A stretch of 63,973 bases of DNA, filler included, from Hausera hauseri (lineage: Eukaryota), in assembly GCA_046269625.1 (NCBI GenBank). It is 9 parts of 9 records of this genome, joined end to end, with 100 filler letters (N's around TTAATTAATTAA, not from the genome) between each part and the next. Parts side by side here need not be neighbours in the genome. Positions count along the whole stretch, not along the records: positions 27,619 to 36,747 come from JBJURY010452134.1; 8 more parts are not named here. One strand, 5' to 3'. Every line of letters begins with the position of its first letter. Positions within the stretch are counted from its first letter, which is position 1. A program made the translations under genes and the position numbers. The notes beneath the pieces were generated by a model, which was not told the DNA's origin, did not search any database, and saw only the letters and a list, made by a program, of their open reading frames with translations. This document shows, in pieces, positions 1-63,973 of the stretch.

Positions 1-519
1 AGATGAGGAAGGTGTGGAAAGAGAGGGACAGAGAGAAAGAGAAGACGGCGAAGAGGTACAAAGCGAAAGAGAGCGAGAAGATGGAGAAGGCAAAGGAAAG
101 TAGTTTGTGGGTGGTGTGCAAGAGGTTGGAATGATGAAAGGTGTAGATGGAGAGATTGGTGAAGTCAAAATGGTGTTTGATGGAGAAGGTATTGTAAGAG
201 GAGAAAGCAGGTTGTTGTGAGGGGATGAAGGAGTTGGTGGAAGGTTTAAAGGTGCAAAATCGGATGAGGCAGAAAAGGCTGAATTGTGAGAAAAAATTGA
301 AGTGGAAGTTTTGAAAGAAAACGTAGGGGAAAGTGAATTAAGACATTGAGCAGAGATGGAAGATGAATTGTTGGATTGCTGCGCGTCGTGTGAAGATGTT
401 GGCGGAGAAGTGGTTTCGATCGGAGATGCATCGTCGATGAAGAAAGCCGGTTTGCCATTACTTATGTGAATGGTTACTTCTTTGTTGTCTTTGAGAATGA
501 TGATGTTGTGGGAGTGTAA

Positions 520-3500
520 GCGAATTACTTTGTAAGGGCCGACATACTGAGGTTAAAAACTACACGGCGTCTGAATCTTTAGCCAAACGAACTTGGCAGT
601 ATAAATCGTAGGGTATGTAAGGTTTATTTGTCTGTAACAGTCTGCAAAATGAGTCTTTGCTGATCTCAACGAAGTGTCTCTGGACCGCTTGTATGGTTTC
701 GTCTGTAGGAGTATTGTCCAGCTCAGCCAGCTCGAATAATGATATGATAGGGGTACCAAATAATGCTTCTGCAGTTGAGCAGCCTGTAAAAGTAAATGGT
801 GTTTTCCGTCAGCCAAGCAGAACGTACGGAAGGAGTGTAGTCCAACTGCGATTGGACTCAGCGAAGATTTTGAGAGACGTTTTCATTGTTCGATGAAAGC
901 GTTCGAGTAGGCCATTTAATTGGGGATGATATGGTAACATGTAAATGTGGTTAATTCCCAATCGATTGACAAGAGCTTTAAACAGGTTGGATTCAAATTG
1001 TGGATTTTGGTCAGTAATGATGTGGCTAGGTAATCCAAACCTGCTGATCCAAGTGCGGATGAAAACGTCTGCGATGGTTTCTGTGTTAGTGCTTTGAAGC
1101 GGGACAGCCTCTGGCCATCGCTAGGAACGGTCCATCATTGTGAGGATGAACTGATGACCGTTGTCTAAGGATAATGGGCTTACAAGGTCAATGTAAACAG
1201 ATTAAAAACGAGACGTGCAGGGAAAATGATATAGCAGTGGCTTTAAGTGCTTAGTAACTTTGTATTTTTGACATGACACACACTGCCTAACCCATGCCTG
1301 CACGTTAGAGCGCATCGATGGCCATACTACTTGGCATTGTAAGAGGCGAAAAGTGGCCTTGGCACCGGGATGATGCAGCGAATGTACGCTGTGGAACGCT
1401 TCCTTCTGAAGCGACTCAGAAAGACTGATTTTGGGATTATTAGGTTTGGAGGTGTAAAAGGCCACACCGTCGATGGTTATGAAAGATTTAAAAGATTTAA
1501 GGATGCCAGGAGGTGGCTGGTTTTGCTGAGGTTTGGATTGAGGAAAAATTGGTGTAAAATAAATCGAGCTGACCGATTGGGGCAAAAAGTCAGCTACTAA
1601 ATTGTCGACTCCCTTTAGGTGCTTAATTACAAAATTAAATGGGGAAAAATCCGACATTTGCCTCTCCTGACGTGGAAAAGGCGATTTCATTGTGAAAATT
1701 TGGAGCAAGGGCTTGTGGTCAGTTTGTATGGTAAAAGTTTGTGCAGTTAGCAGATGTTCGAAATGTTTTACGGCAAGGACCATTGCAAGCAACACTCGTC
1801 AAAGGTGGAATATCTCTGCTCTTGTGCTATGAATTTTCAAGGAAAGAATTCCAATGGCTCATGGGATTCATTTTTAACTTGGTGGAGGACAGCACCTGCA
1901 GCTGTTGTGGATGCGTCCGTGGTTAAGAAGAGTTCTGCATGGGAGTCTGGATAGGCCAGGATTTCAACCGTTTTTAAATTGTCTTTGAGGTGATCGAAAG
2001 CATTAATTAGCTGGGCGGTTCATTGAATAGGTTGTTTCTTCTTTCCAGAGCTTAGTGGTGCAAATGGAGCGGTTAGAGTGGAAAAATGTGGAACGTACTT
2101 ATGAATAAAGTGTAAGGTTCCGAGGAAAGAAAACATCTTAGTTGATGTACGTGGCAGTTGTATGTCTTAGAGCTGTGTGATGCGGTCTGGCTGAGATGAA
2201 TGTCCAGAGGAGCTAATAACATGTCCTAGAAAATTGACCTTATGTTGAAGAAGGAGCACGTAGCGAAATTGATTTAAAAGTTATTTTGGTGCAAGCGTCG
2301 GAAGATCAAACGTTAATGTTCAGAGTGCTGCTTGGGGGAAGATGAGGCAATTAGAATGTCATCAATGTAGGGATAGGCAAAGTCTGAGCCTGATAGGACT
2401 GTGTCGATATGCCTTTGGAAGGTCTGGGAAGCGCTACAGAGTCCAAAAGGCATAAAAAGGTATTCGAAAAGGCCGAAGGGTTTAATGACAGCCGTTTTTG
2501 GAATGTCTGATGCAGCCACCGGAATTTGGTGGTATGCTTTGTGCAAATCAATGCAGTAAAAGATGGTCGCACCATGGAGCCTGTGAAGGATATCGTTGAT
2601 TAATGGTAGAGAGTAGGCATCCATTGTAGTTATTGTTTTAAGTTGACGGTAATTACCGCGTGGGCAAAAAGTGCCATATTTTTGGAACCACATGCAGTGG
2701 TGAAGACCAGGGGGATTTGGATCTTCTAATTATGCCTGATTTTTGAAGGTCGAAAAACTCAGCCTCCACTGCCTGTCTGCGTCGAGGCGATAGCGGGCGG
2801 ACATTTTGACGTATTGGTCTTTGATGTGCTGTCACTATGTGATGAAAGGTGGATTGAGGTGGTACGAATGACTTGTCCTTTTGCAAGAGACGCATGCAGG
2901 AGGACGAAATGTATTGCTGTAAATCAGAAGGCAACGATGACAAGTTATCAGATAGTGTCAATGAATCGTGACTGGATGCAGCTGAGGTATGAGTTGTAGA
3001 CAAGATGTTGCGACTGGGTGGTATTTGGTGCAGGATGTTCGTGTTGAAAATGGTGTTGGCAGCTGTACTATTAGTAATGGGTGCCACGCAGTTAACAATA
3101 TCGTATATGTCACCGTAATAAAAATTTCTATATAATAAATGATTATAAAAATAATTCAAATCGGTAGTAATTTTCTTTAGTAGTGACTTACTGGACGCGA
3201 TCGCCGGGTTGTCATCGAAACGCTGCTGATTTGATTAAGATTATTTTTGCTCTATAAGGAACATTGCAATCTACAAGTAAATTGTAGTGGGACAGAAAGT
3301 CTTAACCCAATATCGGTGTGTGTACATTAGCTATTGTAAATTTCCATGTGAATGTGTTTGTAAAGTATGGGAGAGTGAATGTCAATGTAGTAACTCCAAA
3401 AGTTTGTAAAGGTTCACCGGACGCAGTGAATAGTTGCTTTTTTAAAGTGTAATTGTGTTGTATGTGTTGTGTTTGTGGCAGTAGAAAGATTGCTGCGCCG

Positions 3501-3560
3501 GTGTCTATAAGAAAGTTTATGTTTTGTTTTTTGTTGGAATGACAAATGCTGCTTCCAACG
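520..3560 (-). pseudogene. pol: family A pol (PR-RT-RH-IN), disrupted
   Basis: ORF fragments 2653..3159, 2313..2693 and 1202..1795, plus a manually read integrase core at ~850-1200. Confidence 0.9.
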
Positions 3561-3644
3561 TGAAAACAGCAAAAGAAATGTGTCGGCTATGTTTTTGCAG
3601 GTTGTTGCCTTTGCTAGGACTTGCCGTGTGTCCTATCGGCGAAA

Positions 3645-4803
3645 TCAGTTTTTTGTAGCAGTTGGGTTTGGCCTACTGTTTTGTGTGAGCCTGTTAGTGT
3701 TGGTTTTATTGTGTGTGCTGTAGATACATCCAGGTAGGCATTTTTGTGCTTTTGTGCCAAATTTTGAGTGATATATGCAAACGATGTTGCTTCTGTTAAA
3801 ATCGGGGGGTAGGGGGTGGGGGTAAAATTTACAACCGATGCAGAATTTCTGAGCATTGTTACCAAATTTGCTATGATAGTAGCAAATAGACGACCGCGTG
3901 GGCAAAGGCGACCGTCTTTGACGTTGATTAAATACATTAGGGGAAGGAGGCCTAGAAAAACCCCGTGAAGGCAGCGTTAGTTCGTTTAATTTTTCGTTTA
4001 TGTTGTTAATTATTTTTTGCAGAATTTCATTTTTTGTGCTTAATTGCGCAATTTGTTGCTGCATTTTGTTGTTGTTGATCTGTTGTTAATGCCACAGAGA
4101 TAGTTGGTGCTGCATGTGAGTGCAGTACTTCATATGCTTTGTGTGCCAGTTCGGCTAGCTTGTTCAAAGCCGTGGAGTCTTCGATTACGGTAAGCAAAGC
4201 TCTTATTTTAAGGGGCCATGCATTTAGGAAATATCGACGAATAAGTTCTAAACTATGCTCAAATGTTACACCAAGGGTGTTGAGAGGAGACAAGGATGTG
4301 CGTAAGATTTCAGAAGGCTTCTGAAGGCCCATGGCGTTATCATTGAAGAACCTTTGAATGATTGAATTTATTGAAGGCTCAGTAAGCTTGACAACGTCAT
4401 TGTAAAGTTGAGTATATAAATCAGTGTGATGAAGAATATCGATGATATTGGTAATTTTAATTTTGATGTAAGGTAATAAATGGAAAATGAGGCTGTTGGC
4501 TTTGGATAAAGAGTCAACGACGTTTTGGGATTGGAGCCCAAATTGGTGCAATTTTAGCCAATTTTGAGTAGAGTTTTGGTTGTCGAGGAAGTATTTGGTG
4601 CAAAGTGAATGAGTAAGGAGGGTGTGTTGCATCGAGGTGTTTGAAGCGCTTTGTTTGGGTAAGTGAATGATGGGGATCTGTGGTTTGGTGAGTTTGTCCG
4701 TGGTATCAATTGTGGGTGATGAATCCATGCCACCACGGATACGGAAGTGAATATGAAAGCAGACACAAGTTGTAGAAGGTTGGAGGAGTCCAGCGAAAGG
4801 CAC
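3645..4803 (-). pseudogene. gag: family A gag, frameshifted, with two CHCC-type Cys/His motifs
   Basis: ORFs 4027..4803 and 3645..4064; motifs CYYHSKFGNNAQKFCIGC and CIYHSKFGTKAQKCLPGC. Confidence 0.85.
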
Positions 4804-5326
4804 TATGGATCCATTGTGTTACATAGAAGTCAGAGGAGTGAATAGAAGTGGAGATGATTTTATGGATGGCAGCTGTGTTTACATGTATTACTGTATGTGC
4901 TAATGTACCTGTTGTTTAGAAAAAAGAAAAGGAGATAAGGAGAGGTGGTGTGGCCGGGGGCGTGTCGTGGGGCGGCAACGAACGGTGCGATCTGACCCAA
5001 TGGCGCAGGGTGGGCGTCCAGGCCCTCAGCCTCGCCGCGGCGGGTCCCAAATTTGGGGGTAATCGAATTCTTACCTATTTTACTGCGAGGTGTTTTGTAG
5101 ATGACAAACGGTTGGATGACTGGTTTGGCAGCGATTTCGTAGGAATTGTATTGTGGAACTGTGGTGACACCGAAATGATTGTACAATGTCGGATAATCAA
5201 ATTTATTTGGTAGATTAGAGGGGCGTTTGGCTCTGATAAATTGAATTTAAAGAATATGAATTAAGAATGCTGTGAAAATTTGAAGTCAAATGTACTATGA
5301 TTAAATGCTTGCTGCAAAATGGTTAC

Positions 5327-5981
5327 CTGTTCTTGACGAGTTAACTTTGACTAGTTCTGAGTATCATTCTTTTTCTCTTGATTAGTACGTATTCTTTTCA
5401 AAGCGCTAATTGATTCATCAAATAGGTGAACCATATCATTCATTGCTCGATTGACAAATTTAACAAATTGCTCTAGGTTGCTGTCAACTTCGTTAAGTAA
5501 ATGAATTTGCATTCGGGTATCTTTGTGCCAGAGATCGAAAAATGATTGAAATACGAAATCGAATTGTGAATTTATCATAAAATTCACTTGATGCACCAGT
5601 TATTTTGACGTCGATATAGAATTGTATAAGGCGACTTGTAAGAAATCCTGAGGTTACCACATAATGATCTGTGAATAGTCGAAAAATATCATTTAAACAA
5701 GGATCATTATTAACACTGGGCAAAAAGGAAAATATGGATTTGACAAACTTCGAGACAAGATATGGAGATTTTATCAAATGGGCATGAGTTGCAATAAATG
5801 AAATAAAGCTTAAAAGTTCATGAAGTTTGTTTACATAAGTAAAAACGTGGAGCTTTTTCGAAATGATGAACAAAAGAAAATCAGCCATGTCATGTAACAG
5901 AAACTGAGGCAAACAACTAAAACTACTTTCAGGTTTCGTTCGACTCTGGATTTTTCCTCTATTTATGTTCGAATATTTCAA
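5327..5981 (-). pseudogene. UBE4B: ubiquitin conjugation factor E4 (Ufd2 core) fragment, frameshifted
   Basis: FYIDVKITGASSEFYDKFTIRFRISIIF and FVKFVNRAMNDMVHLFDESISALKRI match the UBE4B/Ufd2 core; ends at an apparent donor CAG|GTAACC (5326). Confidence 0.85.
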
Positions 5982-5984
5982 CGG

Positions 5985-7155
5985 CTGAGATTTTCCAGCC
6001 GAAATACGAACATGCTACATAGACTTGATTCTGATCTGTTGAAGGCATGATAACGTTACTGCTTGTTCCTGAACCTTTAGCCGAACTCGGCTGAAGATTT
6101 GAAGTCTTGCCGGTGAGTCTTTATTGAAACAAAAGTTGTAGTATTGATTTGCAACATCGAAATCAGCCCGATAAAACCAGTGTCCAACTGTCTAACATAT
6201 TTCAATATATTTCAACCCAACATAAGGACTTCTTCGTTTTAACAATAGGATTTTTTCTTAATAAATTTGCTTGTAAAACCGTGAGTGTTGCTGTCTGGAC
6301 GTCCATTGAATGATTCACATATGACTGCAATAAATCAATCAGTTCTTGTGATTTTAGACCGGTCAAAACAATGGCATCAAGATTACCCGAATCAAAATGG
6401 CTTACGGTAACAAAATTGAGGAATTCTACAAGGCTTTCATCATCAAAATACAATGTTACAATTGCCATTTTATCAGTGAGAGATATGTGTAAATCCTTCA
6501 GAAATTGGAGATCTTTCTTTTCTTTTGCAAGAAGAAAATTAAAAATCAATGTCAAATACGGTCGTGAGTTACCAATACGTTTCAACAATTCTTTACATCT
6601 CATAAACCAATGAGCAATGCAATTCTGTCCACCCTGAGTATTAAATCCAGCCGAACACAAGGCCAACATTTCGCTTTCGATTCCTTTGTCACTGGGCACG
6701 CGTTTGAGATACTGTAAGGCAACGTCAAAATTCAGTCACGAGAGCCATGGCTGCAGCTTTCTTTATCATCAATGCTTTCAAGTATGTACCGCCAATTTTC
6801 AATTGTTTTATTAAACGGCCAACCACAAGCGAAAAATATCTTATCCCGATAGTTGTGTGTATTTAGGAAATGGTAGAGGAACAAATAGATTATTCCATCT
6901 GACTTATTCCTCTTGACTGACAGGATCTTTCAATTGAAACGTTAATTTAACAGCAGGAGTACTTGTGACACTGAATATGTCACGTATGCAATTGATTATA
7001 CCTGTATACGGATTCATTTTTGACCGAAGACTATAATTGTCCGGATAATAACTGTTATTTGCAGCTTCTGCAATGCAACTCCAAAACGTTCTTAATTCAT
7101 TTTGTTCTTTGGGAAATAATGAATCGGCGTAGTCTTTTGTCATTGGCTGTTTTAA
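5985..7155 (-). pseudogene. MIOS: GATOR2 subunit MIOS/Sea4 C-terminal region fragment, frameshifted
   Basis: FACGWP, PYLTLIFNFL, LTGLKSQELIDLLQSYVNHSMDVQTA and QVYVACSYFGWKIS correspond to the MIOS motifs LCGW, PYLCVMFAFL, LTGL..GVDLMESYVDRTGDVQTA and QVFVSCNFCGKSIS. Confidence 0.8.
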
Positions 7156-7255
7156 NNNNNNNNNNNNNNNNNNNNNNNNNNNNNNNNNNNNNNNNNNNNT
7201 TAATTAATTAANNNNNNNNNNNNNNNNNNNNNNNNNNNNNNNNNNNNNNNNNNNN
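7156..7255. other. artificial contig linker
   Basis: 100 nt of Ns around TTAATTAATTAA (stops in all six frames). Confidence 0.97.
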
Positions 7256-7444
7256 CTTACCAGGATAGACAGAGGACCTTATGAAGTGATTAAAACTACA
7301 TCAACCACGGTTTATATAAATAAAAACGGCAAAGAGGAAGTCATATCAATTCAAAGAGTAGTCAAAACGGAAATAAGACCAAACAAACGCTATAATTTCT
7401 GTTAGAACAAAGCAAAATTAGACTATACAAACAAAGAAAAGTAA

Positions 7445-8791
7445 ATGTCGTCGATAGTGACTAGACCAATATCGTATGGACAAATAGTCCTCGCCTTATC
7501 GTTAATTGCTTTGCATATACCAAAGACAAGGTCGATAACCCAAACCGAAAAACTACAATATGGGGCAAGACGGAAAGATATCCAAAATTTACAATCGATT
7601 AGAGTGTACGACATGGACTGGAGCAAACCATGTGCGTGGTTCGAAGCAAGCGAACTTATTCAAAGCCACGTGAAATTTCAAATAATATTTTTAACTGGAT
7701 CCACAATGAGAACACGCAATTTTCCCTATGGTATTCATAAAAAATGTTGCGATTTGGACTTTGGACGAACCTACCGATACAGATTTCAGATGTTCTATCA
7801 TAATCAGCCCTGAGCCCAAGCCTATAGAATCACAGAATTCTCAATAAGTATGCCTTAGCGAAATGACACAAATCGAGACAAAACAGACGAGATAATCCGA
7901 AATACTGACCCATTTAAAAGACTCTTAGACTATAACATTATTGGGATCACCAAGGACTTAGAGCAACGATGTATTCGAATTAAAACCAAGGTGGAACTGC
8001 CCAGAGACAGACAAATTTCTGTCCGATTTATAACACTGGATGCCTCGATTCCCACTCCACAATATTGCTATCTGGCCCGACGACGACCTACGGTGTGCTG
8101 TGAACTGCAACTAGGACAAGAGTATCAGTTACAACTCGTTTTGTACAATACGTACCCCGGAGAACGAAGCACTTATTTAAGGGGATACCGTCCAAAAATC
8201 GGAATATAGAAGCTTCCGTTTACAACCACTACGAGAAAACCGTCTACTGTTCCAAGCACAACTCTCACTACTGCGATTGTCACTTCGGATAAAATACTCG
8301 GAAAAGAACTAGGGAGTATAAAGGTTAAGATTTCGGGAAAAAGTAATAGAATTCTAATTTACGCTGAAGAAACGTTAAATCAAGACGTCGAACTTGAATG
8401 TCGCACCCTGCAAACAAATCAAGTTATAATCGTACGAAAGAATAGTCAGGAAACGGAATGCAAATCGTTAAGACCGCAGCATAATTATATAGTCCGATTC
8501 ACCGCAAAGGGTAGGAAATCTAGGACTTTTACAGTACGAACTCCGGGCAACAAAATTGCGGTAATGCAGCATAAAGATCTTAGTACTCAAAATGCGTTTA
8601 CCACGAAAAGTTCTATCGAGGAAAACAAATTGCCGATAATAGCCATATTTAGTTCGTCAATTTTCGTTCTTATCATATTAACGACGACGATTTTTCTAGT
8701 TTCCAAATATTGTAATAAACGCACTAAAAATCGAGAGGGAGATAAGCGAGTAAAATGGCATCAAGACGGATTTTATGATAGCATAACCTGA
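7445..8791 (+). pseudogene. type I membrane protein with three FN3-like domains (B1), in-frame stops
   Basis: Signal-like YGQIVLALSLIALHI; repeats CCDLDFGRTY, CCELQLGQEY and CKSLRPQHNYIVRF; Thr-rich stalk; TM IIAIFSSSIFVLIILTTTIFLV; tail FYDSIT*. Confidence 0.75.
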
Positions 8792-8896
8792 CAATTATAG
8801 ATCAGGTTATCCTATAATCAGAAATAGAAAATGTTTTGCTTCAAAACAATGATCTGTCTTAGGATTAATCTTTATTTTTATTTTAGCAGAGTAAGT

Positions 8897-9980
8897 ATGG
8901 CCGAAAGGGTGAAGAACTCAGCACACAGTCTCAATAACGATATTGACGATTTCCTGTAGCAACACGTAACAGTTCTCAAACCTACAACCAAAAGCTTATA
9001 TCGCCAGATTGGAGAAAATCTAAAAAATAAAACTTATATAGAAATCAATCAGGAAAGCAAGATACCGAATGGATTGAAATGGGGCACAGAGAAAAATCAA
9101 TTAATCCGATTATATGCAGTGCGAAGCCCAAAAGATGCACGAGCATACCTATTAAGAGACATGATTCCATACGAGCCAACGCATCAGCAATTGTACATAC
9201 ATGTCGTTGATGGAGAAATACAATACGGGATCGTAGGACAATCCTGGAGTACTCAAAGTGGGCAACAATGGAAATTTAGTACATATGAGTTATGTTGCTA
9301 TAGCTTCATGAATTACGTTTTGGAGTTCAGAATCGCATAACTTCCAACCAAGCTTATGTTTGAATTAACCTTAAGAACAGAAGTGCTGAGGCAACTACCA
9401 TCTATATTGTGTATACAGAAGCCCTCCGTGGAGGAGATAGAACGAAATGGAGAATCATTCAGGCTAGTTTTAGACGGCAGGAATACTCGGATCCTAGCCG
9501 TAAACTATGGGGAAAAGGACGATGGATGGCATACTCCAATTGAAGTGTCTATCCGAAGTATAGATGGAGAAGAGATTATAAAAAAATAATCTCACCTAGA
9601 ACTAAAGTAAAAGATACGTTTCCCGATGTCACAGAATCACAAGGTTACAACTTGAAAAGGGCAAAAACTTCCTAGAAGTCCAAGAAGATATAAGCCATTG
9701 CTTGTATGGATTCATTGTGACCGGATTTAGAGTACACGAGATGTTAGAAAAACTAGGAATACGACAGGAGTATATAGTCGGAATTCGTGAATTGAGTCGT
9801 AACCCAACAGTAGTAAGCCGAACAGAAAGTACACTTCGGCATCGAGCGAATCACAGTCCAAGATAATGCTAGCGGCCATGAATGGTGAACAATCTAGATT
9901 TCCTAAATTAATGTCAGCAAGTCATCGAACGAGACTCATAAGAGACATTTACATCTCATTCTGATGGGAACACGACTGGA
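8897..9980 (+). pseudogene. accessory ORF: unknown N-terminal domain plus REX4/ISG20-like (DEDDh fold) exonuclease-like domain (B1)
   Basis: ORFs 9074..9340 and 9356..9589, continued manually: IEVSIRSIDGEEIIKK.ISPRTKVKD..EVQEDISHCLYGFIVTGFRV..GIRE..MSASHRTRLIRDIY. Confidence 0.65.
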
Positions 9981-10803
9981 AGCCCAGAGACCTATACAAA
10001 ACGTGATCTTTGACAGCAACCCAAAGATTTTATTGCAAAAATTCCAAAAAGGGTTTAACGAATACCCGATACATAGACAAATTAAACCTCAAGAACATAG
10101 TAGCTTCCAAATAACCATTCGGAATATTCCAGTCCAATTGCTCAAACAGGAAGGATCGAAGGGGAACAACCAGCAAGGCTTATCCACCAGCCATCGCCAA
10201 ACTGATCACGGACCGACCTCCCAAAAAGCAACGGAAAACTGAAACTAAACACTGGAGAACCTCATAGAGGACAAAAAACAAAATCCTCCTTCTTCGAATA
10301 TATCATTAGGAAGAAGAGTAAGACCAGCAAAAACTACCCCGAAGAAGTGAGACAGTCTAATAGCAGTCTTATACCAAGTATTAAAGAAAACGCGACAAAA
10401 CCCAAGGATAAACCAAAAAGGCGGAAAGCCGAAAATTCCAACGAACAAAAAAGGAGAATGTGAACTCCCGAGGATGAAAATAATTGATAAGAACCAGCCC
10501 CTATTGTAGTGACCGAATTCGGTCAAGTTAAAGAATACACCAGAGTGCTCGTTATGGCCGAATATTACAGCAAGGGCTAGATAAAGGAAGCCATAATCTA
10601 TGTATCCACTGTCCCTAGAAGAATTGTAAGCGGAAACGGATACGCCCGAGAAGACATAACCATTGGTAAATACCTAGCCCCGATATTTCAATCAAAGAAC
10701 GGAACAAACCATCTGACTATCCCAATGGAAACTCAAGTTTGAGTGCAACTTAAGAGATATCACAAGAGAACGGGAATACCCGATTTGGATAAACAAGAAA
10801 TCG

Positions 10804-11154
10804 TTGAATGGACGTTGGTCACCGTGTCAGATGACCCTAAGTAAAGCTCCAGACCCCAAACAAAAACGGCTATATGGATGCTTATACCAAGACAAAAAAG
10901 GACTAGTATTCGAGCGAATTGAAGTTGACGAAAATCTCGTGGATATGGACGGAGGCGAGAAAGAAGAACGCCCCGTTTGCGACGCGAACCTATATCAAGG
11001 ACTTGTGGTGTTAGATAATAAGGATTGCACCCATAAATACTGTCGGTATTGCTTGGAAACGTGGACCCTGAGAAATGGGAAGACGACCTGCCCAGTATGT
11101 AGGGCTGAAACTACGAGGTTGCGTTACTTCTCAAATGGAGAAAGTAAAAAATAG
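10804..11154 (+). CDS. RING-HC finger protein fragment
   Basis: RPVC-x15-CTHKYCRYC-x12-CPVCR; first ligand is Arg (CGC, one change from TGC). Confidence 0.8.
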   Translation: MNGRWSPCQMTLSKAPDPKQKRLYGCLYQDKKGLVFERIEVDENLVDMDGGEKEERPVCDANLYQGLVVLDNKDCTHKYCRYCLETWTLRNGKTTCPVCRAETTRLRYFSNGESKK

Positions 11155-11320
11155 TGGATATTTCCCAAAAAAGCTACTACATCGTACCACTTCGATTTGA
11201 GATCTCCACACGACGAAACAGATTCGGAAGCGGACTTGCGCGGACGAATGAACCGATTACGCGGCACCTCTTATGACGCAATGGGCACATCCGAGAGTAC
11301 CGTTTAGGGAGGATTAATCT

Positions 11321-11981
11321 TGTAAAAAGATCGAAAATCATAAATTTTATATATGTATATCAAACTGAAAATTAAATTGGCTAACCAGAATTAGTCAGTA
11401 AAATCGATTATATCCACAACTGTTAACTGGAAAATTCTCAGAATATTCCGATGAAATTAGTAAATGCATGCAGACAGCATTAGTTATTGGTTGGAATTAC
11501 TAGAAAAGTGGCTGAAAAATAATTACACAGAAATTGGACATCACCAACGGCTATATAAATTCGAATCAGTTAGAAGTCAAAGAAGAAAAATTGACGAGGA
11601 AAAAATTCAGTAACCTGTATTGACTAAAAAAGGACTTATATTCAGAAGTGATTCGATTCTACTGTATTGGCTTGTTATTCGGATTATGGGTATACTGTTT
11701 TTATTTGGTTAATAAATTGTATTTTCTAACACTCCTTATAGTTTTCCGTCGCTCCTTACGAGGAACTTGAACTACATTAAGGTTAAACTAAAATTAGAAT
11801 ATATAGTTAGGACTAGATTTTTGTTAACCGCAAGAAGTCGCACGCAGTACCAGTATTTAAAATTTAGTGCAATCATTCTAACGAGAACGTTAGAACGTAC
11901 CTGATCTTATTAATTTATTAATCGAAGTATTTACATTGTTATAGTTGGGTGTTTGATAGGACTCACCGTCAACTACTAACA
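11321..11981 (+). repeat. family B LTR (boundaries inferred)
   Basis: Purine tract AGGGAGGA at 11306-11313; TGT start; TATATAAA ~11552; AATAAA 11711; ends CA two nt before TGG. Confidence 0.6.
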
Positions 11982-11983
11982 AT

Positions 11984-12000
11984 TGGCTACCCTAGCAGGA
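11984..12000 (+). promoter_or_regulatory. primer binding site candidate
   Basis: TGGCTACCCTAGCAGGA; its reverse complement TCCTGC-TAGGGTA-G-CCA has tRNA 3'-end geometry (T-stem strand, 7-nt acceptor strand, G discriminator, CCA). Confidence 0.6.
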
Positions 12001-12418
12001 CAGTTTGCACTTGCTAGACTTGACTCTTAGTGAAAAATAACTACATTGGCGATCAGCGCTACCACATCAAATAATTGATTCTAGAATTGCTGTGAACTTA
12101 AAAATTCGGGATTTATAAGAAAACCTTCAGCAATTTAACGACATACTATTGATATAAGAACGAATATTGATAGATATAAGTCAGACGATAACCTAAACGT
12201 AATTCTAAACTGTAAGGAGAATATTAATCTATGCGAAACGCGCCACAAAGTTTACAGACAATATAAAACGTTGAGTAGGCGTACCTTATGAGACTAATTT
12301 AGTTAGCATTGAACTTATTGATTTAAACGCTGCTGGACAGCCTATAGAATTTAAAATTCCTGATAAGAGAATTAGAATCCGTAAGTTAACTAAGCAAAAT
12401 TTAATAAACGTTGAAAAC

Positions 12419-12501
12419 ATGGTCGAAAATCAAACAGTAGAGCAGAAGTTGGACATTTTAACATTAAAATCCCTGAATCTGCCGGCGTATGATGGAGACC
12501 C
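12419..12501 (+). CDS. gag: family B gag N-terminus (cut by the gap)
   Basis: MVENQTVEQKLDILTLKSLNLPAYDGDP; LPxY/FDG is typical of Gypsy Gag N-termini; lies downstream of the PBS. Confidence 0.6.
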
Positions 12502-12601
12502 NNNNNNNNNNNNNNNNNNNNNNNNNNNNNNNNNNNNNNNNNNNNTTAATTAATTAANNNNNNNNNNNNNNNNNNNNNNNNNNNNNNNNNNNNNNNNNNN
12601 N
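12502..12601. other. artificial contig linker
   Basis: N-run with TTAATTAATTAA. Confidence 0.97.
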
Positions 12602-15600
12602 ATGATATACTCACCAAGAGAACCTAAGAATATTGAAACTAGATCGACAGTTTGGGACAACCCAAGGTTAAAAACCTTCCAACATATTGAACTGCATATT
12701 AACAACCGGGAACCGCTAATTAGTACTCATAAAATGGAAGAACTGCTTGTAGAAAATAATGAATGATATCCAAACGAGGAGTTAAGGCAGTTGTCGGAAA
12801 ACATAATATCCGCCCCAGAAGTAAGAATAAACGGACACAAAATATCAGTGACTAAACATTCGAAAGTTGCATCAAACTGTTTTGCAACCGTGATAGAAAG
12901 AAGACCTTTAGCCAAAATCATTATTGAAAATTGGGAAGTTTATGCGCTAATTGATACGGGTTCCGAAATGTATTACATCAGAAATGATTCAGTACGTCAA
13001 ACGCTAAGAGGACAGTTATGTTCGCCGTCTACGAAAGATCCAGGCAGTACGGGAGCTTTTGGCCAAACGTCGAAACCAATGTTTAAATGGAACAAAGAAG
13101 TCCATTTAATTGGACGAACATTTCGGCATGAATTTGCAATCATGGAACATTTAACTAATGATGTCGTTCTAGGATGCGATTTATTGAAAAGGCTACCAAA
13201 TATAGCAGACGACTTACAAACAGGAAGGCTAATTGAGATTAAACCGAAAAGGGGCGTGAAGAACGCTAAGGATAGAAAATTCGGGGAAGTGTGGATACCA
13301 GTAGACAAGAACATTCCGCCGAGTACGGAGATAATAATGTACGCACAGATTCAGAAAAATGACGATCAGCCAGTATATTTTGAGCCAAGGGAAACGTTAA
13401 ATCCTTATATAACACTCAGTAATGTACTAACAAAAGTACACTCCGGTCGTGTACCAATTAGAATAGCTAATAACGCGCAGACTCCTGTCAAGCTCCATGC
13501 TTATACTACTTTAAGAGACACGTATAGAGTATTGTCGATAACTATCGAAGAAAAACCTTATAAATATGCTGAATTTCCACCTCACGTCCAAACCAAGTTT
13601 TTACCTGAGTCTTACTGTCGGTTCTATGAACTATTGTTTAGATATAAATCGATTATCGCTAAGGACGAGGAAGATATAGGTAGAGTGAAAGCGTTAAAAT
13701 TGACTGCTCCGCTTAAGAAAAAGCCTGGTTCGAATGAAGAAATAGATCTGGAGGGTCAGAAGATGCCAAAATGGTACTTTCCACCACATTTATTAAGGCC
13801 TGAAATAACTAAAGAAGTTGAACGAATGCTTAAGGCAGATATAATTAGACCCAGTTACAGATCCTGGTACTCGCCTATCCTGATGGTTAAAAAGAAGGGC
13901 ACTACGAAGCACCGATTTTGTATCGATTACAGAGCTCTAAATAATCTTATGATAAAGGATTCTTTCCCATTGCCATCAGTGAAAGAGGCATTAGACCAAC
14001 TATCGGGAGCAAAATGTTTACCACTCTGGACTTACAATCCGGATATTGGCAAGTGGAAATAGAGGACGAAGATCGCTACAAAACGGCGTTCAAGACACAT
14101 GATGGAGTGTATGAATTTAACGTTATGCCGTTCGGTATTACTACTGGACCGGCCATATTTACGAGAATGATGAACAAAATGTTAATGGAATTGGATCATG
14201 CTTTTGCATATCTAGATGACGTAATGATAGCATCAAAAACGGAAGAGGAACACTTAAAGGATATTGAACATACGCTGATGCGTTTGGAACAAGCCGGCCT
14301 AAAATTAAATCCAAAGAAATGCACATGGGCTCAAAATGCAGTATCCTACCTTGGCCATATAGTTGGAGAGGGAGGATCCAAACCAGATAAGTCGTTGTTG
14401 AATAAAATATCGGATTAAATAGAACCACAAAATCTGAAAGAGTTGAGACACTGGTTAGGACTCTGCGGATATTACGCAACCTACATACCAGATAACTCAA
14501 AGATTAATGCGCCTCTATATTGTCTGCTTAAAAAGGGATTAAATGGAAATGGACAGACGTCGAACAGAAAGCCTTTGACAAGATGAAGAAGATATTTACG
14601 AGCGAACCTGTTTTACGGTACCCGGATTTTAGCTTACCGTTTATAATTAAGACAAATGCCAGTAAGGAATGTATTGGATATGAGTTAGCGCAGAAAAGAG
14701 AGGATGAAGAATTGGAACATCCGATTGCTTATGGAGGCCGTTCTTTGAAGAAAGCTAAAAAAAACTATTCCGTTACCGAGCTAGAGACTCTAGCCGTGAA
14801 AGAAGCACTGCGTCTTTTTAATGTGTATGTTTACGGTCAGAAAATTATAATCGTCACCGATCATAAGGCCGTTACAACCTTAAGAGCTGAGCAAATAACC
14901 TGACATGCAGACTATACAGATGGATCAAAGAAATCTCCAGATACAATATCGAATTCCAGTATAAGCCGGGAAACAAACATGTAGACGCTGATACACTATC
15001 GAGATTAAAGACTATGACAAGCGCAATCATTGTGTTGAAGAAAGGCCAACTTGAGGAAATAATAGACCGCCAACGCGCGTTAACTATATATAAGGCGATC
15101 AAAATTTCAAAAGAACAGAAAAAGGGTAATGTTATCCAGCAGATTATAGAATTTGCTAAGAAATATGTTATGCCAAAAGGACGACAGTTAAAGAAACATT
15201 TACACAGATATGAACATAAATACTGCGTCTTAAATGACGGGAACGAAGGAGGTATTCTATATTACGAAAGAAAAGAAAGGAAGTTGATAATTATTCCAAA
15301 GAGCTTACGAACCAAAGTATTGATGTCAGAACACGATTCATACTTAGCCGGACATATGTCCTGGAAAAAAACATTAGAAAGAACAATAAATAAATATTTT
15401 TGGCCGAGTATCTATATCGATGTAAAAAATTGGATAAATGCTTGCGAAGTATGTGCGACTAAACAAAAGAAAACGAAAAACTACATGGCGGAATTGAAAC
15501 CAATTAATGTGCCCGATAAATCCATGCAAGCTATGTCAATGGATATCGTAGGGCCTCTGCCTACGACCCACAAGAACAATAAGTATATCTTAACGTGTAT

Positions 15601-16390
15601 TGATTGATTAACTCACTTCGTCGAGCTGATAAAATTAATTGATCAAAAGACAGAGACTTTAGCAGAAGCAGTAGTAAGAAAAATTATTTGTCGATACGGG
15701 CTCCCAGATCAGATACTCACGGATCGAAGAAGAAATTTTATTAGTGAACTTTTCGAGAAGATTACCAAAATATTTGAAATCGAACGTTTAACAATTACTG
15801 CATATTATCCTCAGTGTAATGGAATGGTCGAACAGATGAATGCTACCGTCATACGTATATTATCAACAGTAGTCGCGAAAGATCAAAAAGATTGGGACGA
15901 ATTTTTGGTAGGAACGCAGTTTGCAATTAATACCACACCACATCCAGCGACAGGATTTACACCATTTTTTTATGATGTACGGACGTGAAGCCGTGTTTCC
16001 CACAGATTTTGGAATGATGCCATACACAGTCAGTTCCAAAGATTTAGAACAGAATTTCCCAAAAGTATTACAAATGCGGTTGCAAAAGTGTTGGGAAATC
16101 GCTAAAGAACTATCCCAAGAATATCAAGAGCAGTTTAAGAAACAATATGGTAAGAAAGCAAAACCGCATGATATAGAACAAGGGAATTGGATTTACGTAC
16201 ATTATCCGGTAGCCAAAAAGGGAGCCTCACTAAAATTGACTCGTACGGGTAGAGGACCATATGAAGTCACCAGAGTCACACCAACCACAGTGCATATGAA
16301 CAAAAATGGAAAATAAGAAATTGCGTCAATACAGGGAGTTGTCAAGACAGAAATACGACCCAGCAAACGTTATAATTTACGTCAACGTGA
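12602..16390 (+). pseudogene. pol: family B pol copy B2 (PR-RT-RH-IN)
   Basis: ALIDTGSE, RFCIDYRALN, LDLQSGYWQV, YLDDVMI, NYSVTELETLAV, HDSYLAGH..CEVC, MDIVGPLP, GRGPYEV, KRYNLR. Confidence 0.95.
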
Positions 16391-16399
16391 GGTAAAAAA

Positions 16400-17832
16400 T
16401 TCATCAATAATTACTAGACCAATATCATATGTTCAGATAGCCTTAGTATTATCGTTGATTGCCTCTTACATCCCAAAAATACAAGCACAATGATGGCACG
16501 ATAAATCTTCGTTAGGAGATATATAAAATTCGGAAAAGTGGATCAAAATCGGAAGTAGTCGAATCGGAAAAGAAACCAACAGCCGAAGAAATTCGAAAAC
16601 AAGAAGACACCAAATTATTACAATCATTGACAATCCACTATTATTCAGCAAACTCCGTATGCGTTGGATTTAAGACTTGAAAACCGCATTACGATTTCGG
16701 AAGGTTTCAAATTGTCTTGCTTGACTTAGCCACAAAAGCCACCAAAAATTGTGATTTGAAACTCGGAGAAAATATTCAGTGCTGCGATATAGATTTTGGA
16801 CACACGTATAACCTCACCTATCGTCTATACTTACCAGATTCATCTGAAGTTTATATTGAAACAAAGCCACATTCTCAATTAATCATTCTCGCATGGAACA
16901 AACATTATGAAGTAAAACTGAATGAAATATTACATTCTACGGACCCAGATATAAGAATACTAGACGAAAATATCCAGAGAATCGCTGTGAATAAGGACAA
17001 ACAATGTATTCAAGTGGACGCTAGAAGAGGATTAACCTTCAGTCAAAAAATTAGTATCACGTTTGAAGCAACAGTTGGACCGACTCCGAAAATAGACTAT
17101 TGTTCAATTCGAGCAGGCGTGCAAAACCCATGCTGTAAAATACCCGTAAACCAAGACTTCAACATAAGATTCGACCTATATGAAGTACGGCCTAATAAAC
17201 CAAGTATACAATTTTGAACTTACTACCCAGAAAATAAAATTTGGAAAATTTCGGCAGAGACAACTACAAGAAGACCGATAACTCAAGTCAATACCATTAC
17301 GGCAACCGTTACGTTGGCCAGTGTGCCGGATAGAGTATTAGAAAGCATTCCTATTAAATATTCGGTATATCGGTCTAAAATCGTGTTCTTCGTAGAAGGA
17401 AAACAAAACTACAATGTATACATAAATTGTCGGACGACGTATAATAATCAAGTGGTGACGCTATTTAAAAATACTTATCAAACAGAGTGCAGCTTATTAA
17501 AACCACAAACCGAATATATAGTACAAGTATTTGCAGAAAATAAACAAAATCAGAAGATTACATTGCAAACTTTAGATGCAATTCGCTCAGAATCCCATAC
17601 ATACGAGGACATAGATGAGCAGACCACAAATCCAATCACTACACAAGCTCCAATGGGATTAACTACGCTACCAATTGCACCTATCTCCATACTGTCAACG
17701 TTTGTTCTAATTACACTAATTGCGATTTTTCGACTAGTCACCAAAAACTGTTGTTCTAAGAGTCATAAAAATTCAGAATGGGAACTAAGGGAATTGGCGA
17801 ACCCCGTAGACCCATATGATAAGATAACCTGA
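16400..17832 (+). pseudogene. FN3-like type I membrane protein (B2)
   Basis: Homologous to 7445..8791; CSLLKPQTEYIVQVFAEN fits the FN3 LxPxTxYxVxVxA consensus; TM segment and PYDKIT* tail. Confidence 0.78.
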
Positions 17833-17841
17833 CAATTACGG

Positions 17842-18487
17842 ATGAGGTTATTCTGTCATCAAACAAAGAATTGGTTTTGGTTTAAAACCATCCTTTGTTT
17901 TAAGATTAACCTTTATGTTCTTTTGTTCAGATTGGTAAGTACTCAGACCCAGATGGAACCAAGCCGAATTAGTATCGACGCCAAGGAAGTTCCGAGCCGA
18001 CTTAGGATCGATACGGAGGAAACGACCAGTCGACTTAGTATCGACGAGTTCTTACAGAAATATGTGACAGTCCGGATCCCAAATTCAAAGGCCGTCTATA
18101 GGCAAATTAACACCGAATTACAAGGGAAGAATTCTGTTTCATACGGGAAAGTTGGCGAAATCCTAAACGGTTTGAAAGGAACGACTGAGGAGGCCAGAGC
18201 CGTATATTTTTACGCATGGAGGGAAGACAAAGATGCTAGGACATACCCCTTTAAACCGATCGCTCAATATCAACCAGATAAAGAACAGACGATATATGTG
18301 CATTTGGCAGACGGGGAAATATACTATCGGCTGAAGGATCAAAAATGGGATTCTTTCCAAGGAAGGCAAAGCCGGTTTAGTACCTTTGTATTTAACAGTA
18401 GGAACCTCCGACATCACGAATTGGAATTTCGCGTAGCTGCACGGCCAGTAAAAATGATGATCAAAACAACGGAGGAAGAAACAATGA
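17842..18487 (+). CDS. accessory ORF N-terminal domain (B2), truncated before the exonuclease-like domain
   Basis: IYVHLADGEIYY and ELEFRVAARPVK are shared with B1, B3 and B5. Confidence 0.65.
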
Positions 18488-19518
18488 CTGTCTTGACTGT
18501 TTTGACATCATTTCTATTTAAGTGATCTGTCTTTTTAATCCCGGTTAAATCGAAAAATGTTTCTCTTACTCGTTTTCTCTGGTTTATTATCCTAGAGTAT
18601 GTTTCTTCCCGAATATTCTCGAATCGAAACTTCGATTGGAATCTCATACCCATAATCACCTTCGCCTTGATTTATAGCGATGATTTGTACATTACGTCCA
18701 TCTTGGAATAGTCTAAAAGGCTGATCTAGTTCTTCCTCCTTTGGATATTGCTGATATTTAAGGTAGGTAACTGCATATAGGGTGCTTCTTCATATGTAAC
18801 CTCAAACATGAGCTTTATTGGCAGTGCAGTTATTCGAAATTCCAATTCGTAATTGTACAGATCTCGGCTGCTTAAATAGAGAGTGCTGAAACGATACCGT
18901 TTCCCTTTGTTAACATCCCAATTTTTCCCCATTATGCGGTAGTACAATTCACCTTCCGCCAAGTGGATATAAATCCCTCGGTGGTATACTGGTTCATATT
19001 TAATCATATTTGTTAAGGAGCATCTGAACTTTGTCTTATTGCATAAAAGCCTCTAGTCCTGTTTTCTTCGGTTGTACCTTTCAGGTGATTGGGGATTTTA
19101 TTGGTTTGATTGAACTCGACTAATGTATTTTCATGCATTTCAGTAGTAATTTGTTAATTTGACAGTAGATGGACTTCGATTGTGGTATCAGAACTGTTAC
19201 ATATCTGTCCAGGAAATCATTGATATCGCATTCCTTGATATCGTTGTTTTCGGCTTTCATCGTCATAGCAATAGTTACGCTTCTAAAAATAAAAAAATTT
19301 AAGGTTAATCCTAAAACAGATCATTTTTCGAAAATAGAACTAATTCTCTGTTTTCTTGGTGGAATAACCTGATTTGTAATTATCAGGAAATTTCATCATA
19401 GGTTTCGTCTCGGGGTGCCATTACCCTTAATTCTCTTCCTTCGATTTTATGACGCTTATACTGGCAATTTTTGGTAACTAATCGAAAAATCGCAATTAAC
19501 ATGATTTGTGCATATAAT
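18488..19518 (-). mobile_element. family B copy B3, inverted: membrane-protein tail plus accessory/exonuclease-like ORF
   Basis: Minus strand reads LIAIFRLVTKNC..TYDEIS*, then IYIHLAEGELYY..ELEFRITALPIK and FDLTGIKK. Confidence 0.8.
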
Positions 19519-19618
19519 NNNNNNNNNNNNNNNNNNNNNNNNNNNNNNNNNNNNNNNNNNNNTTAATTAATTAANNNNNNNNNNNNNNNNNNNNNNNNNN
19601 NNNNNNNNNNNNNNNNNN
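19519..19618. other. artificial contig linker
   Basis: N-run with TTAATTAATTAA. Confidence 0.97.
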
Positions 19619-20573
19619 TGACGAAAAAATTTTTCGTCTTTTCTCTGCTTGCTTCTCTGTTAACGTGCAGATTTCCGATTTCATATCACTGGTGTAATCG
19701 CCAGTAAGAGAACTAGAAGATTCCATATCAATATATATTTATATATATATATATAATTGACATTATTCAAACAAATTATCTCATATTTTCTAACTATTAC
19801 CAACAAAGAAACACATTCATAACATTTAGCAATAAAGCTTTGGAAATTTTGCAGTGTTGCATATTCGGTACATCACTGGGTAAATATTTCAAGATACTGT
19901 CTTTTTCAAAAACTAATGAACGTAAGATTAATGTGCGTAACGGACAACTAAATAAATAACTACAAATATATAAATCATGCTTTAAGCGATATATAAACAT
20001 TAAGCTAAAAAGCATTTTTGGCACGCTGTCAGTAGTCTTCAAATAATTTTTGCGGAAACCTATATCATAATTTGTTTAAATAAAATTTTTGAATTCTTAA
20101 GCGTTTAAGAAAGAATGTAATGCTCAATGTGTGCAATATTGGCAATTTTCAATTTCTTCTCAGATATAAATACTGCGACTGTATTAACATTTCATGCAGT
20201 TATATAAAAATGAATATTATAACTGCTGAGCTTATCATAAAAGTCACAGTAATTGATATTTAACTTTTACCGACACTTAAACAATAAAATTTGTACCAGA
20301 TTATTTTATAGAACAATATTTGTTGAATAAAGTCTTGTTGTAAAGATGTATGGATAAACTTTTGAAACACTAAGATTAAAAATGTAAATCTTAAAAATAT
20401 AAATATAATTTATATCGACATATAAACCAATTAAAAACTACATAGAAATTAAAGTCAACATAATTTTTGTCTCGAAATAAAATTAAAATACACACGTGAA
20501 TATACACGAATCTTCAATTGGGTGAAATTGATTTTTTATGAAAAGAATTCAAATACAAAGTTTCTAATACACA

Positions 20574-21534
20574 ATGGTTAGTTCTTTTATATACCATCTG
20601 TTTTGTTTGTATGGCATCCAAGGTATACCATATGGTATTCAGTCAAGATTTCTACCAGTCTTTTTGCGATCTAAATCGTACTCTTTAACCGTTCTAGGAT
20701 TATTTAAAATACTTTACATTCCATAAACCTTGAAAACATTTTATGCTCCGGCCATTGATTTATTTTGGAATAAAATCGGATGGCTTAGGTTAAGTGTATT
20801 TTTACTTTTTTTAAATGCCGTTTTTATGTCACTGATAAATTGTGACTCGAGTTTTTTACTGATTTGTTTACTATTTACGTTCAATTTTTTCTGTGCCACC
20901 CAAGATGTTGCGTTGGACGGGATAATGAATGCAAAACTAACGCATGGTGAATTGGCAATAGGAAATATTGCTCAAGTTGTTGGATACAAATGCGGTGGTA
21001 TTGTTGGAGGTGGTCTCTTATTGTTTCTGAGTTATTATTTTGATTGGCATTTTTTATTCCTTTTAATTTCGGTTTTTTATTTTGCTGCATTTTTGTCGAC
21101 GTTTTTGTTGGATTTTTCTATCAAAGACAAACAATATGGTGGTATTTTTAATTTCAAAGAGTATTTTTCGCTTTTAAAGTCTAGTATTTATTCCGATTTT
21201 ACAATAACGGTTTCTGGATTTGTATTTATTTATAAATTGGGTGAACAAGGTGCATTAGCGTTGCTGCCGTTGTTTTTATTTGACAATGGAGTCAACATGA
21301 AGGATATCGGATTTTGGATCGGAATTGTTGGTCAGTTGGTGTCGATTTTCGGTTCATCATCTGCTTCGGTGTTTATGAAAAAGTAATGTTTATTTTTTCT
21401 GATTGTTTTTGATAATTTCTCCTTAAATAGAGGATTCTGGAATTCTTTATATTCCCTATCAATTACCAGTGTTATTTTGCATGTTCTCATTCTTCTGATG
21501 GTCGCAAATTATTCTACCGGTGGTGTCCATTTCT
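20574..21534 (+). pseudogene. MFSD3: MFS transporter MFSD3/AmpG-like, exons 20574-21382 and 21431-21534, one in-frame TAA
   Basis: LYGIQGIPYGIQSRFLPVFLR, ATQDVALDG, GNIAQVVGYKCG, YKLGEQGA; 48-nt GT..AG intron 21383-21430 restores frame; next donor GTAAGT at 21535; TAA at 20724 where Trp is expected. Confidence 0.8.
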
Positions 21535-23602
21535 GTAAGTAAGATCGAAACTTCTGCTATTTGTGGTACTTCTTCATTATCCCCCATCAATGTAACACAC
21601 CCGTAGCAAATTAACAACAGACGTTACTGTTAATTTATTCAGTCAGAAAGGAAATTTCAGTAAATAAAAGTTGAAGACATTACATAAAATCTAAATAAAT
21701 ATAATTCTATAAATAATTTCAAAACTGAAAATGTCTAACAGGAAAATTTACATTAAACATAGGAGGTTAGTTAAAACAACCGACGTTAATGAAAATAAAA
21801 TTGGGCACGGTATGGAAGGTAACATTTTACTTGCCAACATCTGTGAAAATCAATAAAATTGAAATAATTTTAAGGCAGATATGCAAAATATAATTTATTA
21901 TTTTTCCAGTTAATAAACATACATTTATGTAGAGAAACACACAATCACATACAGACACACACAATTTGGCATGCAGACACACAGACAAGTTAAATACACA
22001 CATGATTTTTCGTGCATTTAATGTCATACCTAAATTTTTTGGATATTGCCAATTTTACCATTACTATCATCTTATTTAAAGGTAACGAACATTTTAATGA
22101 AAATTTAGATATTGTTTTTAACAACTTTTACGTTGAATAAACACTTCAACTAGAGCAAACAAACTCGAATTTAAAATTGATCAATAATTGACTCTTCTTG
22201 ACGAAAGAAATTAACAAACAATGAACCATCCCCAGTGATTCTAAAGAAAATTTATCTAAGATTGATTTTTGTTTAACAATTTAATCGAACCTTGTCTTTT
22301 TCTTTATCTTGGAAATGGATTTTTATTTATCCTTAATTTGATTTAATGCGATTTTATTTGTTCTTGTTTCTTTTGTGTACATCAAAATAGTATATATACG
22401 TAAGATATTTTGGTGGTGAACATAATTTTGTATTGACGATACTTATCCTTGTAACTATGAACGGTTATGTTGATAATTGCAAGTTTCTTTTGACCTATAT
22501 CCATCTTTATATTTTTGATTGTTTAATTTTGGTTCGTATTATTCTTTTATCTTTTCAGTTAAAATGGTATATAATACCATTACTAAATAAAGTATATATC
22601 ACAATAAGATTATAAATAACCTAAATTTATGGCCCATACCTTGGTATTCTGTCTCTTAAGGATGCTTGTTCAAAATCTCATAATTAAGGGGAAGAAACGT
22701 CAGTGTACATCCTGACAGAACTTATTAAGGTTAAATTACGTAAGTAAGTTGACTAGCAACCCCACAGGTTGCTATTTAAACAATTAATTAAGATTAAGTT
22801 TGAAGTCGCGAGATCAAAATTCATCTCTGATTGTTAAACATAACATTTACATTGAAGTTCGATCACATATGACTGTCAATACAAAACGAAATTTCATGTC
22901 AATCACAAAATATCGATGAAATCTCATCAGAAAATGATTAACAATACTCAAAAATGATTTTGAAACAAAAATTGGTTCAAAAATGTTGATGAATAGTTTT
23001 TTGAGATTTCTTGGATTTTGATAGTTACATGATAGTTTTGACTGGTGTTTTATCATGCGTGTTAAGGCTTTGAAAACAATTATTAAAAACTAAACAAGAA
23101 CAAAGTTCTGGTAAAGTATATCAAATTTAAACATAAAACGTCCAATAAAGCCAAAAGTAGCTTACATTTTTGCGACAAAATAATTCAGTTGTGTTGCTAA
23201 AATGTGATATCTAAAAAGAAATGAGAAAAAAACACTTAAAAAAAGAAAAGTAATCAAAAATATAGGTATGCAATTAAATATATGTTGACATTAACGACAA
23301 TAAAAGCTGTTATTTTGTTGGGAACATGCTGTGAAACTGTGAGTCCGTGAATTCCACAGATGCTCATACTACTTCAATTTACTGTAGAGAACTCTTACTT
23401 AGATTGCTCCAGTTATTTGTAAATAACAGTGAAAGGTACTATTCCCCTGGGTCCAAGAAGACCCATACTGGCGTCATAGCGTACATAGTTGACGATTTGC
23501 TGCATTTTACATTTTATGTTGATCAAACGAGTAAAAACCAACAACAATAATGTCATGTTTACAAATTTCTAAACGAAACGTGTTTATAAAAAATGTACGT
23601 TC

Positions 23603-23795
23603 TGTTATATATTAGGGTGGCCCTTAACTCTCTCCCCTTATATATAACGTAAGTTACTCTGGAATTTAAATAACTAAAGCAGATTCGGTTTAACGTTATC
23701 GTTAAACGAATGTGCACAATGTATGAATATTTCGTGCGTGTGAAATGCGTGCCGTATCCTGTGCACAAGTTTTAAAAAATCTCGTATCTATTGTT
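23603..23795. repeat. dispersed repeat, probable LTR terminus, homologous to 56114 onward
   Basis: TGTTATATATTAGGGTGGCCCTTAACTC..CCCCTTATATATAAC and TAACGTTATCGTTA.ACGAATGTGC are shared with 56114-56300. Confidence 0.7.
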
Positions 23796-26700
23796 AGATA
23801 CAGGGGTCCTATTTTGACCTTTGACACGTATCCACATATAAAAATGTCGGGGCACCTATATTCATCAAGTAAGCTACGAAATATATGTTCTCATCAAACT
23901 TATTCTCAAATTAATTTTCTAGGGTTAAATAAGATCTCATGTAGTAAGGTTCGATTCCTTCACTGATAACAATCTTCAATACCGGTGAGTACAAATCTCG
24001 TCATAATATATATATACGTTTAGTACACTAATTCAACGAACAGGAATTTCCGCTAAATATCTTTATCAATAAAGAAAAACAAGTATAAATTTCTGAGTCA
24101 AGGTTCTTATGACTGTGTGAATATAATTCCTGATTAGTAGCATCCGTAGGATAACTTTATAAAATCAAACCTGTACGATAACAATTCAAAAGAATACTTC
24201 TTGGTAATTTATTATCTACATCCCTGTGCTTGAACTTTATCTGTCTCATATTATTCATTGAGAATATACATCTACTCATGTTCATCTATCCTTAATAATC
24301 ATACAAGTTGACTTTATTCACCACCATAATAACCGAAACCATTTGTGTTCCTCGACCCTTATATTAACCAGTCATGAATACGAATGTTGGTGGCAATGAG
24401 ATCATGTGATTCTCTGCTAACTTGTTATTCTTACCACTGTAAGGGTTCATAATTATTATTTCTGTATATACTTGCCCCCGATGTCCAAAATGAATTTTTC
24501 CATATTCAATTGATGTGTCCCAAGTATTAACATATCGGTATTAGTTTCAATGTACGACAATGTTTGATCCTTGTATGGTATACTTCATTTATTCATATTA
24601 ACCATAAGGTCTTCGATTCACTAAGACTTTAATATGCTCTTTTATATGTTCATAACCTTGTTCCTGGTCTAGAATAATTCATCATAAACCATTATGTCTG
24701 TAACAGTTCCTCCTCATAATCAGATCCATTCGGCAATAGGTTCGTGAAGCAGTCTTGTTCCTTGTTACTATATCTTCCTAAAAATTGCAATTGTCCCAAC
24801 GATTTATTATAAGCAATCGCTCACTATAACGTTCCTCTATCACCAATACCATTATTATATCATATTTGATAAATATTTGTTATGACTTTCATAAAAAATT
24901 GTCCTAAGGGTTATTGAAGATATTTATATATACAACCTTTAACCCATCGACGTGAAATCTAGTTATATTACAATCATTGAGTATGATTCCTTCTCCTCCA
25001 ATTAATACCATTATCTCTCTTCATATACATTCGTATTCCTTGTGAATATTGGTGACTTTTCTTTGGGTAGAATTCTTAGGCTATTTAGCTTCTCCTTGTT
25101 AAGTCTGGATATATATCTACTGTAAGGTTGGGTGATCATCATACTTACCATTATTTGATCATAAAGTTTATTAAAATTTCACCATATATATTCTCATACA
25201 CATTCGCACACACATATCCCGTCTTATTAATTTTAACTTTCAATATCTCGACATTAAATATATCCCTAGGACCCATATTTTATAAAATGTTTTTTGACAC
25301 ATTTGGTCTCACGTTGCATTCCCAAAGATCCTAAGGCGCTAATCGTTATAAAAATCATATCACAATATCAGCAAATTATTCTGCCGCGCATAGGTATACT
25401 GTTCATACTACCTTGTAAGTGTATCAATATGCAAATATACAGTATATATAGCCTCTCTTATCATTAGCATAGCAGTGTGAAGCATCTTGCAATTATTACA
25501 ACGTAGACGGAAAATCGCTGCCATCTTTACAAAAGAACAAAAATCAAAATCCGTCGCATCAAAACAATACTTTTAGTTTCTCCCTCATACTTCCGAAAAG
25601 ACATTCTTCCATAAATTTGTTATTACTAAAGGTGATCGTTCCATCAGCTTCGCATGTCTGACATACCGAGGTCTCGTTGGTTTACGGTCTCCTTTTTCTG
25701 TACATATAAATGGTCACTCCAGGGTTTTTGAGCATAAAGGCGGTATAGCTTTCGTTGGCAATGCCTGAATAATACGGATAGCAAATGACATGTCGTAGCC
25801 AATATTCTCTGTAGGTACAACATTTCGGATCGATCCTGGCTTTTAGTGACTTTAATTTCATCGTATGTCATCCAATAACACGCACCGCGACCTCGATCCA
25901 CCGATTCATTCGCTAGAAATCTCATACTAAGACAATCCAGGTTATCGCAAATGTCTACCAACCGGTAACCGAAATCCTGCTGGGAAGATTCATTCACGGT
26001 TGATGGATAAACAATTCATGTATATAATTTATTGAATAAAATAAAAACATCAATAAAATACAATTCAAAAGCGGATCCTTTAATTAAATATAAACTGAAT
26101 TACCGTATACTTCACTAATTGATTCTAATTTGTTATGTTGCTGTGACGAATTCATGTATTATTATATTGGATAATAAGTATTGCTCAAAATATCGAATGT
26201 CGTTCTAGAATCGGTTCAAGCTTCCACTGTGATCTGGATTCAATTTATGTTTCTGTAAGAGTCAACAATTATTAACAAAGTATAAATTGTGCATCATAAC
26301 TTACCAGTCGGTAAGTCTAAAATTATTCTTTGCAAAGTATCGAAGTATTTTTTAAGTCTTAGCAGCAGTGTGTAGTGTTAATGTTTTAGGACTAGTTTAT
26401 ATACTAGTCAAGCTAATGGATTACCGTATGTCTATCAGCATTTTCTAAATCAATTTTCACAATCGATTCCATTTCACTGTCAATCAACTATCATATGGCC
26501 TATTAATTTTTTAATTGATTTTTTAACTGTCATTTGCCATTCAATTCTTCAAATTGATTTTTTTTAATTGCTCTTATTGTCGTCCAACAATGTCACTGAA
26601 TTTCAGATATCTGTCACTCACTCTTTAACATGTTACTTTTTCGATATGTGTATTACCTCTAATTACTTATCGATTACGATTACCAAACACTTGCCTATCT

Positions 26701-27276
26701 CTGGGGTAATTACTAATTGCAAAATTTCATTGCCAACATGTGTATTACCTCTAATTATAAATTTTCATATTGTTATTTTCAATATTATCTGGTTAACAAT
26801 CATTGTACAAAAACAGCCAAGGTAAAACAAAGGAAGCAATAAATCATGGCAGGAGTATTGGTTTTGTTTGGAAAAACATGGACACAGCACTGAATTTGGG
26901 AAAAAAAAATGACCTCTGTTAGAAGTTGCACCCATGGGTGAGTGGTCAGCAAGAAAGTGAATTAACTAACATTACTGTTTGCATAAGCAATATTCCACGT
27001 TAACACCACAGCCATCTAACATCAACCTCTGTGATGCACTGCACCCTGAAAACGTGATACCATGTTTTAACAGGCTAAAAACACTTTATTCAGAGGAATA
27101 AAAACAGTTTAAATCCTATAATACTCATGATCATACTTCTGAAGTTCAGGGCACATATTGTGGTTCTCAGTGTGATGTGTATTTCTATCATAAAAATGAG
27201 CTTAGCCCACTCTTTCAATTTACGAATGCCAGATGAGTTAAGGCCATAAAAATGGTGATAAATATTTTCAACCTAC

Positions 27277-27445
27277 CTGAACTCAGGTGGTACATTTTCA
27301 TCTCCAACTTTTCCTTCACGGTTGTCCTTTTGTCCTTGCCACCTTGGTGGACGTTTGTCTGTATCATTATCACGAATTTCCCTTGGCTCACGATTTCTCC
27401 CACCACCACGACCCCTTTCGCTCTGTTTGGGAGGGACTCCCTTCT
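27277..27445 (-). CDS. probable host exon encoding an Arg/Gly-rich peptide (gene not identified)
   Basis: Polypyrimidine..TTCAG acceptor and AG|GTAGGT donor flank the open frame KGVPPKQSERGRGGGRNREPREIRDNDTDKRPPRWQG. Confidence 0.45.
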
Positions 27446-27518
27446 CTGAAGGTGATAAAAAAAAATTACAACTAAAATTATTAAAACAAAGATAAAATTG
27501 AAAAAAGTACTGAAAATC

Positions 27519-27618
27519 NNNNNNNNNNNNNNNNNNNNNNNNNNNNNNNNNNNNNNNNNNNNTTAATTAATTAANNNNNNNNNNNNNNNNNNNNNNNNNN
27601 NNNNNNNNNNNNNNNNNN
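27519..27618. other. artificial contig linker
   Basis: N-run with TTAATTAATTAA. Confidence 0.97.
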
Positions 27619-30200
27619 TGTTTCGTTGCACAGACCTCACAAGCGTCCACCCAGTTTTTCACATCTATATAAACGCTTGGCCAGTATTACTTATTCAACA
27701 TCCTTTCTACACTTTTCTTCCATGACGTATGTCCAGCTAAATGTAAATCATGTTCTGCCATTAACAATTCCGTTCGTAATCCTTTTGGGATAACTACCAC
27801 TTTCCGTCCATTTCGTTCGTAATATAAAATATTGTCTTGATTCCATGCGTAATATTTGTGCCCGTGTCTCTGTAAGTGTTTCTTTAGCTGACGTCCCTTC
27901 GGTATTTCATCTAGCTCGGCAAATTTGACCATCTGTTGGATAACTATATCTTCAGCTTGTTCTGAAGAAATTCTGATTGTCTTATTTAGCTTTAAAGTTT
28001 GTTGTCGCTTGACTAATTCTTCGAGCTGAGCCTTCTTCATGGTAATACTTGTACTTGTTTTTGTTTTAAGTCTTGATAAAGCATCTGCGTCGACATGTTT
28101 GTTTCCGGGTTTATATCGGAATTCGATATTATATCGAGAGATTTCTTCGATTCATCGATTTAGTCTGCATGTCGGGTTATTGGCTCGTCTTTTCAATGTT
28201 GTAACAGCCTTGTGATCGGTAACTATTATAATTTTCTGCCCGTAGACATAGATATTAAAATTCCTTAAAGCTTCTTTCACGGCTAATGTCTCTAGTTTAG
28301 TGACTGAATAGTTTTCATCGGCTTTCTTAAGCGATCGTCCTCCATATGCAATTGGGTGTTCTAATTCTTCGTCTTCTCTTTTCTGAGCTAACTCGTAACC
28401 AATTCCTTCTTTACTTGCGTCTGTTTTAATTATAAATGGTAAATTAAAATCTGGGTATCTCAACACTGGTTCACTTGTTAGAATTTTCTTCATTTCGTCT
28501 AACGCTTTGTGTTCGACATCGGTCCATTTCCATTTGATACCTTTTTTAAATATCCGATATAGTGGCGCCTTTATTTTCGCATTGTTTGGCACATAAGTGG
28601 CATAATATCCACATAGGCCTAACCAGTGTCTTAATTCTTTCTGATTCTGTGGTTCCATACAATCCGATATTTTGTTTAGTAAAGATTTATTTGGTTTTGA
28701 CCCTCCTTCTCCATCTATATGTCCGAGATAGGATACAGCATTTTGTACCCATTTACATTTCTTTGGGTTCAGTTTTAATCCAGCCTGTTTTAACCGCATA
28801 AGAGTGTCTTTGATGTCCTTTAGGTGTTCTTCATCTGTTCTTGATGCTATCATTACATCGTCAAATTGTACGAACGCATGATCGAGTCTCACTAACATTT
28901 TATTCATCATTCTGGTGAATATTGCTGGGCCGGTTGTTATACTTAACGGCATGACGTTAAATTTGTAAACTCCGTCGTGCGTCTTAAACGCTGTTTTGTA
29001 GTGATCGTCTTCTTCAATTTCTACTTGCCAGTATCCTGATTGTAAATCCAGTGTAGCGAACCACTTCGCTCCTCATAATCTGTCTAACGCTTCTTTTACT
29101 GACGGTAGTGGAAATGAGTCTTTCATCATAAGTGTGTTCAGGGCTCTGTAATCTATATAGAATCTATGTTTCGTGGTACCCTTTTTCTTTACCATAATTA
29201 TTGGTAAGTACCAAGACCGATAGCTTGGTCATATTTTGACAGCCTTTAACATACGTTCCATCTCTTTGGTTATTTCGGGCCTCAATGAATGGGGCGGTGG
29301 ATACCATTTAGGCATCTTTTGCTCTTCCAAGTCAATCTCTTCATTGGAGCCAGGTTTCCTTTCTAATGGAATCGTTAGTCTTAGCGTTTTTGATTTGCCT
29401 ATGTCTTCCTAGTTTTAAACAATAATGCACTTATATTTGCATAATATTTCGTAAAACTGACAATATGCTTTTGGCAAAAATTTTACCTCAACATGAGATG
29501 GGAACTCGGCATATTTTTAGGGTTTTTCTTCGCTTGTTATTGCCGATACTTTATAAGTATGACCCAATGCAGTATTGGCGTACAACTTTAGGGGAGTCGG
29601 CGCATTATTCACTAATCTGACTGGTACTGTTCCTGTCGTTACTCTTGTCAAAATGTTACTGAGTATGATATTTGGGTTAACGTCTTCTTGTGGCTCGAAG
29701 TATACTGGTTGATCATCCTCTTCTTGGATCTGGACATAAATTAGCATTTTGGTTCTGGGCGGAATATTTTCATCGACGGGAATCCCTACTTCTTCCAGCT
29801 TTCTTCCTTTCTTTGTTTTAATCCCTTTCACTGGTCCCAATTCAAGTAGCTTTCCAATCTGCAAGTTTATTGCGATATTGGGTAATTGTTTCAGTATATC
29901 GCAACCTAACACTAAATCATCAGTTAATTGATCCATTACGGCAAACTCGTGTCGAAGGATTTGGCCCATTAATTGAACTAAGGGGCTGCATTTATATTTT
30001 GGTTTAGATTCTTGCCTGACGGCTCCTATGCTGCCTGGGTCTGACGACGATGTTAGCTGTAGTTGCTTTCATAGTGTCGGCGGTATTGATACTAACTTGA
30101 TGAACGATTTCTCTGATCCGGTGTCGATTAAGTCATAGACTTCCCAATCTTCAATGGTAACTTTTGTGAAGGGTCTCCCTTCCATAAGTGTTCCATAACA
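27619..30200 (-). pseudogene. pol: family B pol (B4)
   Basis: ORFs 30069..30665, 29517..29969, 28152..28952, 27687..28040; DLIDTGSE, FDDVMI, IKTDASKEGIG, HDLHLAGH. Confidence 0.93.
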
Positions 30201-30799
30201 ATTTGACACGTCCTTTGGTCGTTTAATTAAAGAAATCTTATGTCCGTTTATCGTTATTTCTGGTGATGAAATGATGTTCTCGGTCAACTGTTTCAGTTCT
30301 TCGTTAGGGTAGAAGTCGTTGATTGCTACGCTACCTGCGTTGCTTCTAATTAACGGTTCTTGTATTATTTGGTTTTGGAGCGATTTCATTTTTTGTGTTC
30401 CCCAAGATGTTGATCTTGTCTTTATATTAAGAGCTATTCTCTGCGAATACAATATCCTATGGTCATCTTCCGCTCGTCGTTGGTTAGTAATCTGCATTTT
30501 CTTCAATACTCCGTATTGTTTTGTTCCTTCATAAAGTTCCTCATAGCTAAAAGGTTTTCGACAGAAATCCGATTTGTATGACACCATAGGTGTTGTATCA
30601 CAATCTTCGCATATTGGAGCCGTTGGCGGCGCGATGGGCAAGTGTGTCTTGTTTACTGAATACATTTTATGTCTATTTTGTTTGAGGATTGCTTCTCCTC
30701 CCTTAGGCTCGTCATCATCGGAGACATTTCTTTGTTTTGTTAATTTCTTAGCTCTGCGTTCCGATAGAAACGTGGGTCTTGCTCGTCTTTTATAATTAT

Positions 30800-32650
30800 G
30801 ATAGCGACGTGGCGTTCAACGTCATTTTTCCATTGGTTTTCTTCGTATGCTTTAAGCATTTTGCCGAATGGTGTGATGATTGCAGTTAAAATCTTGCAGG
30901 AAAATCCTGCTAGCATGAATATTTTGTACCCGCTCGGATTACCGCTTTTACTAGTTGTACTAAGAAACAGATTGCTAAAAATCTAGATGCGGCTTGTCCA
31001 AAAATTAAAAATCTTCCACATATTTTGTAGAGTATTTCTGTGGTTACCCGTTGGTAATGGTTTACACCAAGTAAGGATTCCCATTTAGCCTGATATCGAG
31101 TATCGTCAACTACTGATGCCATAGCTCGATTTAATTCGTGTGTTCGTTGTCGTGGAAAAGCAAAGAATTGTCGAAAAGTTTCGATTTTTTAGGCCTGTAA
31201 ATACCTTTATGAGATGTATCCTGAAACTTGTCATCAGTAATTCCTTTTGCTAATTTAGTCCCAGTAAGTTTTTTAGGAATGATAGTAACGCCTCCATTAG
31301 GTAAGCTAACCCAATCTGGTTCGCTACGCCTAAACATTGGTTCACCCAGACTTGCCTTGCAATCCTTTAAGATGGTTGGTTGTGTCGCATTATCAAGCAA
31401 CACTTTAGTGAGGGGCATGGCTAGACGTGCAGTATTTTGGTATATTACAGGGAGCTCTTGTATGCATCGTTTTTCTTCGACATTAATTGGTACATCTCTT
31501 TTCTTGCATTCGTAGGTCAGTAGGACCTCGCCAGTAACTCGGCCGAAGATTCCTTCTCTTATAGGAATGATCGGTGAAGCTAACTCAATGTTCGCAGAAA
31601 TAAGAGCTAGTTTTGTCCTCATAATTTCCGTATCTAATTTATAGTCGTTGGTTATCATTTAATGATATAACTCGGTTATTCCGATTTGTCCTTTATAATC
31701 GTCTCGGTTTTTCAGATAATCTTCGATTCTAATGTCTTGCGTTTTTAAGTTGTAGGTTTTCGCGCTTATCTCCGTTTCTGCGACGAAGAACGCTTCGTAG
31801 TTAGTGGTGAACATTACTACTTCGCAACATGAAATCGTTTCCTTTTTATGAATTTCAATCCATGTTGATCAGAGATTAATATCGTAGGTGTATGATCCTC
31901 TGATACGTCTTCACGTGCTCTTGAACTGATGTCGGATTTGTCTACGTATCGTTTCACGGTAGTTTCATTAAATTTCAATTCCTTAATTTTAATAAAATTA
32001 CAACCTTTTCCAGCGGGCGGTTCCCATTTGACGATCGAACTTCTGAAAGCACAGGTTCCGTCCTGTATATGACATTTTTGATTATCGGTATATAGCTTAG
32101 TGACGCTATGGAACATCACTTTCTAGACTTGCATTTATGATTTGTAAAAGTCTACTACTACTACGTTTGCTTCCAGGCCCTTTCCAGTGTTGTATTTTTC
32201 TCCACTACGGTGCCCGTTATGCATATCTAACCTTCCACCTACTACCTTGTATTCCGTAATTATCTTTCCAGGCTGCATTTCTAGTTCCATACTATCCCAT
32301 TTCAATCTTCCGGTTTCTCTGGCCTGCTTGCAGTGTTGCCTTTTCTAATTTATTTGGATTGGATGGGTTGTTGGTTTAATTATTGAGGAGTGCCCATGCA
32401 TTATCCCACAGTGAAAAATCCTACGAGATCGTCTCAGCATACATTCCATGCCATCCAAAGATATCAACTCTTGTTGTTGATACAGGAAATAACTCTTCTC
32501 CTTTGTCTCAAATTTGTGTGGTCTGGAATCTCCGCACGCTTTTAAGTCCATTAATGAATATTTTTGTCCGAGCTTAAACCTATCACAATCGTAGACGGTG
32601 AGAGAACACCCATCTGTTTTATTAGCATCATTATAGTGAGTAGGCTGATT
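30800..32650 (-). pseudogene. env: chuvirus-like (class III) fusion glycoprotein / env
   Basis: In order: TVYDC..SLMDLKAC, RRIFHCGIMHGHSS, CHIQDGTC..VKW..C, GEVLLTYEC, CIQELPV..PLTKVL..C..PMF..W, GIY, then TM FLIFGQAASRFLAICFLVQLV. Order and spacing match chuviral glycoprotein motifs (YDC, CGMHSH, GEV..C, CY.ELPV). Confidence 0.8.
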
Positions 32651-33936
32651 AACCAACTGGATTCATTCTTTCGGTTGTTATTATCCGTTGTCGTCAAGTT
32701 CCGTATGATATCTCCTAGTCCATTATTACTGTTCCTATTATCTTTTTCCTTGTCAAATAATTTTAGCCAATTTATCTCATACGGAAGCTTTCTAGCTGCT
32801 TTTCGTGCCAAGCTTGTAGCTCGGTTCAGTTCATTCTCTCGAATTGAATTTGTCTTGATCGCCAAGTACAATAATACTTTTCTTAGCTCTTCTATCATAT
32901 GTTCCACCATAATTTTCTCAACTACTGCATTGTCAGTTAGGCTACTTTTTGGCAATTTGAAACGCGAACTTCTCGTTGTCCTGGCTGCGTTGAATATCGC
33001 CTTTTCTTTCTCATCTAATATATCGCCGCGAAGACTTGAATAGTTTACAATATGTATTAGGTTCTTCATTAACTCGTTTAACTCTTCATTGTCGGTGCTA
33101 AAAGTATGGATTGACATCTGTCTTAACTCTCTTATCTGTTTTCCATTATAGTCAATTTCTTCTAGGGGCTTTCTAGGTCTGCCGACTGGGCGTTTCGGTC
33201 TTGGAGCATTATCTGGTATTCCACTTAGCGGTACTAGATTCTTGTCGTATTGTTCCTTGTCTTCGAAATACATTGCCGCATCTCGTACACCCATGATTTT
33301 TCCTACGCACTGTTCCGTTTTAGCCTTCCGCGTGACTTCTTTTTTTGTTTGTTTATTTGCTAGCGTTACTACTATTCGATTTATTTCGTCGGGGATGATT
33401 CCTACGTCTATTAATTGTTCTAAATCGTCGAGTATTCTTCCTCTAAAGTAAAATCTGTAATTCAGTTCATTTGTTCCGCCGTTATTTAATAGCCATTCTC
33501 TTACGTCCTTCACGTAGGAGTGCGTGGTTAGCTCACGTTCTTTTTCGTTTATCCACTCGGATGATATCATTATTTTCATCGTTACCTCAGGTTTACCCTT
33601 CATGATTTTTGCATACTTCTTTATTAAAAGTTTCGGCACCGTGTTGTAAATTATGTTTTCATTGGATAACTTAGTCAAAGTTGGAATGAGTTGTCTGAGC
33701 TTATTTTCAGTCATATTCACATTAATTAATTCCATCAAGTCCTTCTCGGTTAACGCTGAGTCTAGGAGCATCGCCACATTGAATTTCCTGTTCTGCGGAT
33801 ACATTTCTGTTTTATCTAGGTGTACTGGAGTTACCGGATTTTCGGCCGTTATTTTTTCTAAATAATCATTCCATTCTGTTTTATTCCCAATATCTGGGAG
33901 TCCATAGTCTACTAGAGCTGTGTTCGTTCTTTGCAC
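32551..33936 (-). CDS. 461-aa polyprotein segment: ubiquitin-like domain, AT-hook, helical region, C-terminal signal-like segment
   Basis: [26 protein letters not shown] resembles ubiquitin [33 protein letters not shown] AT-hook; [12 protein letters not shown]. Confidence 0.7.
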   Translation of the reverse strand: [461 protein letters not shown]

Positions 33937-33978
33937 ATTTTCTTGAATTTCTTTTAGTCTTGGTTATATTTCTTTCAC

Positions 33979-36145
33979 CTACGTAGTTCGAAAACTTATT
34001 CGGTTTCCACAGGTATATTGAATTATTTTTAGTAGTTCGCATAATTCGTTAGAATTGATAAATCCCTTCTGGTGATAATCGGTTAGTTCGATGATTACGT
34101 CCCTTCGCCATCTCTGCACGAACTCTCGCTTATTTTTGATCTCTGATTCGGTAAAAGCGTATTTGATCCGATAGCTTTTAAACTCTTTTACCAATTCATC
34201 TAGCCTCTTTGCTCTTTGTTTCGTTCTGATGCACGTTTCTTCAACTTGTTGTAATTCGGGCATCAATTGCCTTATCTTCTCATCATTAATCTCCACCATT
34301 TCTACCAATAAGTAGGCTAGCCCATACATCTCATTTATAAATTTTGCGTCGGGATCTATTGCACCCAGCAATTTCTTTACGAACTTGGATTCTTCGACAT
34401 TAAGACGTTGGTTGTTTCATATTTTTGTCAAATGGGTCTGGCAATTCTGGTCCGTAGCGGCTATCCATTATCGTGGTTTGTGCAAGAATCTGACTGCCTC
34501 TATTAGGGCTACTCTATGTTCTGGGCAAATACCTAATGTTTCGATATCATGGATCGAAATCTTGTCGATAGGTTTCTCCGTTAAATGTTAAATTCCTTCT
34601 CGTCGGATGTTTCTTAACCTTGAGTAAAAATTTCAAGTCGTATTTCGCTTTTCTGTAAAGTTCGTTTCTTCGAAAATGTTATAGATTTCTTCCAATATTG
34701 TCATTTCTTGTTTCTTCTTCATAAAGTTTAATTGTCGTAATGATTCGAATCGTGTCCGGATGTCTATTTCTGTTTTTATGGTGTTTAAGTTACGTGTGCC
34801 TTCTTCTAGTTGAATTTTTACAGATGGTTCGCTTTCCGGAAATTCTTTATTACGGTTTTTTACTAATTTGCTTAATCTCGTTATTAGTTCGGACCATTCT
34901 GACAATTGATTGGCAATTATTGGCTTGGCTAATATTGCATCTTCTAATTCATCGTCTGGCTCTTTTATGAAGTTTATAAATTGGCTAACATAATTAAGCT
35001 CATCCTTATATTCGTCGAATTCTATGATACAAGCTTTTATTACATATTTGGTTTCTTCATTATTCACGAACATGATTTGATTTCTTAAACTATTGATCTG
35101 CAATCTTTTTTCATTCTCCATTTTGATGCGGCTCTCTAATTCCGCATATCGTCGGTTTCTGACAAAGGCAATTTTTATCATCTCCATTAAGGGAGGAATA
35201 TCTACTGGGTCTACACCCAATATTTCTAAATCAGTATTACTTCGATTGCTGACCTGTTGTTTTCTAAGCCGATTAATCATTGCATAACGTATCTCATCCA
35301 TTTTGCGCTCTAAGTTTCGGGTCACTCTTTTCAACTTAGAATTAGCTTTCAAGGTAGATAGCAGTGTTTGCGCTTCAGCGACTTTTACAACTACGACTTT
35401 TTTACAAGCGACTTTTACTCCACTCTTAATCCACGATTCTAATTCGTGGTTCCATTTTATCAACGTATTTCGTGGCGCCTATTCCGGTTGTTATAATTCG
35501 ATTGCTTCGTCTAGCTTCCCTTCGCTACATAATTTTAAACTTTTATATAATTTTTCCGCAAATTGTTGCTCTTTACCAGATATATCTGTTTGTTTACTGA
35601 TCTGTTTAAATCTCTCTAAATTGTGTCGGAATATCTCTGGATCGTAACATCTAATTCTCATTTTCTTTAATTCGTCGGCATTCTTCCATGAAAGTCGAAC
35701 TTTCCATTTTCTTGCATCCAGATAATTAATATCTTCCGTTTCTTCCTCACTAGCGGGAAGTGGACAGATTTCATTAATTTCGTCATTAACATTTATTATC
35801 TCTGGTGTTTTCAAGACTTCTGGAGTCCCTTTCTGACGTAACGAAAGTATCTGATGACGAGTCGTCTCTTAGGCTAGCAGTATAAAAATCTACTTTTTCT
35901 TCCGCGTCTTTCATTATGAGAGATCTTGAGTGAGTCTTGGATCTTCTCTTAGGCGATGGGCTTCTGCCTCTGTTCTTTGTAATTTTGAGGACTAAGGGCC
36001 CGATAAATTCACTTTCAACTTCATCTGTTATTTTGTCTGAGTTATGCATTACGGCTTCTAATTCTGTGTCTAAGTCTACATTTTGAGATGTTGATGGTTT
36101 CTCGGACTGAGCTATTCCTTGCGGGACAGACTTCTTACGTGCCAT
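33979..36145 (-). pseudogene. long charged/helical coding region of unknown function between gag and the Ubl domain
   Basis: Consecutive same-strand ORFs 35786..36145, 35491..35814, 34633..35463 and 33979..34371; the first is in frame with the Zn knuckle apart from isolated stops. Confidence 0.6.
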
Positions 36146-36399
36146 ATTAGTATTATTTGGGGCCAGTGCCTATTCTTCTTCGGTTTGTGGTTCTCTCAGT
36201 CCATGATAGACTTCCATTAGTCGTAATTTCTCTACATACTCTTTTCTAGCTTTTATGACTTGAGGATTAGTACTTTCGGCTAGGTTCCTTGCAGATCTAT
36301 GCAGATCTTGCATTTCAATGATCAGGCTTATATCACCTCGTTTACCCTAGATGGCTTCTAAATTATTTTTAATCATACTTCTTTTGTTTGGTTCAGTAA

Positions 36400-36747
36400 A
36401 TGTGACATTTCTAGGATTTGGGCATTACCTGGCGATATATCCTTCTTCACCACATGTAAAGCAAATTAAATTTCCATTCCGACCAATCCTTTGTCTGCCA
36501 TCCTCATTCACAGGCGATTTCGCTCTGTTTGTATTCTTATACTGGCCCTGTAACATCTGTCTATTGTCTCCATCATATCTATTATCATTATTCCGATTAT
36601 CCATATATTTGATATTAGGTTGGTAACTACAGTAGGGGAAAATGGCGGTTCTGGCCCACCCCCGGGGGGGTGGTAATCAATAAAGCGATTTTGCACATGT
36701 GCCGATCGGTAGTGCACCCGGAGCACTATTGATCCATAAAGTGCCTG
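36400..36747 (-). pseudogene. gag: family B gag C-terminus with degenerate CCHC knuckle
   Basis: LICFTCGEEGYIAR*CP (CX2CX4HX4C with His to Tyr), preceded by an Arg/Asn/Gln-rich stretch. Confidence 0.75.
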
Positions 36748-36847
36748 NNNNNNNNNNNNNNNNNNNNNNNNNNNNNNNNNNNNNNNNNNNNTTAATTAAT
36801 TAANNNNNNNNNNNNNNNNNNNNNNNNNNNNNNNNNNNNNNNNNNNN
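36748..36847. other. artificial contig linker
   Basis: N-run with TTAATTAATTAA. Confidence 0.97.
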
Positions 36848-39189
36848 ATAACAACTTTTCTAAAAATCATTTCTTATTTTAACAATAGGGTGTCCTCACT
36901 CGGGGCACCAGTTTATATGTTGGTACAGGGGTCGTCTTTGGACCTTTATCTCGTCACAACATATAAAAATTTAGGTACCCACATTTACTGAGAAATATAT
37001 TCACCTCTTCTTGATGTTTAACTATGATTTCCTCACTCATCTCATGATCTGGGTTTGTGAGTTCATTAGTTCTATTTCTTATAACCCTTCCATTGTACTT
37101 TATTTACATACTCTTCTCGTATGCTTATCACAATATTGATAACGCTAATCGAAGGGGTCAACTGTCTCAGGCACCGCAGTAATCATCTTGATCTACCCAT
37201 CCAAACATCCAAGATTCCATATACTTTAGCTCAATTATTAAATATTATTTTAAGCATGGCAAAAAATAGGGTATAAGGATCATAGTTATTACTGCATATC
37301 TTTCCATGTAATTAATACGAACGTAATGTCTATAGATTAATATTACAATCAATGAACAACTAATAAAAGGAAATCGGTCCACCAACACAACATTGCCATC
37401 CGAAAACAATTATATTAATTTCAAAATTATATTCATCTCTAACACAAGTCTCAGACGTTATACGAATACACGTGTCATGATACTATACTTACATCTATAT
37501 ACTAAAGTCAGTCGTTCAAAGTACGACAAATATAATTCAACATCAAGACACTTACAAGATACAGAGTCTCGTGAATACTAATATACATGTACAGATTGCC
37601 AGTTGAACAACCGTATGAAACCGATTTTGTAAACTAATCAAAACCATTGCAACTTTCGAATGCTGCCATTTCAATAATTGTGTGGAACCAATCTTGTACT
37701 AATAAAAAACCTTGCAACTCTCAAATGCTACAACTCCGATCAAATCTCAGCCAGCTAGAAAGCACAAATGAAAAATAAATACTGAAATTAAATGATCAAA
37801 TGCAGAAATCGAAACTCACCATGTCATACTCCAATGCAAAAAGTTCAAATTAAATTCAAATTTACAAAAATATAATTTTATAAACGTAATGCGATTGAAT
37901 AAGTCTAAAAGAATTAATATAGCTATCATGAATCCCACCGTTTAGTCCAAGTTGGTCGAGGTGTCGGGCAATAAGAAGGGATGACTATGGGAATTGTCAG
38001 TGTAATTGAAAGTAGGGCAAAAGATTACAACTATTACTGCATACTTCTTCATGTAGTTGATGTGAACATGACTACAATCAAAGAGCGACTAAGAGGAAAT
38101 CAGTTCAGCAACAACAACACTATCATCTAGAAAGAAAAGTTGACTATTTTGATCTCAATCATAAAATTATATTCGTTCCAAACGTTGTGGTTTACGACAT
38201 ACGTCACGATGATCTATTTATATTCATCGACAAGATACAACCGGATACGACAAACGCGATTCAACTTCGAAACTTTAAATAAATCATTCGATGAACAGAA
38301 TCATCACACTGCTGACGATATCATTAATCCAAGGCAAAACCATATATTGAAACCACAACACAAAGACGGACGCTGTCATGAGTTCGTCACTCCTCAATCT
38401 ACAGGTCCTACCGGATTATCCCTTATTTAACTTCGACACAGGCCAAATTTAATCAAAATAAATTGACTAATTAACTTCCACGCGTTAACATTATTCGCAA
38501 AAATTCTGCAACTAAGTTCGACTTAACAATGCTATTAATAAAATACAATAACCAAATCATAACAATACTATATATAAATAATTCTATAACGGTTGAATTA
38601 TCTACACTCATGACCACAGATCAGATTCATTCACAATTTCATAATACCCTTGGACCATTCGTTGTATCCCATTGGTCATCTGATATAATCCGGTGCTGCC
38701 ATCGTTTTCCCATGAGCCCCGAGTATGGGTCCATAATATTTCATTTGCATTCTTCTGGGTAAATATTTCGTCCGACTGACCGCGTATTCAACATGTATCC
38801 TTGCCCGCCGAATGCCCCGAGAAGCTCTGGTTCAATCGCCATTCCATTTCTCTTTGAGCATTTTTCTTTATACAATTTTGCGTAACGCATATTTGTAATT
38901 CAATTTATTTTTTTATTAACAAAAATTTATTCAAATATACCAAATTACATAGTCAGAAACAACAATCACAAATAAACTGAAAAGAAAATTACCCAGCGCT
39001 CCTGCGGGTGAATTGTTGACGTCGACATTGTTTCCTTCGGCCATTATTAATTTTCTACTATAATGATGATTGCAATATATTGATATAGGATCTAACCTAA
39101 TCTTCTCGAAGTCCTAACTGTAAATTCTGAGAGTGAGAATATGTAGGTTTTGTGTGTGTTTTTGTGTTTATTGCGCAAGTATTTATAGT

Positions 39190-39580
39190 GGAACGTTCGA
39201 CACCATATCGTTTGTTTCCATTTTTGGAAATGGAATTTTCAAATTTCGAAATTGGAACGTTCGGTACTATATCGTTCGTTTCCATTTTTGGAAATGTACT
39301 TTTTTCATTTTTATATTATTCGATTTTTTCAATTTCAATTTTTTAATTTCAATTATATATTATTCGATATTTTCAATTTCAATTTTTTAATTTCAATTAT
39401 CACAATTATTCAAATTTGTAATATTCAAAATCATTTCATTTCATTTTCTACATTTTATAATTCTTCAATTTTTTTGCGATTTTCAAAATTATTCGATTTC
39501 TTTTATGCATTGTATTATTCCCCATCGAAACTATTTGATTTCTTCCATGCATTCGATTTCTTTCATGCATTGTATTATTT
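39190..39580. repeat. cluster of short tandem duplications
   Basis: GGAACGTTCG..TTTCCATTTTTGGAAATG x2; TATATTATTCGAT.TTTTCAATTTCAATTTTTTAATTTCAATTAT x2; TTCGATTTCTTT.ATGCATT x3. Confidence 0.75.
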
Positions 39581-41030
39581 CACGTATCTTTTCAGTTTAT
39601 TCGTCTGAGGATACATTAAATTTACAAAAGGCAGAAAAACAAGAATGTCCATCATGTGGGACTTAACAAGGTAAACAAAAGATAGGGTAAAAACAAAAGA
39701 TAATTGAAATAAGTTTTAATCAAATGTGACGCACCACAATTACATTGTTATATTCAAAATCAATTGTTATATTCAAAATCAGTATCCATTGAAAGTATGT
39801 GCAATTTCATCATCATTAATACATCTAGTAAATGTTGTTTAAGGGGTCGTAACACATTCCACGAAGAAGGTAATATTGTTTTGCTTAAAAAGGCGTGATT
39901 ATTGAAAGAAGTTGTGATTGTGTTTAATCTTTATTTCTTCTTTGTTGTAAAATCCTGCTAACCTTTTAAGGGTTGGGGAAAAATATAAAATACACAAAAT
40001 AAACACAAAAATTATTTTTTGCCAAGTTTAGATCTTTGACTCAGAGAGTCAAGTGATGGCACAAGAAAAAATCACTTCTACTACTAAGTAATATTAATAA
40101 ACCTACAAAGGGTTTACATACCTAGTAATGTAACCAGAGCCAACCATTAATCGAAACCTTAGAAGTCGAAGTTTAATAAGATTTGACGATAAATTACCTA
40201 GTGTTCCACTGAAAAAGATATAAGTTTACTAAAATTACCTATTGTTCTGTTAGAAAGAATTAAAATTGATAAAGAAAGATACAAAAACTGTTGCACAAAC
40301 ATAGCTTACAAAGAAGTCAAAACAATTAAGCCGGACACAAAAACAATTCAGGGAATTTCACTTTAACTCTGTGACTCCATATCAATACTGTCGACATGTT
40401 TCGGGATATAAATTATCTAGCTGTATAGAAAGTAATTTTGAAGACAAAGAGATAAGAAATGCTGCATGCTTACACATAGAGCGGGCTATTATTCAAGACT
40501 ATACATAAGTATTAGTATAATGAGGTACCTAAATCTTGAACTGGACGCAAGAGGGAAGGAGAAATAGAAGACCACCGAAGACAACCTGTCGTTGAACAGC
40601 GGAAGTGGATTTGAACAGCATGAAGCACAGCTGGGTACTACACGGAGGCTGGCTGAAGACAGAGAGAAGTTGAAATCATGTATTGCTGCCCTATGAGACC
40701 CCGCAAGGCGTGCTGGATGATGCTTGATTTGACGGTCTTCAGCCAAGAAAAGACGATCATGCTGCAACCTTTAACCGATATAATAAACTAGATAGCAGAT
40801 AACTGACATCTCAGTCCCTGATGAAGGAATTTGTCGCTGCCAGGGAATAGCTGACGCCCGACACGGACTTTAGTATATTTAAACAGTAAGGAAAACTCGC
40901 GGCCAGAGATTAAACAATTAATTAAGTAATGAATGTAATAAAAAGGCGCTCATACAAACGAATATATGAGAAGCAGAAGAAGAACACATTACGCAATAGA
41001 AAAAAACAGAAAGGACATTGATCACTCCAG

Positions 41031-41130
41031 NNNNNNNNNNNNNNNNNNNNNNNNNNNNNNNNNNNNNNNNNNNNTTAATTAATTAANNNNNNNNNNNNNN
41101 NNNNNNNNNNNNNNNNNNNNNNNNNNNNNN
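41031..41130. other. artificial contig linker
   Basis: N-run with TTAATTAATTAA. Confidence 0.97.
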
Positions 41131-43331
41131 AATGGCGATGCATCGGCACCATCGGATAATTTGTCATCGTAGCCTTCTGATCTACAGCAATACAGTTCGT
41201 CCTCCTGCACGAGTCTGTTGCCGAAGGACAAATCATTTGTACTACCTCAATCCACCTTCCATCATCTAGTAACAGCACATCAAAGACCAATACGGGAAAA
41301 GGTCCGCCCGCTACCGCCTCGTCGCAAACAGGAAGTGGAGGCCGAGTTCGTTGAACTGGAAAGTACAGGCATAATCAAAAGATCCAAATCCCCCTGGTCT
41401 TCACCACTACATATGGTTCCAAAAAAGATGGCACCTTACGCCCATGTGGTGATTACCGCCAATTTACCACCATAAAAACAATGGATGCCTACCCTCTAGT
41501 GTTAATCAAATTCCGATGGCCCCAGCAGACATTCCGAAAACGGCTGTCATTACACTTTTCGGCCTTTTCGAATACCTTTTCATGCTTTTTGGACTCCGTA
41601 GCGCTTTACAGACATTCCAAAGGCATATTGATACAGTCCTATCAGGGTTAGACTTTGCCTATCCCTATATTGATGATATCCTAATTACATCATCTTTCTC
41701 GAAGCAGCACTCCGAACACTTACGTCTAATATTCCAGCGCTTGCTCCAAAACAACTTGCAAAACAATTTCTCTAAATGCTCCTTTTTTAACATAAAGTAA
41801 ACTTCCTAGGACATGTTATTAGCTCCTCCGTGCATTCATCTCAGCCAGAGAGCATAACACAGCTCAAAAACATATAACTACCACGTACATCTAGAGAGAT
41901 GCGTTCTTTCCACGGAACCTTGTACTTTTTTCATAAGTATGTTCCACACTGCTCCACTCTAACCGCTCCATTTGCATCACCAAGCTCTGGCAAGAAGAAA
42001 CAGCACATTCAATGGACCGTCAAGCTAGTCAACGCTTTCGATCACCTCAAAGACAATTTAAAAGTGTGGAAATCCTGGCCTATTGAGACTCCCATGTAGA
42101 ACTCTTCTTAACCACGGACGCATCCACAACAGTGCAGGTGATGTCCTCCATCAAGTAAAAAATGGATCTCATGAACAATTGGAATTCTTTTCTCGAAAAT
42201 TCACAGAACAAGAACGTCTCCCATCGAAGTCACTTCTCCACAAACATTTTTAGACGACGCGCAGCAATCCAACAATTCACCTTCCATCTTTGCTCAATGT
42301 CTTAATCCACTTTTTCCTAAGTTTTCTATCAAAACTTCCACTTCACTTTCTTCTCACAATTCAGCCTCTTCTTACCCATCCGATGTTGCACCTTCAAGCC
42401 TGTTCAAACCTATTTCATCCTCTCATAACAACCTGCTTTCTTATTTTACAATACCTCCTCCGCCAAACAACGTTTGTACTTCACCAATCTCTCCACCTAC
42501 ACCTTTCATCATTCCAACCTCTTGCATACCACCCTCCAAATACTTTCCTTTGCCTTCTCTATCTTTTCGCTCTCTTCCGCTTGTACCTCTTCACCGCTTT
42601 CTCTCGCTCTCTCCATCTCTTTCCACACCTTCCTCATCTTCGGCGCTTTCTTTCTCCCTTTCTCCTCACAAATCGTCTTCTACCCCCTTCGCTTTCGCTT
42701 CGCAACTCCCTCCTTTCTTTACTTCTATCCCCATCTCTCTTCCTTTTTCTATCACTACCTCTGCTTTATCTTCCACTTCCATTCTTTCACACAATTTTAT
42801 TACGGCTTTTACTCCAACTTCTTTCTTTTTTACTTTATCCGCCACTACACCTTTAGTCATTCCTTCGTCTTCAACAATTTCTCTTCCTCCTTCACCTTCT
42901 CCTTCTCTTTATTCTGACTCATCTTTGCATAACACAACATTCACAACAAAATCCGACATTTTCCCCCAACTTCAACCTCTGCAAACAAACACACAGCATA
43001 AAGACAAAACACGCAAAGTCACATTCAGCAAGTATAGCATGGAAAAATTGTTAGAAGGAACCCAACGTCTTGTATACACTAAGACCGACTGACACAGACA
43101 CTTTTTCGTTTTGCGGTTTTTTTCTCTTTCTTTTTTACCCTTTATAGTTTTCACTTTGCCACGGGGGGTAATGTGGTGCCTGCAGCGGCCGAAGCCCTGT
43201 GGCCCATTTGGTTAGACACGGCCGGGCGTCCGTTGTCGCTTTGTCGGGCCCATAATCGGGCCCCATCCTCTGCCTCGAAAACTTCAAAAAATTACATTTT
43301 GCCAATAATGAATCGTGCTTTTGGGGCCACT
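41131..43331 (+). mobile_element. family A copy A2: RT, partial RNase H, integrase deleted, Ser/Pro-rich tail, PPT and 3' LTR start
   Basis: SPWSSPLHMVPK, YIDDILI; jump at ~42215 to sequence homologous to 1-425 (minus strand); GGGGGGTAA-TGTGG at 43163-43176. Confidence 0.85.
43172..43331 (+). repeat. family A 3' LTR candidate (end uncertain)
   Basis: TGTGGTG follows the polypurine tract; GC-rich segment ends near GGGGCCACTA. Confidence 0.45.
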
Positions 43332-45699
43332 AACGTTTAAACTCAAGAACTTTCTCTTAAAATGCTATATACCGTAGTTTTATATGATGTCATTCAGTAC
43401 GCTAAAAAGATAAAAGTCCCCTGTCTCGTCTGTATAGGCAAGTTAATGGAACAGCGAAATTGTCAAAAGCATTGCCAGCAAATTTATCATTGTTCCAAAA
43501 CAAAGTCTGTCCAAGCGAAAAGCAAGTTATCCTTCAAACAAATACATTATCCGAAGCCGTGAAAAGAAAGTAATCAGACGGAGTTGGGAAAATTTCCGTC
43601 AGGAAGAAAAGGGGCCAATTAGAAAACAAAATAATTCCGAAAGTGACAAACGAAAACGACCTCCGATCAAAATCTAAATGACATTAAACAAATGTTCATT
43701 TCACTCACATCCGAACATTTTGAAAATGGCACTTTGAGTTATCAGCACAATATCGGAAAACCGCATGATTGCTGGTGGTATCTGGGGACTATCTCGACTG
43801 CTACTAAATTGTTTATAAATCCAGCGGTTTCTAGATATTTTATTCTTGATTTATCCGTGTCACTGTTTTTCTTTTTTTTAATTTGAACGTCTTTACATCT
43901 ATTTGATTATTTTCTTCCCGCCCCGCAATTTCATTCGATGTATCAGCTTCGTTGTCTATCAACATGAAGACAGAAAATGACGAGTTATCTGATTCAGTCT
44001 ATTTGTATCGTTACCATTTCATATGAAGATGAATATTTTTATTTGGAACAAAATTCTCCCCTTGCCTTCTGGATATGTTACTATAATTAATTCATTTCAG
44101 TATTTCCTATACCGTTATCCGATAAGGTTTCATCCGAATGAGATTTGTGCTATCGTACGTTTTTCATCAAGGATACTAGTGATGGTGGTCACAATTACGA
44201 TTGGTTGTATTTTTAATATTGAATTTTAATTTTTTATTAAGCTAATGCTGTTAATAAAGCTCTCGAAGGCCTGTTCCTTTTAATGTGTGGTTCATAATTA
44301 AATTGGTTTTCTTTTGATTTTTTTTCCCAATTTTCAGTGCGACGCATTATTCAGAATAATAGACCGTTTCAAACGTTTGTTTTAAGAAGTGTTCCATCAG
44401 TGAAAAAGATAACACCGTATGACAATTTTAAAATTCGCTGCATTATATGCTTTACGAAACCAAGGGTCACCGTTAATCAGAATTTATTGGCTGAGGATCA
44501 AGGCGATGCGTGATCTGCCTCGTTGAATTGGTACATGGAAACATTGTTGCAACATTATCATGCTTCTGCAAATAGTTCTATTATTTATTTGTTTTGTTTT
44601 CTTTGGATTTTTATGCAAAAGTTATTTTTCTCGTGAAAGAGTTAAATTTTGTGTCGAACAAGTGAACTTGCACTTTATTGGGAATGAAATTTCATTGTTT
44701 GTTTTAATAAAGAAAAAAACTGAAGGAAATAAAAAAGAATATTGAATTAAAAAATAAATCAGCCGTATTTTTTGGGAAATTGTCATTCGATTTGATTTTG
44801 CCAATATCATTTAGAATCGGTTTTATTCAATTTTGTTACGAAATCATACTCAGCACAAGTCTTATCAAGACCGTTCTTTTGGGGAATACAATCATTTGCA
44901 ACTATTACTTCAACGGAATTTTATAATTTAACGACAAAATATTTTGCGATCCAAATATCGAGTTTAACCCTATGAAAAAAACGGAATTGCTTCCGAGTTT
45001 AAAGGAAGGGGAATTCTTGAACGTCAAGGATAAATTTCTTTGGTTGTTTTATTCGCTTGGTATTAATAAGAAGGAATACATTGATCATGAACGGATGTAT
45101 GCCGAAGCAGATGCCTATTGTTTCAAAATTTATCATGAAACAAAAATTAACAACGATAATTCCCTAAACTGTTTCCACTTAACAAAACATATGGTCCAGA
45201 ATTATTCTTCGCGAGTTCGCGGTGGTGCTGATTTGGATTGGCATGGTCCATGTAACCATAGAATATTCAGAATTTGATTTTGCAATAAATGTTTTTTTGT
45301 TCATTTTTATGTTTGCTCACTGCCCGACTAAATATTAGTGTGTGATTAATTACAACTTCGATTACATTTTTAGAGGCAATTTTGTTTTACTTCATTCTTT
45401 CTATCTGTTACTAGTATACGAAATCTATATAAACATGAATGTGATAATTGTATAATTTAAGGTAGAATGCGAAGACGTCAGTTTACTGAGGAAGATAGAA
45501 ATGTTGAACGATGTGTGGCTTTAAACGGATCCCATGTCGATTTGAGGATAAATGTTGAAAATAATGGTTTATTAGACATGAGACATGTTCCTCGACATAT
45601 GACACTAAAACTAAAAGAAGTTGACCGTTTGCGGTAATGTAAGATACAGTTTGGTGGTTTAGTCGAGTTTGAGAAGATTGTTGACGGTGACATTAGAAG

Positions 45700-46782
45700 A
45701 TGGAGGTTATCTCCTCGTGCACAAGCATGGAATGAAGACTTTATCGAAAATGTTGGACAAATTTTGAACGAAAAAATTGTTACGTATTCGGAATGCGGAA
45801 GTGGGTGGAGATTACGTCGGATTATTGAATATAAATTTACTGTAACAAAGACATCTGTTATTATATACTTGTCCGGACGATCATATATTAAAACACCTGG
45901 GGGCCTTCATAAGCCAAAGTTTATAGTAAATGTTCAAAATTTGAACAATAATTGTTTTTGTACAGCATTCGTGCTGTACTGCATTAAGATGATGTACGAC
46001 ATAATCATCATCGGCCAAATAATTATCTTCCATTTATGCATGAATTGAATTATGAAGATAGCGAAATGTCAATGAAATTATCTGGAATTTGCAGCTTTGA
46101 GCAAAGAAATCGACGGCTTGCAATTAACGTTTTTAAATACATTAATGATACCAATGATGTAATTGATCAGAATCAGGACGTGTTTAAAAACCCACATGTT
46201 GATATTTTGTATCGTACAAAAACCGTTCATCAAGTCGTATTGTTAACCTATTGGTACTTGAAGACTCTGACAGATTTCATTACGTTGCCCTTGTAAATTT
46301 AAATCGACTGCTGAATTTCAACAATTAGGTGATTCGAATAGGCTGCAAATGGTGTCAGATTTGTTTGCATGGCTTTATGTCAAAAGGCATATGACAATCA
46401 TGTTAAATTATGTAGAGACAATCGCGACCATACAACCCTATATGTAATGCCAACATCGAAAAGCTGTCAGTTTACCGACTGGTCTAAGCTTGCATCTCTG
46501 GCTTTTGTCGTGTATTTGGATTTTGAATCTATCTTACCACCTTGTGATGGGTTTCAACAGAAACATATTCCGGTAGCTGCTGGCTTGTTGCTTGTTCCGT
46601 TAAAGGATATGGAATCAACGCCGCAATACTACCATTTCGTAGGTGATAATTGTATTATTGACTATTTGTCATGTTTGGATACTCTGGCAAAGACTGTTGT
46701 GGTTCCATGGTATGATAGGAATACTCATTGCCCTATGTTTTCATTATCCGCTGAGGATGAGTATGCGTTTCTTCATGTATAA
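45700..46782 (+). mobile_element. Polinton/Maverick-like DNA polymerase B N-terminal region fragment, frameshifted
   Basis: GSGW, GRSYIKTP..IVNVQNLNNNCF, FEQRN..AINVF, C2H2-like HVKLC, FVVYLDFESIL and QKHIP, in the order seen in invertebrate Polinton-type pPolB proteins. Confidence 0.65.
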
Positions 46783-49700
46783 AAAACCGGCAACTTACTT
46801 ATTAACCCCATTAATATGTTTCATGTTGAAGTTAAATGTTGACAAGTATTGTATCTGTCGTTCTTGGCGTGTGGAAGGATATTTCATAGCCATGATGTTA
46901 AGTAAGGGTTTGCGATCGGTTTGTATAATAAAATGGCGAGAGCGATGAGTATGTGGGCGAAATGCTTTAAAGCAAGAACGATCGCCAAAAACTCTCGATC
47001 AAACGTTGAATATCTAGTTTTAGGGGATGTTAGCTTACGAGAGCAAAATTCTAGCGGTTGATTTTCTCCTTTGTAGGTCTGGTCGAGTATAGCACCTACC
47101 ACAGTTGTTGAAGCGTCTGTAGTAAGGATGAGTTCTGCATCAGGCTTGAGAAAAGCGAAAATGTCGACGGTCTTAATTCCTTCGCGTAACTTATCAAATT
47201 TGTCTACCAACGCAGGTGTCCAGTGAATTGGCTAATGTTTTTTACCACTGCTTAAGTGTGCAAATGGTGCTGTCAATTCGGAGCAATATGGTACATATTC
47301 ATGTACAAAGTGTCGAGAAAGCTGCGCATTTTGGTGGTCGTACGTGGAAAATGGATATTTTTAAGAGCTTCGACTTGGTCTGGTTGAGGAGAATGGCCGT
47401 CTGGTGAAATAATGTGGCCTAAAAAGTTGACGCATTTTTTGAAAAATGGCATTTGTTGAAATTGACTTGGAGATTATGGTGGTGGTGGCATTAAAATATT
47501 GCGCGAAGGTTTTCCTCGTGTTGTTTGACCGAAGACGAAACGATCAGAATATCGTCAGTGTAAGGGTGCGCAAACGGAAAATCTGAAAGAAAAGAATCAA
47601 TATGTCGCTGAAAGGTCTGTGCGGCATTTCGCAACCGAAAGACATAAACAGATACTCGTAGATGCCAAAAGGAGTAGCGACAGCACTTTTTTCTATGCCT
47701 TCGGATGCCACCGGTATTTGATGGTATGCTTTGGCCAAATCAATGGTCGAATAAATGGTAGATGAATTAAGGCGATGCAGGATGTCCTTGATATCGGCAA
47801 GGGTGACGTATCCATGTTTGTCAAGTTGTTCAACTGGCGGTAGTCACCGCATGGTCTAAAAGTACCGTCCTTTTTTGTACGGCGTGTAAGGGTGACGAGC
47901 AAAGAGATTTAGAACGGCGTACAATGCTGGGGCGTTCTAGTTTGAGAAATTCCACTTCTACGGCCTGTCTACTACGAGGTGACAGTGGTCACACCTTTTG
48001 ACGCGTTGGTCGTTGATGCTGTGTAATTATGTGATGTACAGTGCTGTTTGTAGAGAGAAACGATCTTTTTTAAGTACGCATAGACATGATATGGTAACGA
48101 ATTGCTGTAAAATTGTAGGAAACTGTGATAGATTCGGTGATGATGGTAAAACAGTTTGAGTAGTAGCGGATGTGATTTCTGAATTGTTTTGTCATGTGCA
48201 GTCAAGTGGTATTTGGTGTAAGATGGTCAAATTGAAAATGGTGTTGGATGAAGTGATTTCGTCAAGTGAATAAACATTGGTTGCAGTATCAAAATTATCG
48301 ATATTGAATCTCTATCAAATATCTATATTATTGCTTAAAAATTTGCGAATTGAATTCTTGTTATGGAAATTCAAATTATTTATTAATTTTTCCAAAACTG
48401 ACCTCCGTGTTTCGATCGACTGCACGGCAGTCGAAATGCCATTGACATGCTCAGTAATGGTGCCAGTGATGCCGTTCCTCAGACATCGTTGACTGCAGTC
48501 AACCAATAAATTATAATGCGATAGAAAATCGGACTCCAGGATTGCCGTCTGGACGTTAGCAACTGTGAACATCCAGTGGAAAAGTGAAGGAAAATTTGGT
48601 AAGATGAAAGATAATTTAGACGTTCCTGAAATGTGCAGCGGTTGACCTGAAGCGGTGTATAAGGGCTTAATTCTGAATGGTGAATTTTGTACAGGAAAAG
48701 ATTGTGGTAATAAGGGAATCGCTGCACCTGTATCAATAAGGAAATCAACGGATTACGTTGTAGGAGCGGTGATTGCAGCCTTTAAAGTAAAGACAGCAAA
48801 AGAGGCGTGTCGGCATTCAGAAAGTGAAGTAGTGCATTTGACAGAGTTTGCCGTGACTTCTGGTGGCAAATTTAGTTTCTTTGAAAAGGTGAACTAGGAC
48901 GACTATTAGAAGAAGAGGTACTACATCCATCGTTGTGTCTGGTTTGAAAGTTCAGTCTGGAATGCATTTACGGGCTTGATTTTTAAACTTTGTGCTGTAA
49001 ATGCAAACAACGGTGTCTGAAGAAAAAATTTTGTTGTAAAATTTGCACCCTAGGCAGCATTTCTTGGCATTCTTATTGAATCTGCTGTGATAATAGCAGA
49101 TTGACGACCGCGTAGACGATGGTGGCCGGTTTCTAGATGCAGAATGGGTGCGCTCAGCAGCAAAATCCTTTCACCGGGACAAGGAAAGCTCGTTTAATTT
49201 GTTGCTTATATTGTTAATTGTTGCTTGTAGTGCTGTAACGTAGTGCTGTAGGCACGTAACTTGTTTAGTTTTTGCTCTATTAATGTGTTGTTGTTTGTAT
49301 ACTGGTAGTGGCAACCGCCGCCAGAACGATTGGCGGGGAGTTTAAGTGCAAAACGTCGTGTGTTTTATCGGCTAATTCGGCCAATTTCTCAAGAGCTGTG
49401 GAGTCCGCCACCACGGTAAGTAGTAGTGGGTAGTAGGGTAAGGCGTTGAGAAAGTAGTGACGCAGTAGTTCGGGATTGTGTTCTTTAGTGACGCCGAGAG
49501 TGTGCAGATGTGCCAAAGATGTGCGTCGAAATTCTGATGGTCGTTGTGTGCCTATAGCATTGTCGTGGAAGAAGCGTTGTATGATCGTGTCTATTGAGGG
49601 TTCTGTGATCTTAAGAACAGCATTGGAAAGTTGTGAATATAGATCAGGAAGTTCAAAGATTTCGATAATGTGGTGAATTTGTGTTTTGATATTGTTAGGG

Positions 49701-50329
49701 AGTAAGTAGAGGAAATTGTGTGCCTTGGTTAAGGAATCGGGGATATTGTTTGCCTGTAGCCACAGTTGATGGAATTGCAACCATGTTTTGCTGGAGCCTT
49801 GGTTGTCAATGAAGAATTCGGTGCAGTTAGGGAAAGGAGCGGAAGAGGTAGTAGATGAAGGGTTATTAACGGAAGTAGGGGTGGGTTTTTGAAGCAGTGT
49901 TACAGATTTTGGTTTCATGGTAATTTTGTCCGCGGTGTCTATGTTTGGCGATGAGTTCATGTCACCGCGGTTACAGAATTGTATGTGGAGGTGGATATAA
50001 GTTGAAAAAGGTTGCAGTGTCCAAATGAGAGGTACTGTGAAGCCGTGGTGTGTGACGTAAAAGTCAGGTGAGCGAAGAAAATTGGAGATGGCGTTGTAGA
50101 TAGCCACAGTTTTTAAGTGTGTTAATGCGGTTGTGTAGATGTTTATTATTTAAAAAAAGGAAGAGGGAATACGGGGAGATCGTGTAGCCAGAGGCGTGTC
50201 GTGGGGCGTCAGAGAACAGTGCCGCCTGACCCAATGGTATAGGGCGGGCGGCTGGGACTTCAGTCTCGCCGCGGCGAATCGCAAACTTCGGTGTAACCGA
50301 GTTCCCACGCATGCAATGTTTCTCCATGG

Positions 50330-50335
<6 letters not shown>
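46783..50335 (-). mobile_element. family A copy A3 (diverged): leader, gag, PR, RT, RH; truncated at both ends
   Basis: ORF 49280..50107 gag, FLIDTGAA, RPCGDYRQLN, LTTDAS, YSTFDREFLAI. Confidence 0.9.
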
Positions 50336-51274
<939 letters not shown>

Positions 51275-51726
51275 TCAAATAAATCCTTGCCTCTGAGTAG
51301 CGTTTGTTTGTTACTTTGTTTGAAGTCGATAACGATCATATAGTTAGAATTCCTACTGGGGGCCACATGGATAGTAAGCTACGTTTCGTTGTGGGCTATT
51401 TCTGGTTTGTATAAACCGATGTCAACAATGCGGCTCTTTGTTAATACATCAGGCATGTGTGCCTTTCTGCCGTATACTTCAACATATCTCGGCACCTTAC
51501 GGGGCTCAGTAGAATTGATACAATGCGTACACTAATAATTACTGAGTCCGGTCGCCGGTTACTACTGGCCATTCGGACAACATCGAAAAACAATCGCTAG
51601 AAGAAAATAAAGGAATAGGAAAGCCAATGAATCCAAAGAAAAAGTTCAAATTAGAGCAGTATGAAATAGGAAGTATAAAAGGAGAAAAGACAGACAAAAG
51701 TCTAACTGCACAAGTCGAAAAAATGG

Positions 51727-51826
51727 NNNNNNNNNNNNNNNNNNNNNNNNNNNNNNNNNNNNNNNNNNNNTTAATTAATTAANNNNNNNNNNNNNNNNNN
51801 NNNNNNNNNNNNNNNNNNNNNNNNNN
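51727..51826. other. artificial contig linker
   Basis: N-run with TTAATTAATTAA. Confidence 0.97.
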
Positions 51827-54800
51827 GCACCCTTATACTGCTTACTTAAAAAAGGAACTAAATGCAGATGGACGGACGTCTAACAGAAAGCCTTCGAAGA
51901 AATGAAGAAGATATTAACAAGTGAACCTGTTTTACGTTATCCAGACTTTAACTTACCTTTTATAATCAAGACAGAAGCCAGTAAAGAAGGCATTGGATAT
52001 GAATTAGCGCAGAAAAGAGAAGATGAAGAATAGGAACACCCGATTGCTTATGGGGGACGTTCTTTAAAAAAGGCCGAGAAAAATTATTCTGTTAATGAAT
52101 TAGAAACTCTAGCTGTAAAAGAAACACTTTGTCATTTCAGTGTGTACGTATATTGGAAGAAAATTATAATTGTCACCAATCACAAGGCCGTCACAACCTT
52201 AAAGGGCCGAGCAAATAACCCAACATGTAGACTTAACAGATGGATCGAAGAAATTTCCAGATATAATATCGAATTTCAATAAAGCCAGGAAATAAACATG
52301 TAGATGCCGATGCCTTATCAACATTAAAGACTAAAACTAGTGCGATTACAGTAATGAGGAAAAGTCAGCTGGAAGAAGTAATAGATCACCAACGCGCCTT
52401 AAAGATGGATAAAGTAATTAGAATCTCAATAGAACAAAGAAAGGATAAGGTTATTCAGCAGATTATAGAATTTTGCTAAAAGGGATATCATACCCAAAGG
52501 ACGGCAGTTAAAAAAACAATTATACAGACATGGACATAAATATTGTGTCCTGAACGGTAAAGGCAATGAGGATATTTTGTATTACAAACAAAAAGGAAAG
52601 AAATTAATAGTTAACCCAAAGAATTTACGAAACCGAAATTTTAACTTCAGAACATGATTCATATTTGGCCGGACATATGTCCTGGAAGAAAACACTAGAA
52701 AAAGTAATGAATAAATATTTTTGGCCTAGTATCTACATTGATGTAAAAATTGGGTAAATGCATGCGAAGTATGTGCCACTAAGCAAATGAAGACGAAAAA
52801 CTATATGGCCGAATTAAAGCCAATTAATGTGCCGATAGACCTATGAAGGCCATGTCTACGGATATTGTAAAACCCCTTCCTACAACTCACAAGAACAGTA
52901 AATATATCTTAACGTGTATCGATCGGTTAACTCATTTTGTTCAGTTTATAGCATTAATTGATCAAAAGGCGGAAACCTTAGCAGAATCTGTAGTAAAAAG
53001 AATTATTTGCCGATACGGACCTCCAGACCAAATACTCACCGATAGAGAAAGAAATTTCACAAGCGAACTATTCGAGAAAATCACGAAGATTTTCGAAATC
53101 GAACGACTAAAAACTACTGCATATCATACTCAGTGCAACGGAGTGGTCGAATGGATGAATGCCACCGTCATACGCATATTATCAACAGTAGTAGCAAAGG
53201 ACCAAAAGGATTGGGACGAGTTTTTAGAAGGAACCCAATTTGAAATTAACACCACACCACACCCAGCGACAGGATTCACTCCATTTTTCATAATGTATAG
53301 ACGTGAAGCCGTGTTACCCATGGACTTAGGAATGATGCCATACACGGTTAATCCCGAAGAATTAGAACAAAACTTCGCGGAAGTCTTACAAACACGGTTG
53401 CGGAAGTGTTGGGAAATCTCTAAAGAATTATCCCAAGAATACCAAGAGCAGTTTAAAAGCAATATGATAAGGAAGCAAAACCTCATAATATAGAACAAGG
53501 AAACTGGTTTTATGTGCATTATCCAGTAGCTAAAAAGGCACCTCATTGACTCGTACAGGCAGAGGACCGTACGAAGTTACCAGGGTGACGCCAACTACAG
53601 TATATATTAACAAAAATGGAAAGGAAGAAGTCGTGTCAATACAAAGAATTGTTAAGACAGAGATACGACCCAACAAACGTTACAACTTACGCCAACGCAA
53701 GAAAAAATCCTCCTCAATAATCATTAAACCGATCTCGTACGTTCAGATAGTTTTAGCATTATACTTAATTGCTTCTTTTATTCCGAAAACACAAACCAAA
53801 GGGTGGCACGATGAATCTACACTGAAAGATAATTACGTAACTAGGAAATGAGGAGCAAGATGAGAGGTTAGGAAAACGGAAAGAAAATCATCGGTCGAAG
53901 AAATTCAAAGGTCACTACAGTCAATGTCGATTCGCTATTACTCGTCCAACTCCACATGTGTTGGATTTAAGGTGCAGAAACCACATCCCAAATTTGGAAG
54001 ATTCCAAATCGTCTTAGATGATGTGATAACAAAGGAAACCAACAATTGTGACTTCGAGCTTGGAGACAACATGCAATGTTGGAACGCAGAATTCGGACGC
54101 ATTTATAACCTTACCTACCGTTTGTATCTACCAAACTTATCCAAAATCTATGACACAAGGCCACCATTTCAGCTAGTTATTCCTCCTCGGAACAAAAATC
54201 ATGGAGTATAACTAAAGGAAATGATGAGATCTACCAAACCAGACACAAAAATTTTAGACGGGAATATCCAGAGAATTTCGGTTAATAACGCAAAGCAGTG
54301 CATTCAGGTAGGCACCTGGATAGAGTTAACGATTAATCGAGAAATCAGTATCGGAATGATTCCGAAAATACAATATTGTTCTATTTGCACGGGTATACAA
54401 CACCCCTGCTGCAAACTACTTGTGAACCTAGAATTCAAAATAAAGTTTGACTTATACTAGATACGGCCTAACCGACCAAGTATACAATTACGAACTTACT
54501 ATGCAAAAAATAGAATTTGGAAAATTTTAGCGAAAACCACGACCAAAAAGATTAACCAAACTGTCACCACAAATAACATACCTAAAACAGAACTGGAGAG
54601 TATACTTATCAAATTTTCGTCCCATCAGTATAAAATCGTGTTCTTTGTAGAGAAGAAACAGAATTACGATATATACGTAAACTTTCGGACAACGCATAAC
54701 AACCAAATTGTAACATTATTTAAAAACACCGATCAAACAGAGTGTAATTTACTAAAACCGCAATCTGAATACATAGTACAAGATCATGCAGAGAACAAAC

Positions 54801-56113
54801 AAACCCTAACAATTACATTACATACCTTAGACGAAACTCACGCAGAACCGCATAAAAATATATGCGACGAAACTATAACGCCCTTTACTACTAGAGCACC
54901 ACTAGGATTAACTGCCTTGCCGATTGTATCTATTGCAGTACTGCCGACATTTGTTCTCATTACGTTAACCGCGATTTTTCGATTAGTTACCAAAAATTGT
55001 CATTTTAAGCGTAAAGGAAATATAAAGCGGGAACTGAGAGAACGGGGAGACCCCATTGATCCATATGACAAAATAACCTGACAATTACAGAATGGGTTCT
55101 TCTGCCATTTGATAAAAAATGGTTTTATTTTAAAAATGACCTTTATTTTAAGAATAATCCATATTATTTATTTCCCAGAATCGAAAACAGTGGAATGTCC
55201 GAACGACGTAGAATCGACGAACGAGAAGGAAGAAACATTTCCACCTGTCGAGTTAGTATCAACGAATTTCTTCACAACTATGTTACTGTTCTCCTTATGA
55301 ATTCAAATTCAATTTATCGAGAAATACATAATGAGCTGCACGGAAAGGGCCATCATAAATACGACCAGGTCCACGCCATACCCAGTAATTTAAAGCGAAC
55401 GACCGAGGAAGATAAAATCGTCTACCTCTATGCTATAAGGAAAGATCGTGATGTAAGAGCCTATTAACTTAGACAATTAATAAATTTCAAAATCGGTCAA
55501 GATGTGTTCATCCACTTAGCAGATAGCGAGATATATTAAAGATTACAAATTCAAGAATAGATTACACAAAAAGGAAGAGAGTACAGGTTTAGCACCCTAA
55601 AGATCCAAAGCGAAGACTTACAAAATAAGGAATTGGAATTCAGAGTCGCCGCTCTTCCCGTCAAAATAATTATTGAAGTAACGAAAGAGGAAGAAAGAAA
55701 AAACATGTTACCACCCCTAGAATTTCGGGTTAGACCGTTAGAAGCGGAGGTAGTAAAATCTTTGTATTCCTATAGATTGGTACCCCACACTAGAAACACT
55801 AAAATTATTGCTGTGAGCTGTGGCAAAGGAAATGAAGCGGACAAAATCCAGATGGAAATTTCAATCAGGGAGACGGACGGAACGGAATTATATCACACAA
55901 TAATTAGCCCAAGGAAACGGATCAGAGACTTTCTTTGACCAAACAGGAATCCGTAAAGAAAACTTGAAAGAAGGAAAAGATATCAATAGGGTACAAAATG
56001 AACTGGCCCATTGTCTGTATGGATGTATCCTTATCGGATATCGAATAGAAGAAATTGTATCGTTACTAGAAATTTCTTATTCAGAAATAGCAGGAATAAG
56101 AGAACATAATACG
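51827..56113 (+). mobile_element. family B copy B5: RH, integrase, FN3-like membrane protein, accessory/exonuclease-like ORF
   Basis: Integrase ORF 52843..53493; 53546..53851 links GPY and KRYNLR to the signal segment; 54638..55081 FN3/TM/PYDKIT; 55633..56113 exonuclease-like. Confidence 0.9.
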
Positions 56114-56946
56114 TGTTATATATTGGGGTGGCCCTTAACTCACGCCCCTTATATATAACAGAATTACTTCGAATTTAGATTTCCTTATGCAAATTCGGAC
56201 TAACGTTATCGTTAGACGAATGTGCCTAGTATGTCGATTTAACGTGGATGCAAATGTAGTGTATGCAAATCCTGTGCGTAGATTAAAAGATTCTTGTAAT
56301 CTATATAATTTACAGTTGATTTTAATACTTAGTGTGTCTCTAATCAGCCTTAAGGGCCGATGGCAACTATATAGGGAATTTAGAATAAATAGATAATACT
56401 CACGATATATTGACTAAATAAGCGACGAAGAATCACGAAATAAACAACGTCAATACGGATGCAATTTGAACTGAATTGAATGTGTTGCGTTGGAAAAGAC
56501 AAATCGACGCGACTGTCGATGAAATTCTTTCCTTCGGGTAAATAATTAGAATCTTCTGACAAGCAAACCGACGCTACAGTCGATTATCTCTTCGAATCAA
56601 TGAATAATACTTCGAGTTATTTGACGAGCTAATCGACGCTACAGTCGATGAAAAAGTGTTCGAATTATCGTTCTAAACGTTGTCCTTATATACTTCTCGT
56701 TTCAATACATCTGTACATAATCCGCGTAATTATTCACCATTCTTTTCAGATTTATCTCATTTTCCGACATTTGCTCAATTATTATCAGAATAATATTCAC
56801 ATGCTGCATTTACACTAATTTAAATAACATTTATAAATTTCAACAATAACCATATTATTATCATCGTGTGATATCTACAGTGTTTACAATATATCATTGT
56901 GTGATATTCACAAATGTTGAATATATCATTGTGTGATATTATAACA
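56114..56946. repeat. LTR-like insertion truncating B5
   Basis: Starts TGTTATA and ends TATAACA; left end homologous to 23603; no target-site duplication visible. Confidence 0.55.
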
Positions 56947-56995
56947 CCAAGATGAAAACAAATTAGATACTGAATTAAATGTTGTTGAAATAAAT

Positions 56996-57691
56996 TTGAC
57001 GGAAGTGTCAAGTATAAAGGACGTTGAGCGTTTGTTGGAACAAAAAGTTATTCCCATTGTAGATGATTTAAATGAAAACCATTTAAGGGCACAGATCCCC
57101 GATTCTAGTGAAGAAAGTGAGGAAGATGTAATTGTTGAATATGATTCGGATACTGTAATATTAAATGATAATAATAACGCGGGGAGCAATACAGGAGATA
57201 TAACGTTAGATAAGAAACTGGATAATATGTATGATGAACAATTGGATTTGGAATATTGCAATAAGCAGAATAAAATTTTGGACTATGACAATTTAACGGA
57301 AGGATTAAATGATGAAATTGATATTTTGAACATGTTTCAACAAATTGGAATTTTAGAAATCGGATTTAAGAAAAGTGATGAATTAAGAAATGTGAATCGG
57401 ATGGGTTATGTTTTAGACGATGATCAATGTTTGAAAGTTGTTGATATAGATAAAATGAGAGAATTTGAAAAGGCAAGTATACCAGACGTTTTAAAAACAA
57501 AGTTTCATGAAAAAGTAAAAGAAGTAAATGTTGATTCGTTAGAAATTTTGGAAAATGTTGATAATGTGGATTGTTGTACAGCAATTATAACCGAAAATTT
57601 GAACTTAAGAGAAAATGAAAAAGAATGGGAAGAAGTAGAAAATAAAAGGAATAATGCTTATCATAATTTCAATTTGCACACACAGACCTGA
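56996..57691 (+). CDS. acidic D/E/N-rich ORF of unknown function
   Basis: 231 open codons in very AT-rich DNA; no ATG start and no recognised motif. Confidence 0.35.
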   Translation: MTEVSSIKDVERLLEQKVIPIVDDLNENHLRAQIPDSSEESEEDVIVEYDSDTVILNDNNNAGSNTGDITLDKKLDNMYDEQLDLEYCNKQNKILDYDNLTEGLNDEIDILNMFQQIGILEIGFKKSDELRNVNRMGYVLDDDQCLKVVDIDKMREFEKASIPDVLKTKFHEKVKEVNVDSLEILENVDNVDCCTAIITENLNLRENEKEWEEVENKRNNAYHNFNLHTQT

Positions 57692-59688
57692 GATTAGTCT
57701 TCCTCAACAATATTGATTGAATAATGGTAAAAAAACATTGCGAATATGTATGATTCCATTATGTGCACACAATCAGTTATCGTACACACAAATTTACTGC
57801 TTTGTTTTGCGTGAATACACTTGCTATGTGAGTCGGTATTCCGCGGAAATAGAAAATTGTCACTCACGACCAGTTGCTGACACTGACATTTTTAATTGAT
57901 TAAATGAAGATATGGTCAATTTGAGTAACATTTTAGATTTCGTATTTTGGTTTCACTTAAATCCATACCAATGGAAGATCCAAGAGAAGTGAAAATAGCG
58001 ATTACCTTCCCCTAGGCCAAATATGAATTTTTTGTTTTTAATTAATCTGAAAATCATTTATAATAAATTCAACTTTATATCAGTACTGTAATTTGTTCTG
58101 CCCTCTAAACCAAAATCACGACAATTGAAGACCTTTTCACATGTTCAGTCATCCAAATTATTTTAGTATGGAGTAAATTAGGAATTCACAGTGTAACCAT
58201 TTATTAACATTCGAAAATCTGACAACTATTATGAAGGAAGTAGAAATATTTTAAAAATTTATTGGCGACCATTTATGCGGGAAGTGCAATGAGCAGCACT
58301 ATATCATCTGTCCACGATAACTATGAGCCCCAGAAGTTCCGTTCAAGGATTTCAAAGCAAACATGATTTACGCATCACCATAAGTCGATTATAGAAGAAG
58401 CAAAGCATCATTCAAAAACACCTTCAAACAATGCAGCCGCCAGCATCAGCAGGCCAACTTACAATAATGAGAAAGTCTCAGCTGAGTAAAATGCTGTGAA
58501 CCAAAACAAGTAAAATTCGAACAGCAGAGAAACAGATAATGAAGAAAGTGTTATGACTGACTTAATTGAGTCGCACCCATATGACGATACTCAGAATATT
58601 GGCCAATTTTTGAAGATCTCTAAGCCAGAAATCAAAAGAATACTGCAGGACGACGTAGGTTGAAGTAGAAGCACTCAGATATGTGGGAAATTTTACAAGT
58701 TCCAAAAACAAAATAACAAAAATTGAACATGCAGAAATTAGGCAACAATGAAAATATGAACCAACACTTGGCAGAAAGGGAACTAAACAAATGACAATTT
58801 AATTACATTTGTTTAAATCCACAAGAAACAGGTCAGCTAAAATTTTCAAGCCCAATGTCAGAAAATCCCAAAGCCAACGGAAATATTGCCACCAGTCCGA
58901 TTAGCCGCGACAGGCAACAAGTGAAAACCCAGCTTTGCAGTTCACACTGGGGCGAAAACATTCGCAAAAGGGCACAGAAGTATTCATGAGAGAGCAAAAC
59001 GGAAAGCCCTACCCACCAAAGAGAACGGCAGTGTGGTACACGTTTTTGGGTGTTGCCCTCTTTCCCGGACGGCTAGCGCAGCCTTGACCCTTTCGGCCGT
59101 TGCTTTGCGGGTGGGAAATTTCATGCTGTTACATGGTCAAATATTTATATACAAATATTTCTGCTATAATTACATGAATTCAAATGGAAATTTTCAGCAG
59201 TCAAAAGTCAAATGAAGACGTTTCAAAAGGGAATTTTTCGAAGAAACTAGATTATATGTTTTCAACAAAAAGAAAAATTCCACGCTTAGCTTTGTTAAGA
59301 AACGTCTAAATAATGGGACATCTCCATCCAATTCTTTCATGTCATGCCTTACTATATCATCATTTTTGAATTTAATTGTCATTGTGCTGCCCACATTGAC
59401 CCATCCAAAAATAACTATATATATGTAAGCATTTTTTCTTTCCAGCCTTATCGCAGCAAGACGTCTCAGAGGAATTTGCGGATTGAGTTGATGTATAAAC
59501 TCGATAACATTATTTTTTTTCTCTCTCCTACCGATAGAATTTCTGGAGAGACTTAATAGAGTTGCCGAAATTTTCAGTGAAAATGATCCGTACATCCAGG
59601 CACAAAATTTTTTTTGCAAATAACAGACCCGATGGTTGACCGGGAAATTATCTCGTCGTACGTTAAATCAAGTCCATTACGATCTCGA

Positions 59689-59788
59689 NNNNNNNNNNNN
59701 NNNNNNNNNNNNNNNNNNNNNNNNNNNNNNNNTTAATTAATTAANNNNNNNNNNNNNNNNNNNNNNNNNNNNNNNNNNNNNNNNNNNN
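59689..59788. other. artificial contig linker
   Basis: N-run with TTAATTAATTAA. Confidence 0.97.
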
Positions 59789-62700
59789 AAAAAGGATGAC
59801 TTTAGGATTATTAGGTTTGGAAGTGTCGAAGGCCACACCGTCGATGGTTTTGCACGATTTAAAAGATTTAAGAATGTCAGGCGGGGCTGGTTTTGTTGAA
59901 ATTTGGATTGAGGAAAAATTGGTTTGAAATCAACCGAGCTGACCGATCGGGACAAACAGTCGGCTACTGTATTGTCGACTCCGTTTAGGTACTTAATTTC
60001 AAAATTAAATGTTAACAAATACGATATTTGCCTCTCCTGACGTGGAGAAGGCTATTTCATGGTGAGAATTTGAAGCAAGATCTTGTGGTCCGTTTGTATG
60101 GTAACAGTTCGTGCAGTTAGTAGATGTTTAAAGTGTTTTACAGCAAGGACCATTGCAAGCAACTCTCTGTCAAAGGTGGAATATCTCTGCTCTTGCGCTG
60201 TGGATTTTCGAGAAAAGAATTCCAATGGCTCATGGGATCCATTTTGACTTGATGGGGGACAGCACCTGCAGCTGTTGTGGATGCATCAGTGGTTAAGAAG
60301 AGTTCTGCATGGGAGTCGGGATAGGCCAGGATTTCTACGGTTTTTAGATTATCTTTGAGATGATCGAAAGCATTGACTAGTTTGGCGGTTCATTGAATAG
60401 GCTGTTTTTTCTTGCCAGAACTTAGTGATTCAAATGGAGCGGTTAGAGTGTAGCAATATGGAACGTACTTATGAATAAAGTGCAATGTTCCGAGGAAAAA
60501 ACGCATATCTGTGGATGTACGTGGTAGTTGTATGTTTTTGAGCTGTGTGATGCGGTCTGGCTAAGGTGAATGTCCGGAGAAGCTGATAACATGTCCCAGT
60601 AAATTGACCTTATGTTGAAAAAAGAAGCATTTGGAGAAATTAATTTGCAAGTTGTTTTGATTCAAGTGCTGGAAGATTAAACGTAAGTGTTCAGAGTGCT
60701 GCTTCGAGGAGGATGATACAATTAAGTTATCATCAATATAGGGATAGGCGAAGTCTAAACCTGAGAGAACTGTATCAATATGCCTTCGGAAGATCTTGGA
60801 AACGCTACGGAGTCCAAAAGGTATAAAGATGTATTCGAAAAGGCCGAAAGGTGTAATAACAGCCGTTTACAGAATGTCTGCTGGGGCCACCGGAATTTTG
60901 TGGTATGCTTTGTGTAGATCAATGCAGGAGAAGATGGTCGCACCATGGAGCCTGTAAAGGATATCGTTGATTAATGTAGAGGGTAGGCATCCATTGTTGT
61001 TATGGTGTTGAGTTGGCGATAATCACCGCATGGGCGAAAGGTGCCATCTTTTTTTAAAACCGCATGCAGTGGTGAAAACCAGGAGGATTTGGATCTTCTG
61101 ATTATGCCTGATTTTTCAAGGTCGAGGAACTCAGCGTCCACTGCCTGTCTGCGTCGGAGCGAAAGCGCGGCGGACCTTTTAGCTGCATTGGTCTTTGATT
61201 TGCTGCTACTATGTGATGAAAGGTGGATTGAGGTGGTGTGAGTGATTTGTCCTTCTGCAACAGACGCGTGCAGGAAGACGAAATGTATTGTTGTAGATAA
61301 GAAGGCAACGATAAAAAATTATCCGATGGTGTCGATGCATCGTGACTGGATGCAGTTGAGGTATAAGTTATAGACAAGGTGTTGTGACTGGGTGGTATTT
61401 GGTGCAGGATGTTCGTATTGAAGATGGTGTTGGCAGCTGTGCTATTAGAAATAGATGCCACGCAGTTGGCAATGTCGCATTTGTCACCGTAATAAAAAAT
61501 TCTATATAATGAATGATTATAAAAATAATCCAAATCGGAAGTCGTTTTTTTAGTATTGACTTACTGGACGCGATCGCCGGGGTGGTTATAGAAATGCTAC
61601 TGATTTGATTAATGTTATTTCTGCTCTTTAAGGAGCATTGTTTGCAATACACAAGTATATTGTGGTGGGACAGAAAATCTGAACCCAATACAGGTGTGTG
61701 TACATTAGCTATTGTAAATTTTCATGTGAAAGTGTTTGTGAAGTGTGGGAGGGTGAATGTTAAGGTGGTAGCTTCAAAGATTTGTAAAAGTTCACCGGAG
61801 GCAGTGAACAGTTGCTTTTGTGAAATGTAATTGTGTTGTATGTGCTGTGCTGGTGGCAGTAGTGAGATTGCTGCGCCTGTGTCTAAGAAAATTTATTTTT
61901 TGTTTTGTTGGATTGATGACTGCTGCTTCTAACCTGAATGCAGCAAAAGAAATGTGTCGGCTGTGTTTTTGCAGGTTGTTGCCTTTGTAGGACTTGCCGT
62001 GTGTCCTAACGGCGAAGTTAGTTTTTTGGAGTTGGTGAATTTGGCCTACTGTTTTGTGTGAACTTGTTAGTGTTGGTCTTATTGTGTGTGCTGTAGGTGC
62101 AACCAGGTAGGCATTTTTGTGCTTTTGTGCCAAATGTTGAGTGGTAGATGCAAACCATGTTGCCTGTATTGAAACCAGAGGAATAAAATTTACAACCTAT
62201 GCAGCATTTCTGAGCATTGTTGCCAAATTTGCTATGATGACAGCAAGTTAATGACCGCGCTGGAGAAAGCGACCGTCTTTGACGTTGGTTAAACGCATTA
62301 GGGGAAGCAGGCCTAGAAAAACCCCGTCGAGGTAGTGTTAATGAGTTTAGTTTGTCGTTAATATTGTTGATTGTTTTTTGTAATGCTTCATTTTCTGTGC
62401 GCAATTTCACAATTTGTTGTTGCAGCACTGCATTTTGTTGTTGTTGATCTGTTGTCAATGCTGCAGAGATAGTTGGTGCTGCATGTGAATGCAGTACTTC
62501 GTATGCCTTGTCTGCCAGTACTGCTAGCTTGTCAAGTGCCGTGGAGTCTTCAACCACAGTTAGCAAAGCTCTTATTTGAAGGGGCAATGCATTTAAGAAA
62601 TAGCGACGAAGAAGCACGGGATTGTGTTTAGAGGTTACGCCAAGGATGTTGAGGTGAGACAAGGATGTGCGTAAGAGTTCAGAAGGATTTTGAGGGCCCA

Positions 62701-63583
62701 TAACGTTGTCATGAAAGAACCTTTAAATGATTGAATCGATTGAAGGCTCAGTAAGCTTGAGGACTGCATTGTAGAGTTGTGTATATGGGTCAGCATCTTA
62801 AAGTATATCGATTATATTGGTGATTTTAGTTTTCATGGAAGCTCGTAAGTGGAAGAAGAGGCTGTTGGCTTTGGCTAAAGAGTCTACGACATTTTGCGAT
62901 TGGAGCTAAAATTGGTGCAGTTTTAGTCAAGTTTGAGTAGAGTTTTAGCTGTCAAGAAAATATTCGGTGCAAGGTGAATGCATAAGGAGGGTGTGTTGTG
63001 TTGAAGTGTTTAAAATGCTTTGCTTGGGTAAATGGATGATGTAAATCTGCGGCCTGGTAAGTTTCTCCGTGGTGTCAACTGCGGGTGACCAGTCCATGCC
63101 ACCACGGACACGGAAATAAATGTGAAGACAGATGCGGGTTGAGGACGATTGTAGAGTTCCAGCGAGGTGTATTAGACATTTATTGTATGTGAGGTAGAAA
63201 TTAGAGGAGTGGAGTAAGGTCGAGATAAAGGTGTAAATGGTTGCAGTATGTAAGTGTAATGCTGTGTGTATGGATATGTTCATTATTTAAAAAAAAGAAG
63301 ATGGAGTAGGGAGAGGTGGTATTCCCGGGGACGTGTTGTGGGGCGGCAACAAACGGTGTCGTCTGACCCAATGGCGCAGGGTGGATGGCCGAGAACTCAG
63401 CCTCGGCGAGGCGGGTCCCACACGTTGGGGTAACTGAGTTCCCTGTACGTAATGTTTCTCCGTCGGTCACTCCGTGTTTACTACACAGCAGATCCATTTT
63501 ACAGACCAATGAAGAATTATTTTCATTATTCATTCTCAGTGCACTTTGTGGGCGTGGGTTCGAATCCCACTTCTGATACCAGT
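59789..63583 (-). mobile_element. family A copy A4: PBS, leader, gag, PR, RT, RH
   Basis: Colinear and visibly similar to 1420-5075; gag ORFs 62945..63283 and 62018..62701. Confidence 0.92.
63551..63581 (-). promoter_or_regulatory. tRNA-Leu primer binding site (extended)
   Basis: Plus strand GGCGTGGGTTCGAATCCCACTTCTGATACCA equals the tRNA-Leu T arm, acceptor strand and CCA; on the minus strand it follows ..TTACA-AC (LTR end at 63584). Confidence 0.88.
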
Positions 63584-63973
63584 TGTAAGGCTTGATTGTA
63601 AAAATATCCGCCAATGATAATAAAATTCCAATATATGAAAAGTAAAATCCAAAATGTAACAAAAATGGCTAGTGACAAGAATCAAAATTCAAAAGCGTGA
63701 AACTCATGTTTTATTTCCAATTTAAACAACAATATTTTTTATCATATCGATTATGTCATTAAAAAATTCACGGCTTTGTTAATTGAATGAGATGTTCGCA
63801 GATCAAATCATAAAAGACCATTATAAAATGTGACGATACTCGATCAAGAAAGGCGTACATAAAAAATTTGGAAACCAAATTGACGCATAAAACAAAAAGT
63901 GGAAAGTTGCAAAGAACTTTAATGTTTGATAAAGTCTGTTTAAATACATTCACAAAATTGTATCACGAAATTA

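What the first reader, a model, noticed from the sequence alone, without database searches (positions are those of the whole stretch)
7256..56113. Composite giant Gypsy-like retrovirus with two membrane proteins and viral-style accessory genes (family B)
Seen: five diverged partial copies overlap by homology. B4 gives gag-insert-glycoprotein-PR-RT-RH-IN; B2 shares the pre-protease linker (xYSxR..NIxTRST.W..YPNEEL) and continues IN-membrane protein-accessory ORF; B1 continues to RING-LTR-PBS-gag. Inferred: an element of at least ~16 kb encoding a class III fusogen, a separate FN3-type surface protein, a Ubl domain, a pseudo-exonuclease and a RING E3. Known env-bearing Gypsy elements (errantiviruses) carry a single env after pol. 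A separate fusion-plus-attachment pair with accessory genes resembles an enveloped virus and is the best candidate here for an undescribed system. No single contig shows the whole element.
Basis: partly seen in the sequence, partly recalled or inferred. Interest (0 to 1): 0.95.

Follow-up and report, generated by a model that had tools for sequence, protein, structure and literature searches.

The report
Giant retrotransposon with two membrane proteins
Decayed copies of a giant, very abundant virus-like jumping gene in an animal genome carry a membrane-fusion gene, and sister copies carry a second, fibronectin-like surface protein; intact relatives encode both in one reading frame, so this lineage likely uses a separate attachment protein beside its fusion protein, as many enveloped viruses do.

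Summary
Largely confirmed, but less alone than claimed. The window is nine unlinked contigs; five decayed pieces belong to one high-copy Ty3/Gypsy family (B2, B4, B5 RNase H: one clade, 100/99). B4 has gag end, charged insert, ubiquitin-like domain, a complete but broken gB-type (class III) fusion gene, then PR-RT-RH-IN. The new part: after integrase, in frame, comes a second type I membrane protein whose third domain folds as FN3 (pLDDT 87; Z 10.8). No contig here holds both, but 5 of 5 intact relatives whose ORF runs past integrase hold the fusogen and a second membrane protein in one ORF, 4 with the same FN3-type motif. The FN3 protein ends at TGA-CAA-TTA (a readthrough context; the only 3 of 86 long ORF ends), followed by a conserved splice-acceptor-like site and an accessory gene; a RING follows. 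The pseudo-exonuclease label stayed inconclusive. I found no paper describing the FN3 protein (two searches). Verdict: new variant of Burro-like giant envelope retrotransposons; attachment role inferred, untested.

The parts
36428..36747 (-). B4: 3' end of gag with a degenerate CCHC-type zinc knuckle
   Evidence: motif read by eye; no Pfam hit; same position as knuckles in relatives P0024, P0031, P0052
33595..36346 (-). B4: long charged insert between gag and env (E/K/I/L-rich, likely coiled coil), broken by stops and one frame change
   Evidence: multi-copy in run X1; no family hit
33340..33594 (-). B4: ubiquitin-like domain
   Evidence: Pfam ubiquitin E 0.067, only hit; 3 of 4 PDB hits ubiquitin-type at E 0.5-1.2; profile of 4 like stretches from relatives ranks this ORF 1st of 1099 (E 0.002)
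30743..32680 (-). B4: gB-type (Monjiviricetes-like, class III) fusion glycoprotein, complete in extent, broken into 7 fragments; signal-like and TM-like stretches at its ends by eye
   Evidence: PF24664; env profile HMM 13-617 in order; 48 relatives, best 39%
27619..30742 (-). B4: linker, protease, dUTPase-like spacer (label from Burro review, no Pfam hit), RT, RNase H, integrase N-terminus; contig ends here
12602..16400 (+). B2: linker end, PR, RT, RNase H, integrase with GPY-type C-terminus
16401..17829 (+). B2: second membrane protein: signal-like stretch in frame with integrase, three beta-domain ectodomain, TM (about 17656-17757), short tail ending in YxxI
   Evidence: Pfam fn3 E 0.026
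17830..17932 (+). B2: conserved spacer: TGA-CAA-TTA, inverted repeat around the stop, branch/pyrimidine/AG acceptor-like run
17953..18500 (+). B2: accessory ORF, N-terminal domain of unknown fold, in the same frame as the membrane protein
   Evidence: no hit in Pfam, PHROGs, Atlas; model pLDDT 36
18501..19518 (-). B3: inverted piece: TM tail, spacer, accessory ORF into the exonuclease-like part
51827..56113 (+). B5: RNase H, integrase, second membrane protein (stop TGA-CAA-TTA at 55079), spacer, accessory ORF with exonuclease-like part; cut by another repeat
7256..8788 (+). B1: integrase C-terminus and second membrane protein; FN3 domain 8312-8551
   Evidence: model pLDDT 86.9, seven strands; FN3 matches
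8789..8890 (+). B1: conserved spacer (TGA-CAA-TTA, perfect 9-bp inverted repeat, acceptor-like run at 8865-8886)
   Evidence: high summed depth in X1
8897..9863 (+). B1: accessory ORF; C-terminal part resembles a DEDD exonuclease fold lacking acidic catalytic residues (by eye; not confirmed)
9907..10716 (+). B1: broken, low-copy linker region
10717..11151 (+). B1: ORF piece ending in a C3HC4-type RING finger (about 10972-11103)
   Evidence: Pfam zf-C3HC4 E 1.1e-6, above cut-off; multi-copy in X1
11306..11995 (+). B1: PPT-like run (11306-11313), putative LTR (about 11321-11981), PBS-like motif (11984-11995; 9-10 of 12 letters match Arg-type ends)
   Evidence: PBS region high in X1, LTR middle low; no second LTR in window
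12139..12501 (+). B1: ORF start after the PBS, probably gag of a tandem or circular-junction copy
   Evidence: position only; gag profile of 4 relatives gave no hit

Best explanation
The pieces are decayed copies of one high-copy Ty3/Gypsy family whose full element (likely over 16 kb, not seen whole here) likely makes one long polyprotein holding gag, a ubiquitin-like insert, a gB-type fusion protein, pol and an FN3-type membrane protein that is predicted to serve as a separate attachment or adhesion protein beside the fusogen. Shown: the domains, their order within each copy, one pol clade, in-frame fusion of integrase to the signal-like stretch in B2 and B5, the FN3 fold of one domain, and both membrane proteins in one ORF in intact relatives. 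Inferred: the two signal/TM pairs thread the fusogen and the FN3 protein into the ER while gag and pol stay cytosolic, and signal peptidase plus the element's protease would free them, giving equal amounts of both surface proteins; the tail YxxI motif would sort the FN3 protein to the budding membrane; particles would move between cells of the host, as Drosophila errantiviruses do. The accessory gene (unknown domain, exonuclease-like part, probably RING) is likely made from a spliced RNA using the acceptor just past the FN3 stop and would act on host ubiquitin or RNA defence; leaky readthrough of that stop is a possible second route.
For: One clade B2+B4+B5, 100/99, tips 0.06-0.11 on a stem of 0.83; RNase H 82-89% identical. 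All 30 bins of B4 and of B1 are covered by many contigs of run X1 (30,420 and 4,434 laid), so insert, env and RING are family parts, not one-off insertions. Of 20 long env hits and cluster members scanned, 5 run past integrase (P0024, P0026, P0062, P0070, P0073); all 5 have env before PR and a second hydrophobic signal/TM pair after IN. In 4 of them the post-IN domain aligns with family B's third domain: hhalign 20.6 against a maximum of 14.5 in 30 shuffles; their profile ranks the B2, B5, B1 ORFs 1st, 4th, 7th of 1099. Model pLDDT 86.9; top 50 structural matches almost all FN3, best Z 10.8, rmsd 2.0 over 79. B4's env lies among these relatives (SH-aLRT 92, unstarred). Acceptor-like run occurs on the sense strand of B copies only at the four spacers; spacer differences are flat over codon positions (9/8/10) unlike coding controls (10/7/25, 19/16/31, 35/27/45).
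Against: No contig or X1 piece bridges env and the FN3 gene in this family; B2 shares only about 55 aa of pre-protease linker with B4. Family B pol is only 39-45% identical to the relatives' RT and does not group with them in the best trees (one clade not rejected, AU p 0.29). Sequence support for FN3 homology is modest (E 0.005-0.016), the B-only profile missed the relatives, the relatives' stretches were picked by eye, and they were part of the alignment that was folded. Domains 1-2 match each other (27.6) but not domain 3, so only one domain is shown to be FN3. P0062's second membrane protein lacks the motif. An FN3 fold shows no function. No signal-peptide predictor was run, and B1's signal stretch fell under the hydropathy threshold; B1 has stops between IN and that stretch. 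The acceptor pattern was defined after seeing the spacers. No RNA data.
Confidence: 0.6

Rival explanations
1. Both genes sit in one element, but the FN3 protein works on the host cell, not as a particle attachment protein: a decoy or adhesion molecule, and through readthrough of TGA-CAA-TTA a membrane-anchored form whose cytosolic side carries the accessory domain and RING, i.e. a receptor-like E3 ligase that removes host surface proteins or blocks reinfection.
For: Stop+CARYYA ends exactly the three membrane ORFs and no other of 86 long ORFs; background 18 of 7086 stop triplets. The motif is the tobamovirus readthrough consensus (PMC3159437 passages) and is cited for LTR elements (PMC3441728 passages). 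In B2 one stop separates the two ORFs in one frame; B1 keeps the frame too. Burro-type cargo is dominated by ubiquitin and apoptosis regulators.
Against: B3 and B5 do not keep the frame across the spacer, B1 has two further stops in it, B3 lacks the motif's C, and the spacer shows no third-position bias. The three copies are kin, not independent. The motif lies in the loop side of a conserved hairpin that may be the thing selected (weak covariation, 0.06). The published motif follows UAG in plant viruses. RING-accessory fusion was not seen in frame here.
Confidence: 0.22
2. The 16-kb composite does not exist in this family: B4 is an env-bearing subfamily, B1/B2/B3/B5 are sister subfamilies that lost or never had env, and the FN3 gene is swappable 3' cargo.
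For: No bridging sequence. Copies are only 71-75% alike in DNA, B1 more distant (38% protein identity to B5). Relatives vary much in cargo: extra proteases, ankyrin, Bcl-2, a different second membrane protein in P0062.
Against: B2 keeps the post-env linker; B2 is closer to B4 (89%) than to B5 (82%) in RNase H, so B4 falls inside the FN3-bearing diversity; 5 of 5 full-length relatives hold both membrane proteins.
Confidence: 0.13
3. The gene orders are assembly chimeras of a collapsed high-copy repeat.
For: Fragmented assembly, very high summed depth, an inverted B2/B3 junction and an LTR-PBS-gag tail in B1 that could be a graph join.
Against: The same order recurs in four contigs with 25-60% divergence and in intact single ORFs from other samples; an 843-nt X1 contig matches B1 without a difference.
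Confidence: 0.05

Closest known systems
Burro / GYPSM1 giant Gypsy elements of planarians (PMC6431247 section 7 read; Grohme 2018 not held)
   Same: Giant size, thousands of copies, one polyprotein gag-coiled coil-Ubi/SUMO-like-env-PR-dUTPase-like-RT-RH-IN, env hitting mononegavirus fusion proteins in frame between gag and pol, ubiquitin-pathway cargo. Relatives found here include a 4844-aa ORF with ankyrin and one with Bcl-2 before env.
   Different: The review lists no second membrane protein, no FN3, no exonuclease-like gene; family B shows no MATH, BIR, ankyrin or Bcl-2 hit in the parts held; internal length so far 15-16 kb against up to 25 kb; host phylum not established.
GAG-ENV-POL errantiviruses with HSV/gB-type env (Chary and Hayashi, PMC13524379; sections 3, 5, 6 part 1, 14 read, supplement 1 searched)
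   Same: Ty3/Gypsy pol, gB-type env placed before pol; known from Platyhelminthes (9 listed elements, 6 in Schmidtea), Bryozoa (10) and Nematoda.
   Different: Described as three-ORF elements with one env; main text has no 'fibronectin', 'RING', 'ubiquitin' or 'accessory'; the search prefilter dropped regions over 10 kb.
Bdelloid Juno/Vesta LTR elements with DEDDy exonuclease or TM ORF3 (PMC5408684, passages)
   Same: Extra 3' gene after pol, exonuclease or membrane type, said to be typically expressed from spliced messages.
   Different: Their exonucleases keep catalytic residues, env and other ORF3 types are alternatives rather than stacked, no FN3, no RING.
Enveloped viruses with separate fusion and attachment proteins (paramyxovirus F+HN/G, herpesvirus gB+gD/gH; recalled)
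   Same: Works-like analogy: class III or I fusogen plus a separate beta-sandwich surface protein.
   Different: No homology tested or claimed; family B is an LTR retroelement and no particle or infection is shown.

Membership tests
Ty3/Gypsy (Metaviridae) | pol order PR-RT-RH-IN | tested here: met
   Pfam RVP, RVT_1, RT_RNaseH, Integrase_H2C2, rve in that order in B2 and B4
Ty3/Gypsy (Metaviridae) | paired LTRs with target-site duplication, PBS and PPT | tested here: inconclusive
   one putative LTR with PPT-like and PBS-like motifs in B1; no second LTR in the window
Ty3/Gypsy (Metaviridae) | gag capsid domain | tested here: inconclusive
   only the two ends of gag are held; no profile hit; degenerate knuckle by eye
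GAG-ENV-POL HSV/gB-type errantiviruses | gB-type glycoprotein between gag and pol | tested here: met
   PF24664 fragments between knuckle and protease in B4
GAG-ENV-POL HSV/gB-type errantiviruses | position in the published POL tree; cysteine-bridge class | not testable with these tools
   the paper's sequences and figures were not available as data
GAG-ENV-POL HSV/gB-type errantiviruses | host in Platyhelminthes, Nematoda or Bryozoa | tested here: inconclusive
   host UBE4B-like fragment: best named hits a cestode (42%) and lampreys (43%), closer hits unnamed
Burro/GYPSM1 | env in frame between gag and pol in one giant polyprotein | tested here: inconclusive
   B4 is colinear but broken by frameshifts; intact relatives have env and pol in one ORF
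Burro/GYPSM1 | Ubi/SUMO-like domain upstream of env | tested here: met
   weak but concordant:
Burro/GYPSM1 | BCL2-like, MATH, BIR, ankyrin cargo | tested here: inconclusive
   no Pfam hit in the pieces held; pairwise test against a relative's Bcl-2 piece scored 9.6; element incomplete and decayed
Burro/GYPSM1 | internal region over 20 kb | tested here: inconclusive
   pieces add to 15.2 kb without the gag middle
Burro/GYPSM1 | RT clade shared with named Burro elements | not testable with these tools
   no named Burro sequence was returned by any search
FN3 domain | seven-strand FN3 beta-sandwich | tested here: met
   model of window 8312-8551, pLDDT 86.9; Foldseek and VIA-align lists dominated by FN3 domains
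DEDD 3'-5' exonuclease fold | ExoI-III motifs and fold | tested here: inconclusive
   against 9 bacterial and phage exonucleases: C-piece 15.2 (shuffle maximum 15.0), N-piece 11.1 (not above shuffles); no PDB, Pfam or PHROG hit; domain split by a frameshift in each copy
C3HC4 RING finger | eight zinc ligands; Pfam cut-off | tested here: met
   28.9 bits against cut-off 21; 7 of 8 ligands in this decayed copy, by eye

The most novel reading that the evidence does not exclude
A widespread, overlooked clade of giant invertebrate retroelements has evolved two-component entry like herpes- and paramyxoviruses: a class III fusogen and a captured FN3 attachment protein cut from one polyprotein, with a leaky stop that can also turn the FN3 protein into a membrane-anchored RING ligase against host receptors.
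Probability: 0.25. Interest if true: 0.88.

Novelty: new variant of a known kind. Interest (0 to 1): 0.62.

Why it matters
How envelope-bearing retrotransposons of invertebrates choose and enter target cells is open; the recent survey (PMC13524379) says transmission is unexplained outside Drosophila. gB-type fusogens in herpesviruses need partner proteins to bind receptors (recalled), and none has been named for gB-type retroelements. A conserved FN3 membrane protein in the same polyprotein is a concrete candidate, present intact in public sequences, so the question becomes testable. It also extends the annotation of Burro-like giants, whose post-integrase region seems to have been left undescribed.

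Tried and rejected
No genome is held for the window. Word-based searches: RT gave only distant relatives, at most 46% (17 hits); the FN3 ORF gave none among 358-2000 aa proteins. Viral contigs held no relative of B2 pol; 11 metagenome loci were distant Gypsy elements (30-43%) with no env, FN3, accessory or RING match. Atlas gave no usable hit for the accessory ORF or the B4 insert, so the FN3 ectodomain as a whole was not looked up there. Fold of the accessory N-terminal domain failed (pLDDT 36) and was not searched. Exonuclease tests inconclusive. Bcl-2 test of the pre-env stretch gave nothing. The RT-core tree did not print (script error); one search replaced it. No RNA holder listed; X1 contigs are too short to bridge genes (longest listed 444 and 843 nt). 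Paper searches with no result: LTR retrotransposon+envelope+fibronectin type III+integrase+invertebrate, gypsy+retrotransposon+env-like+FN3, CARYYA+readthrough+retrotransposon. Grohme 2018 and the SIRE1 readthrough paper were not held; Grohme's supplement and Repbase reports may describe the second membrane protein. Rejected: that env after pol is the only known layout; that the insert or env is a one-off insertion; host-gene origin of the RING contig region.


Full report
Window. The 64 kb are nine unlinked contigs joined by N-spacers; no genome is held. Family B lies on four of them: B1 7256-12501 (+), B2 12602-18500 (+) with B3 inverted behind it, B4 27619-36747 (-), B5 51827-56113 (+). All copies are decayed, with many stops and frameshifts. 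The host is an animal-like eukaryote of unresolved phylum: a UBE4B-like fragment is 42-43% identical to the best named hits, a cestode and lampreys.

One family. B2-B4 are 71.4% alike over 2730 nt, B2-B5 75.1% over 3407 nt, B4-B5 73.2% over 945 nt. RNase H identities are 89% (B2/B4) and 82% (each with B5). In a 25-row RNase H tree the three form one clade, 100/99. In run X1, 30,420 contigs lie on B4 and 4,434 on B1, covering all 30 bins of each; depth is no copy number, but insert, env, spacer, RING and PBS regions are clearly repeated many times, while 10056-10405 and the middle of the putative LTR are rare.

B4. After a degenerate zinc knuckle come about 2.8 kb of charged sequence, a ubiquitin-like domain (Pfam E 0.067; 3 of 4 PDB hits ubiquitin-type; ranked 1st of 1099 ORFs by a profile of like stretches in relatives), then a glycoprotein. 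PF24664 hits three fragments; a profile of 12 intact relatives places six fragments significantly and a seventh weakly, in order, over positions 13-617 of 643. PR, RT, RNase H and the start of integrase follow. This order is known. Chary and Hayashi (PMC13524379; sections 3, 5, 14 and part 1 of 6 read, passages, supplement 1 searched) report GAG-ENV-POL elements with gB-type env in flatworms, nematodes and bryozoans. The review PMC6431247 (section 7 read) describes planarian Burro as one 4,873-aa ORF with gag, Smc, Ubi/SUMO-like, BCL2-like, in-frame env, PR, dUTPase-like, RT, RH, IN.

The second membrane protein. In B2 and B5 the integrase C-terminus runs in frame into a hydrophobic signal-like stretch; B1 has the same frame with two stops. 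An ectodomain of three beta-rich repeats, a TM segment and a 25-30 aa tail ending in YxxI follow. Domain 3 of B1, folded with B5 and four relatives as alignment, gave pLDDT 86.9 and seven strands; Foldseek returned 49 matches at E<=0.001, nearly all FN3, and VIA-align a best Z of 10.8, rmsd 2.0 over 79 residues. Domains 1 and 2 resemble each other but were not shown to be FN3.

Do env and this protein share an element? Not shown in this genome. A full HMMER scan with one env fragment gave 48 hits. I scanned 15 long ones and 5 cluster members; one was an unrelated bacterial repeat protein. Five ORFs of 2627-4844 aa run past integrase, and all five have env before PR and a second hydrophobic signal/TM pair after IN. 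Four carry a domain with the pattern C..L.P.T.Y.I; it aligns to family B's domain 3 with hhalign score 20.6 (30 shuffles, maximum 14.5), and their profile ranks the B2, B5 and B1 ORFs 1st, 4th and 7th of 1099. Against this: the reverse search missed them, the stretches were chosen by eye, and B4's pol is a long branch not placed with them (one clade not rejected, AU p 0.29), although its env falls among them with moderate support. I put the composite at about 0.8 for family B.

The membrane ORF ends at TGA-CAA-TTA in B1, B2 and B5 (B3: TGA-TAA-TTA). These are the only 3 of 86 long ORF ends with stop+CARYYA; background is 18 of 7086. CAR-YYA is the tobamovirus readthrough motif (PMC3159437, passages) and is cited for LTR elements (PMC3441728, passages). 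B2 has the accessory ORF in frame behind this single stop. But B3 and B5 break the frame, B1 has further stops, and the 99-nt spacer, though more conserved than its coding flanks, shows no codon-position bias. It holds a hairpin around the stop and a branch/pyrimidine/AG run found on the sense strand of B copies only here, 4 of 4 (pattern set after seeing them), with an ATG 10-25 nt behind and similarity dropping right after the AG. Splicing is the likelier route, as stated for ORF3s of rotifer elements (PMC5408684, passages); readthrough stays open.

Accessory gene. Its N-terminal domain is conserved at 38-51% in four copies and has no known relative or usable model. The next part looks by eye like a DEDD exonuclease without its acidic residues (resemblance to REX4/ISG20 is recalled), but the test against nine exonucleases was inconclusive. 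The RING passes Pfam's cut-off and is multi-copy; its fusion to the accessory ORF is not visible in B1. An earlier AI note on the same genome (e1-9139971) reports such a fusion in an intact relative; I did not verify it.

Mechanism. Likely: one polyprotein is threaded twice through the ER membrane, releasing a class III fusogen and an FN3 surface protein in equal amounts, with gag and pol processed in the cytosol; the FN3 protein would bind a host cell partner and the fusogen would merge membranes; the accessory gene would counter host defence. Domains, order and in-frame layout are shown; processing, particles, attachment and the accessory role are inferred. The main rival is a host-directed role for the FN3 protein, possibly as a membrane-anchored ligase.

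Novelty. Backbone: known kind (Burro-like, GAG-ENV-POL). The post-integrase FN3 membrane protein appears in neither paper read, and two full-text searches found nothing; Grohme 2018, its supplement and Repbase could not be seen. Membership in Burro proper is not established. Verdict: new variant of a known kind, interest 0.62.

Noticed in passing
window 1-5070, 41136-50335, 59791-63471: A second, unrelated Gypsy family (three to four copies, 83% alike between the first and last contig) with a cysteine-rich gag tail and no env seen.
   Followed up: no
window 8891, 17935: A splice-donor-like GTAAGT lies a few bases behind the acceptor-like AG in B1 and B2 (degenerate in B3, B5); could allow a micro-exon or skipping to genes further down.
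   Followed up: partly
window 8774-8788, 17815-17829, 55064-55078: The second membrane protein ends in YxxI plus one residue in all four copies, like an endocytic sorting signal; the relatives' tails share a Y-x-P-P motif instead.
   Followed up: partly
window 18480-18620: B2 and B3 meet head to head inside the accessory gene: a rearrangement or an assembly join.
   Followed up: no
window 23603-23715 and 56114-56225: A different short repeat (84% alike) begins exactly where B5 ends.
   Followed up: no
window 5496-6014 and 6205-6735 (-): Fragments of two host genes (Ufd2/UBE4B core, MIOS solenoid) under 200 nt apart, too close for whole genes; possibly captured or processed pieces next to a Gypsy copy.
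   Followed up: partly
window 20727-21383 (+), 50468-51064 (-), 45638-46779 (+): MFS transporter-like fragment, Myb-domain fragment (CDC5-like, recalled) and pieces resembling a Polinton-type polymerase region (recalled, no Pfam hit).
   Followed up: no
P0070, P0031, P0026: Relatives carry several extra retropepsin-like domains (up to 7 Pfam stretches in P0070), some after integrase.
   Followed up: no
P0062 residues 106-300: A DEDD-like motif set upstream of env in a relative (hhalign 20.8 over 12 columns to the exonuclease set), a different position from family B's.
   Followed up: partly
P0024: This intact element is filed in NCBI as a hypothetical protein of a Flavobacteriaceae MAG, most likely animal DNA mis-binned.
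   Followed up: no
window 33142-33231 (-): An AT-hook-like RPxGRP motif after the ubiquitin-like domain, also seen in P0070 and P0031; no Pfam hit.
   Followed up: partly

Follow-up and report, generated by a model that had tools for sequence, protein, structure and literature searches.

Type I readthrough contexts are known from plant viruses, with an exception in an insect virus, Providence virus. In a 2026 review, type I contexts are listed for plant viruses only (PMC13517186). All 105 of 105 tobamovirus sequences carry xxA-UAG-CAA-UUA-xxG, and an extended structure is lacking (PMC3159437). The CARYYA motif is active with each of the three stops in plants and yeast, UGA substitutes for UAG in reticulocyte lysate (PMC13517186), and the motif is reported to be functional across eukaryotes and with UGA (PMC13517186, PMC9272376). 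Benyviruses combine the CAA UUA context with a local stem-loop after a 9-nt spacer, and several UGA readthrough sites have extended stems 7–8 nt from the stop (PMC3159437). The known readthrough sites of retroelements are located at gag/pol or pol/env-like ORF junctions (PMC2194720), and expression of the env-like ORF of SIRE1 by stop suppression, which had been cited in the initial annotation of this DNA, is supported by PMC2829016 and PMC2194720. The order GAG-ENV-POL is described in flatworms, nematodes and bryozoans (PMC13524379, including nine flatworm rows of its supplement 1) and in the planarian element Burro (PMC6431247).

The window analysed here is a stretch of 63,973 nt from Hausera hauseri (GCA_046269625.1), made of nine records joined with N spacers. 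It contains eukaryotic gene pieces (Ufd2, MIOS, Myb and MFS by Pfam) and decayed Ty3/gypsy elements of two families. B1, B2, B3, B4 and B5 are copies of one of these families, and a stop codon motif between a predicted membrane domain (M) and a downstream protein (X) is found in four of them (B1, B2, B3 and B5). The B2 copy spans 12602–18495, and its pol has the order protease, reverse transcriptase, RNase H and integrase, which is that of Ty3/gypsy elements. DNA identity to the B2 pol is 75% for B5 and 71% for B4. B1 and B3 are related to the other copies in their 3′ part, and the blastn alignment of B1 with B2 is confined to the linker/stop region and the integrase end. A whole element is absent from every record in the window; after X in B1, a purine tract and TG follow. 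The coordinates are collected in the table.

Features of the Ty3/gypsy family around the M–X stop codon, in positions of the window
Feature	Position	Strand	Support
B1 integrase end and M, one frame to TGA	7256..8791	+	
B1 stop with its context, stem-loop, acceptor-like site; in-frame linker of 102 nt with two TAG in frame	8789..8900	+	
B1 X, full length but broken: double-stranded beta-helix-like, DnaQ-like, RING	8897..11322	+	tblastn to P0002
B1 RING finger	10717-11151	+	Pfam RING E 1.1e-6
B2 pol (protease, reverse transcriptase, RNase H, integrase; with stops and frameshifts)	12767..16316	+	Pfam RVP, RVT_1, RT_RNaseH, Integrase_H2C2, rve
B2 M in the integrase frame: signal-like stretch, three predicted FN3, one helix, 30-residue tail	16398..17829	+	
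B2 M membrane helix	about 17680-17740	+	hydropathy from B1 and B5
B2 alternative hairpin over the stop, 5′ arm (3′ partner 17843-17851)	17824..17832	+	no covariation
B2 stop and readthrough-type context TGA CAA TTA xxG	17830..17841	+	tobamovirus pattern in PMC3159437
B2 linker plus the N-terminal part of X; beyond the YAG, the first ATG in frame is at 17953	17833..18495	+	
B2 extended 3′ stem-loop, three stacked helices, compensatory changes	17844..17913	+	z -3.49 alone
B2 possible 3′ splice acceptor (pyrimidine tract and a YAG ending at 17930), then four bases and the donor-like hexamer GTAAGT	17908..17940	+	
B2 X aligned with P0002	18040-18471	+	41% identity
B3, inverted, heavily decayed: M end, stop, stem-loop, acceptor-like site, X start	18495..19475	-	
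B4, 5′ half of the family: coiled-coil-like N-terminal region, fusion glycoprotein, protease, pol	27619..36169	-	71% DNA identity to B2 pol
B4 Monjiviricetes-type fusion glycoprotein, upstream of protease	31134-32662	-	PF24664 E 1.7e-9 and 1.5e-7
B5 integrase end and M, one frame to TGA	53546..55081	+	
B5 TGA CAA TTA CAG, stem-loop, acceptor-like site, X start; linker 104 nt, out of frame	55079..56113	+	

The family resembles Burro/GYPSM1 and the GAG-ENV-POL errantiviruses in having a gypsy pol, a mononegavirus-related fusion protein between the gag region and the protease, a very long polyprotein and ubiquitin-system cargo. Its polyprotein is shorter (~3,600 codons versus 4,873–5,140), and the excerpted accounts of those elements (PMC6431247, PMC13524379) mention no FN3 membrane domain after the integrase and no readthrough site. 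BIR, MATH, ankyrin, BCL2 and ubiquitin-like domains gave no Pfam or PDB match (E up to 1) in the broken pieces of B4. Ten distant gypsy loci found by an integrase scan (L001–L010) have no M, X or RNA element, and no relative was found in the viral contigs, prokaryote genomes and metagenomes scanned.

The motif TGACAATTA (TGA CAA TTA) is located at 8789–8797 in B1, 17830–17838 in B2 and 55079–55087 in B5, all on the plus strand, and TGATAATTA (TGA TAA TTA) at 19385–19377 in B3 on the minus strand; each string was located at the position first annotated. The stop closes the frame of M in B1, B2 and B5, and B3 retains the last codons of M alone. The flanks are diverged, as had been noted: the flanking coding DNA of B1 and B2 shares just 51–52%. 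Across the four copies, 8 of 9 columns are invariant in the motif versus 19 of 60 just upstream. CARYYA directly follows the stop in three of the four copies (B3 has TAATTA), and stop-CAA-TTA-xxG is also present in three of four. By composition, a given stop would be followed by CAATTA with a probability of 6e-4. Taken merely as a string, the 9-mer shows no enrichment (33 matches at up to one mismatch versus 36.5 expected), and the two further exact matches, at 52175 and 59381, both on the minus strand, are without comparable context; what exceeds chance is the conservation at this position in the copies. One base of the B2 context, at 17840, is private to this copy, because nearly all of the depth in X1, the contig run that holds the family, reads otherwise (48,234 of 48,277).

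The initial identification of a stop plus CARYYA as the TMV-type readthrough signal agrees with the literature, and three of the four copies fit the tobamovirus pattern (PMC3159437). B5 is identical to TMV over nine bases, CAA UUA CAG (TMV row of PMC13517186). The likeness to the tobamovirus type I signal lies in CAA TTA after the stop and in the G that ends the third codon in three of four copies. Unlike in the tobamoviruses, the UAG stop with A at −1 is replaced by UGA with C at −1 in all four copies, an extended conserved 3′ structure is present, and the carrier is a retroelement of animal type, not an RNA virus of plants.

In B1 and B5, the 1,536 nt between the integrase end and the TGA are in one frame, interrupted by scattered point stops only, and B2 has a single frameshift near 16490–16510. 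Because B1 and B5 keep this single frame, M is, as judged from its reading frame, the C-terminal tail of the pol polyprotein. The initial annotation names a membrane protein before the stop; a separate gene for it is not borne out, since integrase and M share one frame to the stop. M opens on a signal-like hydrophobic stretch and contains a single strong membrane helix (hydropathy, B1 and B5). A model from three copies reached a mean pLDDT of 55, at which the domain orientation is not resolved; by Foldseek it matched tandem FN3 chains (98 PDB matches with E ≤0.001, best 1.5e-6), and the M sequence itself had no match in the PDB. The tail ends with YDKIT in B2, and the ends by copy are YDKIT, YDSIT, YDEIS and YDKIT. 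We take this YxxI tail to be a YxxΦ-type sorting motif, and such a motif fits a real C-terminus of a terminated product. The arrangement is like that of SIRE1, a soybean Ty1/copia Sirevirus whose stop context is reportedly CARYYA, in that the polyprotein frame of an LTR retrotransposon continues past one stop into an accessory ORF. Unlike SIRE1, the present family has the Ty3/gypsy order PR-RT-RH-IN instead of the Sirevirus one, a fusogen-like gene upstream of pol, a membrane domain that precedes the stop and is fused to integrase, and a predicted cytosolic RING protein after the stop.

The B2 sequence after the stop is open in the frame of the stop from 17833 to 18525. The ORF 17842..18525 of the initial annotation is accordingly open as far as it goes, but no copy other than B2 has the ATG at 17842 in frame, and the end at 18525 is not natural because the inverted B3 interrupts the X of B2 near 18495 and the ORF ends inside it. 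In a representatives search of 1.84 billion proteins, the relatives of X were P0001 and P0002, both singletons from ENA assemblies. P0002 is intact (870 aa) and aligns along all of the broken X of B1. It has a C-terminal RING finger (E 2.6e-7) and, at ~246–345, a DnaQ-like region (PDB DnaQ, E 1.5e-4; PolC exonuclease, E 4.4e-4), for which RNase_T clusters in the Atlas (0.89) are a lead only. In the alignment, E of Exo I is N and D of Exo II is M in P0002, and the Exo I acids are missing in all five sequences covering them (P0002, B1, B3, B5 and P0001). Given these replacements, the DnaQ-like domain of X is probably inactive. Of the accessory or exonuclease-like protein first described, the DnaQ-like domain stands; it is without catalytic acids and is followed by a RING finger. 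The rotifer LTR elements Vesta and Juno likewise have a DnaQ-like accessory domain 3′ of pol (PMC5408684), but their DEDDy ORF3 keeps the catalytic residues and is presented there as a separate spliced unit, whereas X is without the acids and has a RING.

A structure model of X had a pLDDT of 38 and no Foldseek match at E 0.001; VIA-align of residues 54–210, in the N-terminal domain, gave Z of 5–7 to cupin/AlkB beta-helix folds, which for so poor a model is a lead only. The B2 piece of X had no match in the Atlas. As weak evidence, no homologue of the B2 X and M pieces was found among longer proteins, and a profile search of 6,866 candidates of up to 1,523 aa returned P0001 and P0002 alone and no fused M-X. 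Another candidate relative, P0003, was rejected as an unrelated bacterial repeat protein.

The linker between the stop and X is conserved as nucleotides. Between B1 and B2 its identity is 68 of 93 bases (73%) versus 51–52% in M and X, with binomial P of 1e-10 against the third-position identity and 3e-5 against the overall coding identity. Four-fold sites in the flanking coding DNA of this pair differ at 20 of 31 and 10 of 13, and for B1 versus the other copies they are 58–87% different and the linker identity is 63–73%. Third positions of B1 and B2 differ by 30% in the linker versus 59–65% in the flanks. The variable linker columns are spread evenly over the codon positions (15/17/18). The conserved stretch is ~100 nt, longer than a type I signal, which has no extended 3′ conservation or structure. 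The summed depth of X1, which is not copy number, is 16,871 in the bin of the site versus 6,089 and 1,696 in the adjoining bins (35,000–41,000 in the reverse transcriptase), and at 17840 the depth of 48,277 comes from 94 contigs. This peak implies that many more family contigs are within 80% of B2 here than in the flanks. The stop/linker feature is real and under nucleotide-level selection.

In the initial annotation, the B1 stop was placed in a 9-bp hairpin (ATAACCTGA/TCAGGTTAT). The hairpin is present, but it has no compensatory pairs and is not the best-supported structure; across the copies the hairpin over the stop is 86% paired with 0 pairs changed on both sides. The best-supported structure is a 70-nt stem-loop on the sense strand, 10–12 nt 3′ of the stop. 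Its consensus has 19 pairs in three helices, is 93% paired and includes 6 compensatory pairs (6/19). Six such pairs were reached in 3 of 500 shuffles and in none of 1000 conservation-preserving column shuffles, and slid controls reached at most 1; these are small counts from four related sequences, from which the structure itself was derived. The consensus energy is −7.8 versus −0.8 for column shuffles (0 of 1000 as stable, z −6.4) and −1.0 for the reverse strand. When the sequence 3′ of the stop was folded, each copy alone formed the basal stem (z −1.4, −3.5, −2.5 and −2.2). The site shares with structure-stimulated readthrough of the alphavirus, furovirus and benyvirus kind a conserved 3′ stem-loop, compensatory pair changes and third positions that are more conserved than in the flanks.

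The hairpin over the stop and the downstream stem share one arm. In free RNA, the upstream hairpin is favoured in B1 (0.89), B3 (0.76) and B5 (0.67) and the downstream stem in B2 (0.80). When the ribosome-covered part was masked, the downstream stem formed in all four copies, 10–12 nt after the stop. The spacer of 10–12 nt in the four folds compares with 7–9 nt in PMC3159437. The coat-protein site of BNYVV is similar in having CAA UUA with a local 3′ stem-loop and a readthrough extension that is a long accessory domain, added in BNYVV to a structural protein. Unlike the BNYVV site, with its spacer of 9 nt and a 12-nt stem without comparative support, the present site has UGA, the longer spacer and a 70-nt covarying three-helix structure. 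No Rfam family fits the element (best E 0.55), and a covariance-model search matched only its 4 training copies. A SECIS element was considered and dropped by eye, with no GA quartet partner in the folds. The covarying 3′ stem-loop was not part of the initial annotation.

We consider it likely that programmed UGA readthrough joins the RING protein X to the predicted membrane domain. Readthrough is better supported than before because the covarying 3′ stem-loop adds to the CAA TTA context, and the original proposal that readthrough appends the downstream protein remains the best explanation; it falls short in that the frame fails in two of four copies and that splicing is a rival. In the readthrough reading, the signal-like stretch after integrase would thread three FN3 domains into the ER lumen, and most ribosomes would terminate after the cytosolic YxxI tail and give a short receptor-like protein. 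The CAA UUA hexamer would weaken termination, and the stem-loop 10–12 nt downstream would slow the ribosome, so that a near-cognate tRNA sometimes decodes UGA. A minority of ribosomes would then cross a linker of 33–34 codons that is without protein-level constraint. The predicted product is a fusion of three FN3 domains, the membrane helix, the beta-helix-like domain, the inactive DnaQ-like domain and the RING, made at a fixed low ratio and with the RING in the cytosol.

The distance from the stop to GTAA is 102 nt in B1, 105 in B2, 107 in B3 and 104 in B5, and X is in frame with the stop in B1 and B2 and out of frame in B3 and B5, two of four decayed copies each. When the four copies were compared for frame and hexamer, the hexamer was kept in three of four, with the 8 invariant columns of 9, and the frame in two of four. 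The B1 and B2 linkers are exactly one codon apart in length; B3 carries two additional linker bases and B5 is one base short in an A run, at different positions. These 3 single-base indels in ~420 linker bases exceed the 0.5–0.7 expected from decay (Poisson 0.012–0.034; the expectation is from hand-counted 10 frameshifts in 9.1 kb), and two of the three are in homopolymer runs. The loss of frame in B3 and B5, with indels above the decay expectation, speaks against readthrough. So do the 2 stops in the 33 linker codons of B1 (P 0.046), the tandem stop in B3, the C at −1 and a spacer above 7–9 nt. In favour of readthrough, none of the X1 indels, among 12 listed of 18, is in the linker of B2, and in 4/4 copies the first ATG lies a multiple of three from GTAA. 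Also in its favour, P0001 and P0002, read in the frame of X, stay open for ~22 and ~17 codons on the upstream side of the acceptor-like position and retain the spacing R/K-x-N/A...R/K-x-V-S.

The linkers of all four copies end in a pyrimidine tract-YAG (70–75% Y) at +98 to +103, with GTAA[G/C]T four bases after the YAG in three copies, and readthrough alone does not explain this tract, which counts against it. Under the main rival, which the tract suggests, the TGA is an ordinary stop and X is made only from a spliced subgenomic RNA through the acceptor ~100 nt downstream, either joined to an upstream coding exon or started at its own ATG, with the stem-loop tuning splicing by hiding a branch-point-like TTAAC. 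We regard this as rather unlikely. Acceptor-like sites are rare elsewhere in the element (6 in 20.6 kb of its other sense DNA), a TTAAC-like motif is present in the 3′ arm of the basal stem, and an ATG in the frame of X follows the YAG by 7–22 nt in all four copies. The lack of codon-position bias in the linker and the broken frame in two of four copies also favour splicing, and in LTR elements spliced RNA is the usual route to the expression of extra ORFs (PMC5408684). However, splicing leaves the single-stranded and nearly invariant CAATTA after the stop unexplained. An intron tract need not hold frame, yet B1, B2, B5 (in the frame of X), P0001 and P0002 do, with the V-S position 12 or 13 codons away from the stem's 3′ arm, and in P0001 and P0002 the frame is open on the upstream side of the acceptor position.

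The X1 joints bear on both readings. Among the joint rows with letters, 5 of 9 touch the stop/linker region. Joints starting after the YAG change the length by −66, −66 and −33 (3/3 whole codons), a point in favour of readthrough; this variation by whole codons would equally follow from a phase-2 junction with a coding exon upstream. For a joint starting in the pyrimidine tract the length change is −67, which is out of frame and speaks against readthrough; another joint, starting upstream of the stop (−227), is unexplained.

Readthrough and splicing are not mutually exclusive, and a spliced route to soluble X may coexist with readthrough. We tentatively raise the possibility, unlikely as it is, that the ~110-nt RNA element is a two-state switch between splicing, giving soluble X, and readthrough, giving a membrane-anchored RING ligase. 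Its basis is that the free-RNA fold prefers the hairpin over the stop in three of four copies. Free or nuclear RNA would form this hairpin and expose the branch point and acceptor, and soluble X would be made by splicing; a ribosome on the UGA would melt the hairpin, and the shared arm would join the downstream stem-loop and favour readthrough. If such a switch exists, an animal retrotransposon builds a mimic of a signalling receptor whose ubiquitin-ligase tail is rationed translationally.

An RNA signal of another function (packaging, export, internal initiation or reinitiation at the ATG of X, or an internal promoter), with the stop context merely carried along, seems improbable. In its favour are the ~100 nt of nucleotide-level conservation, far beyond the need of a type I signal, and the two mutually exclusive folds with one common arm. 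Against it, the structure is specific to one strand and has its start just beyond a terminating ribosome, a near-stop ATG is in frame in one of four copies, and Rfam offers no fit. It is still less probable that X is reached by a frameshift in or near the linker and not by simple in-frame readthrough. X is in the same shifted frame in B3 (107), B5 (104) and one X1 joint (−67), and A and T runs of the linker adjoin the stem-loop. But the indels of B3, B5 and the X1 contig are at different places, B1 and B2, one of the most diverged pairs, are in frame, inspection by eye showed no slippery heptamer ahead of the stop, and a shift downstream of the stop would still require prior readthrough. Finally, although the copies are homologous and the window has no excess of the 9-mer, the shared letters are almost certainly more than functionless common descent of four related copies, a reading already largely refuted, because between B1 and the others synonymous sites are near saturation (four-fold sites 58–87% different) and the linker is retained (63–73%, P 1e-10 to 3e-5), and the stem-loop covaries.

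The mechanism favoured here, programmed UGA readthrough, is of a known kind, and the setting appears new. The literature searched gave no CAA UUA context that, together with a covarying stem-loop, closes the FN3 membrane domain of a gypsy polyprotein and adds a RING protein; earlier papers or supplements may report such a layout. If the readthrough reading is true, the site is a natural test of hexamer and structure acting together in an animal-type gypsy element, and a retrotransposon rations a RING domain onto its own FN3 surface protein. Such an architecture would be like that of host receptor-type ligases, and it could down-regulate host surface or defence proteins. The cassette is ~150 nt, a size suited to a standard reporter.

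Copies of the Ty3/gypsy family (B1–B5) may encode two kinds of membrane protein. A signal-peptide-like stretch follows the integrase in frame, and therefore the surface protein would be excised from the pol polyprotein, as in the polyproteins of RNA viruses. B4 also carries a Monjiviricetes-type fusion glycoprotein. If M, the predicted FN3 membrane domain after the integrase, is counted too, the element would have one membrane protein acting as a fusogen and another resembling an FN3 attachment protein. Elsewhere in B4, part of a 470-aa piece looked ubiquitin-like by eye (33300–33500, minus strand); Pfam and PDB searches gave no support. Ten distant gypsy elements on metagenome contigs (L001–L010) have an env-like ORF after pol; M, X (the protein downstream of the TGA stop) and the RNA element were all absent from them.

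Features located in the window
Feature	Position	Strand	Copy
Signal-peptide-like stretch, in frame after integrase	7445–7530		B1
Same	16398–16490		B2
Same	53700–53790		B5
Monjiviricetes-type fusion glycoprotein, between N-terminal region and protease	31134–32662	-	B4
YAG + 4 bases + GTAA[G/C]T, linker end	8884–8896		B1
Same	17928–17940		B2
Same	19285–19273	-	B3
Second gypsy family, Ser/Pro-rich tail after integrase	1–5070, 41136–43089, 46829–50335, 59789–63973
Ufd2 piece (host gene), beside second gypsy family	5496–6014
MIOS piece (host gene), beside second gypsy family	6205–6735
CDC5L-like Myb piece (host gene), beside second gypsy family	50468–51064
MFS/acetyl-CoA-transporter-like piece (host gene)	20727–21383

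At the end of the linker between the stop and X, GTAA[G/C]T lies four bases past YAG in three copies, placing splice acceptor and donor consensus 4 bases apart. These letters could represent a micro-exon, a U1 site or merely R/S-x-V-S codons.

In B1, the end of X adjoins a purine tract and then TG (11300–11330), likely the polypurine tract and the 3' LTR start. B2 and B3 are arranged tail to tail, and the start of the inverted B3 copy truncates X of B2 (18495–18525). The B3 side of this junction closely matches contigs from one sequencing run, X1.

ORF pieces at 44927–46945 resemble, by eye, a DNA polymerase region of the Polinton or adintovirus type; the two pieces scanned had no Pfam match. 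The second gypsy family adjoins host-gene pieces.

Follow-up and report, generated by a model that had tools for sequence, protein, structure and literature searches.

The contig at positions 27619-36747 of the window (the whole stretch of DNA analyzed, 63,973 nucleotides with filler) is interpreted here, with considerable confidence, as one dead copy among many of a Ty3/gypsy element, likely from a flatworm, in which a chuvirus-like envelope glycoprotein (Env) is encoded between a zinc knuckle with an accessory region and the PR-RT-RNase H-integrase part, likely all within one polyprotein. The order of the parts, the assignment of the glycoprotein to its family by sequence, the gypsy type of pol, the multiplicity of the element and its decay are established by the analysis.

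The window consists of 9 contigs of 4-11 kb joined by spacers of the form N44-TTAATTAATTAA-N44; because these spacers are artificial, the contigs on either side of a spacer are not linked. The element copy with env occupies a 9.1 kb contig without gaps and is encoded on the minus strand, as are all of its features described below. One end of this contig falls inside gag and the other inside the integrase, and both ends of the element lie beyond it. The sequence-only reading had remarked that no second LTR or TSD is evident, and indeed the contig contains no LTR-sized or TSD-like repeats, the element ends being outside it; tandem repeats in the contig number zero, and the short repeats that it contains, direct or inverted, appear to be chance occurrences. 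An Rfam search yields no matches, and CpG is not depleted in the contigs of the window (observed/expected ratio of 0.84-1.12).

The env gene spans about 620 codons with a hydrophobic stretch at each end. Its broken ectodomain (30990..32600) is identified as chuvirus-like, or herpes-gB-type, by similarity to the profile PF24664 (Monjiviricetes fusion glycoprotein) and by a likeness to Smed_errantivirus that is apparent by eye. Three of the 15 ORF pieces scanned match this profile, all three being pieces of the glycoprotein, and the matches cover model positions 22-96 (E 1.5e-7), 340-493 (E 1.7e-9) and 484-569 (E 4.2e-6, which does not reach the curated cut-off), running from the N- to the C-terminus in strand order. 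With 31820-32605 translated as a single frame and its 3 stops replaced by X, the similarity extends over positions 22-226 (E 3.2e-12); a 60-aa piece between the matching stretches has no Pfam match. The profile search that had been suggested as a check thus recovers the glycoprotein in three collinear pieces. The motifs listed in the sequence-only reading are likewise all present in the translation, in the order given there and on one gap-free contig, namely YDC (32585-32593), HCGIMHGHS (32387-32413), C-x3-DGTC (32045-32074, with W at about 32024), GEVLLTYEC (31506-31532), CIQELPV (31446-31466) and GIY (31197-31205), and, together with the membrane helix-like stretches, they lie upstream of the protease motif LIDTGSE.

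The hydrophobic stretch at the N-terminal end of env (32602..32658, Kyte-Doolittle 1.65) resembles a signal anchor and is in frame with the accessory ORF, which continues directly into it; since no Met precedes this stretch, env has no start of its own. At the other end, two stretches of modest hydrophobicity (30955-31011 and 30866-30922, Kyte-Doolittle 1.63 and 1.78) are split by a frame change and, by analogy with the architecture of gB, are likely to be the membrane-proximal region and the transmembrane helix. Env in this copy has suffered frame changes at five places (near 32605, 31830, 31195, 30925 and 30810) and contains four stops. Its composition is close to that of the rest of the element, with a GC content of 0.39 vs 0.37-0.39 elsewhere and a codon-use correlation with the RT of 0.67 vs 0.68-0.78 for other element parts; the one compositional difference is the frequency of T at third positions, which is higher in env (0.30 vs 0.20-0.22).

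Homologue searches with the env pieces passed 0 of 669 and 0 of 475 candidates, a comparison with PDB sequences gave 0 matches, and 0 of 75 metagenome stretches passed. Among viral contigs, the one stretch of four that passed (L001) shows a 31-aa match with E 3e-4 and was rejected as chance. A single-sequence model of the ectodomain is poor (pLDDT 31.5), and a fold search with it gave 0 matches at E<=0.001; with no homologues found, such a model speaks neither for nor against the fold. The fold is likely that of class III, herpes-gB-type fusion proteins.

Upstream of env, the frame 32551..35868 is a long, decayed accessory frame of 1,105 codons that encodes mostly helical and charged sequence and contains 8 stops, compared to 139 and 85 in the two remaining frames of the minus strand. 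It is preceded by a basic, Ser/Arg-rich continuation of the Gag C-terminus (35786..36421), which contains stops and has no Pfam match, and by a damaged Gag-type CCHC zinc knuckle (36422..36463; PF00098, E 0.014, below the cut-off), in which the third ligand is not His and 1 stop is present. The capsid domain would sit past the contig end at 36747. The placement of gag upstream of env in the sequence-only reading is borne out to the extent of this knuckle, by which alone gag is represented, and the distance from the knuckle to the envelope is 1,253 codons. The accessory region of about 1,250 codons between the two was missed in that reading.

As a whole, the accessory region has no Pfam match and no PDB match; its last 470 aa give 0 matches among 1.84 billion representatives, and 0 of 83 metagenome stretches passed. 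The segment 33350..33594 probably encodes a ubiquitin/SUMO-like domain, as suggested by a Pfam hit to PF00240 below the cut-off (E 0.06-0.07) and by the PDB comparison, in which three of the four weak matches (E 0.16-0.96) are ubiquitin or ubiquitin-like proteins. A further segment (32745..33110), predicted to be all-helical in a poor single-sequence model (pLDDT 35; 0 matches at E<=0.001 in a fold search), occupies the place of the Bcl-2-like domain of the planarian Burro element but has no Bcl-2 match in PDB or Pfam. A basic motif at 33166..33198 was picked out by eye as AT-hook-like and has no Pfam match; this label, like the Bcl-2-like label of the helical domain, expresses a resemblance unaccompanied by a family match. 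By a similar resemblance seen by eye, 34480..34587 is a putative SAM-domain-like motif, again with no Pfam match. MATH, BIR and ankyrin domains are not detected by Pfam search in the contig, which ends inside the element.

Downstream of env, a basic cytoplasmic tail and spacer of about 225 codons (30150..30815) leads in an open frame into the retropepsin protease (29830..30150; LIDTGSE at 30111-30131, RVP E 0.1). The ORF that had been drawn from the tail region into the protease is confirmed and extended, as no stop interrupts the frame 30069-30815 between the tail and the end of the protease motif; a stop follows at 30069-30071, and the first Met of the frame is at 30665. The last 135 aa of the tail and spacer are 50% identical to a sibling element on contig 12602-19518, and the protease of a sibling copy gives an RVP match with E 7e-5. 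The protease is followed by a linker (29520..29800) at the place of the dUTPase-like domain of Burro, which has no Pfam match and is 23-27% identical to the corresponding linker of 5 out of 55 gypsy-type proteins; by the RT and RNase H (28155..29300; RVT_1 E 3e-26, RT_RNaseH_2 E 2e-31); and by a bridge region with the start of the integrase zinc finger, cut at the contig end (27619..28151; Integrase_H2C2 E 0.003). The RT catalytic motif is damaged and stops are present in pol also; in the sibling copies, the integrase is complete. The order protease-RT-RNase H-integrase agrees with the relatives of the RT, 55 gypsy-type polyproteins at E<=1e-40 and 30-44% identity, whose domain sets are of the gypsy type and whose names include 17.6, Ty3-I and K02A2.6-like; four of the nearest, inspected by eye, look like regular gag-pol or pol proteins and contain no glycoprotein. 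As these relatives are gypsy-type and at most 44% identical, the element represents a distant Ty3/gypsy lineage and not BEL/Pao. The BEL/Pao identity was considered and rejected, the domains and relatives of pol being only of the gypsy type.

From this arrangement, we infer a single reading frame, with the topology, cleavage and particle formation outlined next. A single polyprotein, Gag-accessory-Env-PR-RT-RH-IN, would be produced, with cytosolic synthesis of Gag and the accessory domains. Translocation of the ectodomain into the ER would be driven by the internal hydrophobic stretch at 32602-32658, and the C-terminal membrane helix would bring the chain back to the cytosol, so that the protease, RT and integrase remain attached to the tail of Env. 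Cleavage by signal peptidase and by the protease of the element would then release the individual proteins. In this scheme, Gag, Env and Pol would be produced one-to-one and tethered at one membrane, which would favor the budding of enveloped particles able to spread from cell to cell and into the germ line. Enveloped particles of Drosophila errantiviruses are known to move between cells and into the germ line, according to the survey of Chary and Hayashi (eLife 2026, PMC13524379).

Alternatively, Env could be made as a separate protein, through splicing, a programmed frameshift or read-through at a border, and the frame changes at both env borders in this copy (near 32605 and 30810) are compatible with such a scheme. 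So is the stoichiometry, given that a one-to-one ratio of Gag, Env and Pol is unusual in retroviruses. However, other copies carry indels relative to this one at both borders (rows near 32605 and 30804, supported by 11 and 10 contigs, respectively, of the DNA run described below), so that the breaks differ between copies; no initiator Met lies ahead of the hydrophobic stretch; and env is in frame in Burro, as described by Arkhipova and Yushenova (2019, PMC6431247). Separate synthesis of Env is accordingly judged improbable, and the single polyprotein is retained as the preferred reading.

The origin of env is a distinct question from its layout. With the layout unchanged, env could have been captured independently and fairly recently from a chu-like virus instead of descending from an old flatworm GAG-ENV-POL stock. 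The slightly different third-position usage of env and the failure of the searches to find close relatives of env or RT would fit this scenario, as would the report that GAG-ENV-POL elements are not monophyletic (PMC13524379). In contrast, the motifs of this env agree better, by eye, with Schmidtea envelopes than with those of mosquito BEL elements. The element resembles Smed_errantivirus_1-6 in gene order, gypsy pol, env motifs and cysteine spacing (by eye) and the presence of many copies; in the six Smed rows for domains I-II, matches are seen by eye to Y..YQ, C, HCG.H.H.S, VVV.[DE].Y, TPT...S...G[LM][KR]F[IL][KR] and C....TNY. Furthermore, a probable ubiquitin-like domain is located upstream, as in Burro, and an ancient acquisition has been argued by Chary and Hayashi (PMC13524379). 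Recent capture is therefore considered unlikely, and a parallel with a separate chuvirus capture of the mosquito BEL/Pao kind, implied in the sequence-only reading, is unneeded. Descent from an older flatworm stock is preferred, and the likeness of env to Schmidtea elements, along with the undepleted CpG, points to a flatworm as the likely host.

Copies of the element were surveyed in the only public run found to contain the stretch, a DNA run (X1), which may be the source of the window itself and in which depth does not represent copy number; no RNA run is listed as containing the stretch. A comparison of X1 with the whole contig retrieves 30,420 contigs that cover 30 of 30 bins, with 1,404 at >=99% identity, 4,532 at 95-99%, 12,127 at 90-95% and 12,357 below 90%, and only 1% continue into unlike DNA. 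For the region 30000-33200, from within the protease to beyond the N-terminal end of env, there are 7,702 contigs, from under 90% to over 99% identity, again with 30 of 30 bins covered and 1% running on into unlike sequence. Piece starts or ends do not pile up anywhere along the contig, and in none of the joints listed (15 of 142 for the whole contig and 15 of 26 for 30000-33200) is env cleanly removed. One low-depth X1 contig joins 31152 and 35631 and so represents a copy from which about 4.5 kb are missing, with most of env and most of the accessory region. The element is thus multi-copy, with many divergent copies and env attached, as observed in one run of short contigs. The copy on contig 27619-36747 is dead. 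The insertion of a chuvirus glycoprotein cDNA in this one gypsy copy, or a misassembled or nested chimera, could be entertained because the best family for env is a negative-strand-virus fusion protein, because env and pol are spanned by no long assembly-independent sequence (the listed X1 pieces being at most 444 bases, none spans both) and because the two sibling elements in the window (71% DNA identity over 2,730 bases and 73% over 945) both begin downstream of the env position, but is very improbable in view of the X1 coverage, the lack of any TSD or repeat at the env borders, both of which are coding-frame joins, and the match between the composition of env and that of the element. Thus, the central claim of the sequence-only reading, a chuvirus-like fusion glycoprotein upstream of a Ty3/gypsy protease, is upheld by PF24664 and the X1 copies as a part of the element, and its proposed examination of other copies finds the segment in many of them, with no insertion borders.

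The window contains additional features of related elements. In three of these, an ORF follows the integrase on the plus strand (7448-8788, 16401-17829 and 53738-55078) and encodes a protein with a signal peptide, an ectodomain, a weak FN3-like part (E 0.026), a Thr-rich stalk and a membrane helix. Two of the three contigs with this ORF show 71-73% DNA identity to the pol of the env-bearing element. The ORFs are 30-58% identical to each other, with dN 0.23 vs dS 1.6 in the closest pair, and this membrane protein is under purifying selection. A further conserved ORF (8882-9589, 17833-18522 and 55114-55890, plus strand; 35-43% identical, with no Pfam match of weight) follows it in the three siblings. 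Further downstream, the sibling on contig 7256-12501 encodes a C3HC4 RING finger (10960-11154, plus strand; PF00097, E 2.8e-7), and downstream of the sibling on contig 51827-59688 there is an acidic open frame of 248 aa (56945-57688, plus strand) with no Pfam match. Contig 12602-19518 terminates in an inverted piece of this post-integrase region (18595-19514, minus strand), a second fragment of the family that faces the opposite way. Intron-poor pieces of host genes with in-frame stops are also present at 50468-51220 (minus strand; with Myb matches, presumably CDC5L-like), 5900-6800 (minus strand; MIOS-like) and 20560-21520 (plus strand; MFS/acetyl-CoA-transporter-like). The CDC5L-like and MIOS-like pieces adjoin another gypsy family, whose RT shares about 27% identity with that of the env-bearing element.

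The post-integrase membrane protein is a candidate attachment protein. According to the survey, it is not known how the gB-type env of such elements mediates entry in the absence of the herpesvirus partner proteins (PMC13524379), and the membrane protein could be tested as a candidate for the attachment function that is lacking. A broader scenario, which is tentative and rather doubtful, would place the element in a divergent Burro-type enveloped lineage of a parasitic (neodermatan) flatworm with a two-part entry system, in which a gB-type fusogen resides in the Gag-Pol polyprotein and a separate post-integrase FN3-like type-I protein serves for attachment, while ubiquitin-like, Bcl-2-like and RING modules handle host defenses. 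None of the 15 neodermatan rows retrieved from the genome table of the survey is marked as annotated, and one monogenean among them has a single ENV-POL pol count and no env (PMC13524379), so that an origin in a parasite would extend the known range modestly.

Comparison with known elements places the layout in a published context. The gag-env-pol order, called atypical for a Gypsy element in the sequence-only reading, is real and unusual but not novel: Ty3/gypsy 'ancient errantiviruses' with a GAG-ENV-POL order have been described in Nematoda, Bryozoa and Platyhelminthes, in several clades, with env reported to be only of the HSV/gB type in these three phyla (PMC13524379), and env precedes the protease in Burro also (PMC6431247). 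As this position of env in gypsy elements is already in print, the layout itself adds little; what is added is a further distant, heavily multiplied lineage, whose RT shares no more than 44% identity with any sequence retrieved. According to the same survey, chuvirus-like glycoproteins, a family structurally similar to herpesvirus gB, adjoin gypsy pol in 114 arthropod elements, and the 9 flatworm elements included come from three free-living genera, Macrostomum, Prostheceraeus and Schmidtea (PMC13524379). The short bridge after RNase H, with a helix and three strands, looks by eye like the 'mini' domain of the survey elements. The survey errantiviruses were chosen as intact by the inclusion rule, whereas the present copy is broken throughout. 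On the order of its parts and the family of its env, the element can be filed as a GAG-ENV-POL element of gB type, as a dead copy, with gag represented by the weak zinc knuckle. Mosquito BEL/Pao elements with a chuvirus-like glycoprotein (Dezordi et al. 2020, as cited in PMC13524379) encode the same glycoprotein family, and an HCG.[HF]SH-like motif is common to both (3 BEL rows, by eye). The pol of the present element is, unlike theirs, of the Ty3/gypsy type. In the mosquito elements, env follows pol.

A close parallel in architecture is also provided by Burro/GYPSM1, giant gypsy-like elements of planarians that exceed 30 kb with LTRs (Arkhipova and Yushenova 2019, PMC6431247; Grohme 2018 and Jurka 2007 as cited there). 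The terms 'Burro', 'Bcl', 'ubiquitin', 'in-frame' and 'polyprotein' are absent from the main text of PMC13524379. As described in PMC6431247, Burro encodes knuckles, a long accessory region with SUMO-like and BCL2-like domains and an env in frame before the protease, followed by a dUTPase-like domain between the protease and the RT; the account given there likens the Burro env to gypsy Env and to mononegavirus fusion proteins and does not call it class III. The present element shares with Burro the knuckle, the long accessory region, the probable ubiquitin/SUMO-like domain, a helical domain, the position of env before the protease and an extra domain between the protease and the RT. It differs in that the accessory region has no MATH, BIR or ankyrin matches, and the distance from the knuckle to the start of the integrase is about 3,000 codons, compared to the 4,873-aa ORF1 of Burro (PMC6431247). 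The element is not assigned to Burro here. With respect to the in-frame env of Burro, open frames reach both env borders here, and the breaks at these borders vary between copies. The Burro order of accessory domains is apparently kept, which would speak for an old age of the polyprotein design in flatworms.

Follow-up and report, generated by a model that had tools for sequence, protein, structure and literature searches.

A probable ubiquitin-like domain, paired with a helical module, between Gag and Env of a decayed Ty3/gypsy element from Hausera hauseri

An Ubi/SUMO-like domain situated between Gag and an in-frame Env is already known from planarian retroelements, having been published for Burro (PMC6431247). 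In these giant gypsy-like Burro/GYPSM1 elements, whose internal region reaches up to 25 kb, the Ubi2/SUMO-like domain (PF11976) lies between MATH and BCL2 domains, env stands in frame between gag and pol, and a dUTPase-like domain is found between the protease (PR) and the reverse transcriptase (RT) (PMC6431247). RING, BIR, MATH and ubiquitin-like domains occur together in Burro elements (PMC6431247, PMC13465017). A further group relevant here is formed by the errantiviruses with a GAG-ENV-POL gene order and an HSV/gB-type envelope protein, which Chary and Hayashi (PMC13524379) report for Platyhelminthes, Bryozoa and Nematoda.

The DNA analysed here (the window, 63,973 nt, positions 1-63973), from an animal host, consists of nine contigs joined by eight identical N44-TTAATTAATTAA-N44 linkers, and the linker map of the whole window shows that contigs flanking a linker are not genomic neighbours. 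The 9.1 kb contig at 27619-36747 contains a Ty3/gypsy element on the minus strand, in which a Gag zinc knuckle remnant is followed by an accessory region (X), gB-type Env fragments and pol. This copy is dead: it has accumulated 23 stops in 2992 codons together with several frame changes, and the contig ends truncate it at both sides, cutting gag and pol. The knuckle (36422-36463, minus strand; zf-CCHC, E 0.031) is interrupted by a stop, and the remainder of gag is lost at the contig end. The Env fragments (30913-32662, minus strand) match PF24664 with E-values of 1.5e-07, 1.7e-09 and 4.2e-06, and pol (27621-30815, minus strand) runs in a single frame with eight stops through protease, a PR-RT insert, RT, RNase H and the start of the integrase. 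Both this PR-RT-RH-IN order and the placing of a gB-type env between the knuckle and pol are those of the GAG-ENV-POL gB-type errantiviruses, within Ty3/gypsy.

The upstream part of X (33964-36400, minus strand) is mostly helical and charged, carries stops and one frame change, and yielded no domain assignment in Pfam or PDB searches. A stretch at 34629-34470 (minus strand), picked out by eye for its SAM-like look, had no Pfam or PDB match. The rest of X belongs to a 470-codon stop-to-stop open frame (32551-33963, minus strand) that houses a helical module (33613-33738), the ubiquitin-like segment that immediately follows it (33358-33579), an AT-hook-like motif (33166-33204) and a hydrophobic segment (32602-32658), all on the minus strand. 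The last of these, the most hydrophobic 19-mer of the ORF, aligns with the pre-Env hydrophobic segment of an intact relative, P0012 (described below), and sits where the relatives have their Env signal peptide; between it and the Env ectodomain the reading frame changes. Since the ubiquitin-like segment and the motif share one 470-codon open frame, which ends in this pre-Env hydrophobic 19-mer, the region is coding polyprotein and not, as a preliminary description had it, a gag-env spacer. A Bcl-2-like domain considered downstream of the AT-hook-like motif was rejected after Pfam and PDB searches gave no match.

As far as published descriptions allow, the element shares with Burro/GYPSM1 an accessory region between Gag and a pre-pol env, a probable Ubi2/SUMO-like domain at that place, a long helical stretch and a PR-RT insert. 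Its insert is homologous to residues 1979-2117 of P0012 and has no dUTPase match in Pfam or PDB, a single knuckle was seen, and MATH, BIR, ankyrin and BCL2 domains found no Pfam or PDB match in X; because these four domains and the dUTPase went undetected, we liken the element to the Burro layout rather than place it in Burro. The preliminary description regarded neither the ubiquitin-like segment nor the AT-hook as a normal Gypsy domain, which holds for ordinary Gypsy elements but overlooks the Ubi2/SUMO-like domain published at this place for Burro/GYPSM1 (PMC6431247). The section on Burro in the same paper, compared here by description only, mentions no AT-hook. With the errantiviruses of PMC13524379 the element has in common the gene order and the PF24664 gB-type Env, and the Env of both P0012 and the window copy resembles, by eye only, the Platyhelminthes C1a rows of that paper; the window copy differs from those elements in being broken and in having an X region longer than that of P0012. 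The main texts of PMC13524379, PMC6338049 and PMC5408684 mention neither ubiquitin, RING nor AT-hook.

Homology searches with the whole 470-aa ORF, with pieces of Env and PR-RT, and with RT in viral contigs found no relatives, and an RT scan of metagenome contigs returned 21 distant loci with 36-64% identity over partial stretches. A pol search of long proteins gave 45 proteins. Through pol alone, this led to P0012 (3771 aa) and P0014 (3761 aa), two intact single-ORF Gag-X-Env-Pol polyproteins that are the best two of 44 RT-RNase H BLAST matches (42% and 41%). They are also the only two of the 45 that match the 470-aa ORF (E 8e-06, residues 76-218, 29-31% identity), and since they were chosen through pol, this match was not selected for. 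Local alignments of the region to P0012 and P0014 score 129 and 126 against shuffle means of 53 and 58, with none of 1000 shuffles in either case attaining the score. Taken separately, the helical module scores 72 against P0012 (0/2000 shuffles), and the ubiquitin-like part is matched by 6 of 2000 shuffles for P0012 and by none of 2000 for P0014; the region after it, compared with P0012 alone, gives no significant alignment (781/2000).

The helical module and the ubiquitin-like segment thus lie together at the same place in P0012 and P0014 as in the window copy, at about 30% identity. Of the cluster members, 22 are listed (15 of 21 and 7 of 7); 20 of these contain the two-part module, in two distinct versions only, and the two that lack it are short. 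Two other gag-env-pol proteins of the set, P0015 and P0026, have no counterpart, and when the window and the other 43 long proteins were searched with a profile of the module, no further copy emerged (best E 0.12). An internal repeat of the helical module further upstream was considered and rejected, its score being attained by 78 of 2000 shuffles. Beyond the module, P0012 and P0014 share with the window copy the Env (27-32%), the PR-RT insert and pol, in the same order, and their env lies in a single ORF where that of the window copy is broken. They differ in having no GRP motif, in possessing extra proteases and in an RT identity of only ~42%; in P0012 the distance from knuckle to signal is ~432 aa as against ~1268 codons in the window copy, whose upstream X is ~830 codons longer. 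A quick RT tree puts the window element on a long branch with P0012 and P0014 nearest by path, in no supported clade. Each of these two proteins has three retropepsin-like (RVP) stretches, two before RT and one after the integrase.

We read these observations as an integral ubiquitin-like domain and a small helical module, set downstream of the Gag knuckle and upstream of the Env signal segment, whose role in the active ancestor would have been that of a cytosolic docking module on a released leader and not of a tag; we put the probability of this reading at about 0.65. The suggestion of a protein-interaction module, made in the preliminary description, fares well in this light, a non-conjugatable ubiquitin-like module being favoured at the level of sequence and conserved in the intact relatives.

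The same description had the module possibly acting with the element's RING, together with a tether to AT-rich DNA, and in its full form this alternative makes the ubiquitin-like domain the partner of a family RING in an element-encoded ubiquitin-ligase module that the AT-hook holds on AT-rich DNA. A real C3HC4 RING does exist in the window (10972-11103, plus strand; zf-C3HC4, E 3.7e-07), and the joint occurrence of RING and ubiquitin-like domains in Burro, noted above, is in keeping with such a partnership. It is, however, located in a separate contig (7256-12501) and, the nine contigs being joined by linkers, on a contig other than that of the element; contig 27619-36747 itself contains no RING pattern. 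The sole link between the two is a chain of homology: pol of the element has 71-73% DNA identity to contigs 12602-19518 and 51827-59688, and the post-integrase ORFs of these are ~33% identical in amino acids to those of the RING contig. The RING thus placed probably belongs to a related family member and not to this copy, although the family may carry one. Furthermore, P0012 and P0014 keep the ubiquitin-like domain in polyproteins with no RING Pfam match and no GRP motif, so the module needs neither in cis. We therefore regard a ligase partnership as unlikely.

The window contains several further features on other contigs. In three related copies, an fn3-like/transmembrane ORF (fn3, E 0.026) and an unassigned ORF follow the integrase, at 16400-18525, 7445-9586 and 53864-55935 (all plus strand), and the membrane-type tail after the integrase of P0012 and P0014 has no detectable similarity to these fn3-like/transmembrane ORFs. 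Within contig 12602-19518, an inverted duplication of the post-integrase ORFs with 67-73% identity spans 18595-19505. Uninterrupted fragments resembling host genes, namely an MFS transporter, a Ufd2/UBE4 core, MIOS and a Myb repeat, are present at 20727-21386 (plus strand) and at 5496-6014, 6205-6735 and 50468-51064 (minus strand), some of them adjoining other Gypsy elements. ORF fragments at 45638-46779 (plus strand) look by eye like a DNA-polymerase-B-type mobile element and have no Pfam match.

The AT-hook-like motif is a single basic stretch that lies, as first described, in the same frame as the ubiquitin-like segment. What stands of the AT-hook assignment is a GRP core with basic and proline flanks, sufficient for a loosely defined AT-hook and shared, including the Lys/Arg and Pro flanks, with the HMGA type; what does not is the central RGR of HMGA, replaced by VGR in a motif that is present once only, the central Arg being stressed in HMGA studies (PMC11354804). 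GRP[RKP] arises by chance in 175 of 20000 shuffled versions of the ORF and in 333 of 5000 shuffles of an element-sized residue pool, and tighter GRP patterns, which were set post hoc, are rarer (2/20000); the six frames of the window contain just two motifs of the GRP[RKP] type. None of the 22 relative sequences has the motif within its first 900 residues, and the motif is outside the conserved unit formed by the helical module and ubiquitin-like segment. The literature that we searched held nothing relevant as a precedent for an AT-hook in LTR-element polyproteins. We consider the odds that the motif is functional in this lineage to be about even; it is likely to represent a lineage-specific basic patch for nucleic-acid binding or nuclear import, and a tether to AT-rich DNA is possible.

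Translation from 33579 to 33358 gives a 74-residue segment that ends in IVVTLA and lacks a C-terminal GG, as originally quoted. Submitted alone, it gives a Pfam ubiquitin match at E 0.056 and 13.7 bits, which falls below the gathering cut-off of 25.4 for PF00240/PF11976 and is at the level of noise, because tiles from neighbouring regions reach unrelated Pfam matches at E 0.0045-0.07 by chance. A single-sequence PDB search likewise returned ubiquitin chains at E about 1. A profile built from the three versions of the module (window, P0012 and P0014; A3) aligns to ubiquitin along its full length, the first and last strands included (profile positions 8-79), and finds 171 PDB sequences at E<=10, with a best single-domain E of 0.004 and 2.5e-05 for polyubiquitin; natural mono-ubiquitin is matched at E 0.1-0.3 only, and one protein accounts, through its variants, for the PDB rows. 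Among the 60 best PDB rows of the profile, 55 belong to ubiquitin, ubiquitin variants or ubiquilin, a count that includes four names that we take to be ubiquitin, and four control queries retrieved 0, 1, 0 and 4 rows at E<=10. In the ESM Atlas (recognition 3128), the 30 matches of the segment comprise 24 unnamed entries and six in four named cluster sets, all four of which have PF00240 or PF11976 (score 0.90-0.92). The equivalent segment of P0012 matches GABP-alpha at E 0.008, which we take to be a beta-grasp match; that of P0014 has no Pfam match, and the second strand of the window copy aligns poorly.

The AlphaFold models do not display the beta-grasp pattern that had been noted at the outset and that the profile and Atlas comparisons favour. 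The single-sequence model (pLDDT 58.5) has no beta-grasp and only weak ferredoxin-like fold matches with Z at most 4.1, and the model from a three-row alignment (pLDDT 47.4) also has none, with the ubiquitin-like half built as helices. Three fold searches on these models gave no significant match, and with model confidence so low the missing beta-grasp is no evidence either way. The helical module is modelled as helices at pLDDT 50-62 and falls into no Atlas family (best 0.77), its fold being unassigned. It could be argued from these models, and from the noise-level E-values of the single sequence, that the likeness to ubiquitin is due to chance and that what is conserved here is an alpha/beta or helical domain with a different fold. 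This is improbable given that the match improves and spreads to the whole domain once the two pol-chosen relatives are added, that the independent language-model features of the Atlas indicate the same family, and that the control queries come nowhere near the 171 rows of the profile. Segment 33579-33358 is, with good confidence on these sequence comparisons, a ubiquitin-like domain. The C-terminal Gly-Gly of a conjugatable modifier is absent from all three versions, and the position facing Ile44 of ubiquitin is Tyr in the window copy and Glu in P0012 and P0014, which together indicate that the domain is not a conjugatable tag and does not closely mimic ubiquitin; the substitutions at the Ile44 position also argue against classic proteasome-receptor binding.

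For the docking module that we favour, the ancestor would have been one Gag-X-Env-Pol polyprotein, as is P0012. Since X precedes the signal segment, it would face the cytosol, and the viral protease and signal peptidase would release it as a leader. The ubiquitin-like domain would bind host protein-handling factors (of the p97, proteasome or trafficking type) through a non-canonical surface, and docking by the two-part module would extract, route or thin out polyprotein parts made in fixed ratios, in order to manage a polyprotein that has to thread Env into the ER and gives equal amounts of Gag, Env and Pol. We propose this specific role, the docking of host protein-handling factors for management of the polyprotein, only tentatively.

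The location of X directly upstream of the Env signal segment also recalls regulators of the Rev/Rem kind, in which case the released leader would act as an RNA-export or nuclear regulator, with the GRP motif binding RNA or serving as an import signal and the ubiquitin-like domain aiding extraction from the ER membrane. The signal peptide of MMTV is extracted by p97 and is a Rev-like protein (PMC5371415), Cer1 codes for an RNA-export protein, CERV (PMC10309623), and some AT-hooks bind RNA (PMC4615771). These are analogies without homology, however, the relatives have no basic motif, and a UbL added to the MMTV peptide caused its degradation (PMC5371415), so that we give this explanation little credence. 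We rate as more doubtful still a wider scheme in which the nucleocapsid-to-Env-signal region of such single-ORF enveloped retroelements would be a conserved accessory protein built on the helical and ubiquitin-like module, an invertebrate counterpart of the Rem/Rev-type leader, and in which the present lineage would have gained an AT-hook and perhaps a SAM-like domain, allowing the released leader to enter the nucleus and, with the family RING, to recruit the ubiquitin system to AT-rich chromatin. Co-option of the stretch as a host gene that still functions inside a dead element is very improbable: its 470 stop-free codons compare with an element average of 23 stops in 2992 codons (P about 0.027), but this value is post hoc, being taken on the longest of several pieces, and neither an own start nor a promoter was identified.

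The feature is real, and the ubiquitin-like domain is probably a true one, integral to the polyprotein, for which we infer the function proposed above. The layout itself is not new; what is added here is the conserved unit of helical module and ubiquitin-like domain, along with the lineage-specific AT-hook-like motif. This extends the one-line published note on the Ubi/SUMO-like domain of Burro to a smaller and distant lineage. The unit keeps ~30% identity between elements that are just 42% identical in RT, whereas the rest of the X region is freely gained or lost, and it offers a compact target for asking how enveloped retroelements that make a single polyprotein use the host ubiquitin system.

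Follow-up and report, generated by a model that had tools for sequence, protein, structure and literature searches.

What gene lies behind the integrase of a large, repeated retrotransposon, and is it translated on its own or as the tail of the polyprotein? The original prediction for this locus was of an integrase fused in frame to a type I membrane protein with FN3 domains, possibly an attachment protein or receptor mimic captured from a host cell-surface gene. The window, i.e., the whole stretch of DNA analyzed (63,973 nucleotides), consists of nine pieces joined by 100-base gap linkers. Five of the nine carry parts of one Ty3/gypsy family, all of them decayed (B1 to B5; see the table). Assembly gaps truncate the copies, and both element ends are present in none of the pieces. 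The Pfam matches along pol in B2 come in the order RVP, RVT_1, RT_RNaseH, Integrase_H2C2 and rve, which is the PR-RT-RH-IN arrangement of Ty3/gypsy elements (Metaviridae), and pol DNA identity amounts to 71% between B3 and B2, 73% between B3 and B5, and 75% between B2 and B5. In one public DNA run, which contains 66% of the B5 words, 8411 contig records match B5 at a likeness of at least 80%. The family is therefore highly repeated, and the run, possibly the source of the window itself, is not independent of it.

Features of the element copies in the window (positions counted from the first nucleotide of the window)
Feature	Position	Strand	Remarks
B1 piece	7256-12501		
B1 copy of membrane-protein gene	7445..8791	+	own Met directly after in-frame stop
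B2 piece	12602-about 18500		
B2 copy: integrase tail, signal segment, membrane-protein gene	16200..17832	+	broken
B4 piece	ends 19518		inverted fragment
B4 fragment: TM, tail, spacer, start of ORF X	19170..19518	-	cut by assembly gap
B3 piece	27619-36747	-	
B3 gB-type (chuvirus-like) env	30900..32662	-	broken; between gag-side ORF and protease; Pfam PF24664
B3 gag zinc knuckle and long decayed ORF	32551..36610	-	ends in hydrophobic segment ahead of env
B5 piece	51827 onward		
B5 integrase core	52828..53493	+	Pfam rve E 6.8e-12; frame differs from integrase tail, copy decayed
B5 presumed integrase C-terminal region (GPY..RYNLR)	53534..53692	+	conserved in B5, B2, B1
B5 basic linker of 12 codons, integrase end to signal segment	53693..53728	+	0 stops, 0 ATG
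B5 signal-peptide-like hydrophobic segment	53729..53800	+	hydropathy 2.19; conserved in B1, P0001
Domain 1, Cys-rich beta repeat	53915..54190	+	putatively FN3/Ig-like, by homology to domain 2
Domain 2, Cys-rich, predicted FN3/Ig-like sandwich	54251..54500	+	VIA on model of B2 row
Thr-rich stalk	54536..54571	+	from sequence; common to all 5 homologues
Domain 3, predicted FN3-like	54596..54823	+	Pfam, VIA and Atlas matches of B2 counterpart
Transmembrane helix	54923..54988	+	hydropathy 2.55; helical in model
Basic cytoplasmic tail ending YxxI, then conserved stop	54989..55081	+	
Conserved spacer	55079..55178	+	stop in CARYYA context, 11-pair stem, pyrimidine tract, AG
ORF X, next accessory gene	55195..56134	+	broken; homologous in B5, B2, B1, B4

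An FN3-type gene stands behind the integrase in three decayed copies, B5, B2 and B1. Its domain order is as originally described, with Cys repeats, a Thr-rich stalk, an FN3-like part, a transmembrane segment and a short tail, and its product has two hydrophobic segments, 11-12 Cys residues and sequons. The FN3-like motif is present too, but the version quoted for B5, LKPQTEYIVQVFA, belongs to B2, and B5 reads LKPQSEYIVQDHA. The two Cys-rich repeats are genuine internal repeats: measured on the relative P0001, the comparison of domains 1 and 2 scores 75, a value reached by none of 1000 shuffles. Domains 2 and 3 are matched by 23 of 1000 shuffles, and domains 1 and 3 by 668 of 1000. All homologues share the Cys pattern, the stalk, the transmembrane helix and, where the N terminus is present, the signal segment. 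The tail closes with YxxI, one further residue and the end in B5, B2, B1, B4, P0001 and P0002.

The gene is under purifying selection. Over 384 codons, B5 and B2 share 62% identity, and the dN/dS comparison that had been proposed gave 0.17 (95% interval, 0.11-0.25), with 0.09 for the FN3 part and 0.08 for the integrase core. B1 is 32-33% identical to B5 and B2, and synonymous sites are saturated in all pairs that include it. These values bear on the reading that the gene is a recently captured host gene fragment, passive in a dead element. That all window copies are broken would fit this, yet the gene occupies the same place behind the integrase in lineages just 32-34% identical, its synonymous sites are saturated at a dN/dS of 0.17, it has no introns, no host homologue was found and an intact relative exists. 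A passive fragment is thus largely refuted and barely credible.

A profile of the three ectodomains, run against 1.84 billion representatives, matched P0001 (479 aa, no stop, E 2.6e-90) and P0002 (189 aa, corresponding to the C-terminal part) and nothing else. Both are unnamed singletons, and P0001, the one intact relative, is 35% identical to B1 over residues 6-479. A word-based search with alignment A5, covering proteins of 29-839 aa, confirmed one of 4748 candidates, again P0001, while the B2 ectodomain yielded none of 1251 in a word-based homolog search. Scans of metagenome contigs confirmed 0 of 315 and 0 of 130 stretches, and a PDB sequence search gave no match. Both profile matches belong to the same protein family; therefore, no host donor was found among the representatives, and the predicted capture from a host cell-surface gene is unproven.

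We next turn to the fold. Two models were built from B2, its stops replaced by X, with pLDDT values of 39 for the sequence alone and 55 with three rows. The better model retrieved multi-FN3 proteins in all of the first 14 Foldseek rows, including contactin, fibronectin, gp130 and IFNAR1 (best E 7.3e-6, TM about 0.2). With VIA, domains 2 and 3 of the B2 model aligned with fibronectin 6mfa at Z 7.8 and 7.9, respectively (rmsd 2.5 and 83 aligned residues in both cases), but a Z of 7-8 is the common background of this tool and non-FN3 sandwiches tie or lead, namely a beta-galactosidase Ig-like domain for domain 2 (top row, Z 8.1) and CrdA for domain 3 (Z 9.0). Domain 1 was poorly covered by the fold searches and owes its FN3/Ig-like label to the repeat with domain 2. 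The C-terminal part gave best scores of 0.89-0.90 with FNDC9/FNDC5 clusters (FN3 plus transmembrane segment; FNDC9, 0.90) in the Atlas fold search, at a recognition of 2108, which is below the threshold of 2300. The Pfam fn3 profile (PF00041) scored best on B2 domain 3 (E 0.009, 16.6 bits), followed by P0002 with 13 bits, both below the gathering cut-off of 25, and matched neither P0001 nor the B5 domain 3 piece. A BFVD fold search returned FN3/Ig proteins of phages and giant viruses, with no retroelement or fusogen among the best 50 rows. FN3 proteins dominate the Foldseek and VIA lists, with other Ig-like folds tying. The expected FN3/Ig fold is therefore supported as a predicted beta sandwich, but from low-confidence models and with fn3 scores below the cut-off. 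At that confidence, the product is a predicted type I membrane protein of FN3/Ig-like fold. It likely comprises three FN3/Ig-like sandwich domains, for which strict FN3 (PF00041) membership falls below the Pfam cut-off.

Copy B3 shows what else the family encodes. Its env matches PF24664 in three pieces (E 1.5e-7, 1.7e-9 and 5.5e-5) spread over several frames. The gag side has a zf-CCHC match (E 0.0035) and a weak ubiquitin-like stretch (ubiquitin, E 0.09), and its long frame contains 10 stops in about 1100 codons, versus 85 and 137 in the other frames. The env signal of B3, too, stands at the end of a long frame, in line with fusion of the FN3 protein in B5/B2. A gB-type env and the FN3 gene occur together in none of the pieces: B3 breaks off ahead of the FN3 gene, and gaps cut the 5' sides of B1, B2 and B5, which begin past env. 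The family likely carries a gB-type fusogen upstream of the protease, with pol identity providing the link to the FN3 copies. Given the gB-type env of B3, the FN3 product is probably not Env but an additional protein of the surface.

The opposite reading, in which the FN3 protein is a novel envelope and the stand-alone fusogen of its subfamily, draws on a position 3' of pol and a type I topology that are canonical for env, and gB is known from B3 alone, which is cut off before the FN3 gene. Nevertheless, the claim that the protein resembles neither F-type nor gB-type env is supported. The FN3 gene of B5, B2, B1 or P0001 gave no match to a fusion-glycoprotein Pfam profile, and the protein contains no furin-type site (R-x-K/R-R) and no further hydrophobic segment usable as a fusion peptide. 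Its predicted fold is a receptor-like stack of sandwiches. We regard a stand-alone envelope as very unlikely.

We give even chances to the reading that a large Ty3/gypsy family maintains this accessory gene under selection, and that its predicted three-FN3/Ig-like type I product is the attachment partner of the gB fusogen. The attachment role originally proposed is retained in this form, as that of a likely accessory partner, after the detection of the gB-type env in B3. The main rival for function is a host-modulating protein at the surface of the producing cell, i.e., a receptor decoy, an adhesion molecule or a superinfection block, with no part in entry. The layout resembles that of cytokine-type receptors, and the gp130, IFNAR1 and IL-12Rb1 ectodomains are among the fold matches; the tail has the conserved YxxI, which could be a sorting or signalling motif; and further cargo of the element also looks regulatory, a RING finger (Pfam E 1e-6) being one example. 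However, fibronectin and contactin score equally well, and the WSXWS motif that class I cytokine receptors have in their second FN3 domain is absent from all rows of alignment A5. Neither the PDB nor the 1.84 billion representatives gave a host receptor homologue by sequence. A host-modulating role is rather unlikely on this balance.

Is this protein fused to the integrase? In B5 the frame from 53534 to 53851 reads RGPYEV..KRYNLRQRKKKSSSIIIKPISYVQIVLALYLIASFI with 0 stops and no in-frame ATG, so the junction is devoid of stop and Met, as described. The notion of one ORF holds for this junction but not for the copy as a whole, in which the integrase core is in another frame and the reading frame reaches the stop at 55079-55081 through four internal stops (53849, 53861, 54209 and 54458), compared with 39 and 32 in the other two frames. 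The segment upstream of the linker, which we take from Ty3/gypsy motifs to be the integrase C-terminal region, had no match in a Pfam scan. In B2 the junction is open in exact register with B5, again with no Met and no stop, although this copy has a stop in the integrase tail and another after the signal segment, followed by a frame change. Seven of the 12 linker residues are identical between B5 and B2, and 12 of the 19 differences in the signal segment fall on third codon positions.

The same phase was also claimed for B1. It is indeed kept, over a junction 27 nucleotides (exactly 9 codons) longer than in B5 and B2, but the claim left unmentioned that two in-frame stops precede the signal segment, the second of them immediately followed by an ATG (Met, 7445). 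This Met aligns with Met6 of P0001, which lacks integrase residues in alignment A5. A fixed stop after the integrase in intact copies had been named as evidence against fusion, and it is found in part, as the stop and Met of B1 and the own Met of P0001. Our reading of these sequences is that in the B1 and P0001 lineages the gene stands apart from the integrase and would start at its own Met.

For the B5/B2 lineage, fusion to the integrase is the reading that we favor, with some reserve. If the gene is fused there, the hydrophobic segment of B5 is likely an internal signal. A phase shared by two lineages would arise by chance in one case out of nine. The 12-codon linker would stay stop-free in 58% of cases under neutral change; therefore, the open linker alone is weak evidence for fusion. 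Weak or length-limited profile and word-based searches, one spanning 29-839 aa, found no long integrase-fused protein, and a word-based comparison of integrase tail plus signal with longer proteins, which is itself weak evidence, confirmed 0 of 298 candidates. In a five-row tree, B5 plus B2 is the sole supported group, and the tree is unable to root the fused versus the separate state.

A possible alternative, to which we attach clearly less weight than to fusion, is that the gene is always separate. It would use its own Met or a spliced leader, as gypsy env does, with the B5/B2 junction derived or non-functional, or else those two copies would use a non-AUG or spliced start. The B1 stop and Met, the P0001 Met in the same column, the calling of P0001 as a free-standing 479-aa protein without integrase residues, the failure of the searches to find a fused protein and the weakness of the open linker as evidence all agree with this, as does the organization of bdelloid ORF3s, typically separate spliced units in the text available of PMC5408684. 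In contrast, B5 and B2 are distant (dS about 0.9-1.3) and both keep the signal segment under selection with no ATG. They also share no upstream acceptor: the best acceptor-like AGs before their signals (13 and 11 pyrimidines out of 20) differ between the two copies. Ahead of ORF X, the next gene, a tract of 14-15 pyrimidines out of 20 is instead aligned, with AG and ATG, in 4 of 4 copies. In addition, P0001 is known from protein alone, and the stops in B1 may be decay. Fusion in B5/B2 thus remains our preferred reading. As a family-wide trait, the predicted integrase fusion is weakened: an open junction is there in B5 and B2, but the gene is probably separate in some lineages and fused in one. 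The same accessory gene would then occur both as a free-standing unit and fused into the polyprotein, a duality also suggested for Burro.

The region downstream of the gene is conserved as well. Around the terminal stop conservation is 94%, versus 51% in the tail, and CARYYA follows the stop in three of four copies. An 11-pair stem begins 11 nucleotides past the stop, with three pairs changed on both sides, a result equaled in 12 of 500 shuffles for a structure chosen from the same sequences. RNAalifold preferred a spacer fold different from the single-sequence folds, and B2 alone gave a fold clearly superior to those of shuffled sequences (z -3.07, against values from -0.77 to -1.67 for the other copies). 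The next ORF is in frame with the terminal stop in B2 and B1 and out of frame in B5 and B4. We presume, from its motif, that the C-terminal part of ORF X resembles a DEDD nuclease; Pfam, PDB and Atlas fold searches gave no identification. Two distinct readthrough signals are given in PMC3542737 (excerpt), CARYYA after the stop and an extended stem some 8 nucleotides downstream. The conserved stop context, stem included, may thus be of the type I readthrough kind, which we offer as a lead only; use of the downstream AG as a splice acceptor is just as plausible.

A mechanism can be sketched from the general workings of viral polyproteins, in which internal signals, signal peptidase and protease trimming operate. 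In the B1 and P0001 lineages, translation would start at the gene's own Met. In the B5/B2 lineage, translation would run on from the integrase, and the membrane protein would form the end of the polyprotein. The hydrophobic segment that follows the integrase would be read as an internal signal; cleavage by signal peptidase would release the ectodomain, and the protease of the element presumably would remove the integrase from the anchor left behind. Small residues precede the likely cut site after the signal segment, suiting signal peptidase. The FN3 stack on its stalk would then be displayed at the surface of the cell or particle and bind a host surface molecule, with the YxxI tail sorting the protein and gB performing fusion. 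The most elaborate version is a two-glycoprotein element whose gB fusogen precedes the protease and whose attachment protein, separate and built of three FN3 domains, comes after the integrase. One subfamily would cut both from a single membrane-weaving polyprotein by means of internal signals, and readthrough of the stop of the FN3 protein would tether the next accessory protein to its tail; taken as a whole, this scheme is unlikely. Herpes- and paramyxoviruses similarly split entry between proteins.

Of these findings, the possible two-glycoprotein system is the more interesting; fusion to the integrase is less general, and also less novel. The mechanism of transmission is elusive for most elements in the eLife survey (PMC13524379, in the part available), and a receptor-like second glycoprotein would, if true, be a candidate for the choice of target cell (tropism) by gB-type errantiviruses. 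If the protein is a decoy instead, it would be a receptor mimic borne by a retrotransposon. The intact P0001 makes its structure and binding testable.

Our search of the open-access literature found no FN3 membrane protein in an LTR element. The word "fibronectin" is absent from the portions available of PMC5408684, PMC6431247 and the main text of PMC13524379, and "Ig-like" from the same portion of the latter. The protein resembles FN3-type receptors (FNDC5/FNDC9, gp130, IFNAR1, contactin and fibronectin repeats) in its predicted beta-sandwich stack, transmembrane segment and short tail. It differs from them in that structural alignments show 2-20% identity, with no match at the sequence level and no single family outstanding.

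Among retroelements, GAG-ENV-POL errantiviruses of Nematoda, Bryozoa and Platyhelminthes are reported to combine a Ty3/gypsy pol with a gB-type env upstream, as B3 does (Chary and Hayashi, PMC13524379, in part). The elements described there have one env each, whereas in the present family the integrase is followed by another membrane protein and by further genes. The giant gypsy-like planarian elements Burro/GYPSM1 are also alike: they are large, have a Gag knuckle and a long insert in which a stretch is weakly ubiquitin-like, place env between gag and pol, and carry accessory ORFs (PMC6431247, passages available). According to the same passages, the Burro env is in frame and the accessory ORFs may instead be polyprotein subdomains, but its env is described as homologous to gypsy Env, whereas that of B3 is gB-type. 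The Burro cargo domains MATH, BIR, BCL2 and ankyrin had no match in the B3 ORFs scanned. In bdelloid rotifers, LTR elements similarly carry extra non-env genes behind pol, the ORF3s, which comprise transmembrane proteins, GDSL esterases and DEDDy exonucleases; none is described as FN3 in the portion available (PMC5408684). Finally, the Atlas belpaovirus has a membrane glycoprotein after pol in a Gag-Pol-Env polyprotein, so that the arrangement proposed for B5/B2 is a known one (bioRxiv 10.64898/2026.03.22.711591, in part). Atlas, however, is a BEL/Pao element whose Env is a phlebovirus-like fusogen, whereas the element described here is of the Ty3/gypsy type and carries a predicted FN3 stack in that place.

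At the terminal stop of the FN3-type membrane-protein gene, the copies show 94% pairwise identity over 9 nt versus 51% in the cytoplasmic tail, and in three of the four copies the motif CARYYA follows the stop directly. A possible stem of 11 pairs lies 3′ of it; 84% of its cells are paired, both sides have changed at 3 of the pairs, and 12 of 500 shuffles came out equally high. Beyond the possible stem come a pyrimidine tract, an AG and an ATG, in that order. For this region, readthrough as well as splicing is possible.

Single contigs of X1, a public DNA sequencing run that matches the B5 copy of the large Ty3/gypsy family, link the end of the integrase to the TM/tail or to the stop region, apparently skipping the ectodomain. 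The matching sides span 26 to 27 letters. These contigs possibly represent variants devoid of the membrane-protein gene.

The C-terminal part of ORF X, the next accessory gene downstream, resembles, by motif, a DEDD 3′-5′ exonuclease without acidic catalytic residues; no database match was found for this DEDD-like part.

Features located in the window
Feature	Positions	Strand	Remarks
B3 gag-to-protease region	30900-36610	-	
C3HC4 RING finger	10717-11154	+	3′ end of B1 accessory region; E 1.1e-6
ORF X C-terminal part	55759-56134; 9437-9860	+; +	DEDD-like resemblance by motif
Terminal-stop/spacer region	55079-55178; 17830-17930; 8789-8889; 19385-19280	+; +; +; -	four window copies
Ectodomain-skipping joins in X1	53685 to 54971; 53626 to 55064		
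Second Ty3/gypsy family	1-5070, 41136-42639, 46829-50335, 59791-63471	both	
Myb-domain gene piece	50465-51064	-	E 1e-7
MFS transporter ORF	20727-21386	+	host-type; MFS_1 E 6e-6
Polinton/Maverick-like decayed pieces	44927-46782	+	judged by resemblance

A smaller, second Ty3/gypsy family is present as several decayed copies, one of which is adjoined just upstream by the Myb-domain gene piece, which looks CDC5L-like. The Polinton/Maverick-like pieces, which look like a DNA polymerase region of that type, gave no Pfam match. Eight gaps of 100 bases, each with a central 12-base linker, lie at 7156, 12502, 19519, 27519, 36748, 41031, 51727 and 59689; because the nine pieces were joined artificially, adjacency across these gaps is meaningless.

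In B3, another decayed copy of the large family, a gag knuckle is followed by a decayed ORF of approximately 1100 codons containing a weak ubiquitin-like stretch, then by a gB-type env and the protease, a layout like that of Burro.
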